Origin: an uncultured bacterium
Lineage (GTDB): Bacteria > Bacillota_I > Bacilli_A > RFN20 > CAG-826
Assembly (NCBI GenBank): GCA_949285455.1
Contig: CASDXP010000002.1
Location: 10,188 to 74,187 of the forward strand
Direction: 5' to 3'
Length of the DNA stretch: 64,000 nt
The notes beneath the pieces were generated by a model. It ran no database searches. It saw nothing but the letters and a program-made list of their open reading frames with translations, and had not been told where the DNA came from. Made by a program: the position numbers and the translations under genes. This document shows, piece by piece, positions 1 to 64,000 of this stretch. The stretch's first letter is position 1, and the number at the start of each line of letters is the position of its first letter.

Positions 1-750
1 ATGCTTAGTGTTAATTCTTATCTTTAAATATTCAAAAGCTTTCATTAAATCGACACGGTCATTCACCCCGCCGATTTCTTTTGCGTCATCGATCGTATAA
101 GCGCATACTTTATATCCATCTTTAATTGCTAGCCCTACGATATCGGTTAAGTAGTATTCATTTTGAGCGTTCTTAGGTTCAATTAAATCAATTTCCTTAT
201 ATAGAACTTCATTATCGATAAAATAAATACCAGAATTTATTTCGTTTAGATTTAATTCATCTTCTTTTAAATCTTTTGTTTCGATGATTTTTTCTACTTG
301 ACCATTAGGAAGTCTTTTAATTCTTCCATATGAATTTTTTTCATTTAGAACAGCGGTGATGATCGTCAATTTAGAATGATTTTCTTTATGAAATTCATAA
401 GCTTTTTGTAAAGTTTCCCCGCGAATTAAAGGTGAATCGCCATTTAAAACGACTGTCGTACCTTCTTCTTGATCAAGTTTTGACATGCCAGCTTTTAAAG
501 CGTCCGCTGTACCAAGTTGATGCTTTTGTTCGGTGGTTAAAGCTTTACCATAAACAATCTTTGTTAACTCTTCCGCGCCCCTACCAACGACGACGGCATT
601 ACGATCTGGTTTCAATTCGTTAACAGCATCTAAAACATATAAAATTAATGGTTTATGAAATATTTCAAAAGAACATTTCGATTTATTTTCATCTAAGGAA
701 TGCATTCTCGTCCCTTTACCGGCCGCTAAGATGACTGCGTTAAGTTTCAT
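1..750 (-). CDS. glmU: GlmU, N-acetylglucosamine-1-phosphate uridyltransferase (partial). The start codon is at 748-750; the 3' end runs off the window.
   Basis: Reverse translation gives MKLNAVILAAGKGTRM...GTADAL...GDSPLI...EINSGI...EYYLTDI, matching the GlmU uridyltransferase-domain motifs. Position relative to ispE/rsmA matches Bacillus synteny. Confidence 0.85.
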   Translation of the reverse strand, partial: MKLNAVILAAGKGTRMHSLDENKSKCSFEIFHKPLILYVLDAVNELKPDRNAVVVGRGAEELTKIVYGKALTTEQKHQLGTADALKAGMSKLDQEEGTTVVLNGDSPLIRGETLQKAYEFHKENHSKLTIITAVLNEKNSYGRIKRLPNGQVEKIIETKDLKEDELNLNEINSGIYFIDNEVLYKEIDLIEPKNAQNEYYLTDIVGLAIKDGYKVCAYTIDDAKEIGGVNDRVDLMKAFEYLKIRINTKH

Positions 751-796
751 ATATTTTTCTCTCCGTTTTACGTTTTTTATTAAATTTTTTAATCTT

Positions 797-1687
797 TTAT
801 AAATTATCTTGTCGATGAATTTTACACTTTTCTACTTCGTAGCCTAATTTATCAAAATAATTTTCAGCTTTTTTCACTAATTTCTTATTATCAGTTAAAG
901 CGAACATCGAACTACCTGAACCAGTCATCGAAACAATTTTAAAACCATAGTCTTTTAATTCTTGTTCGATTTTAGTTAATTTAGGAAGCATATCTTTTGC
1001 TGGTACATATAAAGCGTTAGATAAATTATTAGCAATTAATTCATCATCACCTTCTTCTAATCCTTTACTCACTAAATCTAGATTAGCGATCGGTAATGCT
1101 TCGTAAGTATCACTTTTATCATAAACATCTTTCGTCGATAATGGTTCGTGTGGTTTAACTAATAAACAATAGTAATCTTTTTTAATTTTGATAGGTTTTA
1201 GATGTTCCCCTACTCCATCCACTCTCGCAGGTAAACCAAGCATTAAGAAATAGACGACATCTACTCCTATCGATAAAGCTAAATCTTTTAGTTGTTTTTT
1301 TGTTGGAGTAATTTCTAACATTTTAAAGATAGCTTGTAAACAAGCGGCTGCATCGCTTGAGCCACCACCTAAACCTGCACCCATAGGAATTGATTTATGG
1401 ATGTTGATACGGAATTGTTCTTCGAAATGAAAAATCTCGCGCGCTTTAGAAATAGCAATATGCGCAAGATTATATTTAGAAGGAATGGAAACGAAACTAT
1501 CACAAGTGACGTAAGTATCATTACCGTTTGGAATAAGAGTAATTTCAATTGTGTCATGTAACGTTAAAGGTAAATAAATCGAATCGATAAGATGATAACC
1601 ATCTTCTCTTCTCCCTAAAATATTAAACCCTAAGTTTATTTTCGCATTCGCTTTGATGTACATCGTTTTACTTTTCATTAGTTTCAT
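797..1687 (-). CDS. ispE: 4-diphosphocytidyl-2-C-methyl-D-erythritol kinase (GHMP kinase). The true start may be the internal Met at about 1663.
   Basis: KINLGFNILGRREDGYH and the glycine-rich loop PMGAGLGGGSSDAAA are typical of IspE. Adjacent to rsmA as in Firmicutes. Confidence 0.85.
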   Translation of the reverse strand: MKLMKSKTMYIKANAKINLGFNILGRREDGYHLIDSIYLPLTLHDTIEITLIPNGNDTYVTCDSFVSIPSKYNLAHIAISKAREIFHFEEQFRINIHKSIPMGAGLGGGSSDAAACLQAIFKMLEITPTKKQLKDLALSIGVDVVYFLMLGLPARVDGVGEHLKPIKIKKDYYCLLVKPHEPLSTKDVYDKSDTYEALPIANLDLVSKGLEEGDDELIANNLSNALYVPAKDMLPKLTKIEQELKDYGFKIVSMTGSGSSMFALTDNKKLVKKAENYFDKLGYEVEKCKIHRQDNL

Positions 1688-1724
1688 AATTTTGATAACA
1701 ATATATTAAAACATTTTTTTACAC

Positions 1725-2531
1725 TTATGTAGTTTTTATTAAGTGTTTATACAGTTTCAAATAATTAATGTGATCGATAGTGGCGGGGCGTTTTAATGGA
1801 TCGATATTTATTTCACTTAATAATTTTCCTAAAGTGTTTTTATCTAAATGCGTAAAAAGTGATAAGTTATTCAAGATGGTTTTACGTGGATTCATAAAAC
1901 ATTTTTTCACAAATGAATAAAATTGCTTTATGTTAACATCTTTTAATTTTTCATAATCTAAACGCATATTGATAATGATCGAATCAACATGGGGTTTAGG
2001 AATAAAAAATCTTCTATTCACTTTTTTAATTTCTTTTTCACTTACCAAAAAATTTAATAAAACACTTAAAGGGTTAAAATCAAGGCTTGGAAATTTTGCA
2101 AATATTCTTTCGTAAGCATCGATTTGTATCATGATATTGATGCGCTTCGCTCTACCTTCAGTTAATAGCTTAGCGATAATGTCACTTGTGATGTAATAAG
2201 GAAGTGAACCAACAATTTGAGCATAAGTCGAAATATCAATCTTTAAAACATCATCGTTGATAACTTTAACTAATTCATCATCTCTAAATTGTTCACTTAA
2301 AAATTTAAATAAGGTTTTATCAAGTTCGACGATAGTAAGATTTTCACTCTTCTCTTTTAGAAAATAAGAAAGGTTACCTAAGCCTCCCCCAATTTCTAAA
2401 GTGGGAACATTTTCAATTTGACTTAAGAAAGATAAAGCAGTTTCATCGAATAAAAAATTTTGTCCAAGTGACTTCTTAGGCGAAGGTAAGATAGATAATG
2501 CTTGTTCGATATATTCTTTAACGTTTTCCAT
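1725..2531 (-). CDS. rsmA: 16S rRNA (adenine1518/1519-N6)-dimethyltransferase
   Basis: SLGQNFLFD and the LEIGGGLGNLS SAM motif indicate the KsgA family. Confidence 0.9.
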   Translation of the reverse strand: MENVKEYIEQALSILPSPKKSLGQNFLFDETALSFLSQIENVPTLEIGGGLGNLSYFLKEKSENLTIVELDKTLFKFLSEQFRDDELVKVINDDVLKIDISTYAQIVGSLPYYITSDIIAKLLTEGRAKRINIMIQIDAYERIFAKFPSLDFNPLSVLLNFLVSEKEIKKVNRRFFIPKPHVDSIIINMRLDYEKLKDVNIKQFYSFVKKCFMNPRKTILNNLSLFTHLDKNTLGKLLSEINIDPLKRPATIDHINYLKLYKHLIKTT

Positions 2532-2534
2532 AAT

Positions 2535-3077
2535 TTAATTTGAATAATTTTTCATCGCTTCTTCAAGTTCTTTTTTACTTATCTTATTCGCGTTAAGTTT
2601 AAACATTAATGACTTCGCATTATTGTAACCTAAATGAAAATGCTTAGAGATGAATTCTCTTCTTCGTTTAGAATCCGGAAAACCGCTAAGCTTGAGAGCG
2701 ATAAAAGTTGATAAGTCAATTTCACCTTTTTCCCGCAAAAATGAAGTAGAATAATGTTTTAAAGCTTCTAAAACTACCTCTTTTGAAGATTCCGCTACTC
2801 CGACCTTACCTTTTTTCATCGCATCGGCTTTATCGATGTAAACATTGACGAATTTATCCACGAATTTAGCAATTTCTTGACGTATTTTCATACCTGGATA
2901 ATCAGGATCGGTCAACACTACAATCGTTTTTTTATTTTGGATGCTTTTTAGGTAGTCAATTGTTTCACGTGGAACCGCAGTTCCATTGGTTATGACGCAC
3001 TCAACATCGAGGAAAGAGCGTATAAATTGTTCATCTTGTCGGCCTTCGACCACTAAAACGATATTTGATTCTTTCAT
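2535..3077 (-). CDS. rnmV: Ribonuclease M5 (TOPRIM domain)
   Basis: IVLVVEGRQDEQFIRSF...DPDYPGMKIRQ TOPRIM motifs. Conserved position between tatD and rsmA. Confidence 0.85.
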   Translation of the reverse strand: MKESNIVLVVEGRQDEQFIRSFLDVECVITNGTAVPRETIDYLKSIQNKKTIVVLTDPDYPGMKIRQEIAKFVDKFVNVYIDKADAMKKGKVGVAESSKEVVLEALKHYSTSFLREKGEIDLSTFIALKLSGFPDSKRRREFISKHFHLGYNNAKSLMFKLNANKISKKELEEAMKNYSN

Positions 3078-3853
3078 AAATTTGTTTTCACGTGAAACAA
3101 TCTAGCCACATTTTCGCTCGTGATTTTTGCAGCTTCTTCTTCACTTATATCTTTGATATTAGCGAGTGCTTTTAAGACGAGTCTTACTTGCTTTGGGGAG
3201 TTTTCTTTTCCTCTAAATGGATGGGGTGATAAATAAGGTGAATCAGTTTCCACTAAGAGCCTATCTAAGGGTGTAGCAAGACACGCTTCTTTAGGCGTTT
3301 TTGCGTTCGTAAAAGTTAAAGGCCCTCCGAAAGAAATATATAAACCTAAATCGATAAAATCTTTAACCATTTCTTTTGGACCACTATAACAATGCATCAC
3401 TCCCCCGTACAAGGGTTTAACTTCTCTTAACACTTTTAAAGTTTCATTAATCGCATCTCTAGAATGAATGATGACTGGAAGTTTTAAATTGTTCGCGTGT
3501 CTTATTTGATCTTTAAAAACATCGATTTGTAATTGTCTTTGTGATTCATCTTTTTCCCAATAAAAATCTAAACCAATTTCTCCAATAGCCACTAATTTTT
3601 TGCTTTTAATCTTTTTTACATCGTTATATTCTTCTTCGGTCGTGTTTTTTATTTCACTTGGATGAATCCCTACCGCGTAATAAACATTTTCGTATTCGCC
3701 CGCAATTAAAAGCGCACGTAAAGAAGATTTATAAGTATCACTTGGGCAGATGATGATTTTTACATCTTCTTTATAAGCTTCTTCAATTAATTCTTTTCTT
3801 TTCAAGAAAAGGCTATCATCGTTTAAATGACAATGTGAATCGATTACTAACAT
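3074..3853 (-). CDS. tatD: TatD-family metal-dependent DNase (YabD/YcfH)
   Basis: N-terminal MLVIDSHCHLND and a conserved His/Asp/Glu metal-ligand pattern. Confidence 0.85.
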   Translation of the reverse strand: MLVIDSHCHLNDDSLFLKRKELIEEAYKEDVKIIICPSDTYKSSLRALLIAGEYENVYYAVGIHPSEIKNTTEEEYNDVKKIKSKKLVAIGEIGLDFYWEKDESQRQLQIDVFKDQIRHANNLKLPVIIHSRDAINETLKVLREVKPLYGGVMHCYSGPKEMVKDFIDLGLYISFGGPLTFTNAKTPKEACLATPLDRLLVETDSPYLSPHPFRGKENSPKQVRLVLKALANIKDISEEEAAKITSENVARLFHVKTNL

Positions 3854-3855
3854 AA

Positions 3856-5175
3856 TTATTTACCTACACAAAATCTTGAAAATATTTCATCTTCAAAATC
3901 TTGATCATGATCTTCTCCTAAAATCGCTAAGCAATGCGCGTAAGCGTCTTGTAGCGAAACACTAATGATATCGATAGGTTGACCTAAGGAAGTATCTTTG
4001 ATGACTCTATCCATATCTTTATCGATTTGTGATAATAAACCAATAGCTCTTGAGTTATTAATAGAAGGCGAATGGAAATCTTCTTCTTTTAAATTTAATT
4101 TTTTTAATAGAATATCAAAAAGTGGTTTAACTTCTTTTCTTTTCGCTGATACGTAAATATATTCTTTGTTTTTATCTTTATCTTTTATTTTTTCAGATTT
4201 ATTTACCACTTTAATAACTTTATCTAACTTCACTTTAAATCCTAATGGTTCGAAGTTATTGGAATCACTTACGTGAATGATGTAATCCATTTCCTTCACT
4301 AAAGCCTTAGCTTTTTTAATACCGATATTTTCGATGAAGGAAGTATCATCATGTAAGCCTGCTGTATCGTAGAAATGGAAAGTAATACCTTTATAGTTAA
4401 CTTCTCCATCAACGATATCTCTCGTCGTTCCTTCGATCGCGGTGACGATAGCTTTTTCTTCCCCTAGAAGCGCATTTAATAAAGAAGATTTTCCGACGTT
4501 CGTGTGGCCAACGAGCATAACTTTTACACCATCTTTAATAACTTTTGCTTTTAGTCCATCTTGCATTAAATTTTTAATCATTATTTTGATGTTTCTAGCG
4601 GAATCGATAATCTTTTTCGTGTTCGCAATTTCAATATCTTCATATTCTGGATAATCGATATTTACTTCGATTAAAGCAAGTAAATCAGCGATTTTTTCTC
4701 TTAATGGTTTCACAAGTTTTGAATCATCGCCTTTTAAACCTAAAATGGCTAGGTTTCTTGCTTCTTCTGTGCGAGCTGAAATCAAATCATTAACAGCTTC
4801 TACTTGCATTAAATCCATCTTGTTATTTAAATAGGCTCTTTCAGAAAATTCACCCGGTAAAGCAAGCCTTGCTCCATACTTAATAAATAAAGAAATAATG
4901 TTATTAGCGATAAGTACACTACCGTGGCATATAATTTCAAAAGCGTTCTCGCCTGTATAGCCATGCGGGGAACAATAAGTAATAACCACTACTTGATCGA
5001 CAATTTTATCTTCGTCTTTAATATAGCCATAATAAACATTTTTATCTTTAGATAAATCGATAGGGGTGGAAAACACCTCACTAAGTAACACTAAAGCATC
5101 CTCCCCGCTCGCGCGTACAATGGCTAAGGCTGATTTAAATGGAGGTGTCGCTAAAGCAATAATTGTTTCTTGCAT
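3856..5175 (-). CDS. mnmE: tRNA modification GTPase MnmE
   Basis: G-domain motif MLVGHTNVGKSSLLNAL plus DTAG; the C-terminal CVGK tetrapeptide is a hallmark of MnmE. Confidence 0.92.
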   Translation of the reverse strand: MQETIIALATPPFKSALAIVRASGEDALVLLSEVFSTPIDLSKDKNVYYGYIKDEDKIVDQVVVITYCSPHGYTGENAFEIICHGSVLIANNIISLFIKYGARLALPGEFSERAYLNNKMDLMQVEAVNDLISARTEEARNLAILGLKGDDSKLVKPLREKIADLLALIEVNIDYPEYEDIEIANTKKIIDSARNIKIMIKNLMQDGLKAKVIKDGVKVMLVGHTNVGKSSLLNALLGEEKAIVTAIEGTTRDIVDGEVNYKGITFHFYDTAGLHDDTSFIENIGIKKAKALVKEMDYIIHVSDSNNFEPLGFKVKLDKVIKVVNKSEKIKDKDKNKEYIYVSAKRKEVKPLFDILLKKLNLKEEDFHSPSINNSRAIGLLSQIDKDMDRVIKDTSLGQPIDIISVSLQDAYAHCLAILGEDHDQDFEDEIFSRFCVGK

Positions 5176-5241
5176 GTATGTAATTATACAAAAAACTCCT
5201 AGCGTTTGGCTAAGAGTTTTATCGTTTCTAATAATTAATTA

Positions 5242-5850
5242 TTAATCTTCGTCTTTGTAACGAATGACAATATGCCTGTTTGGACCGTCCCCTTCTGATT
5301 CGGTAGAAATGTGTGGCATCTTCGCTAAAGCATTATGAATTTGTTTTCTTTCATCCGCTGGCATTGGATCAAGGGCGATAGACATTTGTCTAGTGAGAAC
5401 TTTCTTCGCTTCTCTTTTAGCGATGAAGATATCGTGACGATATTTTCTTTCTTTATAATTTTCAACATCGAGTAAAATACGGAATCTTCTTTGGAACTTC
5501 GTATTGACCGCAGCTTTCACTAATTCATTTAAGGCTTGTAAGGTCATACCTTTTTGGCCAATGACTAGAGGATTGTGATCACTATTAATAGTGATACGGA
5601 TGATATCATTATCTTTTAAAGCAACATTTGTCTTCGCTTTGACACCCGCTTCTAACAAAATGTTTAAGATGTAATCACTCGTATAATCTAAGACTTCACT
5701 TAAATCGTAAACGTCGATACTTACACTTTTTTTAAATAAAGATTTTTTCTCTTCGGTCACGATGTAAATTAATTCATCTTTTGTGATACCACTTTCTTCA
5801 CTTGCTTTATCTAAAACTTCTTCTAAAGTTTTACCAGCATATGTTTTCAT
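5242..5850 (-). CDS. jag: Jag/KhpB RNA-binding protein (KH + R3H domains)
   Basis: Sits in the conserved yidC-jag-mnmE arrangement; R3H-like C-terminus. Confidence 0.75.
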   Translation of the reverse strand: MKTYAGKTLEEVLDKASEESGITKDELIYIVTEEKKSLFKKSVSIDVYDLSEVLDYTSDYILNILLEAGVKAKTNVALKDNDIIRITINSDHNPLVIGQKGMTLQALNELVKAAVNTKFQRRFRILLDVENYKERKYRHDIFIAKREAKKVLTRQMSIALDPMPADERKQIHNALAKMPHISTESEGDGPNRHIVIRYKDED

Positions 5851-5851
5851 A

Positions 5852-7351
5852 CTAATACTTCTTTCCTTTCTTCGCTTCTTTTTGCTTCTTTTCTTTACGT
5901 TTCATAATCGCATCCATAATGAGTGTTTGGGCGATCATGATAAGTGCGCCGGCGAACCAATAAACACCCATCGCGGCAGGAAGAGTGAAGCCCATGAAGA
6001 TGATGACCACTAACATGATGTTAGAAATCCATTTCATCTGTTTATTTTGCGCAGCTTGAGCTGGATTCTTACCAAGTCTTGCTAATTTTTTAATCTTTCT
6101 TTTTTGCATCCATTGTGGAAGTTTAGTGGCTACCACCTGCGCTGTAATCATTAAAATGATTAAGACAAAAGCTGTACCCCAAGCATGCCAATCATTAAAT
6201 TGAATTAACGTCGAACCAATAGAATCAGATAATTTAAGACCAAAGATAGCGTCGCTACTTAAGATAGCTGCACCTTGCATCGCACCCCAAACAGCGATGA
6301 AGATAGGGAATTGAATAATCATCGTGATAAATGGGGCAACCATTGAAATCTTATGTTTCTTATAAAGCGCCATTTGCTCTTGCGCTAAACGTTGCTTTTC
6401 ATATTGATTAGTTTTGGAATTTGGATATTTCGCTTGAATTTTAGCAAGTTCTGGTTGGATAGCTTGCATCTTCGCTTGCGATGAAGTGGATTTAAATGTG
6501 ACGAGTAAGAGTAAACCTCTAACAATTAAAGTCACTAGAAGAATTGCACCAATTTGGCCCCATCCACCTGCACCAAAAGAACTTGCAAAGAAATCGACTA
6601 ACCAAGCGACAGGATAGACAAGTAAACCTTCAATTGGGCCAGTTTTCCAAGCATATCCCCAATCTTTCTTTTCGATACCAACTTCAATTTGTGAACCTTG
6701 TGGACCATAAGATCCATAATGACCGCCGTTGATAGAAATACAAGATCTTGTCGTAGCGACATAGTTATTCATCGTTCTTTTATATAAATTTGTAAAGTCC
6801 ATGTTAGGAACATTTTCTGGACCAAGTTCGACTGCAAGTTCTGCACTCCACTTATCCCAGTTCGCCCAAAGTTCATCGTTCGCGCCTAAGAATTTGATGT
6901 AGCCATAATTAACATAACGAGTTACACCATCGTCTTTTAATTTGTAGATTAATTCGTTGTTAACAAAAGAGGTATCAACCTCATCAGCTGCGATAGGTTC
7001 CACGAAATCTTTATTATATTGTTCAACCATTGCATCTAAGGCGCGTAAATCGATTTGAACAAAGAAATCTAAAACTGGTTGGACGATAGAGTCATTTTGA
7101 GCTTGAGTATAAACCGACATTAAAGTTGGGCTATATTCTGCACTTGTGGTGTAATAAAGATTAGGGTAGGTTTTGTGTTGAATCGCCCCTTCTGTTCCTT
7201 CTTCGACGTAACGGACGACACCTTGATCATAAGCAAACATGATAGAGGCGGTATCTTTAGGCGAGCAAAAAGAGGCTGTGCAGCCCGTCACTAATAACGC
7301 ACCAAAAAGCGCCCCAACACCATATAGAACTCTTTTAAGTTTTTTGTTCAT
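5852..7351 (-). CDS. yidC: YidC/Oxa1 membrane protein insertase with a long N-terminal lipoprotein ectodomain
   Basis: Lipobox LLVTGC near the N-terminus, then about 250 aa of soluble domain, then the YidC five-TM core with a basic C-terminal tail. Lies directly downstream of rnpA. Confidence 0.85.
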   Translation of the reverse strand: MNKKLKRVLYGVGALFGALLVTGCTASFCSPKDTASIMFAYDQGVVRYVEEGTEGAIQHKTYPNLYYTTSAEYSPTLMSVYTQAQNDSIVQPVLDFFVQIDLRALDAMVEQYNKDFVEPIAADEVDTSFVNNELIYKLKDDGVTRYVNYGYIKFLGANDELWANWDKWSAELAVELGPENVPNMDFTNLYKRTMNNYVATTRSCISINGGHYGSYGPQGSQIEVGIEKKDWGYAWKTGPIEGLLVYPVAWLVDFFASSFGAGGWGQIGAILLVTLIVRGLLLLVTFKSTSSQAKMQAIQPELAKIQAKYPNSKTNQYEKQRLAQEQMALYKKHKISMVAPFITMIIQFPIFIAVWGAMQGAAILSSDAIFGLKLSDSIGSTLIQFNDWHAWGTAFVLIILMITAQVVATKLPQWMQKRKIKKLARLGKNPAQAAQNKQMKWISNIMLVVIIFMGFTLPAAMGVYWFAGALIMIAQTLIMDAIMKRKEKKQKEAKKGKKY

Positions 7352-7683
7352 TATTTGCCTCCAAGGGAATTGAGAACTAGGCTTAACAATTCTTGTTCGT
7401 TCGTGTGGTAATCATTAATTAGGTAATTAGGTTTGATGACGATTACTAAATCGAAATTAAGTTTTGCTTCAATTAATGATTTTGCCATCACTCTTACTTG
7501 TCTTCTTATATGATTACGAACGTGAGCCTTACCTAGTTTTTTTGAAGTAGCGATACCAACTCTAATAAAGTCTTTTTGTTTGTTTTGATAATAAACGATA
7601 AAGCTACTAGATGATATTTTGTTTCTTTTCGAAACGATTTGTTTAAATTCTTTCGTATCTTTGATACGATAAAGAGTTTTCAT
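7351..7683 (-). CDS. rnpA: Ribonuclease P protein component
   Basis: RVGIATSKKLGKAHVRNHIRRQ RnpA motif. Immediately downstream of rpmH. Confidence 0.9.
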   Translation of the reverse strand: MKTLYRIKDTKEFKQIVSKRNKISSSSFIVYYQNKQKDFIRVGIATSKKLGKAHVRNHIRRQVRVMAKSLIEAKLNFDLVIVIKPNYLINDYHTNEQELLSLVLNSLGGK

Positions 7684-7691
7684 ACTATTTT

Positions 7692-7826
7692 TTAAGCGCT
7701 TATAACCTTACGTCCTTTTTGACGACGTCTCGCTAAAGTCGCGCGGCCGTTAGGAGTGGCCATACGCGCTCTAAAGCCGCTTACATTTTTATGTTGTCTT
7801 TTACTTGGTTGATATGTTCTTTTCAT
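7692..7826 (-). CDS. rpmH: 50S ribosomal protein L34 (44 aa). This ORF is below the size threshold of the ORF track.
   Basis: Reverse translation gives [44 protein letters not shown], the canonical L34 sequence. Confidence 0.95.
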
Positions 7827-7949
7827 AATCTAACAGGTCCTCCGTGCAATATGCGATATAGATTATATAAGTTAATAATAATTAAAGTCAAATAAATATC
7901 TAAATTGATATTAATTAAATAAGACCCCCTCCCCTGCCTAAAAAACACA

Positions 7950-8240
7950 TAAAATAATTTATCCACAATGTTGTGAATTCCTGTGTAAAACTCTGTGAAT
8001 TATTTTAATATTCTAAGAATAGGACTAATTTTTTATAAATTAAAAGATTTGCTCGCTGTGGAAAACAATCCACAAAAACCACAATGATTTATCCACAACG
8101 AAATTTTCCACAATTTTGTCCACAATGAAAAGTTGTGGATTGTGGGAAAATCACACCTACACTAGGCTTTTTCTAGTTAATTTTGTGGATAAAATAAAAA
8201 TCAATTTATTTTTGTTTAAATTTATTGTGGAAATTGCTAT
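7950..8240. promoter_or_regulatory. oriC upstream DnaA-box cluster with AT-rich region, between rpmH and dnaA
   Basis: TTATCCACA at 7959-7967 and 8089-8097. Reverse-strand perfect box TGTGGATAA at 8185-8193. Near-consensus boxes CAATCCACA (8067), TTTTCCACA (8104), TTGTCCACA (8116), TGTGGATTG (8135) and TTGTGGAAA (8227). Confidence 0.85.
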
Positions 8241-8272
8241 TCTTTTGTTAAGACAAAAAGGAGAATAACCTT

Positions 8273-9628
8273 ATGGATAAAACAATATCGGAAATTACAC
8301 AGATCTGGGACCGCGTCTTAGCGAAGGTTAAAGATAGTGTGGATTTTAATATTTATAGTTCTTTCTTCGCGCCTACGTACGTGCATAAATTAGAAAATAA
8401 TAAGTTATATGTTGTTACGACTTCCAGCTTAGCGAAGCAACTTCTTTCTACAAATTATTTAGATTTCGTTCTTTCGATTTTGCTCGAAGAAACTCAAACA
8501 CAATATGAAATTGAATATATCTTAGAATCGGAAGTGAACGCAAAGGCGAAAAAAGTTGAAGAAAATAAACAACCTTTTTTCTCTGGTGTAAGAGTTAATC
8601 CTAATTGTACTTTTGATAATTTTATCGTAGGACCATCAAACAAAGAAGCACAACAAGCTGCTCTAATCGTCGCTTCTAATTCTGGTAAAATGTATAACCC
8701 TTTATTCATCTATTCCGACTCTGGATTAGGTAAAACTCACCTACTTCACGCGATAGGAAATTATTATAAAAAGAACAATCCAAATCGTAAGGTTTTATAT
8801 ATTCCTGCGGATGTTTTTGTCGATGAATTTGTCCGCGCTGTGCGGGGAGAATCCGATGATTCTAATATTAAAGGATATATTAATTCTGCGGATTTATTGC
8901 TCATAGATGATGTACAATTCCTCGCTAATAAGCAGCAGACACAAGAAATGTTTTTCTCTTGCTATAACACCCTTTATAACAACAATAAGCAAATCGTCAT
9001 TACAAGCGACCGCTACCCCTCTGAATTAAAAGGTCTACCTGATCGTTTAGTGTCTCGTTTCTCTTCTGGCTTGACAGTTAACATCAATAAGCCAAATGTT
9101 GAAACGTGCGTATCTATTTTAAAAAGTAAAATATCTGCTTCTGGTTTAAATACCGCTAATTTTGATGATGAAGCTTTATCATATCTTGCAAGTCAATATT
9201 CTTCCAATGTGCGTGAGCTTGAAGGTGCACTCAATTCTTTACTTTATTACAGCGTGAACGTAAAGAAATCTCAACATGTTACATTTAACGATGCATTAGA
9301 GTCTTTAGGCGGAGCGAATAGACCGTCTTCAAAAAGTAACACGATCACCGAAGCTACTATCATTAACGAAGTTGCAGATTATTATCGCTTAACCCCTTCT
9401 CAATTAACTGGAAAGATTCGCATCTCCCAAATTTCTTGGGCAAGACATGTTGCGATGTATCTTATTAGAGAAATATTAGACACACCTTTTATTAAAATTG
9501 GCACTATCTTTAGCGGGGCCCACCACACTACTGTGATGTCCGCTGTGGAAAAAATTGATCAAAAATATCGTCACGATGCAACCGTTAAACAAGCTATAGA
9601 TGAGATTAAAAAACATCTTGGTCGATAA
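8273..9628 (+). CDS. dnaA: Chromosomal replication initiator protein DnaA
   Basis: AAA+ Walker A GLGKTHLLHAIG; the C-terminal domain IV is conserved. Confidence 0.97.
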   Translation: MDKTISEITQIWDRVLAKVKDSVDFNIYSSFFAPTYVHKLENNKLYVVTTSSLAKQLLSTNYLDFVLSILLEETQTQYEIEYILESEVNAKAKKVEENKQPFFSGVRVNPNCTFDNFIVGPSNKEAQQAALIVASNSGKMYNPLFIYSDSGLGKTHLLHAIGNYYKKNNPNRKVLYIPADVFVDEFVRAVRGESDDSNIKGYINSADLLLIDDVQFLANKQQTQEMFFSCYNTLYNNNKQIVITSDRYPSELKGLPDRLVSRFSSGLTVNINKPNVETCVSILKSKISASGLNTANFDDEALSYLASQYSSNVRELEGALNSLLYYSVNVKKSQHVTFNDALESLGGANRPSSKSNTITEATIINEVADYYRLTPSQLTGKIRISQISWARHVAMYLIREILDTPFIKIGTIFSGAHHTTVMSAVEKIDQKYRHDATVKQAIDEIKKHLGR

Positions 9629-9689
9629 GCATTATTTTAATAAAATAAAAATTGTTCAAAGAGCAAAGATAATGTGATAGAATTTAAAA

Positions 9690-9760
9690 GTAGCGAAAAG
9701 AAGTTTTCCACAAAATCCACAAAATCCACAGTCGTTATTATTATTATTTATAATAAAGAA
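9690..9760. promoter_or_regulatory. Second DnaA-box cluster plus an AT-rich stretch (DUE-like) between dnaA and dnaN
   Basis: TTTTCCACA AAATCCACA AAATCCACA followed by TTATTATTATTATTTATAATAAA. This bipartite oriC is typical of Firmicutes and Mollicutes. Confidence 0.75.
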
Positions 9761-9771
9761 GGAGAGAAAAT

Positions 9772-10893
9772 ATGATATTTACAATAAGAAAAGATGTATT
9801 TCTCAAAGCGCTTAATGTCGCTAATAGGGCGCTTTCTTCTAAAGTTGCACTCCCAATTCTTAATTCTTTAAAACTTGAATTAGATGAAGAAGGGCTACAT
9901 ATTACTGGAAGCAATAACGATATAACAATAAAGACAACCGTTCCTTTAAAAGAAAACGATGAAGAAATTATTAGCAACACTAAATTTGGTGGAGCTTTAG
10001 TAAACGGGCGTCTTCTTACTGAAATTGTTAGAAAGTGTGAAAGAGATACTTTGACATTCGATATTTTTGATGAAACGATCGTCAAAATTAAATATGGAAA
10101 CTCTGGTTTTAATCTAAATTCAGCAAGAGCGGAAGAATATCCTGACTTCGATATGGAAGAAAAAGGCGTTGAAGTTGGTATGAAAGCTTCTTTATTTTCA
10201 AATTTAGTTGATACGGTTGCGTTTGCCGCTTCCACGAAAGAGCAAAGACCAGTTTTAACTGCAATTAATTTCGAAGCTAACGATGGTAGACTTGCTTGCA
10301 CGACTACGGATGGTTTTAGACTTGCAAGAATTGAAGCGAATTTAGATACGAACGAATCTTTCGTTGCAAACGTGCCTGCTAAGATGGCGCAAGAAGTAGC
10401 GAGATTAATCGATGGTGAAGAAAATATTCGTATCTATTTTGATACGAAAAAAGCTTTGTTTGTCTTCGGTAAAACTATCGTCAGCGTTAGATATGCCGCT
10501 GGTGAATTCCCCAACGCTAAAACTATCATTCCAAAGAGTTTTAATTACTTCTTAGAAATCAACGCTCAAGAATTACTTTCAGCGATGGATAGAGTTTCAA
10601 CTCTTTCTTTAGAAAGAGATAACATCGTCACCCTCAAAATGTCCGAATCGAGCGTAGAAGTTTCTTCTAAAGATAGCCAAAACGGTTCCGCGAACGAAGA
10701 AATTAGCGTTTTCCAATATCAAAACGAACCATTAGAAGTAAGTTTCAACTCTTCTTATGTAGCGCAGGCGATCAAGGCTGTTGGAACGACCGATGTCATC
10801 TTAGCATTTTTAGGCGAAATGAAGCCTTTTACGGTCAAGTCCACCAAAGATGACTCCATCGTCCAATTAGTGACGCCTAGACGCACTTATTAA
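9772..10893 (+). CDS. dnaN: DNA polymerase III beta sliding clamp
   Basis: MIFTIRKDVFLKALNVANRALSS N-terminus; 373 aa with three-domain clamp architecture. Position after dnaA. Confidence 0.93.
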   Translation: MIFTIRKDVFLKALNVANRALSSKVALPILNSLKLELDEEGLHITGSNNDITIKTTVPLKENDEEIISNTKFGGALVNGRLLTEIVRKCERDTLTFDIFDETIVKIKYGNSGFNLNSARAEEYPDFDMEEKGVEVGMKASLFSNLVDTVAFAASTKEQRPVLTAINFEANDGRLACTTTDGFRLARIEANLDTNESFVANVPAKMAQEVARLIDGEENIRIYFDTKKALFVFGKTIVSVRYAAGEFPNAKTIIPKSFNYFLEINAQELLSAMDRVSTLSLERDNIVTLKMSESSVEVSSKDSQNGSANEEISVFQYQNEPLEVSFNSSYVAQAIKAVGTTDVILAFLGEMKPFTVKSTKDDSIVQLVTPRRTY

Positions 10894-10925
10894 GCTAAAA
10901 ATAGGCGATTTTAAGCTAATGAATT

Positions 10926-10950
10926 CAAGGGAATAAATTGTTATTCCCTT
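10926..10950 (+). terminator. Rho-independent terminator after dnaN
   Basis: Hairpin AGGGAATA-aattg-TATTCCCT followed by TTTTT. Confidence 0.6.
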
Positions 10951-10994
10951 TTTAATTTATTTTTAGTATAATTACTCCGTAGGGTTTTTATTAT

Positions 10995-11217
10995 ATGAAT
11001 AAAAAAGAGCAAATTATCGTCTTTAAAGGTCCATATCTCACTTTGGGGCAATTGCTCAAGAAATTAGACCTTATCGATTCTGGTGGTGAAGCTAGACTTT
11101 TCTTAGCGACACATAAAGTTTCTGTCGACGGCGAAATTGAAACTAGAAGAGGAAGGAAACTCTACGATTGTTCTTACGTGGTCATCGATCAAAATAATTA
11201 CCGATTAAAAGAAGAAG

Positions 11218-11231
<14 letters not shown>
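10995..11231 (+). CDS. yaaA: S4-domain RNA-binding protein YaaA
   Basis: SGGEARLFLATHKVSVDGEIETRRGRKL S4 motif. Conserved slot between dnaN and recF. Confidence 0.8.
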
Positions 11232-14306
<3,075 letters not shown>

Positions 14307-14325
14307 TGAAAGGTGGTAACAAATA

Positions 14326-16911
14326 ATGTTTGAAGAAGAAGATAAAATTATCAACGAAGAAGTTGATGAAAAACTAGAAGAAGAAACACCCGTAAGCGAA
14401 GAGGGTGGAAATGATGATGGTGAAGCTAGTGCTGGTATCGTTCCAGGCTTAGTAGATGTCGACATCGCTAAAGAAGTAAGAAGTTCCTTCTTAGATTACG
14501 CTATGAGCGTCATCGTTGCACGTGCTTTACCAGATGTACGCGACGGTTTAAAACCCGTCCACAGACGTATTATTTTCGGTATGAACGAATCAGGTATCAC
14601 TCCTGATAAACCTTATAAAAAATGCGCTCGTATCGTCGGTGACGTCATGGGTAAATATCACCCGCACGGCGACGCCGCTATCTATTCAACTTTAGTCAGA
14701 TTAGCCCAACCCTTCTCCATGCGTTATACGCTTGTGGATGGTCACGGTAACTTTGGTTCCGTCGATGGTGATGAAGCTGCCGCTATGCGTTACACTGAAG
14801 CGAGAATGTCCAAACTATCTTTAGAGATGGTAAGAGATATTAATGATGATACTATCGACTTTGTCGATAACTACGATGGAACAGAAAGAGAACCATCAAT
14901 TTTACCTTCTAGAATTCCTAATTTATTAATTAATGGTAGTTCAGGTATTGCTGTTGGTATGGCGACTAACATGCCCCCACATAATCTCGGTGAAATTATC
15001 GATGGTATTCGCGCGGTCGCATTAAATCCAGAAATAAGCGTCGAAGAAATTATGGCTAATGCCATCCATGGTCCTGATTTCCCAACCGGTGGCATCATCT
15101 TAGGAAGAAGTGGTATTAAACAAGCCTATGAAACTGGTCAAGGAACGATTACAATTCGTTCTAAGTGCGAAATCGAAGAACACGCGAATGGTAAAAAATC
15201 TATCATCGTCACCGAAATTCCTTACCAAGTTAATAAAGCGACGATGATCGAAAAGATTGCCGATCTTGTTAAAAACAAGATTATCGATGGTATTACCGAC
15301 ATTCGTGATGAATCGAACCACGAAGGTATTAGGGTAGTTATCGAAGTAAGAAAAGATATCATTCCAGAAGTTTTATTAAATCAACTTTATAAGAATACTC
15401 AACTACAAGTATCTTATGGTATTATCAACCTTTGCTTAGTCAATAATGTACCAAAGGTACTAGGTATTAAAAACTTATTACAAGAATACTTAAATTTCCA
15501 AATTGAAGTCATCGAAAGAAGGACGAAATATCGTCTAAGAAAAGATGAACAAAGAGACCATGTCGTTTTAGGTTTACTTAAAGCCAGAGAAAACATTAAA
15601 GAAGTAGTGGATATTATCGTTGCTTCTGAAAGTGCGGAAGCAAGCGCGAAAGCTTTGATTGAAAGATTCGGTTTTAGCGACGCTCAAACGCAAGCTATCC
15701 TCGCTCTTCCATTAAGAAGATTATCTGGCATCGAAATCGAAAAACTTAAACAAGAAAGAATTCAACTTGAAAAGAACATTGCTTACTATCGCGACTTACT
15801 TAGCGATAGAAACAAACTTCAAGGCGTCGTCCTCGATGAATTAGTAGAAATTAAAAATCGCTACAATGATGAACGTAAGACAGAAATTTCTGATGCCTTA
15901 TCAACGATTGAAGATGAAGACTTAATCCCGGTGGAAAATATCGTCATCACTTTGACCGCTGGCGGATACGTGAAACGTCAAACTGTCGATACCTTCCACA
16001 CGCAAAATAGAGGTGGTAAAGGTATAAGAGGAACGCGTACGCATGAAAATGACGCAGTGAAGATTTTAGTCTACACTATCACGCACACCGATTTATTGTT
16101 CTTTACTACCCTTGGTAAAGTTTATCGTATGAGAGCGCACCAAATTCCTGCTTATAGTCGTGAATCGAAAGGTCTACCTATTCAAAACCTCATCAACTTA
16201 GATGAAAACGAAAAAGTTATCGCTATCATTTCTCTTGATCATTATGGCGAAGGAACTTACCTTTCCTTCATTACTAAGAAAGGTTTAATCAAGCGTACAA
16301 AAATTGAAGAATTCTTATCAATTAGACAAAATGGTAAGATCGCCATCTCTTTAAGAGATGATGATATGTTACTTGATGTTAAACACACATCTGGTTCCGC
16401 TGTCATTGGTATCGCCTCTAGCCTTGGTAAAATGGTTAAATTTGATGAAAACGATGCAAGAGCGATGGGTAGAACCGCAAGCGGTGTGAAAGCGATGAAC
16501 ACCGATGGTGGTGAATGTATCGGCGCTATTACAAGTGAAGAAGGAAATCTCGTTCTCGTCTTATCTGAAAATGGCTACGGTAAGATGACTTCATTTGATG
16601 AATATCGTATGACCAACCGCGGCACAAAAGGCGTTAAGACTTTGAAGACGACCGAAAAAATTGGTAATATTGTATGTGTTGCGATGGTCAATGGTAACGA
16701 AGACTTGATGGTTGTCACCGATAACGGAGTCATTATTCGTACACCACTTGAACAAGTACGCATCGCTTCAAGAAACACGCAAGGAGTGCGCATTATTCAA
16801 CTTGATAATAAGCGCAAAGTTTCCAACGTCGCTATCGTCCCACACGAAGAAGAAGAGGAAGAAGAAGGCGACGCGAATAATGTAGAAATTGCGGAAAATC
16901 CCGCGGAATAA
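14326..16911 (+). CDS. gyrA: DNA gyrase subunit A
   Basis: The AMRYTE(A) active-site Tyr region, the QRDR-like region [17 protein letters not shown], and an acidic C-terminal tail. Confidence 0.96.
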
Positions 16912-16920
16912 GAGGTAAAA

Positions 16921-17946
16921 ATGAAAGTTTTAGTCTACTTCTTAAGCGAAAAACATAAAGCAAATTTTGAAGGCGATCGTCTAAGAAAAACTATCGTCGG
17001 AGCTTTAAATCGCTTGGAAGTAGAATACAGTTTAGATACGAGCGATGAATACGATATCGTTCATCTTGTTTCGCCGCTTGACATCGCCATCGCTGAAAAC
17101 GCTAAATTTAATAATGTTCCAGTCGTCTTCAGCGCCCTTTATACTGAAGGTGATCCTCAAGCGCGTTACATCGATAAGTCAACTGGTATTCCTCATCTAA
17201 TTCCAAGCGCTTTAAAAGCTTTAAATTATGCTTCTTTAATCTTCGTTCCTTCCGATGGGGCCAAAGCCTTCTTGAAAGATGAAGGTGTAGAAGCAACAAT
17301 TGTCACTTGCCCATGTGCTGTCAATCAAGCGAGGTTTAAATTCGATAAGGATATCGAAAAAGAGTTGTTCTGGCGATATTTCCAAAGAGAACCGAGTAGA
17401 AAAATGATCATTTGTACAGGAGAATATGATAATCCTGACGCGGTAGAAACGTTCGTACAAGTAGCGAAAAGATTCCCAGACGTCGATTTCTATTTCTTCG
17501 GGCAAGAAAAGAAATGGTTTTCTTTACCAAGACTTGTTAAAAAATTAATTAGAAGAAAACCTAAAAATACTTATTTTAAACCTTTGATTCCTGACGATGT
17601 TTATCGTTCTGGTATGATGAATGCGATTGCTTATATCTTACCAGGTTATACGATGTCTGGCGTCGTTACTTTGATGGATGCGATGGCGTCTAAAACCCAA
17701 ATTATCGCCCTCAATAAAACTATCTTTAAAGATGAAATAATCGATGGCGAAACAGGTTACGTATGCCTTTCAGGCATGGACCTCATCAACACTTTAACTA
17801 AATTCTTAAATAAAGAAATTCCTAGCACGGTTGAAAAAGCTTATCAAATCGCTATTAACGAACCTTTAGAAAAACTAGGTGTTTTCTTAAAAAATCATTA
17901 CGAACATTTAATTAAAATTAATAGCGAAAAAGGAAAGAAGGAATAA
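16921..17946 (+). CDS. GT-B fold glycosyltransferase, probably GT4/group 1
   Basis: C-terminal half carries MDAMASKTQIIA...DEIIDGETGY, resembling the GT4 E-x7-E / EAMAxGxPVI motif. Confidence 0.5.
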   Translation: MKVLVYFLSEKHKANFEGDRLRKTIVGALNRLEVEYSLDTSDEYDIVHLVSPLDIAIAENAKFNNVPVVFSALYTEGDPQARYIDKSTGIPHLIPSALKALNYASLIFVPSDGAKAFLKDEGVEATIVTCPCAVNQARFKFDKDIEKELFWRYFQREPSRKMIICTGEYDNPDAVETFVQVAKRFPDVDFYFFGQEKKWFSLPRLVKKLIRRKPKNTYFKPLIPDDVYRSGMMNAIAYILPGYTMSGVVTLMDAMASKTQIIALNKTIFKDEIIDGETGYVCLSGMDLINTLTKFLNKEIPSTVEKAYQIAINEPLEKLGVFLKNHYEHLIKINSEKGKKE

Positions 17947-17950
17947 TTCC

Positions 17951-19231
17951 ATGTTAGATTTAAATCTCATTCGCGAAAATCCTAAAAAAATTGAAGAAGC
18001 ACTCGCTAAAAAAGAATGTCGCGTCGATATGTCTATCGTCATAAAATTAGATGAAGATAGACGTAAACTATTGCACGAGATCGAAGATAATCAAGCTGCA
18101 CAAAATCGTCTTTCCAAAGAATTTCCTAAATATAAAGACGATCCAGCTAAAAAAGAAGAAATCAAAAGACAAGTAAGTGAATTAAAAGCTTCTATCGAAG
18201 AAAAAAGAAATGAATTAGAAGTTGTCGAAAAGAAAATTTACGATTTCTTAATCGTCTTACCAAACATCCCTGATGATGACCTTCTTCCAGGTGAAAAAGA
18301 GAACAATCAAGTCATCGATATTAGAGGCGTGAAACCATCATTTAATTTTAAGGTTTTAGATCACGTCACTTTAGAAGAAAAAATTGGCTTAATCGATTAT
18401 GAAAGAGGGGTCAAAGTAGCGGGTCATGGAAACTGGTTTTATACTGGAGATGGTGCAAGACTTGAATGGGCGCTTCTTAATTTCTTCATCCAAGAACATT
18501 TAAAAGATGGCTATCAATTCATGCTTTCGCCCTTACTTTTAAATCTTGAAAGCGGGCTAGTTTCAGGACAATTTCCTAAATTTCAAAATGATGTATTCTT
18601 AATTGAAAATGTTGAACCTAATAAATTTTTACTTCCTACCGCTGAAACTTCTTTAGTAAATTATTATCGTGGGGAAATTTTAAACGAAGATGAACTTCCT
18701 AAAAAATTCTTCGCTTACACTCCTTGCTTTAGAAAAGAGGCTGGTTCTTATCGTTCGGTGGAAAGAGGAACGATAAGAGGCTATCAATTCAACAAAGTTG
18801 AAATGGTGCAATATACGACAGAAAAAGATTCTGATCGCGCTTTTGAAGAACTACTTAATAAAGCTAAATCTTTAATGGATAAATTAGGCCTCCATTATCG
18901 CGTCTCTAAACTCGCTGCCGCAGATTGTAGCGCTTCGATGGCTAGAACTTACGATATCGAAGTCTATTTCCCTAGCCTAGACATCTATAAAGAAGTATCT
19001 TCTGTCAGTAACGCTAGAGATTATCAAGCAAGAAGAGGTAAAATGAGATATAAGGATAAAGCTACTGGACAAAATAAGTTCATGCATACACTTAATGGTT
19101 CAGGTCTTGCGACGTCCCGCGTCTTCCCCGCCATCCTTGAACAATATCAACAAGCTGATGGCTCAGTAAAAATTCCTGAAGTGCTTAGACCCTTCATGAA
19201 TAATGAGGAATTTATATTCCCTAAAAAATAA
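17951..19231 (+). CDS. serS: Seryl-tRNA synthetase
   Basis: N-terminal coiled coil MLDLNLIRENPKK; class II motifs FRKEAGS and TLNGSGLATSR. Confidence 0.95.
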   Translation: MLDLNLIRENPKKIEEALAKKECRVDMSIVIKLDEDRRKLLHEIEDNQAAQNRLSKEFPKYKDDPAKKEEIKRQVSELKASIEEKRNELEVVEKKIYDFLIVLPNIPDDDLLPGEKENNQVIDIRGVKPSFNFKVLDHVTLEEKIGLIDYERGVKVAGHGNWFYTGDGARLEWALLNFFIQEHLKDGYQFMLSPLLLNLESGLVSGQFPKFQNDVFLIENVEPNKFLLPTAETSLVNYYRGEILNEDELPKKFFAYTPCFRKEAGSYRSVERGTIRGYQFNKVEMVQYTTEKDSDRAFEELLNKAKSLMDKLGLHYRVSKLAAADCSASMARTYDIEVYFPSLDIYKEVSSVSNARDYQARRGKMRYKDKATGQNKFMHTLNGSGLATSRVFPAILEQYQQADGSVKIPEVLRPFMNNEEFIFPKK

Positions 19232-19263
19232 CGTTGTTGTTTCATTTGGCTAACGACCAAATA

Positions 19264-19293
19264 TGTCGTGCGTGTAAAAAGCGCACGACTTTT
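19264..19293 (+). terminator. Rho-independent terminator after serS
   Basis: GTCGTGCG-tgtaaaaa-CGCACGAC followed by TTTTT. Confidence 0.7.
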
Positions 19294-19345
19294 TCGTATT
19301 AAGTAATTCAGTAATGAATTGTCTAAATAATTTCTCTATAATATT

Positions 19346-19433
19346 ACTTGCCACCGCGATAGAGAGGTTATGAACCAGGTCAGGATAGGAATATAGCAGC
19401 CTTAAGTAATCGCTCTATGCGCGGTGGTTTGGC
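19346..19433 (+). ncRNA. ffs: Small (4.5S/scRNA-type) SRP RNA
   Basis: CCAGGTCAGGATAGGAATATAGCAGCC matches SRP RNA domain IV (E. coli CCAGGUCAGGUCCGGAAGGAAGCAGCC). A closing helix pairs GCCACCGCG with CGCGGTGGT. A TATAAT -10 lies just upstream. In Bacillus the scr gene is next to tadA, as here. Confidence 0.8.
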
Positions 19434-19443
19434 TTTTAAAACG

Positions 19444-19917
19444 ATGAAAAAGATAATTAAAGACGACACCTATTTTATGCACGAAGCCTTAAAAGAAGCA
19501 AAGAAGGCTTTTTTATTAGATGAAGTACCTATTGGAGCGGTTATCGTTTATAACGATAAAATCGTGGAAAGAGGTCATAATTTACGCGAATCTAAGCAAG
19601 ATGTTTTAGCTCACGCTGAAATTAACGCTATTAAAAAATTAAATAAGAAACTACGCACTTGGCGCTTACCAGGTTATAAAATTTATGTCACAATCGAACC
19701 ATGTGCAATGTGTGCGGGGGCGATTCTTTGGTCGCGATTCGATGAAATAATTTATGGTGCGAAAGATCCTAAAGGCGGAGCGTTAGGCTCATCTTTTAAT
19801 TTATTTGCCGTTCCTCATATCAATCATCACCCAAAAATTAAAGGTGGTGTTTTAGAAGAAGAATGCGCTTCTTTGATGAAAGATTTTTTCAAAGCAAAAA
19901 GAGAAAAACAAAATTAA
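19444..19917 (+). CDS. tadA: tRNA-specific adenosine deaminase TadA. The start is placed at 19444, after the SRP RNA, rather than the ORF-track start at 19417.
   Basis: HAEINAI...PCAMCAGAI zinc-binding deaminase motifs. Confidence 0.9.
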   Translation: MKKIIKDDTYFMHEALKEAKKAFLLDEVPIGAVIVYNDKIVERGHNLRESKQDVLAHAEINAIKKLNKKLRTWRLPGYKIYVTIEPCAMCAGAILWSRFDEIIYGAKDPKGGALGSSFNLFAVPHINHHPKIKGGVLEEECASLMKDFFKAKREKQN

Positions 19918-19944
19918 CTTAATTAATGTTATAATTAAAGAACG

Positions 19945-20898
19945 ATGAAAAAATTAACTTTATTAGCGTTACCGTTATTAGGGCTTGCTCTTACGAGTTG
20001 TGAATGGGGAAGGGTTCAACCTAAACCACCCGTCATCGATCCTCCTATCGACCCAAGTGAGAATGCTTTTGAATTCAACCCAAACTCGAATCTGTTAGAC
20101 ACAATTAATGAAGTAGTGGATAAGAACAACATCAGCCAAGAAGAATTAATTTCTATCTTGAATAATTTAGATTCTAATGATGATGTCATCAACCATGTAA
20201 CTTATCGTGGTTTAAGTGCGAACTATAATGTTTTTAATCAACCGATTGAAGAAAATATTTTTGAAAAAAATATAACTTATACTTTAGCAAGATATCAAAG
20301 CGAAGATAACCTAACCTTACTCGTCGATGGTTTAAGTCAAGAAGATGGTTATTATTACGATGAAAATTTAGCGAGAGTTGATTATAGCTATACTTATAAC
20401 CGCCAAATTAATCGCGACTTAGTAAATAGTCGTTATTACGATTTTTATGACGACGCGAATAAATCATCTTTCAGTGGTTCTTACGTCGATTCTTACGCCT
20501 ATTTAGATTACGTTTATCGTGAAGCAATTACGCTTGCAAACTCAAGCGAGATTAAATATAACGCAATTACTTACATATTAGCAGCGGAAGTAGAAGGTTA
20601 CGTTATCGACATCGTTAGTAGCGACTTAAATGGCACTTTAACTATCGATGTTACAATTGATCAACCAGCCTTAAATTTAGACACTACGAACTTCAAATAT
20701 AGTTTTGCTGTTACGATCGCAAATGGTGTCATCACCTCTTTAAGCCAAGAAGAAAAGATTTACTATGTGGATAACGATGAAGAAGTGATCAAACGTATCG
20801 ATCAAGATAATTTCACTTACCTTGTTAATTCTAATCAAAACGTCTTTACCGGCGCGCTTATGGATGTCGCTGATTTTACAACCGTTAACGAAAAGTAA
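19945..20898 (+). CDS. Lipoprotein of unknown function
   Basis: Signal peptide with lipobox LALTSC; acidic, Asn/Asp-rich mature domain. Confidence 0.7.
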   Translation: MKKLTLLALPLLGLALTSCEWGRVQPKPPVIDPPIDPSENAFEFNPNSNLLDTINEVVDKNNISQEELISILNNLDSNDDVINHVTYRGLSANYNVFNQPIEENIFEKNITYTLARYQSEDNLTLLVDGLSQEDGYYYDENLARVDYSYTYNRQINRDLVNSRYYDFYDDANKSSFSGSYVDSYAYLDYVYREAITLANSSEIKYNAITYILAAEVEGYVIDIVSSDLNGTLTIDVTIDQPALNLDTTNFKYSFAVTIANGVITSLSQEEKIYYVDNDEEVIKRIDQDNFTYLVNSNQNVFTGALMDVADFTTVNEK

Positions 20899-20932
20899 AA
20901 TAATTTATTTACTTGGTTTTTGCAGCGATTTT

Positions 20933-20953
20933 TCCTCGATTTACGAGGTTTTT
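20933..20953 (+). terminator. Rho-independent terminator
   Basis: CCTCG-attta-CGAGG followed by TTTTTT. Confidence 0.55.
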
Positions 20954-21063
20954 TCTTTAAAATACATAACAAAAAATCTCAAAATTGTATAAATTAAAGT
21001 TTATCGCTTTAACTTTTGTTAAAACTTCTATATTATTTCTTTTGCATGAAATGGGGTGAATGT

Positions 21064-23730
21064 ATGCTCGTCTTAAAAAATGTTTCCAAAGATTATTACT
21101 TAAATAAAACACCCTTTCGAGCATTAAACGATATTAACTTAACGTTTGAAGATAAAGGTTTTGTGACGATACTTGGTCCTTCTGGTTGTGGTAAAACTAC
21201 TTTATTAAATATTATTGGAGGACTAGATCATTACACGGAAGGAGATATTATTATCAATGATATTTCCACTAAGACATATAAAGATAGCGATTGGGATGAT
21301 TACCGTAATAAAAGAATTGGCTTCGTCTTTCAACATTACAATCTTATTCCTCATCTTTCCGTCTTAGAAAATGTCGAATTAGCCTTAACTCTTACTGGGG
21401 TCGATAAAGAAGAAAGAAAAACTAGAGCCTTAGAAGTTTTAAAAACCGTCGGTCTAGAAAAAGAAGCGAAGAAGAAACCTAATACTCTTTCAGGCGGCCA
21501 AATGCAAAGAGTCGCTATTGCAAGATCGTTAGTGAATAATCCTGATATCATTCTTGCAGATGAGCCAACAGGAGCATTAGATTCAAAAACCTCTGTGCAA
21601 GTGATGGATATCTTAAAAGATATTTCTAAAAGAAAACTTGTCATCATGGTGACTCATAATGAAGAAATCGCAGATAAATATGCGACGAGAATGATTAGAT
21701 TAAAAGATGGTCAAATTATCGAAGATAACGATAAACCTTCTATCGAAGAAGAAGTAAAGAAAGAAAAAATTTACTTAAAAAATAAAAAGAAAAAATCCTC
21801 CATGTCTTTTTGGACAGCGGCTCTAATAAGTATTAAAAACATTTTCACAAAGAAAGGAAGAACAACCTTGACCGCAGTGGCAGGTTCATTTGGTATTATT
21901 GGTGTCGCTTTAGTCTTATCCTTATCAAGCGGCTTTAGCGCTTACGTCACAAACGTGGAAACGGCGACCGCTAATTCTTTACCTATCTCCATCGCTAGAG
22001 CGACTGTAAGTATCGAAGAAGATGGTCCAACTTACGAAAGATTTCCTGAAGATGATTCGATCATTTCTTATTCATCTAGTTCAACTTCCGTCTACGATTA
22101 TCATTATAACGTCTTCACCCCTGAATATATCGAATACGTCAAAGGTTTAGAAGAGCAAGGTTTATCAGGCTCAGTAATGTTCAATCAAACTGGTTTAAAG
22201 ATGAATTTACTTTCTAAAACCCCAAGTGGCCAAATTATCAAAGTTGATGAAGCTGGTTCAACTGGTTCTTTTTCTAGCGAAGTAGTGTCTTCTTTAACAG
22301 CTTTACCAACGACCGTGTGGCATGAACTTTATGGCGATGAAGAATATATTTTATCTTTGTATGACGTTCTAGCGGGTTCATTTCCTCAAAACGATAATGA
22401 AGTTGTTTTAATCGTCGATTCATATAACCGCGTCTACCGTAACGCCTTAGTGAACCTCGGTCTAATCGATTCTAATAATTATTCTGAATATATCGATTTC
22501 GATTCTTTAATCGGTCATGAATTTAAAGTTTTCCCAAACGAAGATATTTATATCAATAAATATCAAGGGACTGGTACTTACATCGATTTACACGGGAATA
22601 CGCAAGTGGTGAACATCGATCGTTACGAGGCTCCTGATTTCACAAATGATGAAATAGATAGAAATACTTACTGGAACGATTCTAGTAAAGGCATCAATTT
22701 AACTTTAAGCGGTATTATTCGTGTCAAAGAAAATTCTTACCTTGATATTATGCAACCTTCCATCGGTTATCTAAGTGGATTAAAAGAAACAATATTTAAC
22801 AAAAACATAAATTCGGAAATATCTGCTTCGCTTTATGAAAATAACTGGGTGGTCGATCAAGTTGTATTAAATAATATTGATGAACTTTATCGCATGTACT
22901 TAGACCCAGATTATCATCCAAGCGATCCAGCTTTAGAAATATTTAGAAATTACTCTAATATTTACGATGTAATTAATCATGCTTTCTATTTCTTTGATCC
23001 AGGGAATATTTCAACCCCAAAAGATTCTAACCTTACTTCCATTGGAATAAGCGCTTATTTAAACCTTGGTTTAAAATATTCAAGCGATTTATCGAATGAA
23101 TATAGCAATAGAGAAGATAATTACATGTCTACTCTATCTTCTTTACTTTTCTATTCCTTAGTAACTTCAATTGTCATCTTCCCTAATAGTTTAGATGCAA
23201 AAGCGGACATTATGACTTATTTAGATAAATGGAATGAAGACCTACCTGAAGACGAACAAATAATTTATACAGACACCATCGGTGAAATCACTGATGCATT
23301 AGGCATCATGATCAATTTAATATCTATCGTCTTAATTGCTTTCGCTAGCAGCGCGCTTTTAGTTTCTTGCGTCATGACAGCGATTATTACCTATGTCTCT
23401 GTTTTAGAAAGGACGAAAGAAATTGGTATTTTAAGAGCGATAGGAGCAAGGAAAAGAGACGTCTCACGCCTTTTCCAATCGGAAAATTTTATCATCGGGG
23501 CAACTTCTGGCATCATCGGAGTGCTCGTATCTGTTATTCTTTGTTTTCCAATAAACGCTATTGTGAATGCCTTATATAATGAAACTTACATTGGTAATAT
23601 TGCTTTCTTACCTTGGCATTATGCTTTAATCTTAGTGGCGGTAAGTATTATTTTAAATATTATTTCTGGCTTAATTCCTTCTTTAATAGCTGCGAAAAAA
23701 GACCCAGTAGAAGCATTACGCAGTGATTAA
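21064..23730 (+). CDS. ABC transporter, fused ATP-binding and FtsX/MacB-type permease. Start placed at 21064 (MLVLKNVSKDY).
   Basis: Walker A GPSGCGKTT, the signature LSGGQMQRVAIARS, Walker B ILADEPTGALD. A large extracytoplasmic domain between TM1 and the C-terminal FtsX four-TM bundle. Confidence 0.88.
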   Translation: MLVLKNVSKDYYLNKTPFRALNDINLTFEDKGFVTILGPSGCGKTTLLNIIGGLDHYTEGDIIINDISTKTYKDSDWDDYRNKRIGFVFQHYNLIPHLSVLENVELALTLTGVDKEERKTRALEVLKTVGLEKEAKKKPNTLSGGQMQRVAIARSLVNNPDIILADEPTGALDSKTSVQVMDILKDISKRKLVIMVTHNEEIADKYATRMIRLKDGQIIEDNDKPSIEEEVKKEKIYLKNKKKKSSMSFWTAALISIKNIFTKKGRTTLTAVAGSFGIIGVALVLSLSSGFSAYVTNVETATANSLPISIARATVSIEEDGPTYERFPEDDSIISYSSSSTSVYDYHYNVFTPEYIEYVKGLEEQGLSGSVMFNQTGLKMNLLSKTPSGQIIKVDEAGSTGSFSSEVVSSLTALPTTVWHELYGDEEYILSLYDVLAGSFPQNDNEVVLIVDSYNRVYRNALVNLGLIDSNNYSEYIDFDSLIGHEFKVFPNEDIYINKYQGTGTYIDLHGNTQVVNIDRYEAPDFTNDEIDRNTYWNDSSKGINLTLSGIIRVKENSYLDIMQPSIGYLSGLKETIFNKNINSEISASLYENNWVVDQVVLNNIDELYRMYLDPDYHPSDPALEIFRNYSNIYDVINHAFYFFDPGNISTPKDSNLTSIGISAYLNLGLKYSSDLSNEYSNREDNYMSTLSSLLFYSLVTSIVIFPNSLDAKADIMTYLDKWNEDLPEDEQIIYTDTIGEITDALGIMINLISIVLIAFASSALLVSCVMTAIITYVSVLERTKEIGILRAIGARKRDVSRLFQSENFIIGATSGIIGVLVSVILCFPINAIVNALYNETYIGNIAFLPWHYALILVAVSIILNIISGLIPSLIAAKKDPVEALRSD

Positions 23731-23771
23731 CATTATCTCAATATTATGTATAATAATAAGAGTAATTTATT

Positions 23772-26267
23772 ATGTTCAATCTTAAAAAGTATCAAAAGTT
23801 ATCCACCCAAGAAATTATCGCTAGCGTCGATCGTTTCGATGCCAAATTGGATGAAGGCTTAAACGACGAACAAGTTTTATTAAGACAAAAACAAAAATTA
23901 GCGAATAAAACAAAAAAGCAAGCGACGAAATCTTATTTTCGTATTATTAGAGATAATGTTTTAACATTATTTAATATCTTACTTTTCGTCATCGCTGGTT
24001 TATTAATTTATGCAGGAGCTTATTCTTCTTTATTTTTCCTCGTCATCTTATTTTTAAACATGGCTATTGGTTTATATCAAGATATTAAAGCACGAAGACT
24101 AGTGGAAAAATTAAAAATCGTCATTTCCCCTGATATCGAAGTAATAAGAAATGGACAAAAAATAAAAATTAATGTCGATGACATCGTCTTAGATGATATC
24201 ATCATCCTTTCTAGCGGTCTTCAAATTCCTTGCGATAGCGAAGTTCTTGAAGGCTTAGTGAACGTCGATGAATCATTATTAACTGGTGAATCGAAAGCTA
24301 TTAGAAAAGATAAAGGCGATGTTTTATTCGCCGGTTCTTACATTAGAAGTGGTAGTTGTTACGCTAAAGTTAACAAAGTTAAAGATGCAAATTATGCGAC
24401 TGATTTAGAAAAGAAATCACAAGAATTTAGAAGACCAAAATCTGAAATTTTAAAATCGCTACAATTTTTATTTAGAGTAATCGCTATCATCATCTTATTC
24501 TTAGCCATCTTAATGATTACAGCAAATTATTTTAGAGGTGACTACGTCGATGTAGAAGCTTTTAAAGCAAGCATTGCTCAAACCGCAGGATCGCTCGTAG
24601 CGATGATACCTTCCGGGATGTATTTATTAACTTCTCTTACTCTTGCAGTAGGCGTCATACGTCTAGCGAAAAAGCGCACGCTCGTACAAGAACTTTACGG
24701 CATTGAAATGCTCGCTAGAATCGATACTTTATGCATCGATAAAACAGGCACTTTAACAGATGGGAAAATGAGTGTTAGAACCTTAATTCCTTTAGGCGAG
24801 CATAAAAAAGAAGATATTTTAGAAAATATCGCTCGTTACGTCCATTTAGATGATCACCCTAATTTCACTGGCCTTGCTTTAAAATCTTATTTTTCGTTAG
24901 AAAAGAAAGTTTCGCCTATTAAATATTCACCATTTTCTAGCGAATTTAAATTTTCTTTTGCTTCATTTAAAAAAGATGAAACTTTCATCTTAGGCGCGCC
25001 TGAAATGGTCGTAAATTTAAACGAGGATGAACTTAAATCAATCGTAGACAATCAAACTCTTAATGGTTATAGAGTTTTATTATTTGCTAAGTTAGATAAA
25101 GATTTAAAAGAAGCCAAAGATTTAAACAAAGATGAAGTTATTCCTCTCGGTTTAATCGTCTTAGAAGATCATATTAAAGATGATGCAAAAGAGACATTAA
25201 AATGGTATGAAGATAATGGTGTTGAAGTAAGGATTATCAGCGGCGATAATGTGAATACCGCAAGCGAGATTGCAAAGCGTGTCGGCTTAAAAAACGCCGA
25301 AAAAGCCGTCTCTTTAGAAAATTTAAGCTTAGAAGAAGTAAGTAAAATCGCAAGTGAATATGTCGTTTTTGCACGCGTGAGCCCAGAACAAAAAGAAACC
25401 ATCATCAAAGCATTAAGAAATCAAGGTCATAAAGTAGCGATGGTGGGGGATGGGGTCAACGATATCCTCGCTCTTAAATCGAGCGATTGTTCAATCGCGA
25501 TGGCGAATGGAGCGGATGCCGCTAAGAAGGCTTCACATTTCGTCATGTTAGATTCTAATTTTGCTTCCTTACCAGCGGTCGTAGGACAGGGTAGACAAGT
25601 CATCAACAATTTACAATCGACGAATTCTTTATTCTTAGTGAAAACATTCTTTGCTATGTTCATCACTTTCATCTTCACTATCGCAAGTTTAGCGACCATT
25701 CCTTTTGAAGGGGTTGATATTTCCTTCCCATTTATGACGAACAATTTCTACGTCTGGGAATTTTTAACTATCGGCGTAGCTTCTTTCTTCTTAGCGTTAC
25801 AAACGAACACTAAGCCAATTCATGGTGCCTTCACTGAACGTACTTTAAGAAATGCTTTCCCAGGGGCTATCGCAATTGCAAGTGGAGTAACTGTCATCTA
25901 TTTATTTACTTTGCTCGATAATTTTAATGTCATCAATACAGGTTTATCTGTCGATACCTCGGTCGCCCTTACGATGTCGACCGCTTACATGACAATTATA
26001 AGCGCAGTTTATCTATTTAGAAGATGTTTACCTTTTAACTTATATCGACTCATTTTATACGCTTCCATCTGCGTGGTAGGAGCGGCCGCGTTCATCGGCA
26101 TAAACGTCTTAGGTTGGCCTTTACTTAATACATCTTTTGGTTCCTTTACAACGTGGTCTTGGTTAATCTTAGTGTTCCTTACCCTCTCGGGTGCAGTTTT
26201 TTATTTCTTTATCGATTTTTTATTCAATAAAGTGCGTATCATTAAAAGGAGGAATAAAGAAGAATGA
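23772..26267 (+). CDS. P-type cation-transporting ATPase
   Basis: TGES actuator motif, DKTGTLT phosphorylation site, GDGVNDILALK hinge motif; about 10 TM segments. Confidence 0.9.
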   Translation: MFNLKKYQKLSTQEIIASVDRFDAKLDEGLNDEQVLLRQKQKLANKTKKQATKSYFRIIRDNVLTLFNILLFVIAGLLIYAGAYSSLFFLVILFLNMAIGLYQDIKARRLVEKLKIVISPDIEVIRNGQKIKINVDDIVLDDIIILSSGLQIPCDSEVLEGLVNVDESLLTGESKAIRKDKGDVLFAGSYIRSGSCYAKVNKVKDANYATDLEKKSQEFRRPKSEILKSLQFLFRVIAIIILFLAILMITANYFRGDYVDVEAFKASIAQTAGSLVAMIPSGMYLLTSLTLAVGVIRLAKKRTLVQELYGIEMLARIDTLCIDKTGTLTDGKMSVRTLIPLGEHKKEDILENIARYVHLDDHPNFTGLALKSYFSLEKKVSPIKYSPFSSEFKFSFASFKKDETFILGAPEMVVNLNEDELKSIVDNQTLNGYRVLLFAKLDKDLKEAKDLNKDEVIPLGLIVLEDHIKDDAKETLKWYEDNGVEVRIISGDNVNTASEIAKRVGLKNAEKAVSLENLSLEEVSKIASEYVVFARVSPEQKETIIKALRNQGHKVAMVGDGVNDILALKSSDCSIAMANGADAAKKASHFVMLDSNFASLPAVVGQGRQVINNLQSTNSLFLVKTFFAMFITFIFTIASLATIPFEGVDISFPFMTNNFYVWEFLTIGVASFFLALQTNTKPIHGAFTERTLRNAFPGAIAIASGVTVIYLFTLLDNFNVINTGLSVDTSVALTMSTAYMTIISAVYLFRRCLPFNLYRLILYASICVVGAAAFIGINVLGWPLLNTSFGSFTTWSWLILVFLTLSGAVFYFFIDFLFNKVRIIKRRNKEE

Positions 26268-27163
26268 AAATAGCTAAAAGAGTTTTAGAAGCTTTAAATA
26301 ATAATGAGCCTGTCGTCGCCTTAGAATCGACGATTATAAGTCATGGCATGCCTTATCCTCAAAACGTCAAAGTTGCCTTAGAAGTAGAAAAGATCATCGA
26401 AGATGAAGGAGCGGTGCCTGCGACTATTGGTATCATCGATGGTGAACCAATTATCGGTATGAGCCACGAAGAAATTGAAGAATTTGGTAAAAGAGAAGGT
26501 ATCTTAAAAGTATCGAGAAGAGATTTAGGCTACGTCATCGCTTCTAAATCTTGGGGTGCGACCACAGTCGCAGCGACGATGATTCTTGCTTCTAAAGCCG
26601 GCATTAAAATATTTGTCACCGGCGGGATTGGAGGTGTGCACCGCGGAGCGACTTCTACTTTTGATATATCCGCGGATTTAGACGAACTAAGTAAGACCGA
26701 TATGTGCGTCGTATGCGCTGGGCCAAAAGCCATCTTAGATTTAGATTTGACGATGGAATATTTAGAGACGAAAGGTGTCTTAGTGTTAGGTTATAATTGT
26801 TCTTCCTTACCGTGTTTTTATTCACGTAGTTCTAATATTCCTTTGGAATATCATGCGGAAGATCCTAAATTTATTGCACGAATTATTAAAGCCCAAAAAG
26901 ATTTATCTTTAAGTAATGGAATACTTGTCACTAATCCGATTCCAGAACAATATTCTTTAGATAAAGATAAGATGAATATAGTTATCGAAGCCGCGATTGA
27001 TAAGATGAATAAATTAGGCATTAAAGGAAAAGAAGAAACGCCTTTCTTGTTAAAAGAAATTGTTGCTATAACAAAAGGTGAATCATTAAACGCTAATATC
27101 GCCTTAGTGAAAAATAATGCACATCTAGGCGCAAAGATTGCTTTAGAATTAACTAAATTATGA
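26264..27163 (+). CDS. psuG: Pseudouridine-5'-phosphate glycosidase
   Basis: VALESTIISHGMPYPQN and VTGGIGGVHRGA match the PsuG (YeiN) family. Confidence 0.85.
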   Translation: MKIAKRVLEALNNNEPVVALESTIISHGMPYPQNVKVALEVEKIIEDEGAVPATIGIIDGEPIIGMSHEEIEEFGKREGILKVSRRDLGYVIASKSWGATTVAATMILASKAGIKIFVTGGIGGVHRGATSTFDISADLDELSKTDMCVVCAGPKAILDLDLTMEYLETKGVLVLGYNCSSLPCFYSRSSNIPLEYHAEDPKFIARIIKAQKDLSLSNGILVTNPIPEQYSLDKDKMNIVIEAAIDKMNKLGIKGKEETPFLLKEIVAITKGESLNANIALVKNNAHLGAKIALELTKL

Positions 27164-27696
27164 AGACGGAACAATTATTTAAAATTACTTTTAAAAAAGC
27201 TTTAGAGAATAAAGATATCGAAGATATATCTCCTTCTTTTTTAGCGATGCAAATCGATAAATCTAAACAATCTTTTTATTATCACTTCCGCGATCTAAAA
27301 GACTTAGTGGCTTGGATTTTAATCGATGACTTAAAAGCTAAGTTAGATAAGTCTTTAACGATCGAAGATTTCTTAAATGTTTTAGAAACGTATCGTTTAA
27401 GTAACGAAAGATTTCTTAAAGCTATTATAGAAAGCGAACTAGCCACTAATTTAGAAGAATTTATTACCTCTTCTAGTGCTTATTTTTTCAATCGTTACAT
27501 CACTAATAAATATCCTGATTTAAGATTGGAGAAAAAGTTATTAGTGGCAAAATATTTATCAGGAGCGTTATCGAGTACTTATTTACTTTACCTACGTGAC
27601 CACCGTCTAAGAAATTCTTTCGAAGATATTAAAAAACTTTTTACGCACGAAGAAATTGCAAGACTTACTAAAAAAATTAAATTTTTAAATGCTTAA
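27160..27696 (+). CDS. TetR-family transcriptional regulator
   Basis: N-terminal HTH with QSFYYHFRDLKDL, typical of TetR helix 3; about 180 aa. Confidence 0.6.
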   Translation: MKTEQLFKITFKKALENKDIEDISPSFLAMQIDKSKQSFYYHFRDLKDLVAWILIDDLKAKLDKSLTIEDFLNVLETYRLSNERFLKAIIESELATNLEEFITSSSAYFFNRYITNKYPDLRLEKKLLVAKYLSGALSSTYLLYLRDHRLRNSFEDIKKLFTHEEIARLTKKIKFLNA

Positions 27697-27857
27697 ATTT
27701 CCAGCATTTTCCGCCTATTTTTAAGTTATCAGAATAAAACAACTCAAATCTATAGGCACTATAAAGATAATTAGTTTATAATAAATTGTCTTCTTAAGTA
27801 AAAAGAACTCTACACGTATAGATGAGAGTCAACACTCATCTTAAGGAGAATGAACAT

Positions 27858-28973
27858 ATGAAAACATCTGACATCGCTTCAATTATTGTCTACGTCATCT
27901 TTATCGCTCTAGCGGCCGTAATTGGTTTTGCGGTTTTAGCCCCAACTTTTAAAGAGTTTCAAATCGGGCAAGGCCTAGCCTGGGGCTTTACTATAGGAGC
28001 GATTGCTTCCGGTATCGTCTTAAACTCGATACTATTTGAATTAGGTCATATCATCGGGGCAAAAATTGGTCGTTATAACATCACCAGCGTGAACATTCTT
28101 TACTTCAACATTTATCGTAATAAAGATAATAAATGGAAATTTAGATTTAAAGGGATGGATGGTTTCTTAGGCCAAACAGAAATCACCCCAAAGAACAAGA
28201 AATCTAATCCTAAGCCTTATCTTTTTGGCGGAACGCTTTTATTCATCTTAGAAGCTGTCGCCGCTCTTTTGATTTTTTATTTTCTTACCCCGATGACTGT
28301 ATGGAATTTCTTCCCCATCGTCATCTTAGCGGTAGGTGGGATGTTTGCGATTTATCAAATTGTCCCTGTCCAACTTGATCATACGAACGATGGTTATAGA
28401 CTTTACCTTTTAGGTAATAAAGCTATTAATTTAGAAGCTTTTAATGAAATGTTACGTTTAAAAAACGAAGAAAGAATTGGTAACAAAGACGTCAAAGTAA
28501 GAGTTTTTGAAGAAATTACTCCCTATACTTCTGAAGTTAACTTCCTAACGATTTATCAATACTTAGCGAAAGGTGAATATGAACCCGCGATTGCAATTAT
28601 CGATAATATTTTAAAGAATAAAGAAAATGTTCCAATTAAAACGTATCGACGCGCGCACGCTCAAAAATTATTCATGTTATTACTTATTAAACCAATCGAA
28701 GAAGTAAAAACTTATTATCAAGATAACGTCGATTTAGAGACGAGAAGATTCTTCGCTGAAGATAATTCGATGGAATCGCTAAGAGCCTACATGTTAATTG
28801 CTGGCTTGTTAGATGAATCTTTAGGAGAAGTAGTGTATTGTATCAACCGTAAAGATAAAGCGATGAAACGCTGCTTAGAAACACGAAAAGATACGGAAAC
28901 ACTATTATTCAATCTAGCGAAAGAAAAGATTAATGAAGCGCATCCTGATTGGAAATTAGGCGAAGCAAAATAA
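27858..28973 (+). CDS. Polytopic membrane protein of unknown function. Start placed at 27858 behind the AAGGAG RBS.
   Basis: At least five hydrophobic helices in the N-terminal half, with a soluble C-terminal half. Confidence 0.55.
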   Translation: MKTSDIASIIVYVIFIALAAVIGFAVLAPTFKEFQIGQGLAWGFTIGAIASGIVLNSILFELGHIIGAKIGRYNITSVNILYFNIYRNKDNKWKFRFKGMDGFLGQTEITPKNKKSNPKPYLFGGTLLFILEAVAALLIFYFLTPMTVWNFFPIVILAVGGMFAIYQIVPVQLDHTNDGYRLYLLGNKAINLEAFNEMLRLKNEERIGNKDVKVRVFEEITPYTSEVNFLTIYQYLAKGEYEPAIAIIDNILKNKENVPIKTYRRAHAQKLFMLLLIKPIEEVKTYYQDNVDLETRRFFAEDNSMESLRAYMLIAGLLDESLGEVVYCINRKDKAMKRCLETRKDTETLLFNLAKEKINEAHPDWKLGEAK

Positions 28974-28998
28974 ATATTAAGAAAATAAAATTATTAAT

Positions 28999-29027
28999 GT
29001 ATAAGCGGTTCTAAAGACCGCTTTTTA
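28999..29027 (+). terminator. Rho-independent terminator
   Basis: AAGCGGT-tctaaag-ACCGCTT followed by TTTT. Confidence 0.65.
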
Positions 29028-29278
29028 ATTAATAAAAAGACTACGCTCAGATATTTTTACAGGAGGTGCGTAGTCTTAATAAGGCATTAGTTAATAACTA
29101 ATATCCTCACTAATAATGATAACAAACATGAGAAAAGTAATATATTTTTGTTTTTTATTGAAAGTAAGGAAAAGCATGCTAAAACTATATTAACAACGTA
29201 GTTACTAACAACGTAGTTACTATCATGATTCATCTAACAGTAAACATTGATAATGTTTATTTCAAAAAAAGTATGCAA

Positions 29279-29313
29279 CAAAAAAAGATTAACAAATTCA
29301 ATTTTCGTTAATC
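29279..29313 (-). terminator. Rho-independent terminator of mscL (minus strand)
   Basis: GATTAAC-loop-GTTAATC hairpin, then a T-run on the minus strand (an A-run at 29279-29286 on the plus strand). Confidence 0.6.
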
Positions 29314-29333
29314 TTTTATTAATTAATCCTTAA

Positions 29334-29906
29334 TTATTTTTTCGCCTTTTCTTCTTGTTGAGCTTTTAATAAGTCACGAATTTCTGTAAGTAAGACGATG
29401 TTTGGGTCTGGTGCGGGCGCTGGTGCAGGTGCTGGTTCTTCTTTTTCTTCTGGATGTTTCTTAAGGTATTCTTCTCTCATCTTTTCTTCAAATCTCTTAC
29501 GTGCTTTCGTTACGCTATTAACAATTTTTACAATTGTAAATAAGACGATAGCGATGAGTAAGAAGTTGATGATTGCGTTAATGAAGGTACCCCAGTTGAT
29601 GACGTTAACTGTATCAGCGTTGTACAAGACATCCCAATATTCGACCGTGTTCGCGGTATCGGCTGTCGCTAACGCTTCGGTAGGATTTAAGACAGTAACT
29701 AAACCATCTAAACCACCTGGAACAGCGATTGAGATGATTGGCATTAAGATTTGTTGTACGAGCGCATTCACAATTGCAGTGAAAGCGGTACCGATGACGA
29801 CACCAACAGCGAGGTCTAAAATGTTGCCACGGCTAATGAATGCTTTAAACTCTTTCCAAAGAGTAAACTCGCGTTTCTTCTTAGTTTTCTTTTCTTTGTC
29901 TTTCAT
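29334..29906 (-). CDS. mscL: Large-conductance mechanosensitive channel with a Pro-Ala repeat C-terminal tail
   Basis: GNILDLAVGVVIGTAFTAIV is the MscL TM1 signature. The tail reads EEKEEPAPAPAPAPDPN. Confidence 0.88.
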   Translation of the reverse strand: MKDKEKKTKKKREFTLWKEFKAFISRGNILDLAVGVVIGTAFTAIVNALVQQILMPIISIAVPGGLDGLVTVLNPTEALATADTANTVEYWDVLYNADTVNVINWGTFINAIINFLLIAIVLFTIVKIVNSVTKARKRFEEKMREEYLKKHPEEKEEPAPAPAPAPDPNIVLLTEIRDLLKAQQEEKAKK

Positions 29907-29910
29907 TTTC

Positions 29911-31233
29911 CTATTCTCCTGACACTTGGAGGGACTTAATTCTTAAAGAAGAAGTGGAAGTTCCTCCTAAATTTAATGTAGCGTTAGAGGCTATAGCCTT
30001 CACTTCCTTAAATAATTGCAATACATTTCCAGAAATTGCGATACCACTTAACGAAGTGGTTTTCTTTCCGTTTTCAATTAAGAAGCCTTCCGCCTCTAAT
30101 GAGAAGTCACCACTTGTCGTATCTAATCCTGAGTGTAGACCTTTAACTTCAGTAATATAAACACCTTCTTTAATATCTTTCATAAGTTCTTCTTCATTTT
30201 TCTTTCCAGGTTTTAACATTAAGAAAGATGTATCGATACCCACGACTGCGTGACCATAACCATTTCCAGTCGCGTTAACGTTATCTTTTTTAGCGGTTTC
30301 TAAATTGTATAAATACGTTTTTAAAACACCTTTATCAAATAACACTTTCTTTTGTGTAGCGACACCTTCATCATCAAATGGAACGAAGAAGATATTTTTA
30401 GCGTGTGGGTCTTCCACGATAGTGATCTTTTTAGAAATAACTTGTTCATTTAATTTGCCTTCTAATTTCGAAGTATGTTTTTGAACTTTTTCAGCATTTA
30501 ACCAACCCACTAAAACTTTAAGGAAAGTGGAAGTAACTTTAGGATTTAAGATCGTCGGATATTTTTTCGATTTGATACTTTGTGCATCAAGTTTAGCGAT
30601 GACACCATCTTTAATTTTGTTTACGAATGCATCGACATCGAAATCTTTTAAATTGCTACCAAAAGCAAAATCGTAATAACTACGTGATTTTTCATCTTCC
30701 CCTTTAGCGATGACATCAGCGTGGATGACAAAATAATTTCCGCCTTTAGAAAGATTTAAACCTTTAGAATTAATCAAAGTAGAAGTAGAAGATGATTCAA
30801 TGTAAGCGACACCGGCGACGTTAATGATACGTGGATCAGCCTTTTCTAATTTATTTTCGATTTCTCTTATAAGATTAATCTTATAATCTAATGGTGTTTC
30901 ATCTAATTCTTTATTAAATAAATTACGTCTTTTATATTTTGGTGAACCCGCAAAGATGATCGGTTTTTCTTCTTTTTCTGATTTAGCTGCACTCAATTTA
31001 GCTTCTTCAAAAGATAGACGAAGATTTTTTTCATCTAACTTATTGGTCGATACACTTGCGAAGTGATCAAGATAGACACCTTTAATAATACAATTATCGA
31101 CGTTTTCATTTTCGTAACTATCAATTTCATGATGATATAAAGAAACAGAAACACTTTTAGATTTAAGGAACGCTAAAGAGACTTCATCTAAACCAACTTC
31201 TTTAGCTAAATTTAATATTTTGTTCTTGTTCAT
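29911..31233 (-). CDS. pmbA: PmbA/TldE-family metalloprotease partner
   Basis: TldD/PmbA fold with no HExxxH motif; adjacent to and overlapping tldD. Confidence 0.75.
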   Translation of the reverse strand: MNKNKILNLAKEVGLDEVSLAFLKSKSVSVSLYHHEIDSYENENVDNCIIKGVYLDHFASVSTNKLDEKNLRLSFEEAKLSAAKSEKEEKPIIFAGSPKYKRRNLFNKELDETPLDYKINLIREIENKLEKADPRIINVAGVAYIESSSTSTLINSKGLNLSKGGNYFVIHADVIAKGEDEKSRSYYDFAFGSNLKDFDVDAFVNKIKDGVIAKLDAQSIKSKKYPTILNPKVTSTFLKVLVGWLNAEKVQKHTSKLEGKLNEQVISKKITIVEDPHAKNIFFVPFDDEGVATQKKVLFDKGVLKTYLYNLETAKKDNVNATGNGYGHAVVGIDTSFLMLKPGKKNEEELMKDIKEGVYITEVKGLHSGLDTTSGDFSLEAEGFLIENGKKTTSLSGIAISGNVLQLFKEVKAIASNATLNLGGTSTSSLRIKSLQVSGE

Positions 31234-32627
31234 TGAAGTTTACCTCCTCTTCCTCCAACCGTAATTTCTTTTACTCTTAAGGTTGGCTGACCAACGCATA
31301 CGGGCACGCTTCCACTAGAAGCGCCACACATTCCAGCCCCTAAGTCTAAATCGTTACCGACCATATCAATATTTAACATAATTTCTTGGCAAGTTCCGAT
31401 TAAAGAGGCGCCTTTAACAGGTTCACAAATCTTCCCATCACGGATGATATAAGCTTCGCTACAACCGAAATTAAATTCACCTGTTTGAGGATTAACTTGC
31501 CCACCTAAGAAGCCGACAGTGTATAAACCTAACTTCGTCGCTTTGATAATTTCTTCTGGGCTACTTTCCCCATTTGCGATGTAAGTATTAGTCATTCTAG
31601 AAGTAGGGGCGTACCTATAATTTTCTCTTCTAGTTGAACCATTACCGACTTCGTTCATCCTTCTTCCATTATAATCATCGATCATGTATTCATTTAAAAT
31701 ACCATCTTTAATTAATAACTTCTTTTGAGAGACGTGACCATCATCATCAATATCGATGGAACCCCATTCATTTTCGATCGTTCCATCGTCGTATGCCGAG
31801 ACGACACTTGAAGCAATTTGTTGATTCTTTTTATCGGTGAAGACTGAAAGTCCTTTCGCGACCGCGCTTGCTTCTAAAGCGTGACCGCAAGCTTCGTGGA
31901 ATAAGACGCCACCCCAGCCATTACCGATGACGACGGGCATCTTACCAGATGGACATTCTTTTGCGGTTAAGTTTTGAATAGCAATCTTTGCGACTTTATC
32001 TCTCGCTAAAGATTCGACATCTAGATTTTTAAAGAAAGAGAAATCGCTTTGCGTGTTTTTAGAAGCATAGCCTTGTTCTAAACCCATACCATCTGATGCA
32101 ATCGCGGAGAATAATAAAACTCCTCTTTGTTCATCTCTTACTATCTTTTGTTCTTTACTATTAAAAATAGTAATAGTTTTAAAAGAAGAAGAAAAACTGC
32201 TGATCGTTCTTACGATACGTGGGTCGTAGTCCATGATGACTTTAACCCCTCTTTTAATCAAATCAATTTTTTCTTCGACGGCGACATCGATAATAGGGGA
32301 AGAAGTATTAAGCCTTTTCTTATAATGAACATTTTTAAATTCATTAACGCTCAATTTTCTTTCTTCGCTTAACGCCGCGGCTAATTCTTTGGCGAGTTTG
32401 ATTAAATCAGTTTTCTTCTCGCCATCCATCGAAGCATAATAGCATTCGTTATTTTTTAAGATACGAAGCCCGATGCCTAAGATGTTCGAATGATTGATAT
32501 TTTGAATCTTACCATTTTCCACACGGATATTTTGACTACGTGCATCTTCGTGATAAATTTCAGCGAAGTCCGCGCCGGTGGAGAGGGCAAGATTTAAAAC
32601 ATCTTTCGCTAATTTATTTGAGATCAT
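31230..32627 (-). CDS. tldD: TldD-family metalloprotease
   Basis: HEACGH zinc motif inside a TldD/PmbA fold; 465 aa. Confidence 0.85.
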   Translation of the reverse strand: MISNKLAKDVLNLALSTGADFAEIYHEDARSQNIRVENGKIQNINHSNILGIGLRILKNNECYYASMDGEKKTDLIKLAKELAAALSEERKLSVNEFKNVHYKKRLNTSSPIIDVAVEEKIDLIKRGVKVIMDYDPRIVRTISSFSSSFKTITIFNSKEQKIVRDEQRGVLLFSAIASDGMGLEQGYASKNTQSDFSFFKNLDVESLARDKVAKIAIQNLTAKECPSGKMPVVIGNGWGGVLFHEACGHALEASAVAKGLSVFTDKKNQQIASSVVSAYDDGTIENEWGSIDIDDDGHVSQKKLLIKDGILNEYMIDDYNGRRMNEVGNGSTRRENYRYAPTSRMTNTYIANGESSPEEIIKATKLGLYTVGFLGGQVNPQTGEFNFGCSEAYIIRDGKICEPVKGASLIGTCQEIMLNIDMVGNDLDLGAGMCGASSGSVPVCVGQPTLRVKEITVGGRGGKLQ

Positions 32628-32709
32628 AAATTATTTATCCCTCCTTAATTTCTAATTAAGAATTGTAGCACATTGTAAAAACGATGTCTTTAAATATAAT
32701 AAATGTAGT

Positions 32710-33312
32710 ATGAAATATGATTTAGATTTATTAAATTTAATTAACGAACACTACGATAAACAAAAAGTAAGTTTTTCTAAATTAGATGAAAAGACTTTAA
32801 CTGGTAAGGATTCATTTAAAGGTAAGACACAAGGGTTTTTAACATTAGATTACCATCGAAGAAATAAATTGATTAAAAGTCCTTTAACCTATGCTTATAC
32901 TTTTAGAGAAATACAAAATAAAGAAGATGAAGACTTAGTGTTAACTTACGTCTTATATTCCCCGGAGCGTTATTTTAAAGAAGATGCATCTAGATATAAA
33001 GATATTGCTTTTAAGTTAAATGAATTATTAACTTTAAAAAAAGTTAAAGATAAGAAATTAAGAAATTTATATTTATGTTTAACAAGAAACGATATCGAAG
33101 CGAAATATATTGAAATATCTGAACCTTATAACTTAAATCATTTAGTCTTCGTTTCCAGTGTTTATTTAAGAAAAGATGGCGTCCATAATTTTCATTTAGG
33201 CGTTAATGTTGTGTTCGCATCTTTAGACATATCAAAAGAAATACTTTATGTTCCCTTCAAATATTTACCAGAAGATTATAAGAAGGGGTACGAAGAAGAA
33301 TATAAAAAATAG
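32710..33312 (+). CDS. Hypothetical protein; first gene of the accessory island
   Basis: ORF of 200 aa with no recognisable motif and AT-rich codon usage. Confidence 0.4.
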   Translation: MKYDLDLLNLINEHYDKQKVSFSKLDEKTLTGKDSFKGKTQGFLTLDYHRRNKLIKSPLTYAYTFREIQNKEDEDLVLTYVLYSPERYFKEDASRYKDIAFKLNELLTLKKVKDKKLRNLYLCLTRNDIEAKYIEISEPYNLNHLVFVSSVYLRKDGVHNFHLGVNVVFASLDISKEILYVPFKYLPEDYKKGYEEEYKK

Positions 33313-33313
33313 A

Positions 33314-33631
33314 TTAAATATCTAAAATTTTATCGATGATAACTTTAATAGCTTTATTCGCCTCATTATAAGCTTCCACTAGCTTCACTTTTTTAGGTGA
33401 AAGTTCGCGGTAAGATTCACTTTCAATACCGAACAAGTAATATAAAGAAATATCTAGAATTTGTGTCACATCAACAAGAGTTTGCATCGGAGGGAAAGGT
33501 CTTCCATTCAAATATCTGGAAATTTGATATTGGGGAACATCTAATTTTTTTGCTAGTTCTTCTTGCGTGACTTTCTTTTCTTTCATCACGCGTTTAATTT
33601 TTCTAAGTATTTCTATCTCTAAATTATCCAT
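33314..33631 (-). CDS. XRE-family HTH transcriptional regulator, divergent from the Hip module. Start placed at MDNLEI.
   Basis: QEELAKKLDVPQYQISRYLNG helix-turn-helix. Confidence 0.65.
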   Translation of the reverse strand: MDNLEIEILRKIKRVMKEKKVTQEELAKKLDVPQYQISRYLNGRPFPPMQTLVDVTQILDISLYYLFGIESESYRELSPKKVKLVEAYNEANKAIKVIIDKILDI

Positions 33632-33763
33632 ATTTACATTATAACAAAAAATACAAATACTGCATAAAATAAATTTAAGATAATATTTTAATTGCATAAA
33701 ATAAAAATACCTCTTATAGTGGCGGTATAAGATAATTTTTACTGCAAAATAGGGGTGTAATGG

Positions 33764-34345
33764 ATGAAAGTTAAAACTTATTTAAAGAATTATGATTATG
33801 AAAAGATTATGCGCATACTCTATTTATTGTTCGCTTATAGCTTACCTAGACAAACATATATGCCTTCCATAGCAATAGAAGTTTTAACCTGTAATCTTGA
33901 TAATATCTCTAAAACCTATAAAGAAAAAATGATCGAAGATATTAATTCATATTTAGCGAAAGTATTAAAGAATGAAAAAAGATACGATAGTTATGCTTTG
34001 GAATGGTTGGAGTTCAAAGAAAAACTTATCGCTTCATTAAGTCAAGAATCTACGAAACATTATTTTCTTTTGTGCCAAGAATCTAAGTATGATGTGGTTT
34101 TTACATCGTGCGTTAGATGTTTTCTTTTTTATCATTACGAAGGTAAGGAAAAAATATTTAATATGTTCGATGAAATAAAAGATTCTTTAATGAATAAAAC
34201 CTTACAAATTATGGAAAGAGATATAAGAGAAGAAATATATCGACCATATCCTTTTTTATCTCCTAAAGAATGTGAGGAGCGGGAGAATTTTCACCAAAAA
34301 GTTTTAACTTTGTTAATAGAAAGAAATATAAAAAAATGGAATTAA
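33764..34345 (+). CDS. Hypothetical protein, first gene of the Hip-like operon
   Basis: ORF of 193 aa with no HTH detected; 4 bp from the HipS-like gene. Confidence 0.4.
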   Translation: MKVKTYLKNYDYEKIMRILYLLFAYSLPRQTYMPSIAIEVLTCNLDNISKTYKEKMIEDINSYLAKVLKNEKRYDSYALEWLEFKEKLIASLSQESTKHYFLLCQESKYDVVFTSCVRCFLFYHYEGKEKIFNMFDEIKDSLMNKTLQIMERDIREEIYRPYPFLSPKECEERENFHQKVLTLLIERNIKKWN

Positions 34346-34349
34346 AATT

Positions 34350-34673
34350 ATGAAAAACGCGAATGTGTATTGTGATGATTTTTTAGCCGGAGTCCTTATT
34401 CAAGATGATAGTGGTTTTACTTTTGCTTATCTTGATGAATATTTAAATAGTGAAAACGCAAGAGCAATTTCTTTAACTTTACCATTAAGAAAAGAACCAT
34501 TTAGAAGTAAGCACTTATTTCCTTTCTTCGATGGCTTAATTCCTGAAGGATGGTTACTTGATTTAACGTGTTCTTACTTTAACTTAAATTGTTTAGACCG
34601 TATGTCTATCTTATTAAAAATTGGAAAAGATGTAGTGGGTAATGTTGTAGTGGAGGAAATAAAAGATGAATAA
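34350..34673 (+). CDS. HipS-like protein, a stand-alone HipA N-terminal (couple_hipA) domain
   Basis: FFDGLIPEGWLLD...IGKDVVGNVVV matches the HipA N-subdomain with its LPEG motif. 107 aa; overlaps the next gene by 8 nt. Confidence 0.8.
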   Translation: MKNANVYCDDFLAGVLIQDDSGFTFAYLDEYLNSENARAISLTLPLRKEPFRSKHLFPFFDGLIPEGWLLDLTCSYFNLNCLDRMSILLKIGKDVVGNVVVEEIKDE

Positions 34674-35547
34674 ATATTGTTCTTGTTGTGGAAAGAAACT
34701 AGAAGTTAATAATAAATCGGATTGGTGCGACCCTTGTATCTATAAATTCTTTGGAACGCATACTTTACCTGACTTTTCTTCAATTGAAGAAGATAGTAAA
34801 AACTTATCGATCGATCATTTAAGTAAAGGCTATGCGATTCAAGGTGTACAAAAAAAGATATTACATTCTAATTACGTCATTAAATTTAACAATGAACGTT
34901 TTCCTAACATTGTTCTTCTAGAACATGTTTTGATGTCGATAGCGGAATCTTCACATATCGAAGTCGTGCCTCATGCAATTATAAAGGTTAAAGATGATAG
35001 ATATATTTATATAACGAAAAGGATTGATAGAAGTGGTGAGAAAAAATATCCGATGGAAGATTTTTGCCAACTTTCAAATAAACTCACAGAATATAAATAT
35101 AATGGTTCTTATGAACTTTGTTATCGCTTACCTTTATCTTATTCTTCACAAAGAACAATTGATTCATTAAAGTTTTTTAATATCGTGTTATTTTCTTATC
35201 TAACTGGTAACACTGATATGCATTTAAAGAACTTTTCTTTAATTGATCAAAGCCAAGGCTATAAACTCGCTCCAAGCTATGATCTTGTTCCTTCCGAATT
35301 TATTATCGATCAAAAAGAAATGGCTTTATCATTAAATGGGAAAAGACAAAATCTTACAAAGAATGATTTTATTCATTTTGGTGAATATATGAATATTAAT
35401 AAAGCCCAATCTAAGTTATTAATTGAAAGAATGATTAATAACCAATCAAAGTGGTTTACGATTATAGATCATTCGCCGTTAGATGAAGAAACTAAAGACA
35501 AATACAAACAATTTCTCAAAAATAAAATTGATAAGTTTAATGACTAA
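34666..35547 (+). CDS. HipT/HipA-like Ser/Thr kinase toxin core with an N-terminal CxxC-x9-CxxC zinc ribbon
   Basis: GNTDMHLKNFSLI...LAPSYDLVPS catalytic motifs of the HipA C-terminal domain. P-loop-like IQGVQKK. N-terminus CSCCGKKLEVNNKSDWCDPC. Confidence 0.85.
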   Translation: MNKYCSCCGKKLEVNNKSDWCDPCIYKFFGTHTLPDFSSIEEDSKNLSIDHLSKGYAIQGVQKKILHSNYVIKFNNERFPNIVLLEHVLMSIAESSHIEVVPHAIIKVKDDRYIYITKRIDRSGEKKYPMEDFCQLSNKLTEYKYNGSYELCYRLPLSYSSQRTIDSLKFFNIVLFSYLTGNTDMHLKNFSLIDQSQGYKLAPSYDLVPSEFIIDQKEMALSLNGKRQNLTKNDFIHFGEYMNINKAQSKLLIERMINNQSKWFTIIDHSPLDEETKDKYKQFLKNKIDKFND

Positions 35548-35802
35548 GCACCTATGAGGTGAATAGGATTTTTAGGAAAATTAAATTGTGATTTTTCCGA
35601 TGAAAATGGAAGTGCACTTCCGGTTTCATCGCTATTTTTAAGTAAAAATAAACATTATTTTAATTACAAACAAAAATCCCGCTAGCGAAGGATTTTAAAT
35701 TAATAATTTAATTAATGACAAAGTATACAAGAAAACATACAAGATAATATACAAGATGATTCTTTTTCTATATAATATTTTTATCTAGGAGGTAATTTAT
35801 CT

Positions 35803-36783
35803 TTGTATACGCCACCATTTGAGATAAATGATGAAATGATCGCACTCATTTCTAGCATTATGGAAAGACTAGGTACTTTAAAGTATTTCGATAATTTTAA
35901 GCGCATGCCTGAACTACGTAAAGTAAGTAACATTAAATCCATTTGTGCTTCTTTAGCAATCGAAAATAATCAGCTAAATATTGACGAAGTAAGAGATGTT
36001 ATTAATGGAGTGGAAGTAATAGGTAACGAAAAAGATATTATCGAAGTTAAAAATGCCATGAAAGCATATGAACTTCTAGATCAAATCGATCCCTATGAAT
36101 TATATTCATTATTAAAAATACATGAAATAATGATGCATTCCTTAGTGGAAGATGCAGGCAAAATAAGAAATAAAGAAGTTGGAGTTTATAATGAATTAGG
36201 CGATGTTATTCATATGGCTCCGCCTCACTTTATTGCTAAACAAAAATTATATGAATTATTTGAATGGCTGAATAATGCTAAGACGCACATCCTTATCAAA
36301 TCTTCCGTTTTTCATTATGAATTTGAATTTATTCATCCTTTTATGGATGGGAATGGAAGAATGGGAAGATTTTGGCAAAGTGCCTTATTAACGCATTGGA
36401 AAAAGGCTTTTTCACTTATTCCGATTGAAAGTGTTATAAAAGAACGTCAAGACGAATATTATAATTCAATTATGCTTTCGACAAAAAATGGTAATTGTAA
36501 TGCTTTTATTATCTTCATGTTAAGGTGCATTGATGTGGCGATTAAAGATTTATTAAAAGACGCTAAAAGCTATGTTGAACATTTAAGCAATCAAATTAGA
36601 GATTTACTTAGAGTAATTAAAACGTATCCTAAATCAGCGAAAGAACTTATGAAAGATTTAGGATTAAAATCGCGCTTAGCATTTAGAAATAATTATTTAA
36701 ATCCTGCGCTTGAACTTGGTTTAATTAAACTCACAAACCCGGAAGCAAAAACTAGCAAAAATCAAAAGTATTACAAGCCTTAG
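35803..36783 (+). CDS. Fic-family protein (AMPylase-type), class II with an N-terminal inhibitory helix and a C-terminal wHTH (TTG start)
   Basis: HPFMDGNGRMGR Fic motif; SLAIEN inhibitory (S/T)xxxE(G/N) motif. AGGAGG RBS before the TTG. Confidence 0.85.
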   Translation: MYTPPFEINDEMIALISSIMERLGTLKYFDNFKRMPELRKVSNIKSICASLAIENNQLNIDEVRDVINGVEVIGNEKDIIEVKNAMKAYELLDQIDPYELYSLLKIHEIMMHSLVEDAGKIRNKEVGVYNELGDVIHMAPPHFIAKQKLYELFEWLNNAKTHILIKSSVFHYEFEFIHPFMDGNGRMGRFWQSALLTHWKKAFSLIPIESVIKERQDEYYNSIMLSTKNGNCNAFIIFMLRCIDVAIKDLLKDAKSYVEHLSNQIRDLLRVIKTYPKSAKELMKDLGLKSRLAFRNNYLNPALELGLIKLTNPEAKTSKNQKYYKP

Positions 36784-36853
36784 CAACGAAACGTTTCTTG
36801 ATTAGACATTAGTGAATCTTTTAATTTTTAAATTAAAGGAGGATATCTAATTT

Positions 36854-37087
36854 ATGATGATGTCAGATGAAGAAATTTTAGTAGCCTATTTTGGTGGTAG
36901 ACCTCGTTGGAGCGGTAATAAGCTTGATCGCATTGGTGATTTAAGAGTTCATTATAGCGGAAGTCGTATCTACAAAGTAGGGGATGCAAGAATTGAATAT
37001 TCCGGTAATAAGCTTTATAAGGTCAACGGTGAAAGAGTCCAGTGGAGTGGCTCTAGTGTGTATAAGATTGGTAATAGAAGGTTATAA
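36854..37087 (+). CDS. Small protein (77 aa) made of four 15-aa tandem repeats
   Basis: Repeat R-x-x-[WY]-SG-x-x-[LIV]-YK-[VI]-[GN] occurs four times. Strong RBS AAAGGAGGA. Confidence 0.6.
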   Translation: MMMSDEEILVAYFGGRPRWSGNKLDRIGDLRVHYSGSRIYKVGDARIEYSGNKLYKVNGERVQWSGSSVYKIGNRRL

Positions 37088-37201
37088 GTTAATCTTTTAA
37101 TCATTCAATTCGTTATTTATTTTAGGAACGTTAATGCTTTCATAACTTTTCATTCGGGAGAAGATAAATTAAACTTATAGCTATAAGGAATTGAAACGAA
37201 C

Positions 37202-38047
37202 ATGATAACAAAAGGTTTCATTGAAAAGGTATGTATTGCATTTAGTATTCTAAATTATGAAGTCGAAGATAAAGTTGATTTTCATGAGTTTGAAAAAAAC
37301 GCTGATAAAAGATTATCACGTTGTAAAGAATTAGCTGACGCAAAAGAAGTGGTGGCTCAAACAAGGTTTTGTTATAAACATTGGGATAAAATCGAAAAGA
37401 TTTTTTCTAATCCAAAAACTTTAAATTATTTTCAAATGTTGGAATGCGATGATGGAGATGATATTACTCAATTAAATGATGAGGAAGCACCTGGTACTTA
37501 TTGGATCACAAACGGGCTAACGGGATCATTAAAAGATATTGCTATCGCTAGCGCGACTTTTGATGATGAAACATTCTTTGTCAACACCAAAGCTAAGCAT
37601 TATAAAATATTTGGAGATGGTGAATTTTATATTTCTAATAGTTTTTGGTCATCGGGGAAAATGAAATTATTCGATAAATATAACAATCACATATGCGACA
37701 TTGTTACGACTAAAAATTACAATATTTTCCTAAAAAATAATAAATCAAATTATTACATCCCAAAATGTTTTGTTGACACTTTAATATTTGAAAGAAAATA
37801 CGTTGAAAGTTTAAGATCAGAAGATGATGTAGACACTAGTAAAATTCTTGCTTCTATTGAATGGGATTTAATTAAATCTGGTAAATATTATTCAGTTGCA
37901 AAATTACAAATTTATGAAATGATTGATGAAGAAAATGATTTAGAATTATTCTTACTTTTCGCTGTTTCAACTTTTTTAACTTACATCAATAAAAGCGAGA
38001 ATGAGGAAGCAGCGATAGCGTTTTTAATCACAAGACATTTTCGTTAA
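37202..38047 (+). CDS. Hypothetical protein
   Basis: ORF of 281 aa. It contains WSSGKMKLFDK, weakly resembling the repeat unit of the upstream 77-aa protein. Confidence 0.4.
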   Translation: MITKGFIEKVCIAFSILNYEVEDKVDFHEFEKNADKRLSRCKELADAKEVVAQTRFCYKHWDKIEKIFSNPKTLNYFQMLECDDGDDITQLNDEEAPGTYWITNGLTGSLKDIAIASATFDDETFFVNTKAKHYKIFGDGEFYISNSFWSSGKMKLFDKYNNHICDIVTTKNYNIFLKNNKSNYYIPKCFVDTLIFERKYVESLRSEDDVDTSKILASIEWDLIKSGKYYSVAKLQIYEMIDEENDLELFLLFAVSTFLTYINKSENEEAAIAFLITRHFR

Positions 38048-38054
38048 TAACAAT

Positions 38055-39161
38055 ATGAATATAGAACTATTCGAAAAAGAACTGAAAACAGCTAAAGCAA
38101 ATAAAGAAAATGGTTATTCACCATCATTTTTAGAAGTAGTGGGTAAGAGCAGTGATGAGGAATTAATCTCAAAATATCTTTCGTATTTATTCGACAACAA
38201 CATTAATTTACTCAACGAATTTATTCGATATGCTTACGGCGATAGTTTCGCCGAATTAAAAGAAATCAATTCGATTAATAACGAATTCGCCACTAATTCT
38301 AAAAGCCGCATCGATATATTTATTCAGGCTACAGATATTAAGAACTGTAAATGCATCATAGTAATAGAAAACAAAGTGTATACAGCTGAGCACGATAAAC
38401 AATGCACAAGTTATTTTAATTACTGTGAACAATATTATCCAAAGCACAAAAGATATTATTTTTTCTTATATCCTGATTTCAATTTAAAAATTAATCAAAT
38501 AAGCACGAACGAGTTTCATAAGATAACTTACACTAACTTGTTGAAGATATTAGATGGGCTTGATGATAATTCTAAATTTGAGGAAGATTTTATAAATTTA
38601 ATTAATAATCAATTAAGGAGTAATTCTATGAGCGAGTTACGCAAAATATTCATCGAAAATTATGAAATGATTGCAAATGAATTGAAGTCTCTTAACAAAG
38701 AATTAGAAACATTAATGAATAATTTTGCTAGTTTTTATGTTGGACAAAACAACGATGTTTTCGAACCATGCGAAAAAATGGAATCGGCGCGAACGTTACG
38801 TTTTTATGAGAAGAATGGGTGGTGGCATCCTAGCGAAGATAAAGACGAACAATATTATTTTTATATCGAACTTAAACGCGAAGGTAATTTAAAGTTTTAC
38901 TGTCAGCAAACGATAAAAATGTATTCAAGAAATGAAGATTGTAAGATTAGAAGATTTGTTAAAGAAAGATGTTTTAATAGGTATAAAATGGAAATAGCGT
39001 TTAAAGATTACGCAGTCTTACAACGAGTTGGCTTTACAATTGAAGAGAATAAATTATCCAATGATTGGAAAAGAGAATTGTTTAATTGGGCGATTGAGAC
39101 TTTAAACCAATTAAAAAAGGAACAAGAAAAGTTATTTGAAGAGTTTATTAATTTCAATTAA
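38055..39161 (+). CDS. PD-(D/E)xK nuclease superfamily protein (PDDEXK_4-like)
   Basis: SRIDIFIQ...CIIVIENKVYTAEHDKQCTSY carries the D...E-x-K core and the IENK signature. Confidence 0.6.
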   Translation: MNIELFEKELKTAKANKENGYSPSFLEVVGKSSDEELISKYLSYLFDNNINLLNEFIRYAYGDSFAELKEINSINNEFATNSKSRIDIFIQATDIKNCKCIIVIENKVYTAEHDKQCTSYFNYCEQYYPKHKRYYFFLYPDFNLKINQISTNEFHKITYTNLLKILDGLDDNSKFEEDFINLINNQLRSNSMSELRKIFIENYEMIANELKSLNKELETLMNNFASFYVGQNNDVFEPCEKMESARTLRFYEKNGWWHPSEDKDEQYYFYIELKREGNLKFYCQQTIKMYSRNEDCKIRRFVKERCFNRYKMEIAFKDYAVLQRVGFTIEENKLSNDWKRELFNWAIETLNQLKKEQEKLFEEFINFN

Positions 39162-39174
39162 TGGATGTCACCTT

Positions 39175-39600
39175 ATGAAAAAATACTACCTAGCCTATGG
39201 CTCAAATTTAAATCTAAACCAAATGAAATATAGATGTCCAAGCGCATCTAAAGTAGGAACTTATTATTTAAAAGGTTATTCTTTAGAATTTAGATGTTAT
39301 TTAACTATTGTTAAAAATGAAAATGGTATTGTTCCTTTAGGAATATTTGAATTAGATGATAAAGAAGAAAAATATCTTGATCGATATGAAGGTTATCCAA
39401 TTCTTTATCGTAAAGAAACATTTAAAGTTAAATTGAATGATGATAATAAAGATATAGAGGCTTTAATCTATATTATGAATGATGATCAATATCCAAAAAT
39501 AAAACCCTCTAAGAGTTATTTAGACACTTGCTTAGAAGGTTATAAAGATTTTGGATTTGATAATAAGTATTTATTAGAAGCGTTAGAAGAATTTAAATAA
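39175..39600 (+). CDS. Gamma-glutamyl cyclotransferase / AIG2-like protein
   Basis: YLAYGSNLNLNQMKYRCPSA...GYSLEF is the GGCT-fold YGSNL signature. Confidence 0.7.
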   Translation: MKKYYLAYGSNLNLNQMKYRCPSASKVGTYYLKGYSLEFRCYLTIVKNENGIVPLGIFELDDKEEKYLDRYEGYPILYRKETFKVKLNDDNKDIEALIYIMNDDQYPKIKPSKSYLDTCLEGYKDFGFDNKYLLEALEEFK

Positions 39601-39602
39601 CA

Positions 39603-40358
39603 ATGGTTAGTAACGAAGAACAAAAAAAGGAACTTCGAATAAAATTGTTAAAGTTGATACACAAAGTAGGCCAAAACTCTAGCAATCAAATTTTTACATT
39701 GTTTATAAGCGAACCAAATAAAAATTTAAAGCCCCTTTATAATTTATTTGCCGAAGCGTTTTTGTCTTTAAAAGGTTTTGTTACATTAATAAATGATGAG
39801 TGTTGGACACAAGCTGGTGCTATTTTAAGAATTACTTTAGAACAAGTTTCGATGCTTTTTTTGCTTTCTCAAAACAAAGAACTTATTGGTGAATATCTTC
39901 GTCTACATAATGAAAAAAGAAAATATTGGATTTTATCTACTAAAGAAAAAGAAAATTATTTGAAAGAATTAAGAGAAAAAGACCCAAGATTAAATAAACA
40001 CAACATTAACAATTATTTTGATTATAGTTGGTACAAGGATGAAGAAGGAAAATATACAAAAGAAACAATTATAAAAGCAGCACTTCTTGATGAATTTATT
40101 GATGATGTCGACAATTGGTACAATAAGTTTGCTCACGGACAAATTTCTATATTTGAGTTCAATAATAATAGTTGGGAAGTAATGAAAAAAATGGGAAATA
40201 GAATGACATCATCATCTTTTAAATTGTTTGATTTCTTGATTTGCTCATTTTGGAATTTTTTTGGAAGGAAAAAAATTGAATCAGTGAACTTACTTCCTTT
40301 ATTTTGTGAGTTCAATAAAAGTTATCAATTATTCAGCAAAACTTTTAAAAGCAAATAA
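39603..40358 (+). CDS. Hypothetical protein
   Basis: ORF of 251 aa lying 2 bp after the GGCT-like gene, which places it in the same operon. Confidence 0.4.
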   Translation: MVSNEEQKKELRIKLLKLIHKVGQNSSNQIFTLFISEPNKNLKPLYNLFAEAFLSLKGFVTLINDECWTQAGAILRITLEQVSMLFLLSQNKELIGEYLRLHNEKRKYWILSTKEKENYLKELREKDPRLNKHNINNYFDYSWYKDEEGKYTKETIIKAALLDEFIDDVDNWYNKFAHGQISIFEFNNNSWEVMKKMGNRMTSSSFKLFDFLICSFWNFFGRKKIESVNLLPLFCEFNKSYQLFSKTFKSK

Positions 40359-40367
40359 ATAAGATCA

Positions 40368-40895
40368 TTAACAAGTATAAGTAATGGTGATTGAGTCAAC
40401 TTCAATTATTCTAGTTTTACTTTTAATTTGGAAATAAGATACATGATCATTTAAAGTAAAAGCTGAACCATTTGGTAAGTTAGTTGTGTTTATTAATGCA
40501 TCAGGACTTTCACCATATGATAATGTTAAAGAACCTTTATTCTTTTCATAACTAACAAGAATAGATGTAATTCCATTAATGGGATCAATGTTATTAATAT
40601 AACCACCAACAAGTAATCTCATATAGCAAGTATCAGTTCTATATTTTTCAATATCATCCGCTTTAAACGTTATTGCGTTATTTAAAGCAGTGGTAACTTC
40701 AAATTCACCACCAAAAAAATTATCTTCTACCTCGTTTGTTGTTCCGTTCATTTCTAGTGTATATAAATTATTTTCACTTTGAGTAATGCTAACATTGTTA
40801 ACAAAATTATCGCCAAGCATTATTGCGGTAGGGGTAATTATTAACGAGATAGCGAACGCTGTTAGCGCCTTGAATGTTACATTTTTGTTTTTCAT
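40368..40895 (-). CDS. Secreted protein of unknown function
   Basis: N-terminal signal peptide MKNKNVTFKALTAFAISLIITPTAIM; beta-rich. Confidence 0.5.
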   Translation of the reverse strand: MKNKNVTFKALTAFAISLIITPTAIMLGDNFVNNVSITQSENNLYTLEMNGTTNEVEDNFFGGEFEVTTALNNAITFKADDIEKYRTDTCYMRLLVGGYINNIDPINGITSILVSYEKNKGSLTLSYGESPDALINTTNLPNGSAFTLNDHVSYFQIKSKTRIIEVDSITITYTC

Positions 40896-41044
40896 ATGCG
40901 TGTATTAGACTCCTTTTTCATAGTGGATGAAATAGTAGTATAGATCTAGTGAAATTGTCAAATTAAATTTGTAGACACGACTCTAGTTTCACTAAGGATC
41001 TATTCAAAAATAGTCCGATCTGTTAAACTGTTAACGGTGATAAT

Positions 41045-41949
41045 ATGAAGGCGAAGGCAAAGAAAATAGAATTATTTTTGTATAACGGAACTCTTGATGG
41101 CATTACATATGTAAAGGAATCTGGCGGTTGGGATTTTAACGGAATACTTTATCTGTGTCCTAGAGATTCGGTCTAAATGACGACGCTTGTGAAAAGAATG
41201 GCGTTTATTTGCTTTTATCTAGTAACAAGGTTTATGTAGGACAATCCATCAATCTTAAAAAGCGCATTAAACAACATTTACTCACAAAAGATTGGTGGGA
41301 GAAAGTAATCTTACTCACTTCCGAGAATGATTCTTTAAATTCATCATACATAACTTATTTAGAACATGCGCTCATCGATAAAGCTAATCAATGTGGCAGT
41401 TTAGATTGTGATAACAAAACAAACGTTAATACTGTTAAATTAGACAAGTTTGATATAACACTACTAGAACAATATTTAGATGAGGCTTTGTTTATACTCA
41501 AATTAATTGGAGTTGATGTATTCACCAAAACCAGATCAAAACCAATCATCAAATCAATTCCAACACCAACAAGTGAACAAATAGAACTTAGAGCAAAGTC
41601 AGAAGTCATCAAATATATTGAACAAGAACAGAAGTTTGTTTTAGGGAAAAACAAAGTTTATGCAAAACTTCAAGAAAAGAAAAACACCTTTTGGATTAAT
41701 CCAAGAGTGGATTTGTTAAATACCGGCTTTGATTTAATTCTTAACAATCAATTAGAAAGTAAAATATACATCTTAAGAATACCCGCGAACACGTTTAAAG
41801 CATCAAAAATCAAAGATGGCAATCTGATAATTAGGAAAGATAGACCTATTTATATCGACTTGAATATAGATGCGGATACTTTTGTTGATGTTAGAAGTAG
41901 GCAATCATTTAAATCATCGATTATTAAGGAAATTGATTACGCTATTTAG
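41045..41949 (+). pseudogene. GIY-YIG nuclease family gene (T5orf172-like) interrupted by a -1 frameshift near 41160-41176
   Basis: The complete GIY-YIG core NGVYLLLSSNKVYVGQSINLKKRIKQH lies in the frame of 41164-41949. The only start codon in that frame (TTG at 41209) falls after the GVY strand. A 43-aa ORF (41045-41176, MKAKAKK...) in the -1 frame supplies a plausible N-terminus. Confidence 0.55.
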
Positions 41950-42012
41950 ATTACTTCGTCTAGGATTGCAAATTTAAAAGTCTTGTTTTGAATTAATCAC
42001 ATTTTAAATATA

Positions 42013-43233
42013 ATGTTTAAGTATATGAAAAAGACTGAACAAGTTTTAAAAAACGGGAAAATAGTAATTGATTATGATCAGACGTTGACGACAAAAGAAA
42101 TTCGTAATTTATTTTTTGATTTATTTGAATCGAAAATTAAACAAGACGGTAAGCAATATGTTTTATACAATAAAATCGCAATCTTACCATGCAACGTTAC
42201 TTATTTAGGAAATCCACATCCAATTTATAAAAAAAGAATTCAATTAAAATCATATTATCCTGAATATCTAGAGAAAAATTCAGCAAACAACATCAAAACA
42301 ATGTATGTAGGAATTTACACATACAACAAAACAAGATTGTTTGTTGTTTTTGAACCAGATACATACGCGAATAAGAAAAGCCACAACTCTTCCGCGCATG
42401 TGTTCACAATTAATCTGCAATACGCTCAGCGAGCGGGTAGGTTTGATAAAATAGATGGGTTCGGTAATAAGATACATGTTTTTAACACCAACGAATTTAT
42501 TAGATATATTAAGACGCTTGCTTCTGATTCAACATATGTTGGATTAGATAGTTTAATGGAACTGATAAATGACTATATTTCATCGTTTGGAAGGACCATC
42601 CCAAAAGAGTGGAAGGGCATTGACTGTTATAATGAAATGCTTGCAGCAAACGATAATAACGCTAGGCAAGGTGAATGGCCCGGCTGGTATTTTGAATATT
42701 TGTTTAAAAAATATTTAGCAAATACAAATTCTACTAAAATTAAGTGGTGTAATTCTAAGGAAAAGGGCGGTGTTGATTTAGACGTTAAATTCGTCAACCT
42801 TAATTGGACTTACGGCGACTTAAAAGCCGATCAAATAAACCACGATATTTTAGGAAATTCATTCGACACTCTGGATAAAGTTATTAATGATAATCATGGG
42901 ACAGTATTCTATATTTGTTGTTTATATGAGGCAGAATTAGATTCTAAGCACCATTATGAAGTTACTAGATATTGGAATGATTTCGTGCGTGAGAAAAGCA
43001 AGAGATACACAAATATTCAAGACTTAGAACAAAGATATGGGAAACGTATGAAATATTCTGTAAAACCTCAAAAGTTGTGCATTTTAAAAATAGATGACAT
43101 AATGTACGACATTCTAAAACAAACCCCATTTACGCAAGGAATTAATTCTGATGGCAGCACTAGAAAGCCAAAATTGAAGGTGCGAAAAGACATGATAAAA
43201 GCACTTACAATTTATTCTCAGCAAATTAATTAA
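42013..43233 (+). CDS. Candidate Type II restriction endonuclease, paired with the downstream C5 methyltransferase
   Basis: 406 aa with no close family recognisable by eye. GGVDLDV...GDLKAD is compatible with a PD-(D/E)xK core. Same strand as the MTase, 40 bp upstream of it. Confidence 0.45.
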   Translation: MFKYMKKTEQVLKNGKIVIDYDQTLTTKEIRNLFFDLFESKIKQDGKQYVLYNKIAILPCNVTYLGNPHPIYKKRIQLKSYYPEYLEKNSANNIKTMYVGIYTYNKTRLFVVFEPDTYANKKSHNSSAHVFTINLQYAQRAGRFDKIDGFGNKIHVFNTNEFIRYIKTLASDSTYVGLDSLMELINDYISSFGRTIPKEWKGIDCYNEMLAANDNNARQGEWPGWYFEYLFKKYLANTNSTKIKWCNSKEKGGVDLDVKFVNLNWTYGDLKADQINHDILGNSFDTLDKVINDNHGTVFYICCLYEAELDSKHHYEVTRYWNDFVREKSKRYTNIQDLEQRYGKRMKYSVKPQKLCILKIDDIMYDILKQTPFTQGINSDGSTRKPKLKVRKDMIKALTIYSQQIN

Positions 43234-43272
43234 AATTTAGGTAGCTTTTTGTCATTTTATTTTATAAAATAA

Positions 43273-44457
43273 GTGTATATGAAAAAACAAAAATTTAAAT
43301 TCATAGATTTGTTCTCTGGGATTGGTGGTTTCCATCAAGCATTAACAGCATTTGGTGGAAAGTGTGTTTTAGCGTCTGATATTAATCCTAACGCAATCAA
43401 AGTTTATAAAAATAATTATGGCATCGATTCTAATATTGATGTAAGAGACATTAAAAATGAAGATGTTCCAGACCACGATGTACTGTGCGCTGGTTTTCCA
43501 TGCCAAGCATTTTCAAAGGCTGGTAAAAGAGAAGGTTTTATGGATCAAACCAGAGGAACGCTTTTCTTTGAAATAGCGCGAATATTAAATGTCAAACATC
43601 CAAAATATATTCTGTTAGAAAACGTTAAAAACTTAGTAAGTCATGACGGTGGACATACATACGAAGTTATATGTAACACATTAAAAAACCTAGGTTACCG
43701 CATTCCCGCCAAACCATTAATCCTTTCTCCTCATCAATTTGGTATTCCTCAAGTTAGAGAACGTGTTTATATTCCTGGTATTTACGACCTAGAGAATGCC
43801 AATAAACCAATTGAAATCAAATTTGGTAATCTTTTAGATAAAAAAGATAACAGTATCGACACGATTTTAGATTCCAGTGAAAATAATCCAATTTACTCTA
43901 TAAATGAGCATACTGAAAAAGTGCTTACGGCGTGGGATGAATTTTACCATGGGCTAGATATTAAAGTTATTGGCTTCCCGGTCTGGACCTCATATTTTAA
44001 AACTAAAAAGATTGATCAATCTTATCCCGAATGGAAACAGGATTTTGTAAGAAAAAATCGTGAATTATATCTAAGAAACAAAGAATTTATCGATGGTTGG
44101 TTTAAAAAATGGAATAATCTTAAAGATTTTACACCCACTGAACAAAAATTTGAGTGGCAGTGTGGCACAACAATCAAGTCGATTTGGGAAGGGGTAATTC
44201 AAATAAGGCCCTCGGGAGTAAGAGTAAAAAAGCCAGATATTTTTCAGGCCTTGGTGGCTCTTGTTCAAACACCTATAATTGGTAAATACAAAAGAAAATT
44301 ATCTGTTCGAGAAGCAGCAAGATTACAATCATTTCCCGATACATTTATTCCAGATGAAAATATGCAGCAGGCATATAAACAATTTGGCAATGCGGTTAAC
44401 GTAAAAGTTGTAAAAGAAATTTTTGCAAAATTAATTAAAACAGCGACAAGTCGTTGA
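43273..44457 (+). CDS. DNA (cytosine-5)-methyltransferase
   Basis: Motif I FSGIGGF, motif IV GFPCQAFS, motif VI ENVKNL, motif VIII QxRxR, motif X GNAVNV. Confidence 0.93.
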   Translation: MYMKKQKFKFIDLFSGIGGFHQALTAFGGKCVLASDINPNAIKVYKNNYGIDSNIDVRDIKNEDVPDHDVLCAGFPCQAFSKAGKREGFMDQTRGTLFFEIARILNVKHPKYILLENVKNLVSHDGGHTYEVICNTLKNLGYRIPAKPLILSPHQFGIPQVRERVYIPGIYDLENANKPIEIKFGNLLDKKDNSIDTILDSSENNPIYSINEHTEKVLTAWDEFYHGLDIKVIGFPVWTSYFKTKKIDQSYPEWKQDFVRKNRELYLRNKEFIDGWFKKWNNLKDFTPTEQKFEWQCGTTIKSIWEGVIQIRPSGVRVKKPDIFQALVALVQTPIIGKYKRKLSVREAARLQSFPDTFIPDENMQQAYKQFGNAVNVKVVKEIFAKLIKTATSR

Positions 44458-44470
44458 AGTCGCTGTTTCA
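44439..44470. terminator. Bidirectional hairpin between the convergent MTase and GHKL genes
   Basis: ACAGCGAC-aagtcgttgaa-GTCGCTGT. Confidence 0.5.
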
Positions 44471-44473
44471 TTT

Positions 44474-46672
44474 CTAGTATTGAATTAAATTCGAAGCAAG
44501 AATACTCTTTGAAAAATCAAGTATTATCTTGTTTTTGTCTTCTACTTTTTCAATCGAATCGTATGCCTTGTCCATAAATAATGCAAACAAACATATAGGT
44601 TCGATAATTTTTGCTTTAATTTCATTTATTTTTTCATCAGAAGTTGAGAAGCCAAATATTTCTGCTTTCATTTGGTCAGAATTTAGACATAAATAAACAT
44701 CTATTTTCTTATCAGATTCATTTTTTACTATGTCGCATATTAGTTCACTTTCTTCCAATTGGTGGATGTGAAGATCGAGTATTTTTTTGTCTTCTTTACT
44801 CTCTGTGCTTGGAGTGTTATTTTCTAAAATTTTTATACTTGCTATGTTACTTTCGAGACATAATTTATTGCCTTTATAATATTGAAATTGAATTTGATGG
44901 AGACCTGGCTTTAACGCCCCGCCATCTAGCGTATATCTTATTCTTCCATTCATGTAAGAAGCCGAAAACGAGTAGTTATTTGTATCATTTATCAGCATGT
45001 AAATTAGAGCGTCTTCGTTTGTGTGTTTTTGAGCCCCTGTTTTTAGATAAATATTTATTGCCTGATCTTTATAATACTGATTATTGTCGTTCAAAATTGT
45101 CAACTCTTGTATTTCGTGCATGTAATCTTCATCGATTGTTGGCTTAACATGGCTTACGGATTTGCTGGTCGAAACAAGACCTCCTGTTTTTAGCAGTCTA
45201 TTATATTTACTTTTTACTCTATCTCCAATTTCTTTAGTAATGGTGTTGTCAACATCGTGTGCAACCGCTTTTTCCGAAATCAAACGATTAATTTCTTTTA
45301 ATTCATCTATATTTTTAATAGCTTTGAATACCTCATCTAAGAAGCCTCTAGTCTTATCGGTTTCCCTAATTCTTGAGCGATCAGATGTGAAAAATTTATA
45401 TTTTTCCATACCTAACACGTCAAGATTAATAACTATTAAAAGACGATATTGTAAGAAATTTAATCCAGTTGCGTTTTTAAATTTATTAAAACTTTCAGAA
45501 GTGATTGTTTGTCCATTAACTGTGTAGATGATTGGGTCTTCAGTTACATTTAATCTTTGAAAGATTTGCTTCGATTCGCTTGCGCTACCCCATTTAGATT
45601 CATCATCAGGAAGAATAATATAATAATCAATATTGTAGGTTTGATTGTTAACTTCAACTTTTAATGTTCCAGACAAATCTTTTTTCACATATTTAGAATT
45701 TTGCAATCTTGCAAAAGTCCCATGAGCATATCTATTTTGATTTGATGTGTTATCTTTAAAATTCGCTCTGTTATCTACAATTTTAACAGGTAAACCTATA
45801 TTAAATAAATTGGTGTCGATGTAATTTATTAACATATGTTCTTTTGCAATATCGTTCGTTCTATATTCTTTAGATATATCTGTTTCAACCATCCTTACTA
45901 GAGTTCCTGACTCACTTTTAATAAAAGTAGTAAGATAACTAGATTCATTATCCATTTGGTCTTCCAAATTGGCTTCAGGAATTTCATCGTCAATAGTTAA
46001 ATAAACGTAACAACTATTTTTGTAATCAGATAATTCAACCTCTTTGATGACTGTAAAATAATAATGGTTATTTTGTTTAGATATAATGATAGTAGCGTAA
46101 GTGAACGGAAGTGAAGTGGAACCTCCTTGTCCAAACGCACCTATTAAATATGCTTTTTCCCTTGATAGTTTGTTACCAGCGTTGAGCGATAGTATTGTTT
46201 GAGGAAAGTTTTTGCCAGATATGCCGATTCCCTGATCAATAACGTCAAAAGTTATTTTGGTTGTTCCAGTTGCATCGTTAGCTGCTAAAATTACTTGATC
46301 AGCCGCATCAAAAGTCTGAACTTTAAAATGCGTTCCTTTAGACAAATTCGAAAAATTATCGTAGTACCTAGGGAATGCTTTTTTAATGATGTTAGAAGCA
46401 CTTGATGCACCAACTATATTATTTTTAATTTTCTGCTTCTCTATAACAGCATCAATTGCATTTGTAATTCTTTCAATAATGCCTTTTTCGCCACGCTTCA
46501 AGATGTTAATAGAGGAGCCGTTTGAACTGTTGTTGCCTAAAAACTTCCAGTACCTAGATATATTATTATAGTTAAGATTTTTTTCTTCCAATGTATAACC
46601 TGTTAATTTTTTAATAAAAGAATCTACATCAGACGCTTTGTAAATGTTTAATATTTCGTTTAAGTCAAACAT
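44474..46672 (-). CDS. MORC-like GHKL ATPase (HATPase_c_3). Start placed at MFDLNEIL (46672), behind an AGGA..GGGGA RBS.
   Basis: Bergerat-fold motifs: N-box ERITNAIDAV, G1 VIDQGIGISG, G2 GAFGQGGSTS. About 730 aa. Confidence 0.75.
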   Translation of the reverse strand: MFDLNEILNIYKASDVDSFIKKLTGYTLEEKNLNYNNISRYWKFLGNNSSNGSSINILKRGEKGIIERITNAIDAVIEKQKIKNNIVGASSASNIIKKAFPRYYDNFSNLSKGTHFKVQTFDAADQVILAANDATGTTKITFDVIDQGIGISGKNFPQTILSLNAGNKLSREKAYLIGAFGQGGSTSLPFTYATIIISKQNNHYYFTVIKEVELSDYKNSCYVYLTIDDEIPEANLEDQMDNESSYLTTFIKSESGTLVRMVETDISKEYRTNDIAKEHMLINYIDTNLFNIGLPVKIVDNRANFKDNTSNQNRYAHGTFARLQNSKYVKKDLSGTLKVEVNNQTYNIDYYIILPDDESKWGSASESKQIFQRLNVTEDPIIYTVNGQTITSESFNKFKNATGLNFLQYRLLIVINLDVLGMEKYKFFTSDRSRIRETDKTRGFLDEVFKAIKNIDELKEINRLISEKAVAHDVDNTITKEIGDRVKSKYNRLLKTGGLVSTSKSVSHVKPTIDEDYMHEIQELTILNDNNQYYKDQAINIYLKTGAQKHTNEDALIYMLINDTNNYSFSASYMNGRIRYTLDGGALKPGLHQIQFQYYKGNKLCLESNIASIKILENNTPSTESKEDKKILDLHIHQLEESELICDIVKNESDKKIDVYLCLNSDQMKAEIFGFSTSDEKINEIKAKIIEPICLFALFMDKAYDSIEKVEDKNKIILDFSKSILASNLIQY

Positions 46673-46683
46673 ATTTTTATCCC

Positions 46684-47889
46684 CTAATCCTCTAATGTTG
46701 TAAACAATATACACATGAAGAGATTTTGCCATAGCATAGGTTCTTTTCCTGTAGCATTTGGATTATTGCCTTTTCTTCTTGAAACGTCGACAGTAGCAGA
46801 GGCTAAATCAACACCGCATTCTTCTAATGTTTCGAATGGATTACGTTTCCATGTGTAGAAGCCATTTTCTTCAACAACTAGCGCTCTAAAAGCCGCAAGA
46901 ATAGGATATAGAAACCCATTGGGAGAGATATATTGCTTGTCATTTTCATAAAATTTTGTTTTAAAAGATGGGCCAGTTTTATGCGTAGCGACTCCTGTCA
47001 CAGCCCCATATTTTCCGCCAACTGCCACGCTTCTATTGTAGTAAATGCCTATATTTTCCTCTATTTTGTCGTATAGTTTGCAAATATCTGGCAAAATTTT
47101 AGACATTTTATAATATGGATTGTCTTTTTGGTGGTTGTTATATTCATTATAAGCTTTTATATAATATTCTAAGCATGTTGCCTTTCCGGAATAAGATGTA
47201 ATTGGATATGATTTGGCTTTTATTGGATATCGTTCAATGTTAAACATATTCATTAACGCTAAAATGTCCAGCACATCAATTCTTTTTGCGTCGTTTTCCT
47301 TATAACTAATGTCTTTATAAAATGGTTCATATTCAAGAGCGTTCTTAATTAGGTCAAAATGCTCTCTTAGTTCTTCCATAGATTTATCTTTTACTTGAAC
47401 TGATGTATTCCTTGCGGCTGCCAAGTCTTCAAAAAAATCCTCCACCCCAGTTAATACCTCTATTTTTACAAATTGTTCGCCACGTTCAAGCAGATGTCTG
47501 TTTTGAAGGATTATTTTGTAAGTATGACCCCCGTCAACGTTTCCGTGAACATCTAGATCACTAAAAACAATAGTACATTCGTTAGAAACGTTATTGTAAG
47601 TTATAGATTCAGCCGATAAGAGTAGACCACGATTCAACAAATAGAAATTTAGATCAACGTGATTTGTAAGCGAGGTTTGAATTTTCTTTGCTACGTTTGT
47701 AGTTAGCTTTTGCTCACGAGGGTTTGTACCCATCGGGATTGCATCGGGAACGTCTAAAACGTCACAAATTAATTCGTACATTTCCGGTTTCTTATCAATA
47801 TCGTTTTTTGACCCAATATATGGGTTTGGAATTTTTCTAAAGGAAGAAACCTTAAACTTTAGAATTCCATTTTTTGTTTCTTTGTTCAT
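46684..47889 (-). CDS. Partner protein of the GHKL ATPase; possible ParB/DGQHR (DndB-like) fold
   Basis: NPREQK followed by NVDGGHTY resembles the Arg and DGQHR motifs of DndB/DUF262-like proteins. 11 bp upstream of the GHKL gene on the same strand. Confidence 0.4.
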   Translation of the reverse strand: MNKETKNGILKFKVSSFRKIPNPYIGSKNDIDKKPEMYELICDVLDVPDAIPMGTNPREQKLTTNVAKKIQTSLTNHVDLNFYLLNRGLLLSAESITYNNVSNECTIVFSDLDVHGNVDGGHTYKIILQNRHLLERGEQFVKIEVLTGVEDFFEDLAAARNTSVQVKDKSMEELREHFDLIKNALEYEPFYKDISYKENDAKRIDVLDILALMNMFNIERYPIKAKSYPITSYSGKATCLEYYIKAYNEYNNHQKDNPYYKMSKILPDICKLYDKIEENIGIYYNRSVAVGGKYGAVTGVATHKTGPSFKTKFYENDKQYISPNGFLYPILAAFRALVVEENGFYTWKRNPFETLEECGVDLASATVDVSRRKGNNPNATGKEPMLWQNLFMCILFTTLED

Positions 47890-47981
47890 GGAAATCCTTT
47901 CTCTGCTAATTATTGCTAGCAGTAACTCAACGCTAACGGCTTCAGCCCTAGCAATTTTAGTTTACATGATCATTGGAAAAA

Positions 47982-47995
47982 GATCTAGATCTAGA
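47982..47995. promoter_or_regulatory. Perfect 14-bp palindrome ATCTAGATCTAGAT in the divergent promoter region
   Basis: The sequence is its own reverse complement. It lies between the minus-strand operon start (47889) and the HTH gene (48059). Confidence 0.6.
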
Positions 47996-48058
47996 TATGT
48001 GCCAAATATAGCACATATATTATTTGATCTTTATTTGCTGCTCGAATATAATTTAGAT

Positions 48059-48307
48059 ATGATTGAATCAGCACATGATTATCAAGTTAAAATTGGTCAA
48101 AATATAAAGCGGTATAGATTAGAAACAGGAATTTCGCAACGAGAAATGGAAAAGAAATATTGCATTAGTCGTACATATTTATGCAAATTGGAATCAGGTA
48201 AGCACAGTCCGTCAATAGAAACTATTAGACTGCTTGCTAAAGCATTTGGTATAGCCCCATCTATGTTTTTTATTGATTCCGAAGGAAACGAAATTCCATA
48301 TTTATAA
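48059..48307 (+). CDS. Small XRE/Cro-type HTH regulator (82 aa), controller-protein-like
   Basis: IKRYRLETGISQREMEKKYCISRTYLCKLESGKHSPSIETIRLLAKAF is a classic HTH_3 domain. Confidence 0.7.
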   Translation: MIESAHDYQVKIGQNIKRYRLETGISQREMEKKYCISRTYLCKLESGKHSPSIETIRLLAKAFGIAPSMFFIDSEGNEIPYL

Positions 48308-48598
48308 GGTTCCGATTACAAAAATATCAAAAAGAGCAGTGTGCCTAAATTGGCGATAATTAAATCGCGATAATTAACAAAAATTAAATTGACATTAACA
48401 ACTTTTAGTGATACTCATAAAGTTTCCAATTTTGATGTATGTTAAAACATCATGTGTTAGCTAGTTCAACGCCCACCCCCTCACCATCGCGTTATAATTG
48501 AACTGCTACTGAACTGCTATAAAGAAATTGAGCAATGTATATGTAGGGGTGAGCAAATTTATAATACCGTGTAAATAGCAGTTCACCGAAAAAAACAC

Positions 48599-48631
48599 TT
48601 GTCAAAAATGTGCGGGGGGGGGGTATAATTT
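48599..48631 (+). promoter_or_regulatory. Sigma-70-type promoter with a G10 homopolymer in the spacer
   Basis: TTGTCA (48599-48604), a 19-nt spacer that includes G10 (48614-48623), then TATAAT (48624-48629). The ATG is at 48635. Confidence 0.55.
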
Positions 48632-48634
48632 TTT

Positions 48635-49201
48635 ATGATGAGTGAACCAACAATTGAGTACAGTTTTAATAATCAATCCAACTTAGACGCAAATACCAAA
48701 ATACTAATCGTCGGCACTTTTACCAGCCCGTTAGGGATATACAATGGCTACTTTTATGGTGCCCCGCGTAATTGCGTGTATAAAAGATTAGATGAATTAT
48801 TTGACGCTGGAAATATCTTTCAAACTTTAAAGAAAAGATTAATAGATGCAAACGATAATAAAAATGAAGTAATAGAACAAATAAATAAAGAACTTAGCAA
48901 AAGAAATGTTGCTTTTTTCGATGTTGTCGAAGAATGCATAAGAAAAATACTTAATAGTCCTTACGACAAAGATCTTAAGGTTATTAAATATTCTCTTGAT
49001 ATGTTTAAAGAAAAAAGTTGCTCGCTCAAATTTATTATTTTTACTTCAAATACTGCAAAAAAATGGTTTATAGATAACGGATTTCAAAATTATTACGCTC
49101 TCAAGGAAAACAATCATGCTGTTTTAAATATGAGGGGCAAAAACAATGCGGAAAATGTAAAAAAATTCTTACTTATAAATTCACTAGTGAAGGAGGAATA
49201 A
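48635..49201 (+). CDS. Uracil-DNA-glycosylase-superfamily (MUG/TDG-like) fold protein
   Basis: ILIVGTFTSP...GYFYGAPRNCVYKRLDELF parallels E. coli Mug VLFVGINPG...GHHFAHPSNRFWKLL. FIIFTSNTA corresponds to motif B. Confidence 0.5.
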   Translation: MMSEPTIEYSFNNQSNLDANTKILIVGTFTSPLGIYNGYFYGAPRNCVYKRLDELFDAGNIFQTLKKRLIDANDNKNEVIEQINKELSKRNVAFFDVVEECIRKILNSPYDKDLKVIKYSLDMFKEKSCSLKFIIFTSNTAKKWFIDNGFQNYYALKENNHAVLNMRGKNNAENVKKFLLINSLVKEE

Positions 49202-49204
49202 ATT

Positions 49205-49975
49205 ATGGGATTTATTAAAGAATATTTTAAGTTATTAGCTAGCTTATTTGGTTTTAAATCAAAAAAACAAGTGCAAAATAGTGTGCCTCAAAAGCCTGAC
49301 TTAGTAAGAACAGAAGAACAATTCAAAAAAATAGTTGATTCTGTCAAAGCGTATCTTGATGAAGATTATCAAAAAATATTTGGTGTATATGTTTTATATA
49401 TTTATAAGCAAGATGGTTTTGAGTATAATCCTCGTGTTAGCGACGATAATTATTACATACTGAACGATGCTATTACCGCAGCGGTTTTGGATAAAATTTT
49501 TGGTAGGCACGATTTATTTGATTTTGGTGAGGACTTTACTAAAAATGAATTTCCTTCAATAATGTGGTATTACAATTACAATGATTGGTATGTTCTTAAA
49601 GGCAACCCCATGCTTCTTTGGATTAAAAATTATAGCGAAAAATATCCCGATATTAAAATTACCCATCCTATGCTTTGGAGTGTTAGAGCCTTTTTAGAAG
49701 GTGTGGTGAAATCAAATCAAGAAAGAGGCGAAAGTGAAGAATCTTGTATGATTAGAATTCGTAAACTGTTACTTGATTATGTTAAAGATAATCCACTCAA
49801 CAGAATTTTATATGCATCAAATATAAATAAATTTGAAAGTAATTGGACTTTGTATAACGATTATATTTTGTCTTACTATCGTTGTGGAAAAAACAACTTT
49901 AACGAAATATTCTTTGGTAGCGATTCTTCTTATGAATTATTGTCTCTCCAAGAAATTCAAAACAATTTGTATTAA
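49205..49975 (+). CDS. Hypothetical protein with the N-terminal motif MGFIKEYFKLLASLFGFKSKKQ
   Basis: ORF of 256 aa. Its N-terminus is paralogous to the ORF starting at 53905. Confidence 0.45.
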   Translation: MGFIKEYFKLLASLFGFKSKKQVQNSVPQKPDLVRTEEQFKKIVDSVKAYLDEDYQKIFGVYVLYIYKQDGFEYNPRVSDDNYYILNDAITAAVLDKIFGRHDLFDFGEDFTKNEFPSIMWYYNYNDWYVLKGNPMLLWIKNYSEKYPDIKITHPMLWSVRAFLEGVVKSNQERGESEESCMIRIRKLLLDYVKDNPLNRILYASNINKFESNWTLYNDYILSYYRCGKNNFNEIFFGSDSSYELLSLQEIQNNLY

Positions 49976-49992
49976 AATTTTGATTCAATTTT

Positions 49993-50850
49993 GTGATGGA
50001 CGTTAATAAACAATATTCTATATCCTCAATTCTATTAATTATTGCCGGGGTGTTTCTTTTCGCAGGCATAGTAAACCTAGTTACTATAATCTATATGCGC
50101 CTAGCAATTATTGATTTTTGTATCGCGTTTATTCTATTATTACCCGGCATATATTTGCATAGCAAATCGAAAGAAAAGCGCGATATTAATATAAAAACAA
50201 AACTATCCGACATTAATCATCATTTTCAAAACATTTTCAAAAATAAACATGATAATAGTTCGAAAGGAAGAGCAATTCTAAACGCCTTTATTCAAATTGT
50301 TTTACCAACAATCGTTGTTTACAGCTTAGTTCTTGTAGACGCCATTATGGTCATGTTTTTTGTAGGTGCATTGTCATATGTTTTAATATTGCCATTAGGA
50401 ATTTTAGTTTTTCTATTTGTTTTTGGCGCGTTCGGTATCATGGGCTTTGCTCATGGACATAAAAACACTCAATATATAGAGATTGATGGTAAAATAGTAA
50501 AAATAAGTAAGCCAGGCCAAAATGGTGGTGCTGGAGTAGCCTTCTTATTATCGATGTTTTGTTTTGTTTTTTGTGTTCCCATTTCAATTGTGTTCTTTAT
50601 TTTCAGCACAGTCAAAATAAGTGCTAGCGAAGAATATTGTAAGCAAGTAAATTCGTATAGAAATAATTCCTATTTGCGTTTTATGCTAGCGTTTATTGTT
50701 TCCTCAACTTTGCTATTAATCGGCTTTGGCATTTCCTTTATAGACATTAACATCTTAATGCTTGGTGAATCATTTGATAATATTTGGCAAATATTTACTG
50801 CTAGATTTAATGAAGTCATGAGCGTTATTTCTAACTTCTTTAACTACTAG
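49993..50850 (+). CDS. Polytopic membrane protein
   Basis: Six to seven hydrophobic helices; 285 aa. Confidence 0.5.
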   Translation: MMDVNKQYSISSILLIIAGVFLFAGIVNLVTIIYMRLAIIDFCIAFILLLPGIYLHSKSKEKRDINIKTKLSDINHHFQNIFKNKHDNSSKGRAILNAFIQIVLPTIVVYSLVLVDAIMVMFFVGALSYVLILPLGILVFLFVFGAFGIMGFAHGHKNTQYIEIDGKIVKISKPGQNGGAGVAFLLSMFCFVFCVPISIVFFIFSTVKISASEEYCKQVNSYRNNSYLRFMLAFIVSSTLLLIGFGISFIDINILMLGESFDNIWQIFTARFNEVMSVISNFFNY

Positions 50851-50941
50851 TTAATTAACCAATATCAAATCATTTTGTTTAATTATGAAAGTTTTTGCGT
50901 TTTAGACATCTTAAAAATAAATAAAATCATTAAGAAAAACA

Positions 50942-51356
50942 GTGGCTGAAATTACGTATAACCACATAGAAGGAATTAAAGGTGCGGAAGCAGTTGCGAT
51001 GTGCATCTATCTTGCTTTAAAAGGCGTTTCAAAAGAAGAAATAAGAAAAAGAATGATTGATGAGTATTACCCTATAATCGAAACATTAGATTTTGATGAC
51101 TTAGTGAAAAATTATGAATTTCCTGAAATATGTCAAAAATCTGTACCGCTAGCTATCTATTGTTTTAATATCAAAAGATATTGAAGATGTAATTAGAAAT
51201 TGCGCAGCGATTGGAGGGGACTGATACACTACTAGTGCGATTGTGGAGGCGTATTATTCAAAAGAAACACTATCAGATTTTGAAGATAAATATATGTATC
51301 TTATGATTGATCCCCAAGTGGAAGAATTAATAAAAAAATTTCATAAAACAACCTGA
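50942..51356 (+). pseudogene. ADP-ribosylglycohydrolase (DraG/ARH-like) remnant, N-terminally truncated with an in-frame stop
   Basis: SVPLAIYCF...NCAAIGGD*YTTSAIVEAYYS matches the ARH C-terminal motif tVPaAlyaf...GGDTDT...GAyyG. It is interrupted by TGA at about 51222. Confidence 0.55.
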
Positions 51357-51437
51357 AGTAATAAATATAAAGACAAATAATAATATAAATGACTATTTAT
51401 TCATGAATAACAAACAATTTTGATATAGTTTAATTAA

Positions 51438-51520
51438 GAATTTTCAGGATAATTTTCCTTAAAATTCTGGAATTTTCGTTATTCTTTTCCCGAAAATTCT
51501 TGATTTATTCACCGAATTAT
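51438..51520. repeat. Array of five or six GAA(A/T)(A/T)TTC half-palindromes
   Basis: GAATTTTC at 51438, AATTTTCC at 51451, AAAATTC at 51461, GAATTTTCG at 51470, GAAAATTC at 51492, CGAATTATTTT at 51513. Confidence 0.5.
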
Positions 51521-51527
51521 TTTAGTC

Positions 51528-51764
51528 ATGGAATTAACTAGAAAAATCGAGAAAACAATCGATGATTTTATTCTTAATAGCGGTGAACGAGAGAAAAATA
51601 ATATTCACAAATCTTTGCTCATTAACGGATTAAGGCAAGTGGGAAAAACGCATACTATCCGAAAATGTTTAAATTTACCCATCGATGATCTTCCCGTCAT
51701 TGTTTCTTCATTTAAAAACAAAGATTTTGTTGTCACATCAATTCATTTAATTGAGTTAACTTAA
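51528..51764 (+). pseudogene. Truncated N-terminal fragment of a COG1373-type AAA+ ATPase
   Basis: LINGLRQVGKTHTI Walker A is homologous to the N-termini of the 51884, 55920 and 59032 proteins. It stops after 78 aa. Confidence 0.55.
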
Positions 51765-51774
51765 TTATATTATT

Positions 51775-51799
51775 TTAAGAGCCAAAGCGGCTCTTTTTG
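51775..51799 (+). terminator. Rho-independent terminator
   Basis: AGAGCC-aaagc-GGCTCT followed by TTTTT. Confidence 0.65.
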
Positions 51800-51814
51800 A
51801 TTGTAAAAAATGAT

Positions 51815-51851
51815 ATTTCGCAAAAATGAAAAAATAATAGTTTTGCGAAAT
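51815..51851. promoter_or_regulatory. 37-bp element with 11-bp inverted repeats, ATTTCGCAAAA-N15-TTTTGCGAAAT, overlapping the -35 region upstream of a TATAAT at 51861
   Basis: Perfect 11-bp arms. A second copy lies at 53091-53127. Confidence 0.6.
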
Positions 51852-51883
51852 GAAAAGCAGTATAATCATAGTGGGTAAGTTGT

Positions 51884-53074
51884 ATGAAATTGATAGTTAG
51901 AGAAAATTATTTAAATAAATTAATTGATGTAATCGATACACCAGATATAAAAATCATTACTGGCGTTAGAAGATCGGGGAAATCTAAACTATTAGATTGT
52001 TTCTATGATTATTTAAAATCCAATAATAAAGGCAATATTATAAGAATTAAATTGAATTTAAAGCAATTTGAAAAATTGCTGGATAAAGAAAAATTATATG
52101 AATATATAGACCAAAATTATGCCGAAGATGTTAATAATTATTTATTGATTGATGAAATTCAACTATGCAAAGACTTTGAAAGAATTATAAATAGTTTGCA
52201 TGAAGAAGAAAGATTCGACATATATTTGACAGGCTCAAACGCATTTCTTTTATCAAGCGATTTAGCGACTTTGTTTGGCGGGCGAGTTTTTGAAATAAAT
52301 ATGTTTCCATTTTCATTTAAGGAATTTTTAAAATATTTTCAATATCAAGATATTTATCAAGCTTTTGATGAATATGTCATAAAGGGAGGAATGTCTGGAA
52401 GTTATTTATATAAAAATAGCACGGATGCTTTTAAATACATAGAAGGCATTTATAAGACCACTATCGTAAAAGATATCGTACAAAAATATAAGATTGATAA
52501 CGAAGACTTGTTAATTCTAATCGCTAATTATTTAATTGATAATTTAGGAAATATTACATCGATTAGAAATTTGGCAAATTGTTTAACTTCTAACACTTAC
52601 AAGACTAACGATAAAACAGTAGGTTCTTATTTAGATTATTTATGTAAATCATTCTTGTTTTATCCTCTAAGAAGATATGACATTAAAGGTAAAAAATATT
52701 TAAAATCAGAAAGAAAATATTGTTTAGTAGATACTTCTTTTAGATATGCGACAATAGGAACGAAAAATGCAGATTATGGACACATATATGAAAACATAGT
52801 CGCCATTGAATTGTTGCGTAGGGGTTATGAACTATACGTTGGTGTGTTAAAAAATAAAGAAATAGATTATGTGGCAATTAAAAACGGAAATAAATTATAT
52901 ATTCAGGTAAGTGACGATATATCAAAAGAGGAAACATTTAAAAGAGAAATAGAACCATTATTAAGTATTAAAGATGCCTATCCTAAATTACTAATTGCTA
53001 GAACTAAACATCCTGAAAGCCAATATGAAGGGGTAGCAATAGTAGATATCGCCGATTGGCTAAATTATAAATAA
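51884..53074 (+). CDS. COG1373-type AAA+ ATPase with a degenerate C-terminal DUF4143/PD-(D/E)xK-like domain
   Basis: Walker A ITGVRRSGKSKL. The C-terminal EIDYVAI...IQVS region has QVS in place of the E-x-K seen in its paralogs. Confidence 0.7.
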   Translation: MKLIVRENYLNKLIDVIDTPDIKIITGVRRSGKSKLLDCFYDYLKSNNKGNIIRIKLNLKQFEKLLDKEKLYEYIDQNYAEDVNNYLLIDEIQLCKDFERIINSLHEEERFDIYLTGSNAFLLSSDLATLFGGRVFEINMFPFSFKEFLKYFQYQDIYQAFDEYVIKGGMSGSYLYKNSTDAFKYIEGIYKTTIVKDIVQKYKIDNEDLLILIANYLIDNLGNITSIRNLANCLTSNTYKTNDKTVGSYLDYLCKSFLFYPLRRYDIKGKKYLKSERKYCLVDTSFRYATIGTKNADYGHIYENIVAIELLRRGYELYVGVLKNKEIDYVAIKNGNKLYIQVSDDISKEETFKREIEPLLSIKDAYPKLLIARTKHPESQYEGVAIVDIADWLNYK

Positions 53075-53090
53075 TAGGCTTATTATCTTC

Positions 53091-53127
53091 ATTTCGCAAA
53101 AATTAAAAAATAATAATTTTGCGAAAT
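53091..53127. repeat. Second copy of the ATTTCGCAAAA-N15-TTTTGCGAAAT element, immediately downstream of the 51884 gene
   Basis: About 34 of 37 positions are identical to the copy at 51815-51851. Confidence 0.6.
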
Positions 53128-53327
53128 AACAATTATATTATTTCAAATTTGCATCTTCTAAGGTAATGAATTCCTTTTTCTGGTCACCCCCTTTCACGAT
53201 GCGACCTTTTTTGCTCGTTCCGCCTCAACTTTTACTTTAATGATTTCATCAATAAGTTCTTCTTTAGATAGAGAATCATAGTTCTTGTAATCAATAGTTT
53301 TCTTTTTGTTAACACAATAACCAAAAA

Positions 53328-53398
53328 TCCGATGTTTGTGACAAAAAATGCGAAAAAAATCCCATGTTTGTGACTAAATTTATCCCATGTTTGTAGCT
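53328..53398. repeat. Three direct repeats of ATCC(C/G)ATGTTTGT(G/A)(A/G)C
   Basis: Copies at 53328-53343, 53360-53375 and 53383-53398, in a non-coding decayed region. Confidence 0.55.
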
Positions 53399-53722
53399 AG
53401 TCGCTTAGAACAGTTCTAGTAAAACGCAAATTTTAGCTCTTTATTTGACTATAAAAATGAAGATGATTCACTAAGTTTTTCAAATGTTTGCGTAAAACAA
53501 TACTTTTGTTGCATTAAGATTTTATAGAAAGAGTAGCGAAAATAGATATCACTAACGAACTAAATTATTTCAAATTCTTTTCGTTTAAATGTTTAAATTT
53601 CTTTCTCTTATTACCTCTTTTTGATGCGCTTATTTAACAAAGCATAAAAAACTAGGTTTTCATCAAAACTTAAATTTTTTTCTTTTATTTTCTTTATATT
53701 TATCGTGGAGGTAAAAAAACAA

Positions 53723-53878
53723 ATGGCAAACAAATATGTTGGTGAATTTTTCGTAAATAACATGCGAACGAAAGAAGAAGTATTTGCGAACGATTCCATC
53801 CAAGCAAGAAAAATTATCGAAGCAAAATATCCTAACTGTAATATTAGATGGATCTTCTTCCCTAAAATTGTTCGTTAA
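53723..53878 (+). CDS. Small protein (51 aa), MANKYVGEFFVNNMRTKEEVFANDSIQARKIIEAKYPNCNIRWIFFPKIVR
   Basis: GGAGG RBS seven nucleotides upstream. Below the ORF-track size cutoff. Confidence 0.4.
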   Translation: MANKYVGEFFVNNMRTKEEVFANDSIQARKIIEAKYPNCNIRWIFFPKIVR

Positions 53879-53904
53879 AAAATAGAAAGGAAAATATTTA
53901 ATTT

Positions 53905-54676
53905 ATGGGTATCTTTAAAACAGTATTTGAATCATTATTTGGAAGTAAAAAACAAACTTCCACACAGCCTAATCCTGATGAGCCAAGCGCTCCAGTGAAT
54001 GATCATAATCCAAGAAATAAAAAAAGCGAACTGGTTTTCTTCTAAAGAAGGTATCGAAAGTTTAAAAGAACATACGACACCTAAAGCTTACTTATTAGAA
54101 GAAAGATTAAATCAAGAATTTAAAAATAAAAATTTCGGTGGAAGAGATGTTTCGTTCGACATTTTCTTAAATGTTTATCATAAGGACGCGGTCATCCCGC
54201 AAGTGTATTTCTCTAACTTTGTTAACACAATCGAAGCTCAACCATTAAAATATGTAGGGCCAAGTGAAATGCTTACAGGCGTCCTTTCCACCTTAGCGAA
54301 AACTTATTATTTAGATGATGATGGTGAACCAGTGGAAAAGAAAAGTGCGCTTACGCCTGAAGACCTAGTGTCTTTTGAAAATAATCCAGTTCTTAAATTC
54401 GTTAAAGCTTTCACTTGTTTCCAAATTGAAGATGATGATGAAGGATCATGGACTGATAAATTTGCTTTATATTCTGATGTTTTAATTTTCTTAGGATTAT
54501 GTAGTTTTGGAGATAAGAATGTCTTAAATGAAAATGCTTGGTTGCTTGATAAAACTACTTACTTCAATAATTTAGGTACGGTGAAGAAAGAAAAAGGATT
54601 CATCAAATATTGCATCGAAAAATGCACCTATCCTGATTATTGGAAGAGCAAATTAGACGAATTAGACGAAAAATAA
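53905..54676 (+). pseudogene. Gene with the MGIFK-type N-terminus interrupted by a frameshift at an A7 tract (54019-54025). It would be intact with A6.
   Basis: Frame 1 reads MGIFKTVFESLFGSKKQ...PRNKKSELVFF* with its stop at 54043. Deleting one A joins it to the 53999-54676 ORF (..KKANWFSSKEGIESL..). The N-terminus is paralogous to the 49205 protein. Confidence 0.5.
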
Positions 54677-54705
54677 ATAGATTCTTATCATTAACTTTAT
54701 TATTT

Positions 54706-54727
54706 AGGGACCTTCGGGTCTCTTTTT
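54706..54727 (+). terminator. Rho-independent terminator with a UUCG tetraloop
   Basis: AGGGACC-TTCG-GGTCTCT followed by TTTTT. Confidence 0.65.
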
Positions 54728-54745
54728 AATTAATATAGCTTTGAG

Positions 54746-54767
54746 TTGTCCTAATTTTGTGGACAAC
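54746..54767. promoter_or_regulatory. Inverted repeat GTTGTCC-N8-GGACAAC just upstream of the second Fic gene
   Basis: Perfect 7-bp arms at 54746-54752 and 54761-54767. Confidence 0.5.
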
Positions 54768-54794
54768 TGAATGGTGTTTTGTTATCATATACAT

Positions 54795-55643
54795 ATGATA
54801 AAATATTCAATTAGATATTTTAATGGTAAACCAATAAGAGCTATTTGGGACGCTGATAAAGCGATATGGCGATATTCCGCAGTGGATTTTATTACTGTTT
54901 TAATAAATCCCCATTCATCTCGCCGTTATTGGAACAATGTAAAAGCAAGAAATCCTACACTACTAGAGTTTTGTAGCCAAGCAAAACTATATGCATCTGA
55001 TAATAAAAAATATTTAACCGATGTCATCGATGAATTTGGTGTAAGGCTTTTACTTACTATCATTCCTTCTAAATATAAAAAAGAAATTCAAGATTGGTTA
55101 AAAGGAATGCTCGATCCCATCGATGAACAAAGTAAAAGGAAAGCTTATCAGCTATATCAAACATCACTCATTTCTGAAGACGAAATCGGAAAGACTATCG
55201 CCTTACAAAAAATACATGCTTTTCTATTTGAAGGATTATATCCTTTCGCGGGACAAATTCGCTCGAAAACAATAGCAAAAGGTGGATTCGTTTTCGCAAA
55301 CGGTGACTTTCTTCCTCAAATTCTTCCCAAGATAGATAAAATGATGGAAGATAATTTTGATCACATCGTGGAAAAATATGTGGAAATGAACATCGCTCAC
55401 CCATTTTTAGAAGGAAATGGTAGAGCGACGAGAATTTGGCTTGATTTAATACTCATTAAAAATCTTAAAAAATGTATCGATTGGTCAAAGATTGATAAAG
55501 ATGAATATCTCTTAGCGATGAAAGAAAGCCCATTTAATGATTTAAGGATTAAACAATTATTAAAAGATGCCATAACTAGTGAAATAGATAATAGAGAACT
55601 ATTTATTAAAGGAATCGATACCTCATATTATTACGAACGTTAA
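54795..55643 (+). CDS. Fic-family protein of the RhuM type. Start placed at MIKYSIRYF.
   Basis: HPFLEGNGRATR Fic motif. The N-terminal IRAIWDADKAIWRYSAVDFITVL resembles the RhuM / Bro-N-like N-terminus. Confidence 0.75.
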   Translation: MIKYSIRYFNGKPIRAIWDADKAIWRYSAVDFITVLINPHSSRRYWNNVKARNPTLLEFCSQAKLYASDNKKYLTDVIDEFGVRLLLTIIPSKYKKEIQDWLKGMLDPIDEQSKRKAYQLYQTSLISEDEIGKTIALQKIHAFLFEGLYPFAGQIRSKTIAKGGFVFANGDFLPQILPKIDKMMEDNFDHIVEKYVEMNIAHPFLEGNGRATRIWLDLILIKNLKKCIDWSKIDKDEYLLAMKESPFNDLRIKQLLKDAITSEIDNRELFIKGIDTSYYYER

Positions 55644-55806
55644 ACTATTATCAGATAATGAAAAATTTAACTAAGTTTTGACAAAAAGTACGCTTATAGG
55701 CAAAAATTAACAAAAGAGTTTCTAACTTTTATTTAAATTAATAACTTATCTATAGTTTAACTATAGATTTTTTAAAAATTAATGGATGGACGTCATTAGA
55801 TAAAAT

Positions 55807-55893
55807 AAAAACTCCCTTGAAAAAAGTTCCAACTCGATATAAAACTCCCTTGAAAAAAGTGCAAAAATGACTTCAAACTCCCTTGAAAAAAGT
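55807..55893. repeat. Three direct repeats of AAAACTCCCTTGAAAAAAGT with 34-bp periodicity, upstream of a COG1373 gene
   Basis: Copies at 55807-55827, 55841-55860 and 55875-55893. Confidence 0.7.
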
Positions 55894-55919
55894 TTAAAAT
55901 GTGTTTGGGAGATAAAGAA

Positions 55920-57272
55920 ATGTTTAAAAGAAAAATTTATGATCAAATCTTAAATTGGAAAAAATCAAGAAATCACAAACCATTAATTATTAGTGGTTTA
56001 AGACAAATCGGTAAGACGACGATTGTCGAAAATTTTGCCAAGGAAAATTACGAATCTGTCATCAAACTAGATTTTAGAAAAGACGCAAGTCTACATGAAA
56101 TTTTCGATGGCGATTTTGATATCAACACAATAATTTTTTCATTGTCATTAAAAAACAGCGAATATAAATTTATACCAAATAAAACTTGTTTAATTTTTGA
56201 TGAATTGCAAGATTGCCCGAATGCTAGGTCGTCTTTAAAATATTTTGCCTTAGATGGAAGATTTGATGTCATTTGTACTGGCTCTTTACTCGGCATTAAA
56301 AATTATCGTCACACCAAGAAACCTTTTAGAGGTATACCAGTGGGATTCGAAGATTATCTATTGATGAAACCGATGGATTTCGAAGAATTTCTATGGGCTA
56401 ATTCAATCGATCAATCTATTATTGATAATTTAAAGCAATGCATAGAAAAGAATACTCAAGTCAATACTTTTATACATCAAAAGATGCTTGGTTTATTCAA
56501 TAGATACATTTGTATTGGTGGGATGCCTGAAGTAGTGGATGCATACGTTAACAGTAATGATTTTAACGAAGTTAGAAAAATTCAAAGAAGAATTTTGCAA
56601 AGTTTTGAGGCTGATTTTGGCACTCATCTTAATGACCATAATGAAATAATTGTGGATGATAACGCTAAGGCAAAAATTATTGCGACCTTTAAGTCGATAC
56701 CACACCAACTAGCGAAAGATAATCAAAAATTTCAATATTCTGCTATTGTGAAAAATGCCAAAGGGAAAGAATATAAAACTGCTATTGAATGGTTAGAAGA
56801 TTATGGTCTTATTTCTCGATGCTATAACTTAACTTTGCCCGAGCTTCCATTCGATTCTTTTGTTACACAAAATTACTTCAAGATATATGCTGCCGATAGC
56901 GGATTATTTATCGCAATGTTAGATGATAATATTCCAGATCTAATCATCAATAATAAACTTAAGATTGCTAAAGGAGCAATATATGAAAATATAGTCGCAG
57001 ATGCTTTTTCTAAATTAGGAAGAAAATTATATTTCTATCATAAAAACAGCGGGCTAGAAATTGATTTCATTACTAGTTTTCATAAAGAAGTTGCGCTTGT
57101 AGAAGTAAAATCTAAAGATGGGAATGCAAAAGCAGCAAAAGAGATATTAAAAAATAAAGAAAAATATCAAGTAAATAAATTAATTAAACTTACCGCACAA
57201 AATATTGGCATTAATGAAAATATCTATACCTATCCTTATTATTTAACTTCATTCATATTTAAAGATGAATAA
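55920..57272 (+). CDS. COG1373-type AAA+ ATPase with a C-terminal DUF4143/PD-(D/E)xK-like domain. Start placed at MFKRK behind a GGGAG RBS.
   Basis: Walker A ISGLRQIGKTT; Walker B LIFDELQ; C-terminal EIDFITS...ALVEVKSK (D...E-V-K). Confidence 0.75.
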   Translation: MFKRKIYDQILNWKKSRNHKPLIISGLRQIGKTTIVENFAKENYESVIKLDFRKDASLHEIFDGDFDINTIIFSLSLKNSEYKFIPNKTCLIFDELQDCPNARSSLKYFALDGRFDVICTGSLLGIKNYRHTKKPFRGIPVGFEDYLLMKPMDFEEFLWANSIDQSIIDNLKQCIEKNTQVNTFIHQKMLGLFNRYICIGGMPEVVDAYVNSNDFNEVRKIQRRILQSFEADFGTHLNDHNEIIVDDNAKAKIIATFKSIPHQLAKDNQKFQYSAIVKNAKGKEYKTAIEWLEDYGLISRCYNLTLPELPFDSFVTQNYFKIYAADSGLFIAMLDDNIPDLIINNKLKIAKGAIYENIVADAFSKLGRKLYFYHKNSGLEIDFITSFHKEVALVEVKSKDGNAKAAKEILKNKEKYQVNKLIKLTAQNIGINENIYTYPYYLTSFIFKDE

Positions 57273-57334
57273 TTATTACTCAACTTATTATATTATAATA
57301 ATTTCATAAATCTAATGGAGGTAATGTGTTACAT

Positions 57335-58280
57335 ATGAAGAAGATTTTGCTTAGTGGTGTGGACGGTAATTTTGGTCGCGTCTGTGCAAAAGAATTACTA
57401 GATAAATATCCACATGAAGATTTAATTTTTACTGCGCCTAAAAAAAGAAGGTTTAAAAGCTTATGAAAACTTAGGTGTCACTTTAAGAGTCGCAGATTTT
57501 AATAATCCTGAAACTTTAAAAGAAGCATTTAAAGACGCAGATACGTTAATTTTAATTTCTATGCCTTTCGTAGGGCCTAGAAGAAGAAAAGTACAAAAAG
57601 ATGCGGTAGATGCCGCAAAAAGTGCTGGTGTAGACCGTATCGTTTATACTTCAATTGTCGGTGCTGGCCATAAAGATATCGACACTTACGAAGTTAATGA
57701 TCACGTTTACACCGAAGCCTATATTAAAGAAACTGGCCTTCATTATTTATTCATGAGAGATTCACAATACGCAGAAGCCATGGTCTCCAATTACATTAAT
57801 GCTTATACGAATACGAATAATGTTTTAGCTAATAATATGGGCCAAGGTAAGATGGCTTACATCTCACGTGATGATTGTGCGATATGCGCCGCGCACGCAG
57901 CGATGAGCGATTGGAAAGATCGCGTCGTCGACGTTAATGGTGCTGAACCTCTCACGATTGAAGAATATATTAATATCGCTAACGAAGTAACAGGACATAA
58001 TGTTAAATACATCGAAATTAGTGATGAAGAACTATATAAGTTCTTCGATTCTATTGGTGTCCCACACACTACCGAAGAGATGTGGGCGAAAACAGCGACT
58101 AACTTTCCTTTCTGCAGCGATGGCATGGTAACTTTTGGTAGAGCGATTAGGCTAGGTCAAATGTCAACATTTACGAATGACTTTGAAAAACTTGTCGGAA
58201 GAAAACCTATAAGTGTTAAAGAAATCTTTGAACACATGGAAGAACATCTAATTGGACAAAGAACTTCAACTGAAGATTAA
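57335..58280 (+). pseudogene. NmrA-like NAD(P)-binding (atypical SDR) gene interrupted by a frameshift at an A7 tract (57440-57446)
   Basis: MKKILLSGVDGNFGRVCAKELL Rossmann N-terminus stops at 57464-57466. With A6 it continues into the 57561-58280 frame (..APKKEGLKAYENLGV..ISMPFVGPRRRK..). Confidence 0.6.
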
Positions 58281-58388
58281 TTATTAAAAAGTTTTTATTA
58301 ATCATGGAAGAGTAACGATTCCTAAAGTCGTTACTTTTTTTGTTATTTTATTAATAACGTTTAAAATATTAGAAGAGGTGAGTAAAAC

Positions 58389-58724
58389 ATGTTTTGTAAG
58401 TATTGTGGAACAAAAATAGATACAGGAGTAAGAGTGTGTCCTCATTGTCATAATGTTTTAGACGATGGTGTAGGACCTCAAATGAATACATATAGAGGAG
58501 TGGAAGGAGCAAGCACTTTGCGTCTTTTAGCCTTCGTGTTCGCGCTTATAAATCTTATCTTAACCGCTTTTTGCATCATTCCTTTATGTTGGACTATTCC
58601 TATGACTATACACATTTATCGTGGCTATAAATATAACGATCCTATTTCCGTAGCGTTTAAGATTTGTACTTTATTATTTTTAAGTCTTATCGCGGGCATC
58701 CTTTTACTTTGTGATCAAGACTAA
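58389..58724 (+). CDS. Zinc-ribbon membrane protein
   Basis: N-terminal CKYCG...CPHCH zinc ribbon, followed by two TM helices. Confidence 0.55.
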   Translation: MFCKYCGTKIDTGVRVCPHCHNVLDDGVGPQMNTYRGVEGASTLRLLAFVFALINLILTAFCIIPLCWTIPMTIHIYRGYKYNDPISVAFKICTLLFLSLIAGILLLCDQD

Positions 58725-58897
58725 TAAAATCAGAAAACAAATTTGAAAAAAAACATATTTTATAAAGAAAAGATGAAGCATAAGAGAAACGATTTTAAAT
58801 TTTAAAAGATGGATTTGAAAAAATAATTATTGTTAAAAATAAATTAAAGCCAACCCGCAATGATAAAGGCATAGTTATCGTCGATCTTTTTGATTTT

Positions 58898-59000
58898 TTA
58901 CTAAACTCCCTTGATTTTTAGTCAAAAAATTGTCAAAACTCGCTTTAAAATTAGTCAAAAATATTACTAAACTCCCTTGATTATTAGTCAAATAACTTGT
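58898..59000. repeat. Two copies of a 37-bp direct repeat, TTACTAAACTCCCTTGATT(T/A)TTAGTCAAA..., that share the AAACTCCCTTGA core with the 55.8-kb repeats
   Basis: Copies at 58898-58934 and 58964-59000. The second abuts an extended -10 TGTTATAAT. Confidence 0.7.
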
Positions 59001-59031
59001 TATAATACTAATGTATTAAAGGGGTGATTTT

Positions 59032-60381
59032 ATGTATTTAAAACGTAAGATTGATAAAATTTTATTAGAATGGTGGAAAAAACCACATCATTCCCCCGCC
59101 TTAGTAAGTGGGGTAAGGCAATGTGGCAAAACGATGTCTATTCTTCAATTTGCTTCAAAGCATTTCGCTCATGTCATCTACATCAATTTTTGGAAGACAC
59201 CGAAGATTAAAGAATGTTTCGATACATCTTTAGACGTTGATAATATCATCAAATTATTATCATTTTTCGATGCGAGTTTTTCTTTTGAATCTTTCAAAAC
59301 AATCATCATTTTAGATGAAATTCAAGATTGTCCAAACGCACGTTTGTCGCTCAAATTTTTCAAAGAAGATGGTCGATTTGAAGTCATCGCTAGCGGATCA
59401 TATATTGGACTTAACATTTTAGAAAATGAAGTTCCTGTTCCTATGCCTAATGGTGCGGAAGATATCATTTATATGAAGACGATGGATTTTGAAGAATTCT
59501 TGTGGGCGAATGGTTACGATGGGGAAACTATTTCTCATCTAGAAAATTATTTTGAAAAGAAAGAAACTGTTCCATCTTCCATCCATGAGAAAATGAAACA
59601 GTTATTCAAAGAATACATGTGCGTTGGGGGCTATCCAGAAGTTGTTTTAGATTATGTTTCTTCACATAATTTTTCATCCGCGTTCAATAAAATTAATAGC
59701 CTTATCTTTGATATTAAAGGTGACCCAATTAAAAGGATGAACGAAGAAGGAAAAAGTTTATATAATCCAAGCGAAATTATGCGCATTCAAAATGCTTTCG
59801 ATTTGATTGTTTCATCTTCCTTTAAAGATAATCAAAGATTCGTCATCTCTAAAATTAGTCATGGGAATGGATTAGTTAATAAAGACGCAGTTAATTATTT
59901 AGTAAACGCAAATGTAGCTTTTAAAGTTCATAATGTAGCGAATGTAAGCTTACCTTTAATCGTCTCCAAAATAGAAAGTGATTTCAGATTATATTACAGC
60001 GATATCTCTATTTTTATGGCTATGTGTGGCTTCGACACCATTAAGGCTTTAATGCAAGATAGCTTAGGAATGAATAAAGGTCAAATTTATGAAGCCGCTT
60101 TAGCGGACTCTTTGTATAAGGCTTCTATTCCTACTTATTATTTTCGTAAAAGTAGTGGTCTAGAAATAGATTTTGTCATATCTTATTTAGGATATTCAAC
60201 TCTAATCGAGGCTAAAGCGAAAAAAGGTAACGCTAAGTCTTCAAAAACTATCATGAATAATAAGGAACATTATGGAGTAACTAAATTAATTAAATTCGGT
60301 GATTACAATATCGCGCAAGAAAATGATGTTCTTACCTTGCCTTACTATTTAGCGTTCCTACTCAATAGAACAAAAGTCTAA
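59032..60381 (+). CDS. COG1373-type AAA+ ATPase with a C-terminal DUF4143/PD-(D/E)xK-like domain
   Basis: Walker A VSGVRQCGKTM; Walker B IILDEIQ; C-terminal EIDFVIS...TLIEAKAK. Confidence 0.75.
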   Translation: MYLKRKIDKILLEWWKKPHHSPALVSGVRQCGKTMSILQFASKHFAHVIYINFWKTPKIKECFDTSLDVDNIIKLLSFFDASFSFESFKTIIILDEIQDCPNARLSLKFFKEDGRFEVIASGSYIGLNILENEVPVPMPNGAEDIIYMKTMDFEEFLWANGYDGETISHLENYFEKKETVPSSIHEKMKQLFKEYMCVGGYPEVVLDYVSSHNFSSAFNKINSLIFDIKGDPIKRMNEEGKSLYNPSEIMRIQNAFDLIVSSSFKDNQRFVISKISHGNGLVNKDAVNYLVNANVAFKVHNVANVSLPLIVSKIESDFRLYYSDISIFMAMCGFDTIKALMQDSLGMNKGQIYEAALADSLYKASIPTYYFRKSSGLEIDFVISYLGYSTLIEAKAKKGNAKSSKTIMNNKEHYGVTKLIKFGDYNIAQENDVLTLPYYLAFLLNRTKV

Positions 60382-60591
60382 TGAAATCTAAAATTAAATT
60401 AGATCAAAAAGCATTGCTTCACCAAATTATGGAATCATCATTTTTACTTTGCCAAGGTTTAGAGAATTCTTGCTTTTGAAGTAAAGCGAAATTAAATAAT
60501 CTTGCTTTGATTTTATTTAAATGCTAGTATTACTAGGCAACTTACTTTAAATCATCATTATTGATTTAAGGCGGAAGGAGTTAAAAGGATT

Positions 60592-60795
60592 ATGAAAAAG
60601 AACATTCACCCAAACTTCCATAAGACGACCATTACTTGTGTTTCTTGTGGTTCTACATTCGAAGCAGGTTCGATTAAGAAAGATATTAAAGTCGACACTT
60701 GTGCGAATTGCCATCCCTTCTATTCTGGTAAGCAAAGATTAGTGCAGGCTGATGGTGCGGTCGATCGTTTCAATAGGAAGCACGGCTTAAAATAA
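60592..60795 (+). CDS. rpmE: 50S ribosomal protein L31 (zinc-binding type)
   Basis: MKKNIHPNFHKTTITCVSCGSTF...CANCHPFYSGKQ. Confidence 0.93.
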   Translation: MKKNIHPNFHKTTITCVSCGSTFEAGSIKKDIKVDTCANCHPFYSGKQRLVQADGAVDRFNRKHGLK

Positions 60796-60810
60796 GAATA
60801 GTTTAGTAAA

Positions 60811-60837
60811 GGAGAAGCCGTTAATTGCGGCTTTTTT
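60811..60837 (+). terminator. Rho-independent terminator after rpmE
   Basis: GAAGCCG-ttaatt-GCGGCTT followed by TTTTTT. Confidence 0.7.
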
Positions 60838-60843
60838 TGATTT

Positions 60844-62421
60844 ATGGCAAATAAGAAGAAATTTTATATTACTACCCCAATTTATTATGCGAGTGCAAGA
60901 CCGCATCTAGGTAATGCATATTGTACAGTTCTAGCTGATTTCATCGCTCGTAATAGAAGATTACTTGGTTACGATACTTATTTTTTAACTGGTCTAGACG
61001 AACATGGTCAAAAAATAGAAGCGAAAGCTAAAGAACATAACATGGAACCAAAAGCTTACGTCGATAGCATCGCGAACACGTTTAAGGACTTATGGAAATT
61101 ATTCGATATTAGTTACGATGGTTTCATTCGTACGAGCGAAGATAGACACGTCGAAGTTGTGCAAAAAGTTTTCTCAAGATTACTAAAGCAAGATGATTTA
61201 TATCTTGGAGAATATGAAGGGTGGTACTGCGAGCCTTGTGAATCTTTTTGGACGGATACGCAAGTGGGGGAAAATCACGTTTGCCCAGATTGTGGAAGGC
61301 CTGTAAGAAAAGAAAAAGAACAAACTTATTTCTTTAAGACAAATAAATATTTAGATAATCTTTTAGATTACTATAAAAATAATCCAAGATTTGTCATTCC
61401 TCAAACTAGACTTAACGAAATGGTTAACACTTTTATTAAACCTGGATTGAATGATCTATGCGTTTCAAGAACTTCATTTAAATGGGGTGTACCAGTTTTA
61501 GAAGATAAACGCCACGTCGTCTACGTTTGGCTAGATGCTTTGATGAATTATTTAAGTGCTTTAGGTTACTTAAGCGAAGATGATTCTTTATTCCAAAAAT
61601 ATTGGAATGATAAAGACGCCACTATCGTGCATCTTCTAGGCCACGAAATTACTAGATTCCACGCGATTTATTGGCCGATGTTTTTAAAAGCCTTAGATTT
61701 AAGATTACCAAACACTTTATTCGTCCACGGTCTGCTTATGATGAAAGATGATAAGATGTCTAAATCGAAAGGTAATATCATCGATCCTGTTCCACTTTGT
61801 GAACGTTATAGCGTAGATGCGGTAAGATATTTCTTAGCGAGAGAAATTCATTTTGGCGATGATGGAAGATTTACTCCTGATATTTTCGTCGACCGCATTA
61901 ATGCGGACCTCGTCAATAACTTCGGTAATTTAGTCAATCGTACCGTGACGATGATCGATAAATATTTCGATGGTATCATTCCTTCGATTGAAGATGAAGA
62001 TAAAGACTTATTAAGCGAGATGAAGTTAGATTTCGAACGTTACGTCAAACAAAGCGATAATTTGGAGATGACTGAATCATTAGTCACTGTGGCAGAACTT
62101 GTCAGCGCTGGTAATAAATTTATCGAAGTAAGAAAACCTTGGGAACAAGCTAAAAATGAAGATAAGGAAGAACTAAAAGTTACTTTATCAATGCTTTCGC
62201 GTCTCATCGTTTTAGCCACAACTTTATATTCGCCAATACTCGTCAATTCTTATAAGAAAGTTTATACGATGTTTGAAGTTAATGAAGATGAACATTTAAT
62301 CGAACATTTATTAAATGATAAAAACTTCTTAGCGAACAAGAAAGTGCATAAAAGGGAAGTGCTCTTCCCTCGTCTTGATAGCAAGGTAGAAATACCTTAC
62401 ATTCAATCTTTGATGAAGTGA
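60844..62421 (+). CDS. metG: Methionyl-tRNA synthetase, short form (525 aa)
   Basis: Class I HLGN motif (PIYYASARPHLGNAY), KMSKS, and the zinc knuckles CEPCESFW...CPDCGRP. Confidence 0.95.
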   Translation: MANKKKFYITTPIYYASARPHLGNAYCTVLADFIARNRRLLGYDTYFLTGLDEHGQKIEAKAKEHNMEPKAYVDSIANTFKDLWKLFDISYDGFIRTSEDRHVEVVQKVFSRLLKQDDLYLGEYEGWYCEPCESFWTDTQVGENHVCPDCGRPVRKEKEQTYFFKTNKYLDNLLDYYKNNPRFVIPQTRLNEMVNTFIKPGLNDLCVSRTSFKWGVPVLEDKRHVVYVWLDALMNYLSALGYLSEDDSLFQKYWNDKDATIVHLLGHEITRFHAIYWPMFLKALDLRLPNTLFVHGLLMMKDDKMSKSKGNIIDPVPLCERYSVDAVRYFLAREIHFGDDGRFTPDIFVDRINADLVNNFGNLVNRTVTMIDKYFDGIIPSIEDEDKDLLSEMKLDFERYVKQSDNLEMTESLVTVAELVSAGNKFIEVRKPWEQAKNEDKEELKVTLSMLSRLIVLATTLYSPILVNSYKKVYTMFEVNEDEHLIEHLLNDKNFLANKKVHKREVLFPRLDSKVEIPYIQSLMK

Positions 62422-62425
62422 AGAT

Positions 62426-62455
62426 AAAAGGTCGCTAGTGAGGCGACCTTTTTCT
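62426..62455. terminator. Bidirectional terminator between metG and the convergent gene
   Basis: AAAAGGTCGC-tagtgag-GCGACCTTTT. Confidence 0.7.
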
Positions 62456-63849
62456 TACTTGAGTAAGAATAATTTACCTTTCGTCTCTTTACCGTTCGTC
62501 TTAATTAAACCTTTTTCTAATAAATTATTTAAGTAATTATTTAAACGATATTTACCAATAGACATTAAATCTTTCAAAGAATTTAAACTTAATCCATTTT
62601 TATGTTCTTTTAATAATTGGATGATTTGTTCTTCTAATTCATCTAGAGCGTTTTGGAAGAAAAGTGTCACTTCCACAAATAATAAGACATTATTAAATTC
62701 GTAGATAGGCGACATATATTTTAGTCTTTTTTGATTTTCTAAGACGGTAGGAATGCCTGTTCCAGCTTTATCACCCAATTTAATATTTCGAAAGATGGTA
62801 GCGATGCCTAGATTTCTTGGATAAGAAAACCCTCCTTGAAAAGCTTCTTCTAAAGAGATGATCATATCTCCGCTATTGCGGATGATAAGCCTATTATTAT
62901 CGAGGATAATTTTGATACCAGTTGGCAAGGAAAAATCGCAGTTAAAAATCGCATTTAAAAATAGTTCTATTGCGCTTTCATACACTAATTTATGACCGAC
63001 ATCGACATCGTTATTTAAAGCGTAAGGAGAAGGTAGGCGCATATTTAAATCGCTACTCACTAATTGATAGAAATCGAAGACATTTCCGCTAAAAGTTAAA
63101 TCGTCGCTCACGATACGTTGTTGCCATTTATTATCGAAATCGTTTTTGACGATGTAATCTAAACTGAAATTAGGAAAGATATTTCGTATTTGTAATAAAT
63201 TACTAAAAAGAACGACAGCAGCGTTCGTAGCTATCAATTTATCATCATGTTTTTTTAAAACACCCACAAGTGTAAAAAATGTTTCATCATCATAATTTTT
63301 AAACATGTTGTTTGGATTAGCGATATCAAACATTTCGCGGTAGCGTTTTAAACTAGGAGCGTTCAACTCTTCTAAACCAATACCTAACTTATTAATTTCC
63401 AAATCGAAGCTTGTGATGCTCGCGCGATTTAATAATGAAAGAACGTGATTATGATTCATCAATCGATCATTTTCACCATCGCGCACATACGATAAATACG
63501 GATTAGCGTTAAGATAAATTGGCTTTTCTAAATAAGAAGCCATACGGATGTGAACTTCAATTATTTTTTTATTTTTATATTCTATAAGTCTTACATCATC
63601 GCTATTTAGAATGTTTTTTGAAACTTTATTCGTATTATTTGCCACATCAAAAATTGTTTTCATAATATTAGAGGGATTATTTACTCCAACGATCTTATTT
63701 TCACCGTTTTTAACTTTTTCGATTCCCAAATAAATAGTGCCCCCATTACTGTTTGCAAAACTTGAATAAGTTTCCCAAAAGGTGGAAGGTAGTTTATCTT
63801 TCGCTTCTTTAAGTTCAACAACGTTTGATTCTTTTAATTGTTCATACAT
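62455..63849 (-). CDS. AlbA_2 / Schlafen-like divergent AAA domain protein with a C-terminal winged HTH
   Basis: The N-terminal VVELKEAK...ANSNGGTIYLGIEK matches the AlbA_2 signature. C-terminal wHTH LSLNSLKDLMSIGKYRLNNYLNNLLEKGLIK. Confidence 0.65.
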   Translation of the reverse strand: MYEQLKESNVVELKEAKDKLPSTFWETYSSFANSNGGTIYLGIEKVKNGENKIVGVNNPSNIMKTIFDVANNTNKVSKNILNSDDVRLIEYKNKKIIEVHIRMASYLEKPIYLNANPYLSYVRDGENDRLMNHNHVLSLLNRASITSFDLEINKLGIGLEELNAPSLKRYREMFDIANPNNMFKNYDDETFFTLVGVLKKHDDKLIATNAAVVLFSNLLQIRNIFPNFSLDYIVKNDFDNKWQQRIVSDDLTFSGNVFDFYQLVSSDLNMRLPSPYALNNDVDVGHKLVYESAIELFLNAIFNCDFSLPTGIKIILDNNRLIIRNSGDMIISLEEAFQGGFSYPRNLGIATIFRNIKLGDKAGTGIPTVLENQKRLKYMSPIYEFNNVLLFVEVTLFFQNALDELEEQIIQLLKEHKNGLSLNSLKDLMSIGKYRLNNYLNNLLEKGLIKTNGKETKGKLFLLK

Positions 63850-63876
63850 AAATAATCACCCATCTATAGTTTAGAA

Positions 63877-63956
63877 AATAATCTATCTAATTTCAACATT
63901 ATTCTATCTAATTTTTCCAATAATCTATCTAATTTTATAAATATTCTATCTAATAG
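63877..63956. repeat. Four direct repeats with the core TCTATCTAAT at 20-21 bp periodicity, upstream of the AlbA_2/wHTH gene
   Basis: Cores at 63883-63892, 63903-63912, 63924-63933 and 63945-63954. Confidence 0.75.
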
Positions 63957-64000
63957 ATTCTGAAAGAATATTTGGTTAATTATATAATAATTAAAGATTT

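Follow-up and report, generated by a model that had tools for sequence, protein, structure and literature searches.

A probable patchwork defence island between tldD and rpmE in an uncultured low-GC member of the Bacilli

The 28-kb region bounded by tldD on one side and rpmE on the other (positions 32628–60591 of the window, the 64,000-nucleotide stretch of DNA analysed here) is very likely a chromosomal, integrase-free defence hotspot of the 'core defence hotspot' type, whose patchwork of cassettes is reshuffled through flank recombination and microhomology deletions in uncultured low-GC Bacilli. Rather than one inserted element, the island would be a set of independent cassettes interleaved with decaying remnants. 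The cassettes comprise a HipS/HipT kinase toxin, a SoFic-like Fic protein, a PD-(D/E)xK block, a type II restriction–modification (R-M) pair, an HTH-AIPR-GHKL module, a UDG-like three-gene module, three COG1373 ATPases and a Bro-N/Fic protein.

Boundaries, composition and mobility signatures

The left core flank ends with pmbA (29911–31233) and tldD (31230–32627), both on the minus strand and identified by PmbA_TldD Pfam domains on an identical (tldD) or identical to near-identical (pmbA) product. To the right, the only core genes are rpmE (60592–60795, plus strand; 99% identical to a PF01197 product) and metG (60844–62421, plus strand), the latter mosaic between lineages. A first-pass annotation had described conserved, Bacillus-like flanks. 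This holds for rpmE, metG and the left side, which is the oriC region (mnmE, yidC, dnaA, dnaN, recF, gyrB, gyrA and serS), but not for the SLFN AlbA_2/HATPase_c_4 gene next after metG (62455–63849), which is itself strain-variable. The island lies about 25–52 kb from dnaA.

Adjoining tldD is a 200-aa ORF (32710–33312, plus strand) without matches in Pfam, PADLOC, NCBIfam or PHROG. It is kept there in all three lineages, with tblastn identities of 92–98% in L002–L011 (L numbers denote the comparison sequences, all of them metagenome contigs or MAGs). Its stop codon is the point after which all variants diverge, with breakpoints at 33311–33361. Every relative has this ORF, which is more aptly classed as a lineage-core boundary gene.

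The AT-rich character of the accessory region was borne out, with a GC content of 30.2% against 35.5% on the left and 33.1% on the right. Island and core differed in GC over 2-kb windows (Mann–Whitney p=3e-5), in median GC per gene (0.304 vs 0.356; p=1e-5), in GC3 per gene (0.239 vs 0.304; p=1e-4) and in coding density (84% vs 93%), and 24 of the 28 island genes lie on the plus strand. A lower GC is also expected of any weakly expressed accessory gene, and it is no proof of foreign origin. Among the homopolymer tracts mentioned in the first-pass annotation, one G10 (48614–48623) and one A8 are notable, and nothing else is.

As previously stated for this region, neither integrase, tRNA nor att-like repeat was found: the tRNA search returned none, no Rfam family was detected in the island, and the longest exact direct or inverted match between the two edges was 10 nt, within chance (shuffle maximum 13–16). 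These results bear on whether the region could be a single integrative element (prophage, ICE/IME or integrase-type island) that entered next to rpmE or tldD and decayed, losing its integrase and att sites. Such an origin would be consistent with the low GC, the frequent pseudogenes, a 193-aa ORF matching a PHROG and the frameshifted ORF remnant at 53130–53330. However, Pfam integrase or transposase domains were absent from the main window ORFs and eight related loci, as were relaxase and phage structural domains from the window and eight alternative locus versions. Megablast of the window gave no match among 50,697 phage records, and among 72,556 plasmids its sole match was 73 nt in Fic. Together with the many independent breakpoints and a mosaic content that does not behave as one present-or-absent unit, this makes a decayed single element quite improbable.

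Cassettes and remnants

The gene content was checked with Pfam and PADLOC, which recovered the Hip genes, two Fic proteins, R-M pair and PD-(D/E)xK proteins predicted earlier. Most modules match known or candidate defence families in PADLOC (SoFic, REase_II/MTase_II, PDC-S01 three times, PDC-S04 and PDC-S26), the PDC families being 'candidate' defence families only. About ten ORFs have no annotation.

At the left end, hipB is replaced in this genome by a mixed-strand segment (33314–34345) holding a Cro/C1-type HTH gene (33314–33697, minus strand; HTH_3 8.8e-11) and the 193-aa ORF (33764–34345, plus strand), whose sole match is phrog_11947 (6.6e-7). The segment is missing in L002, L003, L005, L006 and L009, where a 71-aa HTH gene (hipB) takes its place; of the segment's 3' end, some 40 bp are retained in L004. 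It is followed on the plus strand by a HipS-like gene (34350–34673; Couple_hipA 1.9e-23) and a HipT-like kinase gene (34666–35547; HipA_C 4.2e-41). The pair had been taken for a split HipA; it is not a broken gene but a natural HipS plus HipT arrangement, with Legionella HipT (1e-34) and HipS (2e-12) as best solved relatives (PDB 7vkb/8ezr). Although the module is of the HipBST type, the island copy has no hipB, and it shows a 16-aa deletion right after the Gly-rich GVQKK loop when aligned with L005, L002 and L009. These two features suggest that the module is possibly inactive. Further along the plus strand lies a Fic AMPylase-type protein with a HPFMDGNGRMGR motif (35803–36783; Fic 4.5e-19, Fic-like_C 1.7e-18, PADLOC SoFic 3.9e-42). 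The gene for a 77-aa repeat protein directly after it (36854–37087, plus strand) trails the SoFic-like gene in every variant having that Fic (L002–L006).

The mixed-strand block at 37202–40895 is common only to L005, at 95–100% protein identity. It comprises a 281-aa ORF, a PDDEXK_4 nuclease-like gene (38055–39161), GGACT/AIG2 (39136–39600) and DUF5677 (39603–40358) genes and a minus-strand 175-aa ORF, and has a PADLOC PDC-S26 match (6e-13). L005 diverges from the window from 40975 onwards. A GIY-YIG nuclease remnant (41209–41949, plus strand) covers only profile positions 12–34 of 78, and the frame check placed its GIY motif upstream of the earliest possible start codon. The type II R-M pair, also on the plus strand, consists of an MTaX1-domain endonuclease (42013–43233; MTaX1 1e-19, PADLOC REase_II 8e-48) and a Dcm C5-cytosine methyltransferase (43273–44457; DNA_methylase 2e-82, PADLOC MTase_II 4e-98).

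What had been described as a GHKL ATPase pair proved to be one GHKL+transducer ATPase (44474–46732, minus strand; true start likely at 46672) and an AIPR protein (46684–47889, minus strand; AIPR 4.9e-30), accompanied by a divergent HTH regulator (ORF 47882–48307, plus strand; called as 82 aa, about 48059–48307; HTH_3 6e-14). Homologues of the ATPase carry PF13589, and its AF2 model (pLDDT 79) matches Hsp90, MORC3/4, SMCHD1 and ParE. With identities of about 50%, the three-gene set recurs in L015, L016 and L017.

A plus-strand three-gene module with a poly-G promoter (48575–50850) encodes a 188-aa UDG-superfamily-like protein, a 256-aa ORF and a 285-aa multi-pass membrane protein. The 188-aa protein matches TIGR04274 below the cutoff (1.2e-8) and PDB 2l3f by profile (9e-10), and PF03167 is found in 4 of 40 relatives. 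The predicted promoter reads TTGTCA (48599)-N9-G10 (48614–48623)-TATAAT (48629), with the ATG at 48635. In the same module the tract is G10 in the window, G11 in L023 and G12 in L019–22, across three lineages; this variation in the promoter of the UDG-like module is the best side lead of the analysis.

The pseudogenes reported for the region (ARH, GIY-YIG, NmrA and a COG1373 fragment) gave partial matches only, with reading frames checked. The plus-strand stretch at 50942–51764 contains an ADP-ribosylglycohydrolase (ARH) fragment (50942–51184) and a COG1373 5' fragment (51528–51764), with frameshifts and only partial Pfam matches. The latter is intact in L023, where 7642–8004, within a 467-aa AAA_14/DUF4143 gene, matches 51396–51749. 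The NmrA-like pseudogene (57561–58280, plus strand) matches profile positions 86–253 of 298 and, from the upstream frame check, is without the N-terminal Rossmann part.

The upstream repeat families also proved real. A 37-nt palindrome, ATTTCGCAAAA-N15-TTTTGCGAAAT, occurs twice (51815 and 53091; none expected by chance), once on either side of a COG1373 ATPase gene (51884–53074, plus strand; AAA_14 9e-32, DUF4143 4e-17, PADLOC PDC-S01 1e-141). A frameshifted ORF remnant lies at 53130–53330. A 225-aa ORF and a Bro-N/Fic gene (53999–55643, Bro-N/Fic at 54771–55643, plus strand; Fic 2e-10, Bro-N 1.4e-4, PADLOC PDC-S04 1.9e-111) are neighbours in L003 and L009 too. Two arrays of three tandem 33-nt units each precede a plus-strand COG1373 gene: the first, with a AAACTCCCTTGA core (55808–55899), precedes the gene at 55899–57272 (AAA_14 7.5e-21, DUF4143 1e-27), and the second (58903–59000) the gene adjoining rpmE (59032–60381; PDC-S01 1e-109). 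The latter gene is intact in L004 and carries an internal deletion in L010/L011, and only a 3' stub of it is left in L003. A Zn-ribbon membrane protein gene (58389–58724, plus strand; Zn_Ribbon_1 4e-6) is also found, at 87% identity, in L010 and L011. Both this gene and the rpmE-adjacent COG1373 gene are old residents of the locus, since the sister lineage retains the former and a deletion remnant of the latter.

Variation of the site and mosaic flanks

The same gene content and order was not seen in close relatives, nor was composition uniform, and the island reading stands. TldD is 100% identical in L003–L006, yet the contents of the site differ: the tldD–rpmE interval holds about 5 kb in L004 and about 9 kb in L003. 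It measures about 4.4 kb in L009 and 28 kb in the window. Past 40975, L005 has other genes, including a ResIII/Eco57I 1337-aa protein, and GmrSD and Eco57I-type genes are additions at the same site in relatives. In the sister lineage L010/L011, tldD and rpmE are nearly adjacent: the 2.4 kb between them contain the Zn-ribbon gene, a homologue of the 200-aa ORF and what a deletion has left of the COG1373 gene. In the distant L013 (TldD 58% identity) the order is tldD, four unrelated genes, rpmE, one gene and metG. Taken together, these differing contents, the near-empty sister site and the distant synteny point to an old, strain-variable hotspot.

The flanks are themselves mosaic. Over the distal core (21.2–28.2 kb, only about 7 kb, on which the lineage groups rest), the sequences form three groups about 84% identical to one another: the window; L003, L004, L005, L009 and L001; and L010 and L002. 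The proximal 5 kb groups otherwise, the window with L003, L004 and L005 (98–99%), L009 with L001 and L002 (96–98%), and L010 alone. Sliding identity to L003–5 is 98–99% through the proximal mscL-pmbA-tldD tract, tldD included (about 28.3–33.3 kb), and about 85% further left, with switch points varying by pair (about 28.3–28.5, 29.4–29.6 and 29.8–30.0 kb). In metG, the window and L004 share 96–99% in bins at about 60.7–61.9 kb and 89% beyond. Since the breakpoints are unlike between lineages, repeated homologous recombination through the flanks is likely.

Losses leave traces of another kind, at microhomologies of 6–15 nt: TGATAACTTTAATAG / TGATAAGTTTAATGA at the Hip loss in L004, GCAAAACGATGT / GAAAATGATGT where L010 lost COG1373 sequence, and AAAAGT at the deletion in L003. 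The deletion junctions and gene stubs visible in these three would also be expected if differential loss from a large ancestral island, with no horizontal input, explained all of the variation. The Hip-Fic-77 aa left part, common across lineages at 80–97% identity, may have been inherited vertically for the most part, in which case differential loss rather than gain would account for some of the variation. As a complete account, however, loss is unlikely: the flank phylogeny is incongruent, lineages that are elsewhere about 84% identical sharing tracts of 96–99%; one and the same position can hold alternative cassettes that are not homologous (GmrSD or the 281-aa/PDDEXK block, hipB or the HTH gene of 127 aa and 193-aa ORF); and window cassettes occur elsewhere in other contexts at 85–91% DNA identity. 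The UDG-like and HTH-AIPR-GHKL modules are likewise found in other genomic contexts (50–90% identity).

The source is an assembly from an uncultured organism, and relatives' contigs often end within the island (L001, L002 and L006), as might be seen if foreign contigs had been joined into the scaffold by assembly or binning. Such an artefact is nevertheless exceedingly improbable, as the window sequence recurs in independent contigs from another sample (L007, 99.4% across tldD-pmbA; L008, 99.99% over 39214–47678; and L018, where the G10 promoter ahead of the 188-aa and 256-aa genes is identical), and the junctions with both flanks are common to L003–L005, L009 and L010. A residual chance remains that assembly chimeras between co-occurring relatives lie behind the flank and content patterns, but these recur in independent assemblies and samples.

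The insertion mechanism, previously described as unclear, can thus be narrowed to a candidate route of flank-mediated homologous recombination and microhomology deletion. We infer that new combinations would come by homologous recombination of incoming DNA via mscL-pmbA-tldD, rpmE-metG or shared cassettes, entry by transformation, transduction or conjugation all being possible; in a next step, cassettes would be lost or shortened by deletion between 6–15 nt microhomologies. Defence islands of this type are already a well-known kind of locus, which leaves the finding solid but unsurprising, and the cassettes here most likely represent independently acting, putative anti-phage or addiction modules.

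The tldD–rpmE site in the window and its relatives

The left half of the window, which comes from a low-GC Firmicute-type genome, is the replication-origin region, with mnmE, yidC, dnaA (8273–9628), dnaN, recF, gyrB, gyrA and serS, and a cumulative GC-skew minimum at ~8–9 kb. Scanned with Rfam at gathering thresholds, the window as a whole gave the SRP RNA (19343–19440) as its sole match and no family within the island. The island (32628–60591) is flanked on the left by pmbA and tldD (29911–32627, minus strand) and on the right by rpmE and metG (60592–62421, plus strand); 24 of its 28 genes are directed away from the origin. The first-pass annotation had described this region as AT-rich, and the comparison of sliding GC and codon usage bears this out at three levels. 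The island has a GC content of 30.2% over 27,964 bases, compared with 35.5% in the left core and 33.1% at the right end, and it differs from the core in 2-kb windows (p = 3e-5), in whole genes (medians 0.304 vs 0.356, p = 1e-5) and at third codon positions (medians 0.239 vs 0.304, p = 1e-4). Coding density is 84% in the island and 93% in the core.

The closest public relatives of the window are metagenome-assembled genomes. An exact look-up of the TldD protein led to contigs from several samples (the same look-up of the window's MetRS protein found no identical record), and the presence or absence of the island genes in these relatives was tabulated by tblastn. Three contigs, L003, L004 and L005, encode an identical TldD protein followed by different cargos. 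L004 holds ~5 kb, consisting of a 200-aa ORF, Fic, a 76-aa ORF, a GmrSD fragment and one COG1373 gene. The cargo of L003 spans ~9 kb, with HipB-HipS-HipT, Fic, a 77-aa ORF, a full GmrSD, an ARH fragment, a 253-aa ORF and Bro-N/Fic. L005 resembles the window up to 40975, beyond which lie an HTH gene, a 320-aa ORF and the gene for a 1337-aa ResIII/Eco57I protein. At ~90% TldD identity, L009 carries ~4.4 kb, while L010 and L011 are in a near-empty state of ~2.4 kb between the flanks, made up of a 200-aa ORF homologue, two tiny ORFs, a Zn-ribbon gene and a stub of the rpmE-proximal COG1373 gene. Even at 58% TldD identity, contig L013 keeps this order, with four unrelated genes between tldD and rpmE and a single gene between rpmE and metG, which argues that the tldD/rpmE–metG neighbourhood is ancestral; it has long gathered variable genes.

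At least five different cargos, the near-empty state among them, were thus found between tldD/200-aa ORF and rpmE–metG, core flanks that all relatives share. Gene content and order at the site differ among close relatives, and base composition is not uniform. Breakpoints relative to the other contigs fall at 33311–33361, 34350, 35529, 37079–37213, 40975, 53638, 55827, 58359–58762 and 60144–60394. The boundaries initially assigned to the island were essentially right, but the 200-aa ORF next to tldD (32710–33312, plus strand) is kept in all three lineages, and the Zn-ribbon gene (58389–58724) and the rpmE-proximal COG1373 gene (59032–60381) at the right edge are old residents of the locus. A search for the 200-aa ORF in JGI metagenome contigs did not find it.

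Variation also occurs outside the island. The gene next after metG (62455–63849, minus strand), a COG2865-like gene with SLFN AlbA_2 and HATPase_c_4 domains, is present in L009 and missing from L004 and L010, which have CofD or DUF7674 genes after metG; this position is a second small variable spot. The intergenic region between mscL and a 383-aa gene (~28974–29333) is another insertion point, occupied in a sister lineage by a 467-aa ATPase_2/AAA_14/DUF234 gene (L010 13349–14752, L011 and L012). MscL itself (29334–29906, minus strand) ends in a C-terminal Pro-Ala repeat, PAPAPAPAPDP, and is 189, 190 or 194 aa long among the relatives (L004 12721–13305 and L009 12722–13291, compared with the window), differences that may reflect variation in repeat length.

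Known and candidate defence modules and their constant partners

Several known or candidate defence genes cluster in the island according to PADLOC and Pfam, which together uphold nearly all gene calls of the first-pass annotation. The two predicted Fic proteins are a SoFic-like protein (PADLOC SoFic, 4e-42) and a Bro-N/Fic protein (PDC-S04, 2e-111). The proposed type II restriction-modification (R-M) pair consists of an endonuclease covered over its full length (MTaX1 1e-19 in Pfam, REase_II 8e-48 in PADLOC) and an adjacent C5 methylase (PF00145 2e-82, MTase_II 4e-98). Pfam further recognises Couple_hipA and HipA_C, as well as AIPR, GGACT and DUF5677 proteins. A PDDEXK_4 protein corresponds to PADLOC PDC-S26 (6e-13), and three full-length AAA_14+DUF4143 genes belong to COG1373 (PDC-S01), two of them with values of 1e-141 and 1e-109 and the third recognised via its Pfam domains AAA_14+DUF4143. 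The ARH, GIY-YIG, NmrA and fourth AAA_14 (COG1373) sequences had been called pseudogenes; each match spans only part of its profile, and frame checks revealed missing starts or frameshifts, so that we regard these four as pseudogenes. Nine or ten unannotated ORFs gave essentially no match in NCBIfam, in PHROGs or, at a relaxed threshold (E<=5), in Pfam. A scan for consensus promoters and terminators found fewer sites than in shuffled sequences and was of no aid in defining operons.

The Hip module had been read as a split HipA. Instead, a ~105-aa Couple_hipA protein followed by a ~300-aa HipA_C kinase, encoded by separate tandem genes, constitutes a HipS/HipT arrangement. Its best solved relatives are Legionella HipT/HipS (1e-34, 2e-12; 7vkb/8ezr), followed by the HipBST chains of E. 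coli O127 (7ab3-5), which likewise have a separate HipS, equivalent to the HipA N-subdomain, and a HipT kinase. In HipBST an HTH hipB gene precedes HipS/HipT, and a 71-aa HTH hipB lies upstream in five relatives (L002, L003, L005, L006 and L009). In contrast, the window has no HipB gene directly upstream in the operon; its place is taken by an unrelated HTH gene on the minus strand and a 193-aa ORF (33314–34345). The 193-aa ORF matches phrog_11947. Compared with three orthologues, HipT has a 16-aa in-frame deletion directly after GVQKK, beside the Gly-rich loop. Its N-terminus has diverged, while the C-terminal two thirds, including the conserved catalytic part, are ~99% identical to L005. The toxin module of the window (33314–35547) may have been disarmed.

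Both Fic proteins keep the HxFx(D/E)GNGRxxR motif and are 28% identical to each other. Each has a constant neighbour: across the loci with the SoFic-like gene, this gene is always followed by one for a 77-aa repeat protein, which may be a partner of Fic, and the Bro-N/Fic gene is always preceded by a 225-aa ORF. The 77-aa protein (36854–37087) has about five SG-x-x-[IL]YK[VI]G-like repeats and is 96–100% conserved, with no family assignment; its gene has a GC content of 38.5%, above that of its neighbours.

What had been listed as a GHKL ATPase pair is one GHKL ATPase with an AIPR partner rather than a second GHKL protein. Together with a divergent HTH gene they form a trio (44474–48307), conserved at ~50% identity in defence-type contexts, for which PADLOC 2.0 has no model. 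The 752-aa GHKL protein has no direct Pfam match, many of its 527 homologues carry PF13589, and the invariant residues N91, D94, D166, G168, G170 and G198–G204 fit the N, G1 and G2 boxes of GHKL ATPases. A phmmer search against PDB sequences gave nothing meaningful. An AlphaFold (AF2) model (pLDDT 79) matches Hsp90, MORC3/4, SMCHD1 and ParE in alignments of ~400–490 columns (E 6e-10) that take in both the ATPase and the transducer domain. Sequence and model thus point to a GHKL ATP-binding fold followed by an S5-like transducer domain, as in MORC and paraMORC proteins. The GHKL family was not found in IMG/VR viral contigs. For the GHKL (44474–46732, minus strand) and HTH (47882–48307, plus strand) genes, the true starts probably lie downstream of those of the longest ORFs: alignment with GHKL homologues begins at residue ~21, which places the start at 46672, 11 nt past the AIPR stop, and the HTH gene in contig L018 is called as 82 aa (about 48059–48307).

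AIPR was described computationally in paraMORC and R-M neighbourhoods in 2008 (Iyer et al., 2008; PMC2292703) and later predicted to hold a HEPN RNase domain (Makarova et al., 2012; PMC3506569). The present trio resembles these neighbourhoods in that a GHKL ATPase with an S5-like transducer domain adjoins an AIPR (AbiU1-like) gene, with a cytosine methylase/endonuclease pair alongside. It differs in having no linked superfamily-II helicase and in the divergent HTH regulator as its constant third gene. In the distant contig L017 (1993–8211) the trio again lies beside an MTaX1+Dcm pair, in a relative orientation opposite to that in the window (42013–48307). That these neighbours recur suggests that the R-M pair and the AIPR-GHKL module may be functionally connected.

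The three intact COG1373 genes are old paralogues, and a recent tandem duplication was rejected because they are only 38% and 26% identical. Repeat families upstream of island genes had been noted earlier, and two of the COG1373 genes indeed share an upstream tandem array of three 33-nt units with the core AAACTCCCTTGA (55808–55899 and 58903–59000). The array lies directly in front of both genes and could act as an operator or promoter element common to them. The two array-bearing paralogues are themselves only 38% identical, and the AAACTCCCTTGA motif is otherwise missing from the window at 0 mismatches. The third COG1373 gene (396 aa) is bracketed by two 37-nt palindromes (51815–51851 and 53091–53127) of the form ATTTCGCAAAA-N15-TTTTGCGAAAT, of which none would be expected by chance; they could represent cassette boundaries, terminators or operators. 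Neither the palindrome nor the AAACTCCCTTGA motif is a general repeat in the related loci, where matches were found only at the orthologous positions of L003 and L004. A non-coding gap of 630 bp contains a frameshifted remnant ORF (53130–53330, minus strand; ...DYKNYDSLSKEELIDEIIKVKVEAERAKK / GRIVKGGDQKKEFITLEDANLK*), which had no tblastn match in plasmids and is therefore not called a transposase.

The UDG-like trio and its poly-G promoter

A second trio (48575–50850) encodes a 188-aa protein, a 256-aa protein and a 285-aa multi-pass membrane protein. No direct Pfam match was obtained for the 188-aa protein, and its match to TIGR04274 (1.2e-8, 35 bits) is below the cutoff of 80. PF03167 was detected in 4 of its 40 HMMER relatives. 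Its family profile matches PDB 2l3f at 9e-10, while a small-family profile had no match in the PDB. An AF2 prediction from a 4-sequence alignment was unusable (pLDDT 39). On the strength of these sequence matches, the 188-aa protein is probably a member of the UDG superfamily. The trio is possibly an undescribed defence module.

Homopolymer tracts had been reported in the island; a G10 tract (48614–48623) is the sole long homopolymer in the window. It lies exactly between TTGTCA and TATAAT, in a spacer of 19 nt, and the ATG follows five bases past the −10 hexamer. The same trio with the same promoter bases occurs in two other lineages, with G12 (L019–L022) and G11 (L023), and the homology of these modules to the window begins ~12–25 nt upstream of the −35 hexamer. 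When a promoter spacer holds a homopolymer that is conserved yet varies in length, this is the classic signature of phase variation, and phase-variable promoters with a homopolymer between the −35 and −10 elements are known, for example, from surface genes of Neisseria and Mycoplasma. The promoter described here shares with these the G tract between −35-like and −10-like hexamers, with a length of 10, 11 or 12 and identical flanking bases. However, all three spacers (19–21 nt) exceed the optimum of 16–18 nt, length differences were seen between lineages and none within a sample, and the cargo is a UDG-like defence-island module and not a surface antigen. Based on this comparison, we consider the poly-G promoter a candidate phase-variable promoter. 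In a less likely reading, the UDG-like trio would be a phase-variable anti-phage system acting on modified or damaged DNA, and the G tract would turn it ON in a minority of cells.

Probable exchange through the core flanks and comparison with known hotspots

The mechanism by which such cargos are exchanged appears not to involve an integrase. The earlier observation that integrase, tRNA and att repeats are missing was substantiated by domain, tRNA and repeat searches, all of which were empty. No tRNA or tmRNA gene was found in the window, and no recombinase or transposase domain in the main island ORFs (Pfam) or in the related loci. Searching the island for direct and inverted repeats revealed none shared by its two edges, between which the longest exact match was 10 nt, below the shuffle maximum of 13–16 and hence not above chance. 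Megablast of 33400–58390 gave no match in 50,697 phage records and a single 73-nt Fic match in 72,556 plasmids. The locus therefore lacks the defining features of integrase-type islands, and an integrase-mediated island, prophage or ICE is very unlikely, as site-specific recombinase, att repeats and a tRNA/tmRNA target are all missing. The common orientation of most genes and the repeats between cassettes raised the possibility of an integron-like cassette array; this was rejected, since there is neither an integrase nor a common attC-like element between cassettes, and the breakpoints lie at unrelated sequences.

Evidence for another route comes from the flanks, which are mosaic. In the distal core (21.2–28.2 kb) the contigs fall into three groups with ~84% identity between groups: the window by itself; L003, L004, L005, L009 and L001; and L010 with L002. 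These lineages are defined from 7 kb of distal core in metagenome assemblies, which is the main caveat of the comparison. In the proximal 5 kb (mscL-pmbA-tldD-200 aa), the window instead groups with L003, L004 and L005 at 98–99%, L009, L001 and L002 group together at 96–98%, and L010 stands alone. Identity switches at ~28.3–28.5 kb between the window and L003, at ~29.4–29.6 kb between L010 and L002, and at ~29.8–30.0 kb between L009 and L002, and as these points differ between pairs, several independent events are indicated. Two of them, at ~28.3–28.5 kb (383-aa gene) and ~29.4–29.6 kb (mscL), lie near the insertion point between mscL and the 383-aa gene. On the right, the window and L004 share a tract of 96–99% identity at ~60.7–61.9 kb (the rpmE 3' end and the first two thirds of metG), where L004 also differs from L009, a member of its own group; beyond ~61.9 kb identity drops to 89%.

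The simplest reading of these alignments is repeated homologous recombination in the adjacent core genes, with island segments carried along. Crossovers in core genes beside the island would bring island segments in, and the cassettes would then be eroded by deletions between short direct matches (microhomology). Loss of the Hip module in L004 corresponds to a deletion between TGATAACTTTAATAG and TGATAAGTTTAATGA; ~40 bp of the window-type HTH gene are retained, which implies that L004 descended from a window-like arrangement. Similarly, a COG1373 gene was lost in L010 by deletion between GCAAAACGATGT and GAAAATGATGT, and in L003 position 55827 is joined to 60144 at AAAAGT. The UDG-like and HTH-AIPR-GHKL trios also occur in unrelated contexts elsewhere, indicating that they are portable cassettes.

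The P. aeruginosa hotspots cDHS1 and cDHS2 have fixed core flanks, sizes of 1–224 kb and lower GC, are rich in diverse defence systems and cannot be assigned to any mobile-element class; transfer by homologous recombination of the conserved flanks was proposed for them (Johnson et al., 2023; PMC10250203). The tldD/rpmE site is similarly fixed between core genes, varies from about 2.4 to 28 kb, and holds diverse defence systems at lower GC with no mobile-element hallmark. It differs in phylum, in cassette set, in its flanks (tldD and rpmE–metG, near oriC) and in having no flanking non-coding RNA. While the route was only proposed for cDHS1/cDHS2, the mosaic flanks described here are direct, though metagenome-based, evidence.

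In the E. coli pan-genome, too, defence systems are concentrated in a restricted set of chromosomal sites (Hochhauser et al., 2023; PMC10121019), with turnover from strain to strain as seen here. As far as is known, most E. coli hotspots are filled by recognisable mobile elements (prophages, integrative elements, satellites), whereas the tldD/rpmE site has no mobile-element hallmark.

The tldD/rpmE locus thus behaves like a core defence hotspot, showing the defining features that can be examined in silico, and at the sequence level this assignment is well supported. The more far-reaching readings, a phase-variable glycosylase-type defence module and a cross-species exchange of defence repertoires through core flanks, are jointly rather unlikely. 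Current concepts are unchanged by the locus, which is not conceptually new. To our knowledge, little is known of defence genomics in this uncultured low-GC Bacilli lineage, in which a defence hotspot is now documented. The comparison lends sequence-level support to flank-recombination exchange and microhomology erosion, where hotspot studies usually only propose flank exchange. The tldD-(200 aa)...rpmE-metG flanks can serve as anchors for harvesting cassettes from metagenomes, and the constant unannotated partners (the 77-aa protein after Fic, the 225-aa ORF before Bro-N/Fic and the HTH-AIPR-GHKL and UDG-like trios) are of particular interest. In the less likely reading of cross-species exchange, the hotspot near oriC would let whole defence repertoires and adjacent core genes pass between species-level lineages (~84% identity) of uncultured gut Bacilli without any mobile-element machinery.

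What the first reader, a model, noticed from the sequence alone, without database searches (positions are those of the whole stretch)
33314..35547. Split HipA toxin module: stand-alone HipS-like N-domain plus a HipT-like kinase with a zinc ribbon, and a divergent XRE regulator
HipA is split into two translationally coupled genes: a 107-aa HipA N-subdomain (LPEG motif) and a 293-aa kinase core (GNTDMHLKNFSL, APSYDL). This mirrors the tripartite HipBST organisation, in which HipS is the antitoxin. Two features are unusual. The kinase carries an N-terminal CxxC-x9-CxxC zinc ribbon, which canonical HipA and HipT lack. The HTH component is encoded divergently rather than first in the operon, and a 193-aa protein of unknown function occupies the first operon position. 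Two 13-bp direct repeats TGCATAAAATAAA (33661-33673 and 33693-33705) in the divergent promoter region are candidate operators.
Basis: partly seen in the sequence, partly recalled or inferred. Interest (0 to 1): 0.65.

Follow-up and report, generated by a model that had tools for sequence, protein, structure and literature searches.

The report
HipS–HipT toxin module with swapped regulator
This is a split HipA-type kinase toxin–antitoxin module (HipS antitoxin plus HipT kinase) of a widespread, known kind, in which the usual HipB regulator has been replaced by a rare two-gene cassette, and whose "zinc ribbon" is a family-wide metal-binding form of the HipT N-terminal mini-domain that the HipT papers I read do not describe as zinc-binding.

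Summary
A 107-aa Couple_hipA protein (HipS) overlaps a 293-aa HipA_C kinase (HipT) by 8 nt. A 193-aa gene precedes them, and an XRE-type HTH gene (really 105 aa) is divergent. The Cys spacing is C-x2-C-x12-C-x2-C, not x9.

The split and the Cys cluster are not unusual. In 81 of 85 related loci a kinase with this knuckle follows an overlapping hipS. Of the 120 best homologs, 114 have C2HC and 4 have C4. [quoted passage not shown]

What is unusual:
- 69 of 75 family loci have an adjacent co-directional hipB. This clade has a divergent HTH-105 plus ORF193 instead. That gene pair recurs in three other lineages with different downstream genes.
- Near-identical genomes carry either hipB or the cassette. 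The exchanged block runs through hipS to about codon 76 of hipT.
- This clade's kinase has a ~17-aa N-lobe deletion. The window's kinase also has no Ser/Thr beside the Gly-rich loop.
- The two 13-bp repeats share a TGCA(T/A)AA core conserved in all cassette promoters.

ORF193's role is unknown. Verdict: a new variant of a known kind, of moderate interest.

The parts
33314..33631 (-). HTH-105: an XRE/CI-type helix-turn-helix regulator of 105 aa, transcribed divergently. It has a conserved C-terminal domain ending IIDKILDI.
   Evidence: Pfam HTH_3 8.8e-11; the best NCBIfam hit is RstR-type repressor at 3.3e-11, below that family's cut-off. It is called as 105 aa in every related locus. dN/dS is 0.11. 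It is 59-61% identical to the partners of distant ORF193 homologs. There is no Shine-Dalgarno sequence.
33632..33763 (.). The 132-bp divergent control region.
   Evidence: It is alignable with L001 and L003, and shares TGCA(T/A)AA repeats with L085, L086 and L089.
33661..33673 (+). Repeat 1 (TGCATAAAATAAA), a candidate operator at the -35 position of the HTH-105 promoter.
   Evidence: The core is conserved in L001, L003, L085, L086 and L089. The promoter geometry was read from the sequence.
33693..33705 (+). Repeat 2 (TGCATAAAATAAA), a candidate operator overlapping the -35 (TTGCAT, 33692-33697) of the ORF193-hipS-hipT promoter.
   Evidence: TTGCAT-17 nt-TATAGT (-10 at 33715-33720) was read, and the same layout is kept in L001 and L003. 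The consensus scan did not list it.
33638..33646 (-). Extended -10 (TGtTATAAT) for HTH-105, ending 6 nt before its ATG. This suggests a leaderless mRNA.
   Evidence: Read from the sequence. The equivalent ATTATAAC element is conserved next to the HTH start in L001, L003 and L086. This is an inference.
33764..34345 (+). ORF193: an orphan all-helical protein with two similar halves. It is the first gene of the operon, and its function is unknown.
34350..34673 (+). hipS: a stand-alone HipA N-subdomain-1 of 107 aa, the predicted antitoxin. It carries the PEGW motif (E66, W68).
   Evidence: Couple_hipA 1.9e-23. PDB matches: HI_0666 7.8e-13, HipS(Lp) 2.1e-12, HipS(Ec) 4.7e-11. Trp65 of E. coli HipS is the inhibitory residue (PMC10627512).
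34666..35547 (+). hipT: a HipA_C Ser/Thr kinase of 293 aa, the predicted toxin.
   Evidence: HipA_C 4.2e-41. HipT(Lp) 1.2e-34. K73, D184, H186, N189 and D206 are invariant in the family. dN/dS is 0.11-0.23.
34678..34737 (+). Zinc knuckle (C5, C8, C21, C24), corresponding to the HipT N-terminal mini-domain. This is the all-Cys variant of the family's C2HC site.
   Evidence: 114 C2HC, 4 C4. It aligns to the E. coli HipT mini-domain. Solved HipTs have C..L/T...YS..G at these positions. There is only a faint resemblance to the first Zn module of LIM domains (E about 1).
34834..34872 (+). Gly-rich loop A57-I-Q-G-V-Q-K-K64, directly followed by the site of a ~17-aa deletion that is specific to this clade.
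   Evidence: A loop-to-Lys spacing of 5 aa rather than 17-23 aa is found only in P0001-P0005. The A-x-Q prefix (no Ser/Thr) is found only in P0001 and P0002.

Best explanation
The locus is a HipBST(Lp)-type split-kinase toxin-antitoxin module. It sits at a recombination hotspot, at the edge of a defence island, in an uncultured low-GC gut bacterium that is probably Bacilli-like.

**HipT** (293 aa) is the toxin kinase. Its first ~30 residues form a single zinc knuckle. In the family this is C2HC; here it is C4. It is the metal-stabilised form of the HipT N-terminal mini-domain.

**HipS** (107 aa) is translationally coupled to HipT. It is the antitoxin and is expected to hold the Gly-rich loop inactive through its PEGW tryptophan, as in E. 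coli HipBST.

**The regulator has been swapped.** In this clade the canonical first gene, hipB, has been replaced by recombination with a portable two-gene cassette:
- HTH-105, a divergently transcribed and probably leaderless CI/XRE-like repressor.
- ORF193, the first gene of the regulated operon.

HTH-105 is proposed to bind the two TGCATAAA-core sites. One overlaps the -35 of the ORF193-hipS-hipT promoter. The other lies at the -35 of its own promoter. It would thereby repress the toxin operon and autoregulate.

**The exchanged block** includes hipS and the first ~75 codons of hipT (knuckle, Gly-rich loop, indel). The regulatory front end of the system is therefore exchanged as a unit on a constant catalytic core.

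**ORF193** is most likely an accessory regulator or adaptor. It is dispensable for keeping hipST.

**Shown:** domain identities, gene order, family-wide ligand conservation, cassette recurrence, the mosaic, and purifying selection.

**Inferred:** zinc binding, operator and promoter function, leaderless transcription, toxicity and neutralisation, a defence role, and any role for ORF193.
For: - Domain identity.
- Family-wide knuckle plus overlapping hipS: 81 of 85 loci. C5, C8 and C24 are invariant and W20/H21 are at least 90% conserved. Ligand counts are 114 C2HC and 4 C4 of 120.
- Homology of the knuckle to the mini-domain, and loss of ligands in solved HipTs: with PMC10627512 for the mini-domain.
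- Canonical hipB in 69 of 75 loci. No hipB remnant here.
- Same chromosomal site with three architectures.
- Mosaic between L003 and L002: 98-100% identity up to the ORF200 stop; regulators unalignable; hipS and the 5' end of hipT 65-81%; then 96-100% from about codon 76. Flank dS is 0.03-0.08 against 0.76 for hipS.
- The HTH-105 + ORF193 pair recurs with other cargo, with HTH identity about 60% and ORF193 identity about 30%.
- The TGCA(T/A)AA repeats are conserved in all cassette promoters and are palindromic in L086 and L089. The exact 13-mer occurs only here in the window.
- Start contexts.
- Selection.
- Defence-island neighbours.
- HipA-family kinases have been validated in phage defence (PMC13092281).
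Against: - No experiment and no complex model supports HipS-HipT binding here.
- The kinase lacks ~17 residues of the N-lobe just after the Gly-rich loop, and has no Ser/Thr at either autophosphorylation position. Its activity and regulation may therefore differ from characterised HipTs.
- The promoter scan did not flag the proposed promoters, and promoter-like hits in this AT-rich region are no more frequent than in shuffles.
- The TGCATAAA 8-mer is only mildly enriched window-wide (9 observed against 5.1 expected).
- HTH-105 is unrelated to HipB, and nothing shows that it contacts HipT.
- ORF193 gave no functional clue.
- More distant HTH-105 relatives pair with unrelated proteins.
Confidence: 0.75

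Rival explanations
1. ORF193 is a true third component of the toxin system. It would be a protein partner replacing HipB's protein-protein role, for example by binding the HipT zinc knuckle or N-lobe, or HipS. HTH-105 would then supply only the DNA binding.
For: - ORF193 sits in HipB's position, 4 nt upstream of hipS.
- It travels in the same recombination block as hipS and the HipT N-terminus.
- The clade that has it also has the N-lobe deletion and, mostly, the C4 site.
- It is under purifying selection.
- In L086 and L087 another HipA_C kinase lies about 1.5 kb downstream of the ORF193 homolog.
Against: - ORF193 homologs occur with unrelated cargo and without hipS-hipT.
- L001 has lost ORF193 cleanly yet keeps intact hipS-hipT and HTH-105.
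- There is no similarity to HipB or to any known antitoxin.
Confidence: 0.15
2. HTH-105 + ORF193 is an autonomous module, such as a phage- or satellite-derived repressor/early-gene switch or a separate TA-like pair. It would have landed next to hipS-hipT by chance in a hotspot, with only incidental read-through into hipST.
For: - The pair is portable and keeps its own control region.
- The N-terminal half of ORF193 matches a phage protein family, phrog_11947.
- HTH-105 best resembles RstR/CI-type repressors.
- The layout is a leaderless repressor with divergent promoters.
Against: - No ORF193 relative was found in 50,697 phage genomes or in IMG/VR.
- In every lineage the gene downstream of ORF193 abuts or overlaps it.
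- hipB is absent, so hipS-hipT has no other regulator or evident promoter.
- In L001 the deletion places hipS directly behind ORF193's ribosome-binding site and promoter.
Confidence: 0.15
3. The kinase in this clade is catalytically impaired or repurposed. The N-lobe deletion and the loss of both Gly-rich-loop Ser/Thr residues would mean that it no longer acts as a classical HipT toxin.
For: - The ~17-aa deletion after the Gly-rich loop is unique to P0001-P0005 among 120 homologs. The A-x-Q prefix occurs only in P0001 and P0002.
- Pseudogenised hipT copies exist elsewhere in the family (L006, L021).
Against: - All catalytic and ATP-binding residues are intact.
- dN/dS among the deletion-bearing alleles is 0.11-0.23.
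- hipS is retained and coupled in all of them.
- In E. coli HipT, single phospho-ablative variants still autophosphorylate, so loss of one site does not by itself inactivate the kinase (PMC10627512).
Confidence: 0.15
4. The Cys cluster is an artefact of a mis-called start codon, and the real protein begins downstream.
For: None found.
Against: - GGAGGA lies 8 nt before the ATG.
- There is no in-frame start codon before the Gly-rich loop (read).
- The ligands are conserved in 118 of 120 homologs and in 81 of 85 loci.
- The motif is retained internally in fused HipS-HipT proteins (L030, L065).
Confidence: 0.01

Closest known systems
HipBST of Legionella pneumophila (Lpg2368-2370; PDB 7VKB, 8EZR)
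   Same: It has a stand-alone HipS overlapping a HipT kinase that lacks N-subdomain-1. It gives the best sequence match (1e-34; 7e-73 with the family profile). It belongs to the same subclade that Lin et al. 2023 (PMC10653801) report as widespread outside the Gammaproteobacteria.
   Different: - HipT(Lp) keeps only the first Cys of the knuckle (MKHC-PIT...YS..G).
- It has an S-V-Q loop with an autophosphorylated Ser54.
- It has no N-lobe deletion.
- It has a co-directional hipB overlapping hipS by 4 bp.
HipBST of E. coli O127:H6 (PDB 7AB3-5)
   Same: It has the tripartite logic, with HipS as the antitoxin. The HipS PEGW tryptophan is present here too. Its N-terminal mini-domain (residues 1-41) aligns with the knuckle.
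   Different: - It is only distantly related (2e-8).
- Its mini-domain has no metal ligands beyond C4.
- It has an S-I-S loop.
- HipB is first in the operon and bridges two HipST units.
Canonical HipBA (E. coli K-12, Shewanella oneidensis)
   Same: The kinase core and catalytic motifs are the same. HipS corresponds to HipA N-subdomain-1.
   Different: There it is a single 440-aa polypeptide, HipB is the antitoxin, and there is no mini-domain or knuckle.
The other Hip organisations of Gerdes et al. 2021 (hipJS, hipIN, hipMP, hipRF/RG, hipH; PMC8262856)
   Same: These also have short core kinases with HipS-like or alternative partners, and some have alternative HTH regulators (HipR).
   Different: In hipJS, hipIN and hipMP the partner gene lies downstream of the kinase. 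HipR is Stl-like and co-directional. None of the ten organisations is a divergent XRE + unknown gene + hipS + hipT.
Divergent CI/Cro- or RstR-type repressor switches of phages and satellites
   Same: There is a small XRE repressor, probably leaderless. It is transcribed divergently from the operon it controls, with repeated operators across both promoters.
   Different: No phage context was found. The similarity to RstR is below that family's cut-off. Function has not been tested.
The first zinc module of LIM domains (C-x2-C-x16-23-H-x2-C)
   Same: It has the same ligand pattern, including the Trp before the His.
   Different: The match is not significant (E about 1). Here there is a single module rather than the double LIM finger. 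This is a resemblance only.

Membership tests
HipBST tripartite TA system | [quoted passage not shown] | tested here: met
   HipA_C 4.2e-41 over residues 58-260. G60/Q62/K64, K73, D184/H186/N189 and D206 are invariant in the family. HipT(Lp) 1.2e-34.
HipBST tripartite TA system | HipS: a stand-alone ~100-aa Couple_hipA protein encoded immediately upstream of hipT and overlapping it | tested here: met
   Couple_hipA 1.9e-23 with an 8-nt overlap. Matches solved HipS proteins.
HipBST tripartite TA system | HipB: an HTH protein encoded first in the same operon, adjacent to hipS | tested here: not met
   The HTH gene is divergent and is not related to the family's HipB. In one search, phmmer with the window's HTH against the upstream ORFs of the family loci retrieved only L001's divergent HTH. 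No hipB remnant was found by tblastn. 69 of 75 relatives do have an adjacent hipB.
HipBST tripartite TA system | Ser/Thr beside the Gly-rich loop (the S-psi-S, S/T-psi-T or S-psi-Q autophosphorylation site) | tested here: not met
   The loop reads A57-I-Q59-G-V-Q-K-K. The A-x-Q prefix occurs in only 2 of 120 homologs. The motif classes are from PMC10627512.
HipBST tripartite TA system | HipT is toxic through its kinase activity, and is neutralised by HipS rather than by the HTH protein | not testable with these tools
   This needs expression and rescue assays. The only supporting fact is the conserved PEGW tryptophan in HipS.
Canonical HipBA | A single ~440-aa HipA with a fused N-subdomain-1, and HipB as the upstream antitoxin | tested here: not met
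   There are two separate ORFs, with a stop codon and an 8-nt overlap, and no hipB.
hipJS / hipIN type (Gerdes 2021, clade XI) | The HipS-like partner is encoded downstream of the kinase | tested here: not met
   hipS is upstream here. The downstream gene is a Fic protein, 256 bp away.
Structural zinc knuckle (C2HC/C4) | Four conserved metal ligands in two pairs with x2 spacing | tested here: met
   C5, C8 and C24 are invariant. Position 21 is His in at least 90% of members and Cys here.
Structural zinc knuckle (C2HC/C4) | Actual zinc binding and tetrahedral geometry | not testable with these tools
Metal analysis is needed.
Autoregulated type II TA operon | A repressor binding repeated operators that overlap the promoter | tested here: inconclusive
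   There are two exact 13-mers 32 bp apart, found only here in 64 kb. The core is conserved across cassettes. One overlaps a TTGCAT-17-TATAGT promoter read by eye. The consensus scan showed no excess of promoter-like sites. Binding has not been tested.

The most novel reading that the evidence does not exclude
The zinc-knuckle mini-domain, the Gly-rich-loop region, HipS and the upstream regulator would together form an exchangeable sensor/specificity module, which recombination shuffles onto a constant HipT catalytic core. In this clade the module would have been rewired to a previously undescribed HTH-105/ORF193 switch that licenses the kinase in response to a signal other than the one HipB-type systems respond to, for example phage infection. 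ORF193 would then be a new class of trigger or adaptor protein. The knuckle would be the long-sought functional handle of the HipT mini-domain.
Probability: 0.15. Interest if true: 0.75.

Novelty: new variant of a known kind. Interest (0 to 1): 0.48.

Why it matters
**The mini-domain.** HipBST is a recently characterised TA family, and the HipT N-terminal mini-domain is explicitly described as "of unknown significance" (PMC10627512). In most members of the large Legionella-type clade this mini-domain is a strictly conserved C2HC zinc knuckle, and the two solved HipTs are ligand-less derivatives. That gives a concrete, testable handle on the domain through metal binding and Cys/His mutants. It also suggests that the structural models now in use are atypical for the family.

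**The mosaic.** The breakpoint at about codon 76 of hipT shows that the antitoxin, the kinase's antitoxin-facing N-terminus and the regulator are exchanged together between near-identical genomes. This is a pattern of modular diversification expected for systems under conflict-driven selection.

**The cassette.** The HTH-105/ORF193 pair adds a gene organisation that is not among the ten Hip organisations catalogued in 2021. It is a rare orphan pair that drives different cargos.

**Caveat.** None of this changes the basic classification. It is a HipS-HipT toxin-antitoxin module.

Tried and rejected
- **Mis-called start for the Cys cluster.** Rejected.
- **"The zinc ribbon is unique to this gene."** Rejected. 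It is family-wide.
- **ORF193 as an insertion in the window.** Deletion in L001 is more likely. L003 and L004 also carry ORF193, and the L001 junction keeps ORF193's ribosome-binding site and ATG fused in front of hipS.
- **ORF193 function.**
  - Pfam, NCBIfam and PADLOC gave nothing meaningful.
  - PHROGs gave only an unknown-function family.
  - The first AF2 model was poor (pLDDT 62), and its Foldseek-PDB search gave nothing with E <= 0.001.
  - AFDB50 was unavailable.
- **Internal duplication of ORF193.** hhalign support is weak (probability 7%), so this remains a suggestion only.
- **ORF193 relatives elsewhere.** None in phage genomes, IMG/VR or JGI metagenomes. The first metagenome attempt failed for lack of a conserved stretch.
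- **Generalising the HTH-105 / ~190-aa partner pairing to distant HTH relatives.** Rejected. Those partners are not ORF193 homologs.
- **Cargo proteins of other cassettes (389-393 aa, 269 aa, 232 aa).** No family or PDB match.
- **Mapping the N-lobe deletion onto the HipB-HipT interface.** The paper gives no residue-level interface.
- **Organism name.** The cluster look-up gave no names, and the window's own contig was not retrievable.
- **Scripts.** The first dN/dS script timed out and was rerun successfully.
Full report
**1. Observation**

The ORF map matches the finding:
- a divergent HTH ORF at 33314-33697 (-)
- a 193-aa ORF at 33764-34345 (+)
- a 107-aa ORF at 34350-34673 (+)
- a 293-aa ORF at 34666-35547 (+), overlapping the previous one by 8 nt

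The 107-aa protein matches Couple_hipA at 1.9e-23 and TIGR03071 at 7.9e-26. The 293-aa protein matches HipA_C at 4.2e-41. The HTH protein matches HTH_3 at 8.8e-11. ORF193 matches nothing.

Two corrections are needed:
- The cysteines are C5-x2-C8-x12-C21-x2-C24, not x9.
- The HTH gene is 105 aa, starting at the ATG at 33631. Every homolog is called at that length.

The 13-mer TGCATAAAATAAA occurs exactly twice in the 64-kb window on either strand. Both copies lie in the 132-bp divergent intergenic region, 32 bp apart.

**2. What the kinase and HipS are**

The closest solved relative of the kinase is Legionella pneumophila HipT (Lpg2370): 1.2e-34 with the single sequence and 7e-73 with a 35-sequence family profile. 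E. coli O127 HipT comes next, followed by HipA. The 107-aa protein matches the stand-alone HipS proteins HI_0666, HipS(Lp) and HipS(Ec) better than it matches HipA N-subdomain-1.

HipS carries LIPEGW (E66, W68). [quoted passage not shown]

The family's catalytic residues (K73, D184, H186, N189, D206) are invariant and are present here. This is therefore a HipS-HipT pair of the Legionella-type subclade. Lin et al. 2023 (PMC10653801) report that subclade as widely distributed outside the Gammaproteobacteria.

**3. The "zinc ribbon"**

It is not a mis-called start:
- GGAGGA lies 8 nt upstream of the ATG.
- There is no in-frame start codon before the Gly-rich loop (read).
- The motif is conserved across the family.

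Of the 120 best homologs, from 6,157 hits:
- 114 have C-x2-C...(W)H-x2-C
- 4 have the all-Cys form (the window and its closest relatives)
- 2 are N-terminally truncated

In a diverse 35-sequence alignment, C5, C8, C24 and F29 are invariant, and W20 and H21 are at least 90% conserved. Across 85 loci, mostly from named genomes, 81 encode a knuckle-bearing kinase directly after an overlapping hipS. The named genomes are from gut and rumen Clostridia, Bacilli, Mollicutes-like bacteria, Treponema, Bacteroidales and Cloacimonadota.

The family profile aligns the WHxxCIKKFFGT segment with RGYSTQGLKRLSGT of E. coli HipT. [quoted passage not shown] 2023 (PMC10627512). The deposited sequences show that both solved HipTs keep only the first Cys:
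- HipT(Ec): MANC4-RIL7...Y20S21-TQ-G24
- HipT(Lp): MKHC4-PIT7...Y17S18-QR-G21

But the knuckle is the liganded form of a known HipT element, and it is the norm in this clade.

None of the three HipBST papers or the Hip phylogeny paper mentions zinc binding by HipT. The zinc-related literature searches also found none.

The N-terminal profile alone gives only faint, non-significant matches, to the first Zn module of LIM domains (E about 1). Zinc binding itself is an inference.

**4. What really is unusual: the regulator**

In 69 of the 75 family loci with enough upstream sequence, the gene abutting hipS is a small co-directional HipB-type HTH. The window has no hipB and no remnant of one.

Syntenic relatives carry the module at the same site, between tldD/pmbA + ORF200 and a Fic gene. 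Three architectures are seen there:
- L002 and L005: canonical hipB-hipS-hipT
- L003, L004 and the window: divergent HTH-105 | ORF193-like | hipS | hipT
- L001: divergent HTH-105 | hipS | hipT

The window segment 33756-34345 is a clean indel relative to L001. The L001 junction retains ORF193's ribosome-binding site and ATG fused in front of hipS. Together with the presence of ORF193 in L003 and L004, this points to a deletion in L001.

**5. Mosaic structure**

L002 and L003 come from near-identical genomes: TldD dS is 0.034 and ORF200 dS is 0.08. Their identity runs as follows:
- 98-100% up to the stop codon of ORF200
- unalignable across the regulator segment
- only 65-81% across hipS and the first ~230 nt of hipT
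- back to 96-100% from about codon 76 of hipT onward

The exchanged block is therefore the regulator(s), hipS, and the HipT N-terminus (knuckle, Gly-rich loop, and the strand or strands that follow). It sits on a constant catalytic core.

Consistent with this, the window's clade has features confined to that N-terminal block:
- A ~17-residue deletion immediately after the Gly-rich loop. The spacing to the ATP-binding lysine is 5 residues, against 17-23 in all the others. This is found only in P0001-P0005.
- The C4 ligand set, in 4 of those 5.
- In the window and L001 only, an A-I-Q loop prefix with no Ser or Thr at either autophosphorylation position.

The deletion-bearing alleles are still under purifying selection, with dN/dS of 0.11-0.23.

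**6. The HTH-105 / ORF193 cassette**

ORF193 is a real gene: dN/dS is 0.24 at dS 0.66. It is also extremely rare:
- 1 relative among 5.8 billion clustered proteins
- 8 among 1.84 billion representatives in an exhaustive HMMER search, comprising three ~194-aa proteins and four ~90-aa proteins that match only its N-terminal half

All three distant full-length homologs sit next to a divergent 105-aa HTH gene. That HTH is 59-61% identical to the window's and shares the invariant IIDKILDI C-terminus, whereas the ORF193 proteins are only about 30% identical. The downstream cargo differs in each lineage:
- an overlapping 389-393-aa protein with no recognisable family
- in L086 and L087, additionally a different HipA_C kinase plus a 269-aa gene
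- in L089, small unknown genes and an Abi_2 gene on the opposite strand

The pair therefore behaves as a portable front end. More distant HTH-105 relatives (46-52% identity) are also divergently paired with proteins of ~190-202 aa, but these are not detectable ORF193 homologs. The generalisation stops there.

No ORF193 relative was found in phage genomes, IMG/VR or JGI metagenomes.

**7. Control region**

All the cassette intergenic regions contain two or three TGCA(T/A)AA cores. In L086 (TTATGCA-N5-TGCATAA) and L089 (TTATGCAAATTTTGCATAA) these form palindromes.

Reading the sequence directly:
- Repeat 2 overlaps the -35 of a TTGCAT-17-TATAGT promoter (33692-33720). That layout is conserved in L001 and L003.
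- On the other strand, an extended -10 (TGtTATAAT, 33646-33638) ends 6 nt before the HTH-105 ATG. That gene has no Shine-Dalgarno sequence. This layout is typical of leaderless repressor mRNAs.
- Repeat 1 lies at the -35 position of that promoter.

These promoter assignments are inferences. The consensus scan found no excess of promoter-like sites in this AT-rich stretch, and the 8-mer core is only mildly enriched window-wide.

**8. Setting**

Downstream of the module lie the following:
- a SoFic-type Fic protein (PADLOC 3.9e-42)
- a PD-(D/E)XK PDC-S26 candidate
- a GIY-YIG protein
- MTaX1 plus a C5 DNA methyltransferase
- an AIPR protein
- three AAA_14/DUF4143 genes
- a Schlafen/AlbA_2 gene

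Relatives carry GmrSD, PLD nuclease or Abi_2 genes at the same site. HipA-family kinase systems have been shown to defend against phage (PMC13092281). A defence or abortive-infection role is therefore plausible, but it is not shown.

**9. Mechanism proposed**

HTH-105 represses the ORF193-hipS-hipT operon and its own gene through the TGCATAAA-core sites. HipS binds HipT and blocks the Gly-rich loop through W68. Loss of HipS, or de-repression, frees HipT to phosphorylate a translation factor and arrest growth. The zinc knuckle stabilises the mini-domain. ORF193 is an accessory regulator or adaptor and is dispensable for keeping hipST, as L001 shows.

My confidence in each part:
- about 0.95 for the HipS-HipT identity
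- about 0.8 for zinc binding
- about 0.65 for HTH-105 acting as the operon's repressor
- at most 0.3 for any specific ORF193 role

**10. Comparison and verdict**

The module meets the HipT and HipS criteria of HipBST. It fails the HipB-first-in-operon criterion and lacks the loop Ser/Thr. It is not one of the ten organisations catalogued by Gerdes et al. 2021 (PMC8262856). I therefore class it as a new variant of a known kind.

The noteworthy points are:
- the family-wide metal site in a domain of unknown function, which the HipT papers I read do not describe
- the regulator swap to a rare portable cassette
- the intragenic recombination boundary
- the N-lobe deletion

Noticed in passing
L030:160-1527 and L065:2593-3963: Two Oscillospiraceae loci encode a single ~455-aa protein made of HipS, a ~35-aa linker, the C2HC knuckle and the kinase. 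This is a re-fused, HipA-like protein that keeps the knuckle internally. L065 also has a co-directional 66-aa HipB-like ORF that ends about 120 bp upstream, overlapped by an unannotated 72-aa ORF.
   Followed up: partly
L002:4345-4470: The canonical hipB allele at the same chromosomal site has three direct repeats, AAAATAACCGATA(G/A)GT, upstream of hipB. These are likely HipB operators and are unrelated to the TGCATAAA sites of the cassette allele.
   Followed up: no
L086:6013-7684 and L087:2595-4266: About 270 bp downstream of the cassette cargo gene there is a different short HipA_C kinase (291 aa, 1.1e-15). It is followed by an overlapping 269-aa protein with no recognisable family. This kinase-first arrangement is reminiscent of hipJS, hipIN or hipMP.
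   Followed up: partly
window 35803-60400: The window carries about 24 kb of defence-type genes: SoFic, a PD-(D/E)XK PDC-S26 candidate, GGACT, DUF5677, GIY-YIG, MTaX1 + C5 methyltransferase, AIPR and three AAA_14/DUF4143 genes. They lie between the module and a 525-aa gene followed by a Schlafen/AlbA_2 gene. In L002, a 525-aa tRNA-synthetase gene and the Schlafen gene follow the Fic gene within 0.5 kb. The window therefore carries a large variable island at this site.
   Followed up: partly
window 32710-33312: ORF200 forms the left boundary of the variable region. It is highly conserved (92-99% aa identity, dN/dS about 0.05) but has no family assignment, only sub-threshold SLATT_5 hits.
   Followed up: no
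L006:2682-3876 and L021:2938-3869: Two Bacilli MAGs carry fragmented hipS/hipT genes split into several ORFs. These are either decayed copies of the module or assembly frameshifts.
   Followed up: no
window 36854-37087: A 77-aa ORF after the Fic gene consists of repeated 'YSG(N/S)K(L/I)YK' units. A similarly sized ORF follows the Fic gene in L001 (76 aa) and L092 (77 aa). It gives only a faint DUF7204 hit.
   Followed up: no
L095:1-3859: A distant HTH-105 relative (46% identity) is divergently paired with an unannotated 202-aa protein. That protein overlaps a 465-aa metallophosphatase, which is followed by YhcG/DUF1016 nuclease genes. This may be another repressor-controlled defence-type operon.
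   Followed up: partly

Follow-up and report, generated by a model that had tools for sequence, protein, structure and literature searches.

Directly downstream of a class II Fic gene, in the 64,000-nucleotide stretch of DNA that we analysed (the window), lies a 77-aa open reading frame, here called the mini gene, that founds an unannotated family of proteins with one to four short repeats. Our preferred reading, to which we give a probability of roughly 0.4, is that its product, the mini protein, acts by binding, as a new, small and basic companion of DNA-targeting immunity whose biochemical role we infer, and that the gene forms a module separate from Fic.

The Fic gene has the following features.

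35803-36783, + strand: Fic AMP-transferase, class II, SoFic-like, 326 aa (Pfam, PADLOC and PDB 4RGL matches)
35950-35967, + strand: in-cis inhibitory motif SLAIEN, fitting (S/T)xxxE(G/N), aa 50-55 (located in the sequence)
36334-36369, + strand: Fic active-site motif HPFMDGNGRMGR, aa 178-189 (within the Pfam Fic match)
36589-36771, + strand: C-terminal Fic-like_C winged helix, aa 263-323 (PF21247, E=1.7e-18)

The start codon is TTG, with AGGAGG 9 nt upstream. Besides Fic-like_C, the product matches the Pfam Fic domain (E=4.5e-19, above the cut-off), aligns with PDB 4RGL along the whole protein (residues 2-323, E=3e-74) and matches the PADLOC SoFic profile at E=3.9e-42. The likeness to SoFic, which concerns the Fic gene only and not the mini protein, stops short of the NCBIfam SoFic equivalog (61.5 bits, below the cut-off of 550). 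The active-site motif follows HxFx(D/E)GNGRxxR inside the Fic domain, placing the protein in the Fic/Fido family (PF02661), and SLAIEN, which is also kept as SLAIEN in the 4RGL alignment, precedes the Fic core (aa 101-196) of its own polypeptide, the arrangement that defines class II. An HPFMDGNGR-type active site, an in-cis SLAIEN helix and a C-terminal wHTH had all been claimed from the sequence alone, and each was located. Like other class II Fic proteins (4RGL; SoFic 3EQX/3ZCN; FICD), this one combines HPFx(D/E)GNGR with an N-terminal SxxxEN helix and a C-terminal winged helix. Because it carries the inhibitory helix in its own chain, no partner is needed, and the gene is predicted to be self-contained, one among several single-gene defence modules of the region with a predicted anti-phage role. 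We consider the Fic gene ordinary; the small gene is not.

36836-36842, + strand: ribosome-binding site AAGGAGG of the mini gene (read in the sequence)
36854-37087, + strand: mini gene, 77 aa, 8.9 kDa, pI 9.9, undescribed family (homologues, dN/dS, AF2)

We conclude that the mini open reading frame is a real, translated gene. Both reading frames named in the sequence-only reading are present at these coordinates, and the ribosome-binding site that it pointed to was borne out by GGAGG at 36838-42, 11 nt ahead of the first of three ATGs; a GGAGG-type site precedes the mini start in nearly all homologous loci. Homologues recovered in several searches confirmed that the frame is conserved in related loci. 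Counted from the ATG common to these homologues the protein has 75 aa, and gene callers often overlook the gene or assign it a wrong start. Within the family dN/dS was 0.08-0.15 (median pN 0.11 vs pS 0.74, 171 pairs), which points to strong purifying selection, and the basic character is kept (pI 9.3-9.9). The exact protein sequence is absent from a 15-billion-protein collection, and we therefore regard it as unannotated. This absence, together with the shortness of the frame and its neglect by gene callers, would fit a spurious reading frame or a DNA-level repeat element instead of a protein-coding gene, an explanation to which we attach next to no probability: the protein is kept while synonymous sites are saturated (pS about 0.74), the ribosome-binding site is kept, there is neither a DNA tandem repeat nor an Rfam family (Rfam found no known RNA in the region), and the fold prediction is confident. 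Codon-level conservation (dN/dS, pS, ribosome-binding site) effectively refutes that explanation.

The mini protein consists of a short helix followed by four repeats.

36866-36892, + strand: N-terminal helix, aa 5-13, DEEILVAYF, ahead of a conserved GG (DSSP on the AF2 model)
36899-36943, + strand: hairpin repeat 1, RPRWSGNKLDRIGDL, aa 16-30 (self-alignment, unit HMM)
36944-36988, + strand: hairpin repeat 2, RVHYSGSRIYKVGDA, aa 31-45 (self-alignment, unit HMM)
36989-37033, + strand: hairpin repeat 3, RIEYSGNKLYKVNGE, aa 46-60 (self-alignment, unit HMM)
37034-37078, + strand: hairpin repeat 4, RVQWSGSSVYKIGNR, aa 61-75 (self-alignment, unit HMM)

The periodicity of four 15-aa tandem repeats, first read from the letters, was upheld: self-identity at lag 15 was 19/62, against a maximum of 18 reached by 20,000 shuffles at any lag of 5-39, and an HMM of a single unit matched the protein four times (i-E 1e-7 to 5e-9 each). 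The DNA copies of the units are only 42-56% identical and TRF found no tandem DNA array; a DNA tandem repeat was thus rejected, and the repeat must be old and kept at the protein level only. AF2 modelling from a shallow 16-sequence alignment gave helix 5-13 and eight strands (pLDDT 90.7, pTM 0.74), in agreement with the earlier suggestion of a beta-hairpin repeat mini-protein, and the four 15-residue hairpins are predicted to form an eight-stranded meander. Y12 and G14 are invariant across the whole close-family alignment (A1), and D5, E6, A11 and F13, invariant in alignment A2, are at least 90% conserved in A1.

As the sequence-only reading had stated, the protein has no obvious family: Pfam, PHROGs and the PDB gave no match above threshold, and NCBIfam and PADLOC none whatever. 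The best sub-threshold Pfam match was DUF7204 (E=0.0018, 19 bits vs a cut-off of 27), phrog_1489 matched at E=8e-4 without a significant stretch, and the sole PDB sequence-profile match, the designed Kelch-like repeat protein 7Q58 (E=7e-4), likewise contained no significant stretch. Foldseek with the mini model found no significant fold match (E>0.7). The MORN-like resemblance that had been suggested was not supported. Short Gly- and aromatic-rich hairpin repeats are indeed shared with MORN/MORN_2 and with cell-wall or choline-binding YG repeats, but the period of the mini protein is 15 residues, compared with ~23 for MORN and ~20 for YG repeats, and none of these matches it in Pfam at E<=1; MORN or another known repeat was rejected for want of a hit. 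The hairpin sheets of YD/Rhs proteins and teneurins differ as well: scores were weak, there is no sequence relationship and no shell, Foldseek returned nothing significant, and 77 aa with a 15-residue period stand against more than 1000 aa. Our literature search found no description of the family, and plasmid and phage record collections contained no homologue; IMG/VR held one contig with a homologue, located at a host/prophage junction. Carriers so far are only uncultured bacteria of gut, rumen and wastewater, recorded as Erysipelotrichaceae, Bacilli, Mollicutes or Clostridia, and a scan restricted to two peptide patterns found the gene in 22 of 185,579 species-representative genomes.

Genomic neighbourhoods were compared across about 38 other, non-identical contexts, with neighbours grouped by clustering. 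In 27 of the 38 (~70%) the mini gene directly adjoins one of a set of recurring partner genes, most of them for defence nucleases. These partners are PD-T4-3/CMoRE (E=1e-54 to 1e-61), GmrSD (GmrSD/HEC-05, 1e-130), PDDEXK_4/PDC-S26 (matching PDC-S26), UzuA (1e-43 to 1e-49) and a DUF7662 protein. The other 11 contexts (L001, L010, L002, L027, L030, L039, L042, L052, L053, L057, L069) have no recognisable defence neighbour. Partner families recur on either side of the mini gene at about 50% protein identity, and the same families flank mini proteins 46-62% identical to the homologue P0026, which is itself ~47% identical to the window protein; no synteny was found in the upstream flank across loci. 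Near-identical mini proteins have different partners (PDDEXK_4 in L018 vs UzuA in L021), so any interaction must be generic. GmrSD/HEC-05 and UzuA work as single genes elsewhere, and their PADLOC models are single proteins. PD-T4-3/CMoRE has been reported as a single-component system (PMC12923530). In two chimeric open reading frames (P0018, P0020), mini repeats are joined to the start (~40 residues) of the product of a GmrSD or D12 methylase gene.

The pairing with Fic that the sequence-only reading implied was not supported. Counted outside the window species (whose loci are the window, L017 and L063), a Fic gene lay near the mini gene in only two independent lineages (L031, L041), in a different arrangement in each. 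The mini protein is not a Fic partner. For the genes downstream, co-occurrence held in part: the PD-(D/E)xK gene (PDDEXK_4) recurs directly beside the mini gene, and in many genomes immediately follows it (relatives L012, L018, L019, L031, L037, L049), as GIY-YIG and GmrSD nucleases do in other genomes, but the GGACT gene does not.

In the window the mini gene stands at the edge of a region that varies between strains.

37081-51368, no strand: strain-variable defence island, 14.3 kb (window/L017 alignment)
37202-38047, + strand: 281-aa orphan protein, first island gene (no profile matches)
38055-39161, + strand: PDDEXK_4 nuclease, PDC-S26-like (PF14281 E=3.4e-9; PDC-S26 E=6e-13)

The alignment between the window and the sister strain L017 breaks off at 37080 and picks up again at 51369, so that the left edge of the island falls inside the mini gene, two codons short of its stop; L017 has 2.1 kb with a GmrSD gene in place of the island, and the colinearity of L063 with the window ends at 40394. 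We found no direct repeats at the island borders and no integrase or transposase among the island ORFs scanned. The 281-aa protein has no match in Pfam, NCBIfam, PADLOC or PHROGs, and a search of 5.8 billion clusters yielded only 3 close homologues. It had been thought to contain one similar unit, WSSGKMKLFDK, but the unit HMM was silent there even at E<=100, and the resemblance is therefore due to chance.

The mini gene travels with its partner genes as roughly 2-kb cassettes between unrelated genomes. The mini, DUF7662 and PD-T4-3 genes form a 2.1-kb block that is 96-98% identical in L024, L025, L034 and L035, despite unrelated flanks and locus GC values between 27 and 40%. Similarly, a unit of mini and PD-T4-3 is 73% identical in L011, L020 and L026, with similarity stopping at the unit borders. 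In higher-GC hosts (L031, L036, L011), GC3 of the mini gene tracks the downstream island and not the upstream flank. PD-T4-3 overlaps the mini gene or follows after a 3-47 bp gap, without a terminator. Of 50 loci, 29 have a terminator-like hairpin between the mini gene and its downstream neighbour, mostly when that neighbour encodes PDDEXK_4, DUF7662 or GmrSD, so co-transcription of the two is not the rule; the window, where 114 bp lie between them, showed no terminator. Neither k-mer comparison nor visual inspection of the flanks (160 nt upstream, 110 nt downstream) revealed an operator or attC-like site common to the loci. The only common upstream motif is a poly-G promoter, while unrelated terminators lie downstream.

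In about a third of loci, the -35 and -10 boxes of the mini promoter are separated by a spacer with a poly-G tract that varies in length. All ten G/C runs of at least 8 in 452 kb of related loci (10/10) fall 31-63 nt before a mini start, and the runs before mini genes are flanked by TTGACA-like and TATAAT-like boxes. Tract length, taken from assemblies rather than reads, differs in otherwise near-identical pairs (G9 in L011 vs G11 in L026; G8 in L024 vs G5 in L025). By tract position and length polymorphism, these relatives have candidate phase-variable (slipped-strand) promoters. Poly-G/C spacers are known from the Neisseria porA and opc promoters, and phase-variable restriction-modification systems exist; the G5-G11 tracts of the relatives resemble them in lying between -35 and -10 and in varying in length. 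To our knowledge, such a switch is previously undescribed for the mini family or for these uncultured Firmicutes. The window mini gene has no poly-G promoter; the only such tract of the window, G10 at 48614-48623, lies ahead of another operon.

Under our preferred reading, the mini protein would be non-enzymatic, would bind nucleic acid or a nuclease, and would accompany and modulate immunity directed at DNA, perhaps by holding back or adjusting modification-dependent nucleases or the access that these have to DNA. Its action would be generic instead of partner-specific and stochastically switched in many relatives, and the gene itself forms a separate module, with its own promoter and often its own terminator. 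In favour of this reading are the reality and novelty of the family, its nuclease neighbours, the shared cassettes and the poly-G promoters. Against it weigh the single-component working of PD-T4-3/CMoRE, GmrSD/HEC-05 and UzuA, the differing partners of near-identical mini proteins, the frequent terminator after the gene, the 11 contexts with no recognisable defence neighbour, the absence of both poly-G promoter and terminator in the window, the assembly-derived tract lengths and the shallow AF2 alignment. A bolder proposal, which we hold to be rather unlikely, is that this one 8-kDa hairpin-repeat protein is a new, generic, stochastically switched modulator for at least four unrelated nuclease families (GIY-YIG CMoRE, GIY-YIG UzuA, GmrSD and PD-(D/E)xK). 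Such a modulator might serve as a nuclease safety catch, might recognise DNA that is modified or glucosylated, or might draw off phage anti-restriction proteins as a decoy, and would travel with nucleases as the head of a plug-in cassette. One likeness in arrangement is to restriction-modification controller (C) proteins, also small genes just upstream of or overlapping unrelated nuclease genes on mobile cassettes; tuning of nuclease expression is plausible for both. However, C proteins have an Xre-type helix-turn-helix fold and a C-box as their defined operator, whereas the mini protein is all-beta except for one helix, no operator common to its loci was detected, and its gene is often followed by a terminator.

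The mini gene might instead have a function outside immunity and merely flank a hotspot of recombination or integration that gathers defence genes and prophages, adjacency being a by-product. We take this explanation seriously while thinking it unlikely to be correct. Strain breakpoints at the 3' end of the gene (window vs L017) and at its 5' end (L001 vs L010) argue for it, as do the restriction of DNA similarity to the mini gene itself in most locus pairs, the many metagenome contigs that end 25-97 bp past the gene (L004, L006, L013, L065-68, L070, L071), the prophage packaging module that begins ~450 bp downstream in L002 and L040, the chimeric frames P0018 and P0020 and the 11 of 38 contexts without defence neighbours. 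Several observations speak against it: in the two-pattern genome scan it is not a core gene, its upstream flank is non-syntenic too, it moves with nuclease cassettes at 96-98% identity across very different GC, and its GC3 matches the downstream island in L031, L036 and L011. Recurrence of the same partner families at ~50% protein identity on either side, and a dedicated promoter of phase-variable type, also argue against a landmark.

An antitoxin or immunity protein, neutralising the toxic enzyme encoded next door (Fic in the window, nucleases in other loci) in the manner of a promiscuous type II antitoxin, would account for a small upstream gene with stop/start overlap or a 3-17 bp gap to PD-T4-3 (L011, L020, L026, L041), and for one small-gene family paired with several effector families. 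Panacea/PanA domains, hyper-promiscuous antitoxin domains that adjoin several unrelated effector families, offer a parallel for the latter. We nevertheless judge this improbable. L031 and L034 have lost the mini start, and the protein is cut to 30 aa in L037 and L038, with the nuclease gene intact in all four (PDDEXK_4 or PD-T4-3); conversely, an intact mini gene lies beside fragmented partners in L015, L024 and L025 and without any effector in L001 and L010. Loss tolerated beside intact nucleases, and presence alone, are not what type II antitoxins exhibit, and the mini protein also differs from Panacea/PanA in having no fixed upstream position and no sequence similarity. A terminator often separates mini and partner, and in the window the gene lies downstream of a Fic gene that has its own in-cis inhibitory helix. 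A class I Fic antitoxin (VbhA-type) was rejected: of the mini glutamates (6, 7, 48 and 60), none stands in an (S/T)xxxE(G/N) setting, and the protein has no such motif. Far less probable still is an exported peptide, with MSDEEILVAYFGG as a double-glycine leader and the repeats as a secreted bacteriocin-like core. GG at residues 14-15 is essentially invariant, and EEILxxYxGG loosely resembles the double-glycine leader consensus. Against this, no C39-peptidase ABC exporter was found among the Pfam-annotated neighbours in related loci and the scanned window ORFs, neighbours in loci handled only by ORF clustering having been covered in part; the N-terminal segment is a predicted helix inside a confidently modelled fold, and the neighbours are cytoplasmic nucleases. 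A double-glycine leader was rejected, the GG being present but no C39 or exporter gene lying among the annotated neighbours.

For the preferred reading, a small binding protein that accompanies DNA-targeting immunity, the consequences depend on what the protein does. If it modulates nucleases, several 'single-gene' defence systems would share an accessory factor in uncultured Firmicutes-type bacteria, and phase variation of type IV-like immunity would become directly testable. Even if it is a passive landmark, the mini gene would mark a junction of defence-gene exchange to within a few bases. In either case, the mini family recurs beside modification-dependent and other defence nucleases and is exchanged with them between distant gut bacteria.

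The 77-aa four-repeat ORF directly 3' of the Fic gene (the mini gene) is a genuine gene, and the ORF listing and sequence place both ORFs where the sequence-only reading had put them.

35803-36783, Fic gene: TTG start, AGGAGG 9 nt upstream
35950-35967 (aa 50-55), inhibitory motif SLAIEN, N-terminal to the Fic core
36334-36369, Fic active-site motif HPFMDGNGRMGR, located in the sequence
36854-37087, mini ORF: GGAGG at 36838-42, 11 nt before the ORF

Self-identity of the mini protein at lag 15 was 19/62, exceeding the maximum at any lag among 20,000 shuffles, and a one-unit HMM gave four matches (1e-7 to 5e-9), showing that the four proposed 15-aa tandem units are real. A similar fifth unit had also been read in the next protein, on which the HMM was silent even at E<=100. 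The DNA copies of the repeat share a mere 42-56% identity with one another and TRF found no tandem array in the mini-gene DNA; the repeat is therefore old and preserved at the protein level. Rather than being absent or non-conserved in related loci, the ORF has homologues there: 19 full-length orthologues had a median pN of 0.11 and pS of 0.74 (saturated), dN/dS against the window copy was 0.08-0.15, and a GGAGG-type site precedes the ATG in almost every case. AlphaFold2 modeled a helix (5-13) and eight strands forming four hairpins (pLDDT 90.7, pTM 0.74; 16-sequence alignment only), and the protein is basic (pI 9.9, net charge +5.6; family pI range 9.3-9.9).

The mini family is new and undescribed. 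An exact look-up among 15 billion proteins did not find the window sequence, which is therefore unannotated. A word-indexed search returned 18 mini protein clusters with 2, 3 or 4 repeats (45, 60 or ~75 aa), the longer calls among them being start-codon miscalls. Exhaustive HMMER searching of 1.84 billion representatives gave 60 matches, including a divergent ~76-aa set (N-terminus MTxEEALIKYYGG) and larger many-repeat proteins, several with hydrophobic, signal-peptide-like N-termini on inspection. No match above threshold was found in Pfam, NCBIfam, PADLOC or PHROGs (best sub-threshold matches: DUF7204, E=0.0018, under the cut-off; phrog_1489, 8e-4, with no significant stretch), and the suggested resemblance to MORN repeats was not borne out in the Pfam search. 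The sole match in a PDB profile search was to a designed Kelch-like repeat protein, no stretch of which was significant; a literature search found no paper on the family, and plasmid and phage record collections yielded no copy.

Larger proteins (P0023, 346 aa; P0029, P0035, P0036, P0039 and P0046) have the same 15-residue hairpin repeat, several of them with signal-peptide-like N-termini and weak BVU_2266-like matches; one, with an MGN... N-terminus and a Cys-rich tail, could be eukaryotic. The hairpin repeat is therefore of greater age and wider occurrence than the mini family. Within the family, in-register deletions give one (30 aa) to four repeats (L037 8001-8096, L038 555-650; L012-L016; P0011-13), and the N-terminal helix and C-terminal GNKRM-type end are kept throughout.

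Homologous loci (L001-L071) came from exact-protein look-ups, one genome per species, metagenomes (for the divergent subgroup) and IMG/VR; the one-genome-per-species scan yielded 22 mini loci, in MAGs of uncultured Erysipelotrichaceae, Bacilli, Mollicutes and Clostridia. When the window was compared with L001-L016, the first 16 loci retrieved, only the mini gene showed DNA similarity; it was also the sole shared DNA in most pairs of a wider all-against-all comparison. Neighbor clustering with Pfam and PADLOC annotation revealed that mini recurs beside defense nucleases, with partner genes usually downstream on the same strand.

PD-T4-3 GIY-YIG (PADLOC E 1e-54 to 1e-61), downstream with an overlap or short gap: L011/26, L020, L041, L055/56
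PD-T4-3 GIY-YIG, behind a DUF7662 gene: L024, L025, L034, L035
PD-T4-3 GIY-YIG, upstream of mini: L036, L058, L059/60
PD-T4-3 GIY-YIG, remnant: L032
PDDEXK_4 / PDC-S26 (Pfam PF14281, PADLOC): L012-16, L018, L019, L031, L037/38, L048-51; second gene after mini in the window and in L063
GmrSD / HEC-05 (PADLOC E 1e-130): L017, L029, L046, L047
UzuA (PADLOC E 1e-43 to 1e-49): L021, L022, L023

A recurrent partner adjoins mini in 27/38 informative non-identical contexts (by our count; the contexts are not all independent phylogenetically). The proposed co-occurrence with PD-(D/E)xK genes was thus found, PDDEXK_4 genes (PF14281) adjoining mini in other genomes. WYL regulators are typical of defense loci, and in L069 a WYL-domain protein (653-1930) ends immediately 5' of the mini homologue P0008. 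GmrSD is modification-dependent, as is PD-T4-3. The latter has been characterized as CMoRE, a single-component type IV enzyme cutting 5hmC and glucosyl-5hmC DNA (PMC12923530).

The co-occurrence with Fic that had also been raised did not hold up: apart from three loci of one species (the window, L017 and L063), only L031 and L041 have Fic nearby, and the arrangement differs in each. Fic thus shares the island with mini without being its partner, and is independent of it. The Fic protein matched Pfam Fic (E=4.5e-19) and the Fic-like_C winged-helix domain (E=1.7e-18), and aligned over its full length with 4RGL (E=3e-74), a Fic protein of known structure in which SLAIEN is conserved; alignments to FICD and SoFic were more distant. 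The PADLOC SoFic model matched at E=3.9e-42, and the NCBIfam SoFic equivalog scored 61.5 bits, below its cut-off of 550. Given these motifs, domains and matches, the protein is a complete, SoFic-type class II Fic, with the in-cis SLAIEN and C-terminal winged helix recognized in the sequence-only reading; it needs no separate partner and adds one more ordinary member to a known family.

Relatives of the window mini gene carry a poly-G promoter, in which a TTGACA-like box is followed by 5-10 nt, G6-G11 and a TATAAT-like box (L011, L020, L021, L024, L026, L028, L032, L033, L041, L047, L061, L062). All G/C runs of at least 8 in 452 kb of related loci (10/10) occupy this spacer position, and tract length differs within near-identical pairs (G9 vs G11; G8 vs G5); in L023 the arrangement is degenerate and seems to be fixed. 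By its sequence, the promoter is laid out like a slipped-strand phase-variation switch; because tract lengths derive from assemblies, actual switching is inferred. A terminator-like hairpin lies 3' of the mini stop in 29/50 loci, so mini would often be its own transcription unit. The hairpin falls 11-30 nt past the stop if PDDEXK_4, DUF7662 or GmrSD comes next, and none was found between mini and PD-T4-3 in the 50 loci checked. The mini 5' UTRs of L024 and L047, whose mini proteins fall into separate subgroups, have a common element, TAGGTTAAC(A)CGAT(A/G)ACC, between the -10 box and the RBS (duplicated in L047), which may be an operator or RNA element.

The window mini copy has neither a poly-G promoter nor a terminator. 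The sole long homopolymer of the window, G10 at 48614-48623 (region 48599-48635), lies 5' of another island operon in the same design (TTGTCA, 9 nt, G10, TATAAT, 5 nt, ATG of a 188-aa ORF); given how near the -10 box is to the ATG, the transcript may lack a leader. Three unannotated genes follow (48635-50850), the third a multi-pass membrane protein by sequence appearance. The 188-aa protein (48635-49201) has the motif ILIVGTFTSP...YFYGAPRN, which we take to recall family-6 uracil-DNA-glycosylase-like proteins, and a weak, non-significant alignment to PDB 2L3F (E=0.46); its gene may be a DNA glycosylase-type defense gene.

Mini and its nucleases are exchanged together. A 2.1-kb block of mini, the DUF7662 gene and PD-T4-3 is 96-98% identical among L024, L025, L034 and L035, with unrelated flanks and locus GC from 27 to 40%, and the mini and PD-T4-3 unit of L011/L020/L026 is 73% identical, with similarity stopping at the unit borders. 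In higher-GC hosts, GC3 of mini tracks the island and not the upstream flank.

The mini gene also sits at a junction of variable DNA. The sister strain L017 (86-91% identity) aligns with the window up to 37080, two codons short of the mini stop, and again from 51369; the window thus holds 14.3 kb where L017 holds 2.1 kb with GmrSD. L063 is colinear with the window up to 40394 only. The window island carries an orphan 281-aa gene, PDDEXK_4, GGACT, DUF5677, an Xre regulator and the genes at 41209-47889. PDC-S01 and Bro-N/Fic genes lie just past it, so the defense region reaches further.

19343-19440, bacterial small SRP RNA (Rfam 63 bits), indicating that the window is chromosomal
33314-35547, HipBA-like module upstream of Fic, HipA split into a Couple_hipA ORF (34350-34673) and a HipA_C ORF (34666-35547)
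41209-47889, PDC-S14 GIY-YIG, type II REase (MTaX1) and Dcm methylase, AIPR protein adjoining a 752-aa protein without a family
51884-53074, AAA_14/DUF4143 ATPase (PDC-S01, E=1e-141)
54771-55643, second Fic with a Bro-N domain, unrelated to the first (PDC-S04, E=2e-111)

In the HipBA-like region the window has a ~1-kb insert (33312-34349) different from that of its sisters L017 and L063; it holds a 193-aa gene and a 127-aa ORF in which part of the sequence is Xre-like. Many metagenome contigs stop 25-97 bp past mini, and in L002 and L040 a prophage packaging module starts just past it. The metagenomic proteins P0018, P0020 and P0021 begin with the N-terminal ~40 residues of GmrSD or a D12 DNA methylase and continue in frame into mini repeats, of which the last two to three and a half are present; these chimeric ORFs look like recombination scars at the mini junction.

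Such breakpoints would be accounted for if mini were a passive landmark at an exchange hotspot, the main alternative to a function in defense. A landmark would leave unexplained why mini and nucleases are transferred together between genomes, why the partner families stay the same at about 50% identity, whether they lie upstream or downstream of mini, and why there is a dedicated switchable promoter. An essential antitoxin role is argued against by loci in which mini is broken or cut to 30 aa beside intact nucleases (L031, L034, L037, L038), by others in which it is intact beside fragmented nucleases, and by the lack of an (S/T)xxxE(G/N) motif in the protein. The observations of the sequence-only reading thus stand apart from the extra unit, and its interpretation is supported in part. 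The mini family is undescribed and probably plays a part in defense islands; its small, basic product would act without enzymatic activity, binding nucleic acid or nuclease and modulating DNA-directed immunity in a generic way.
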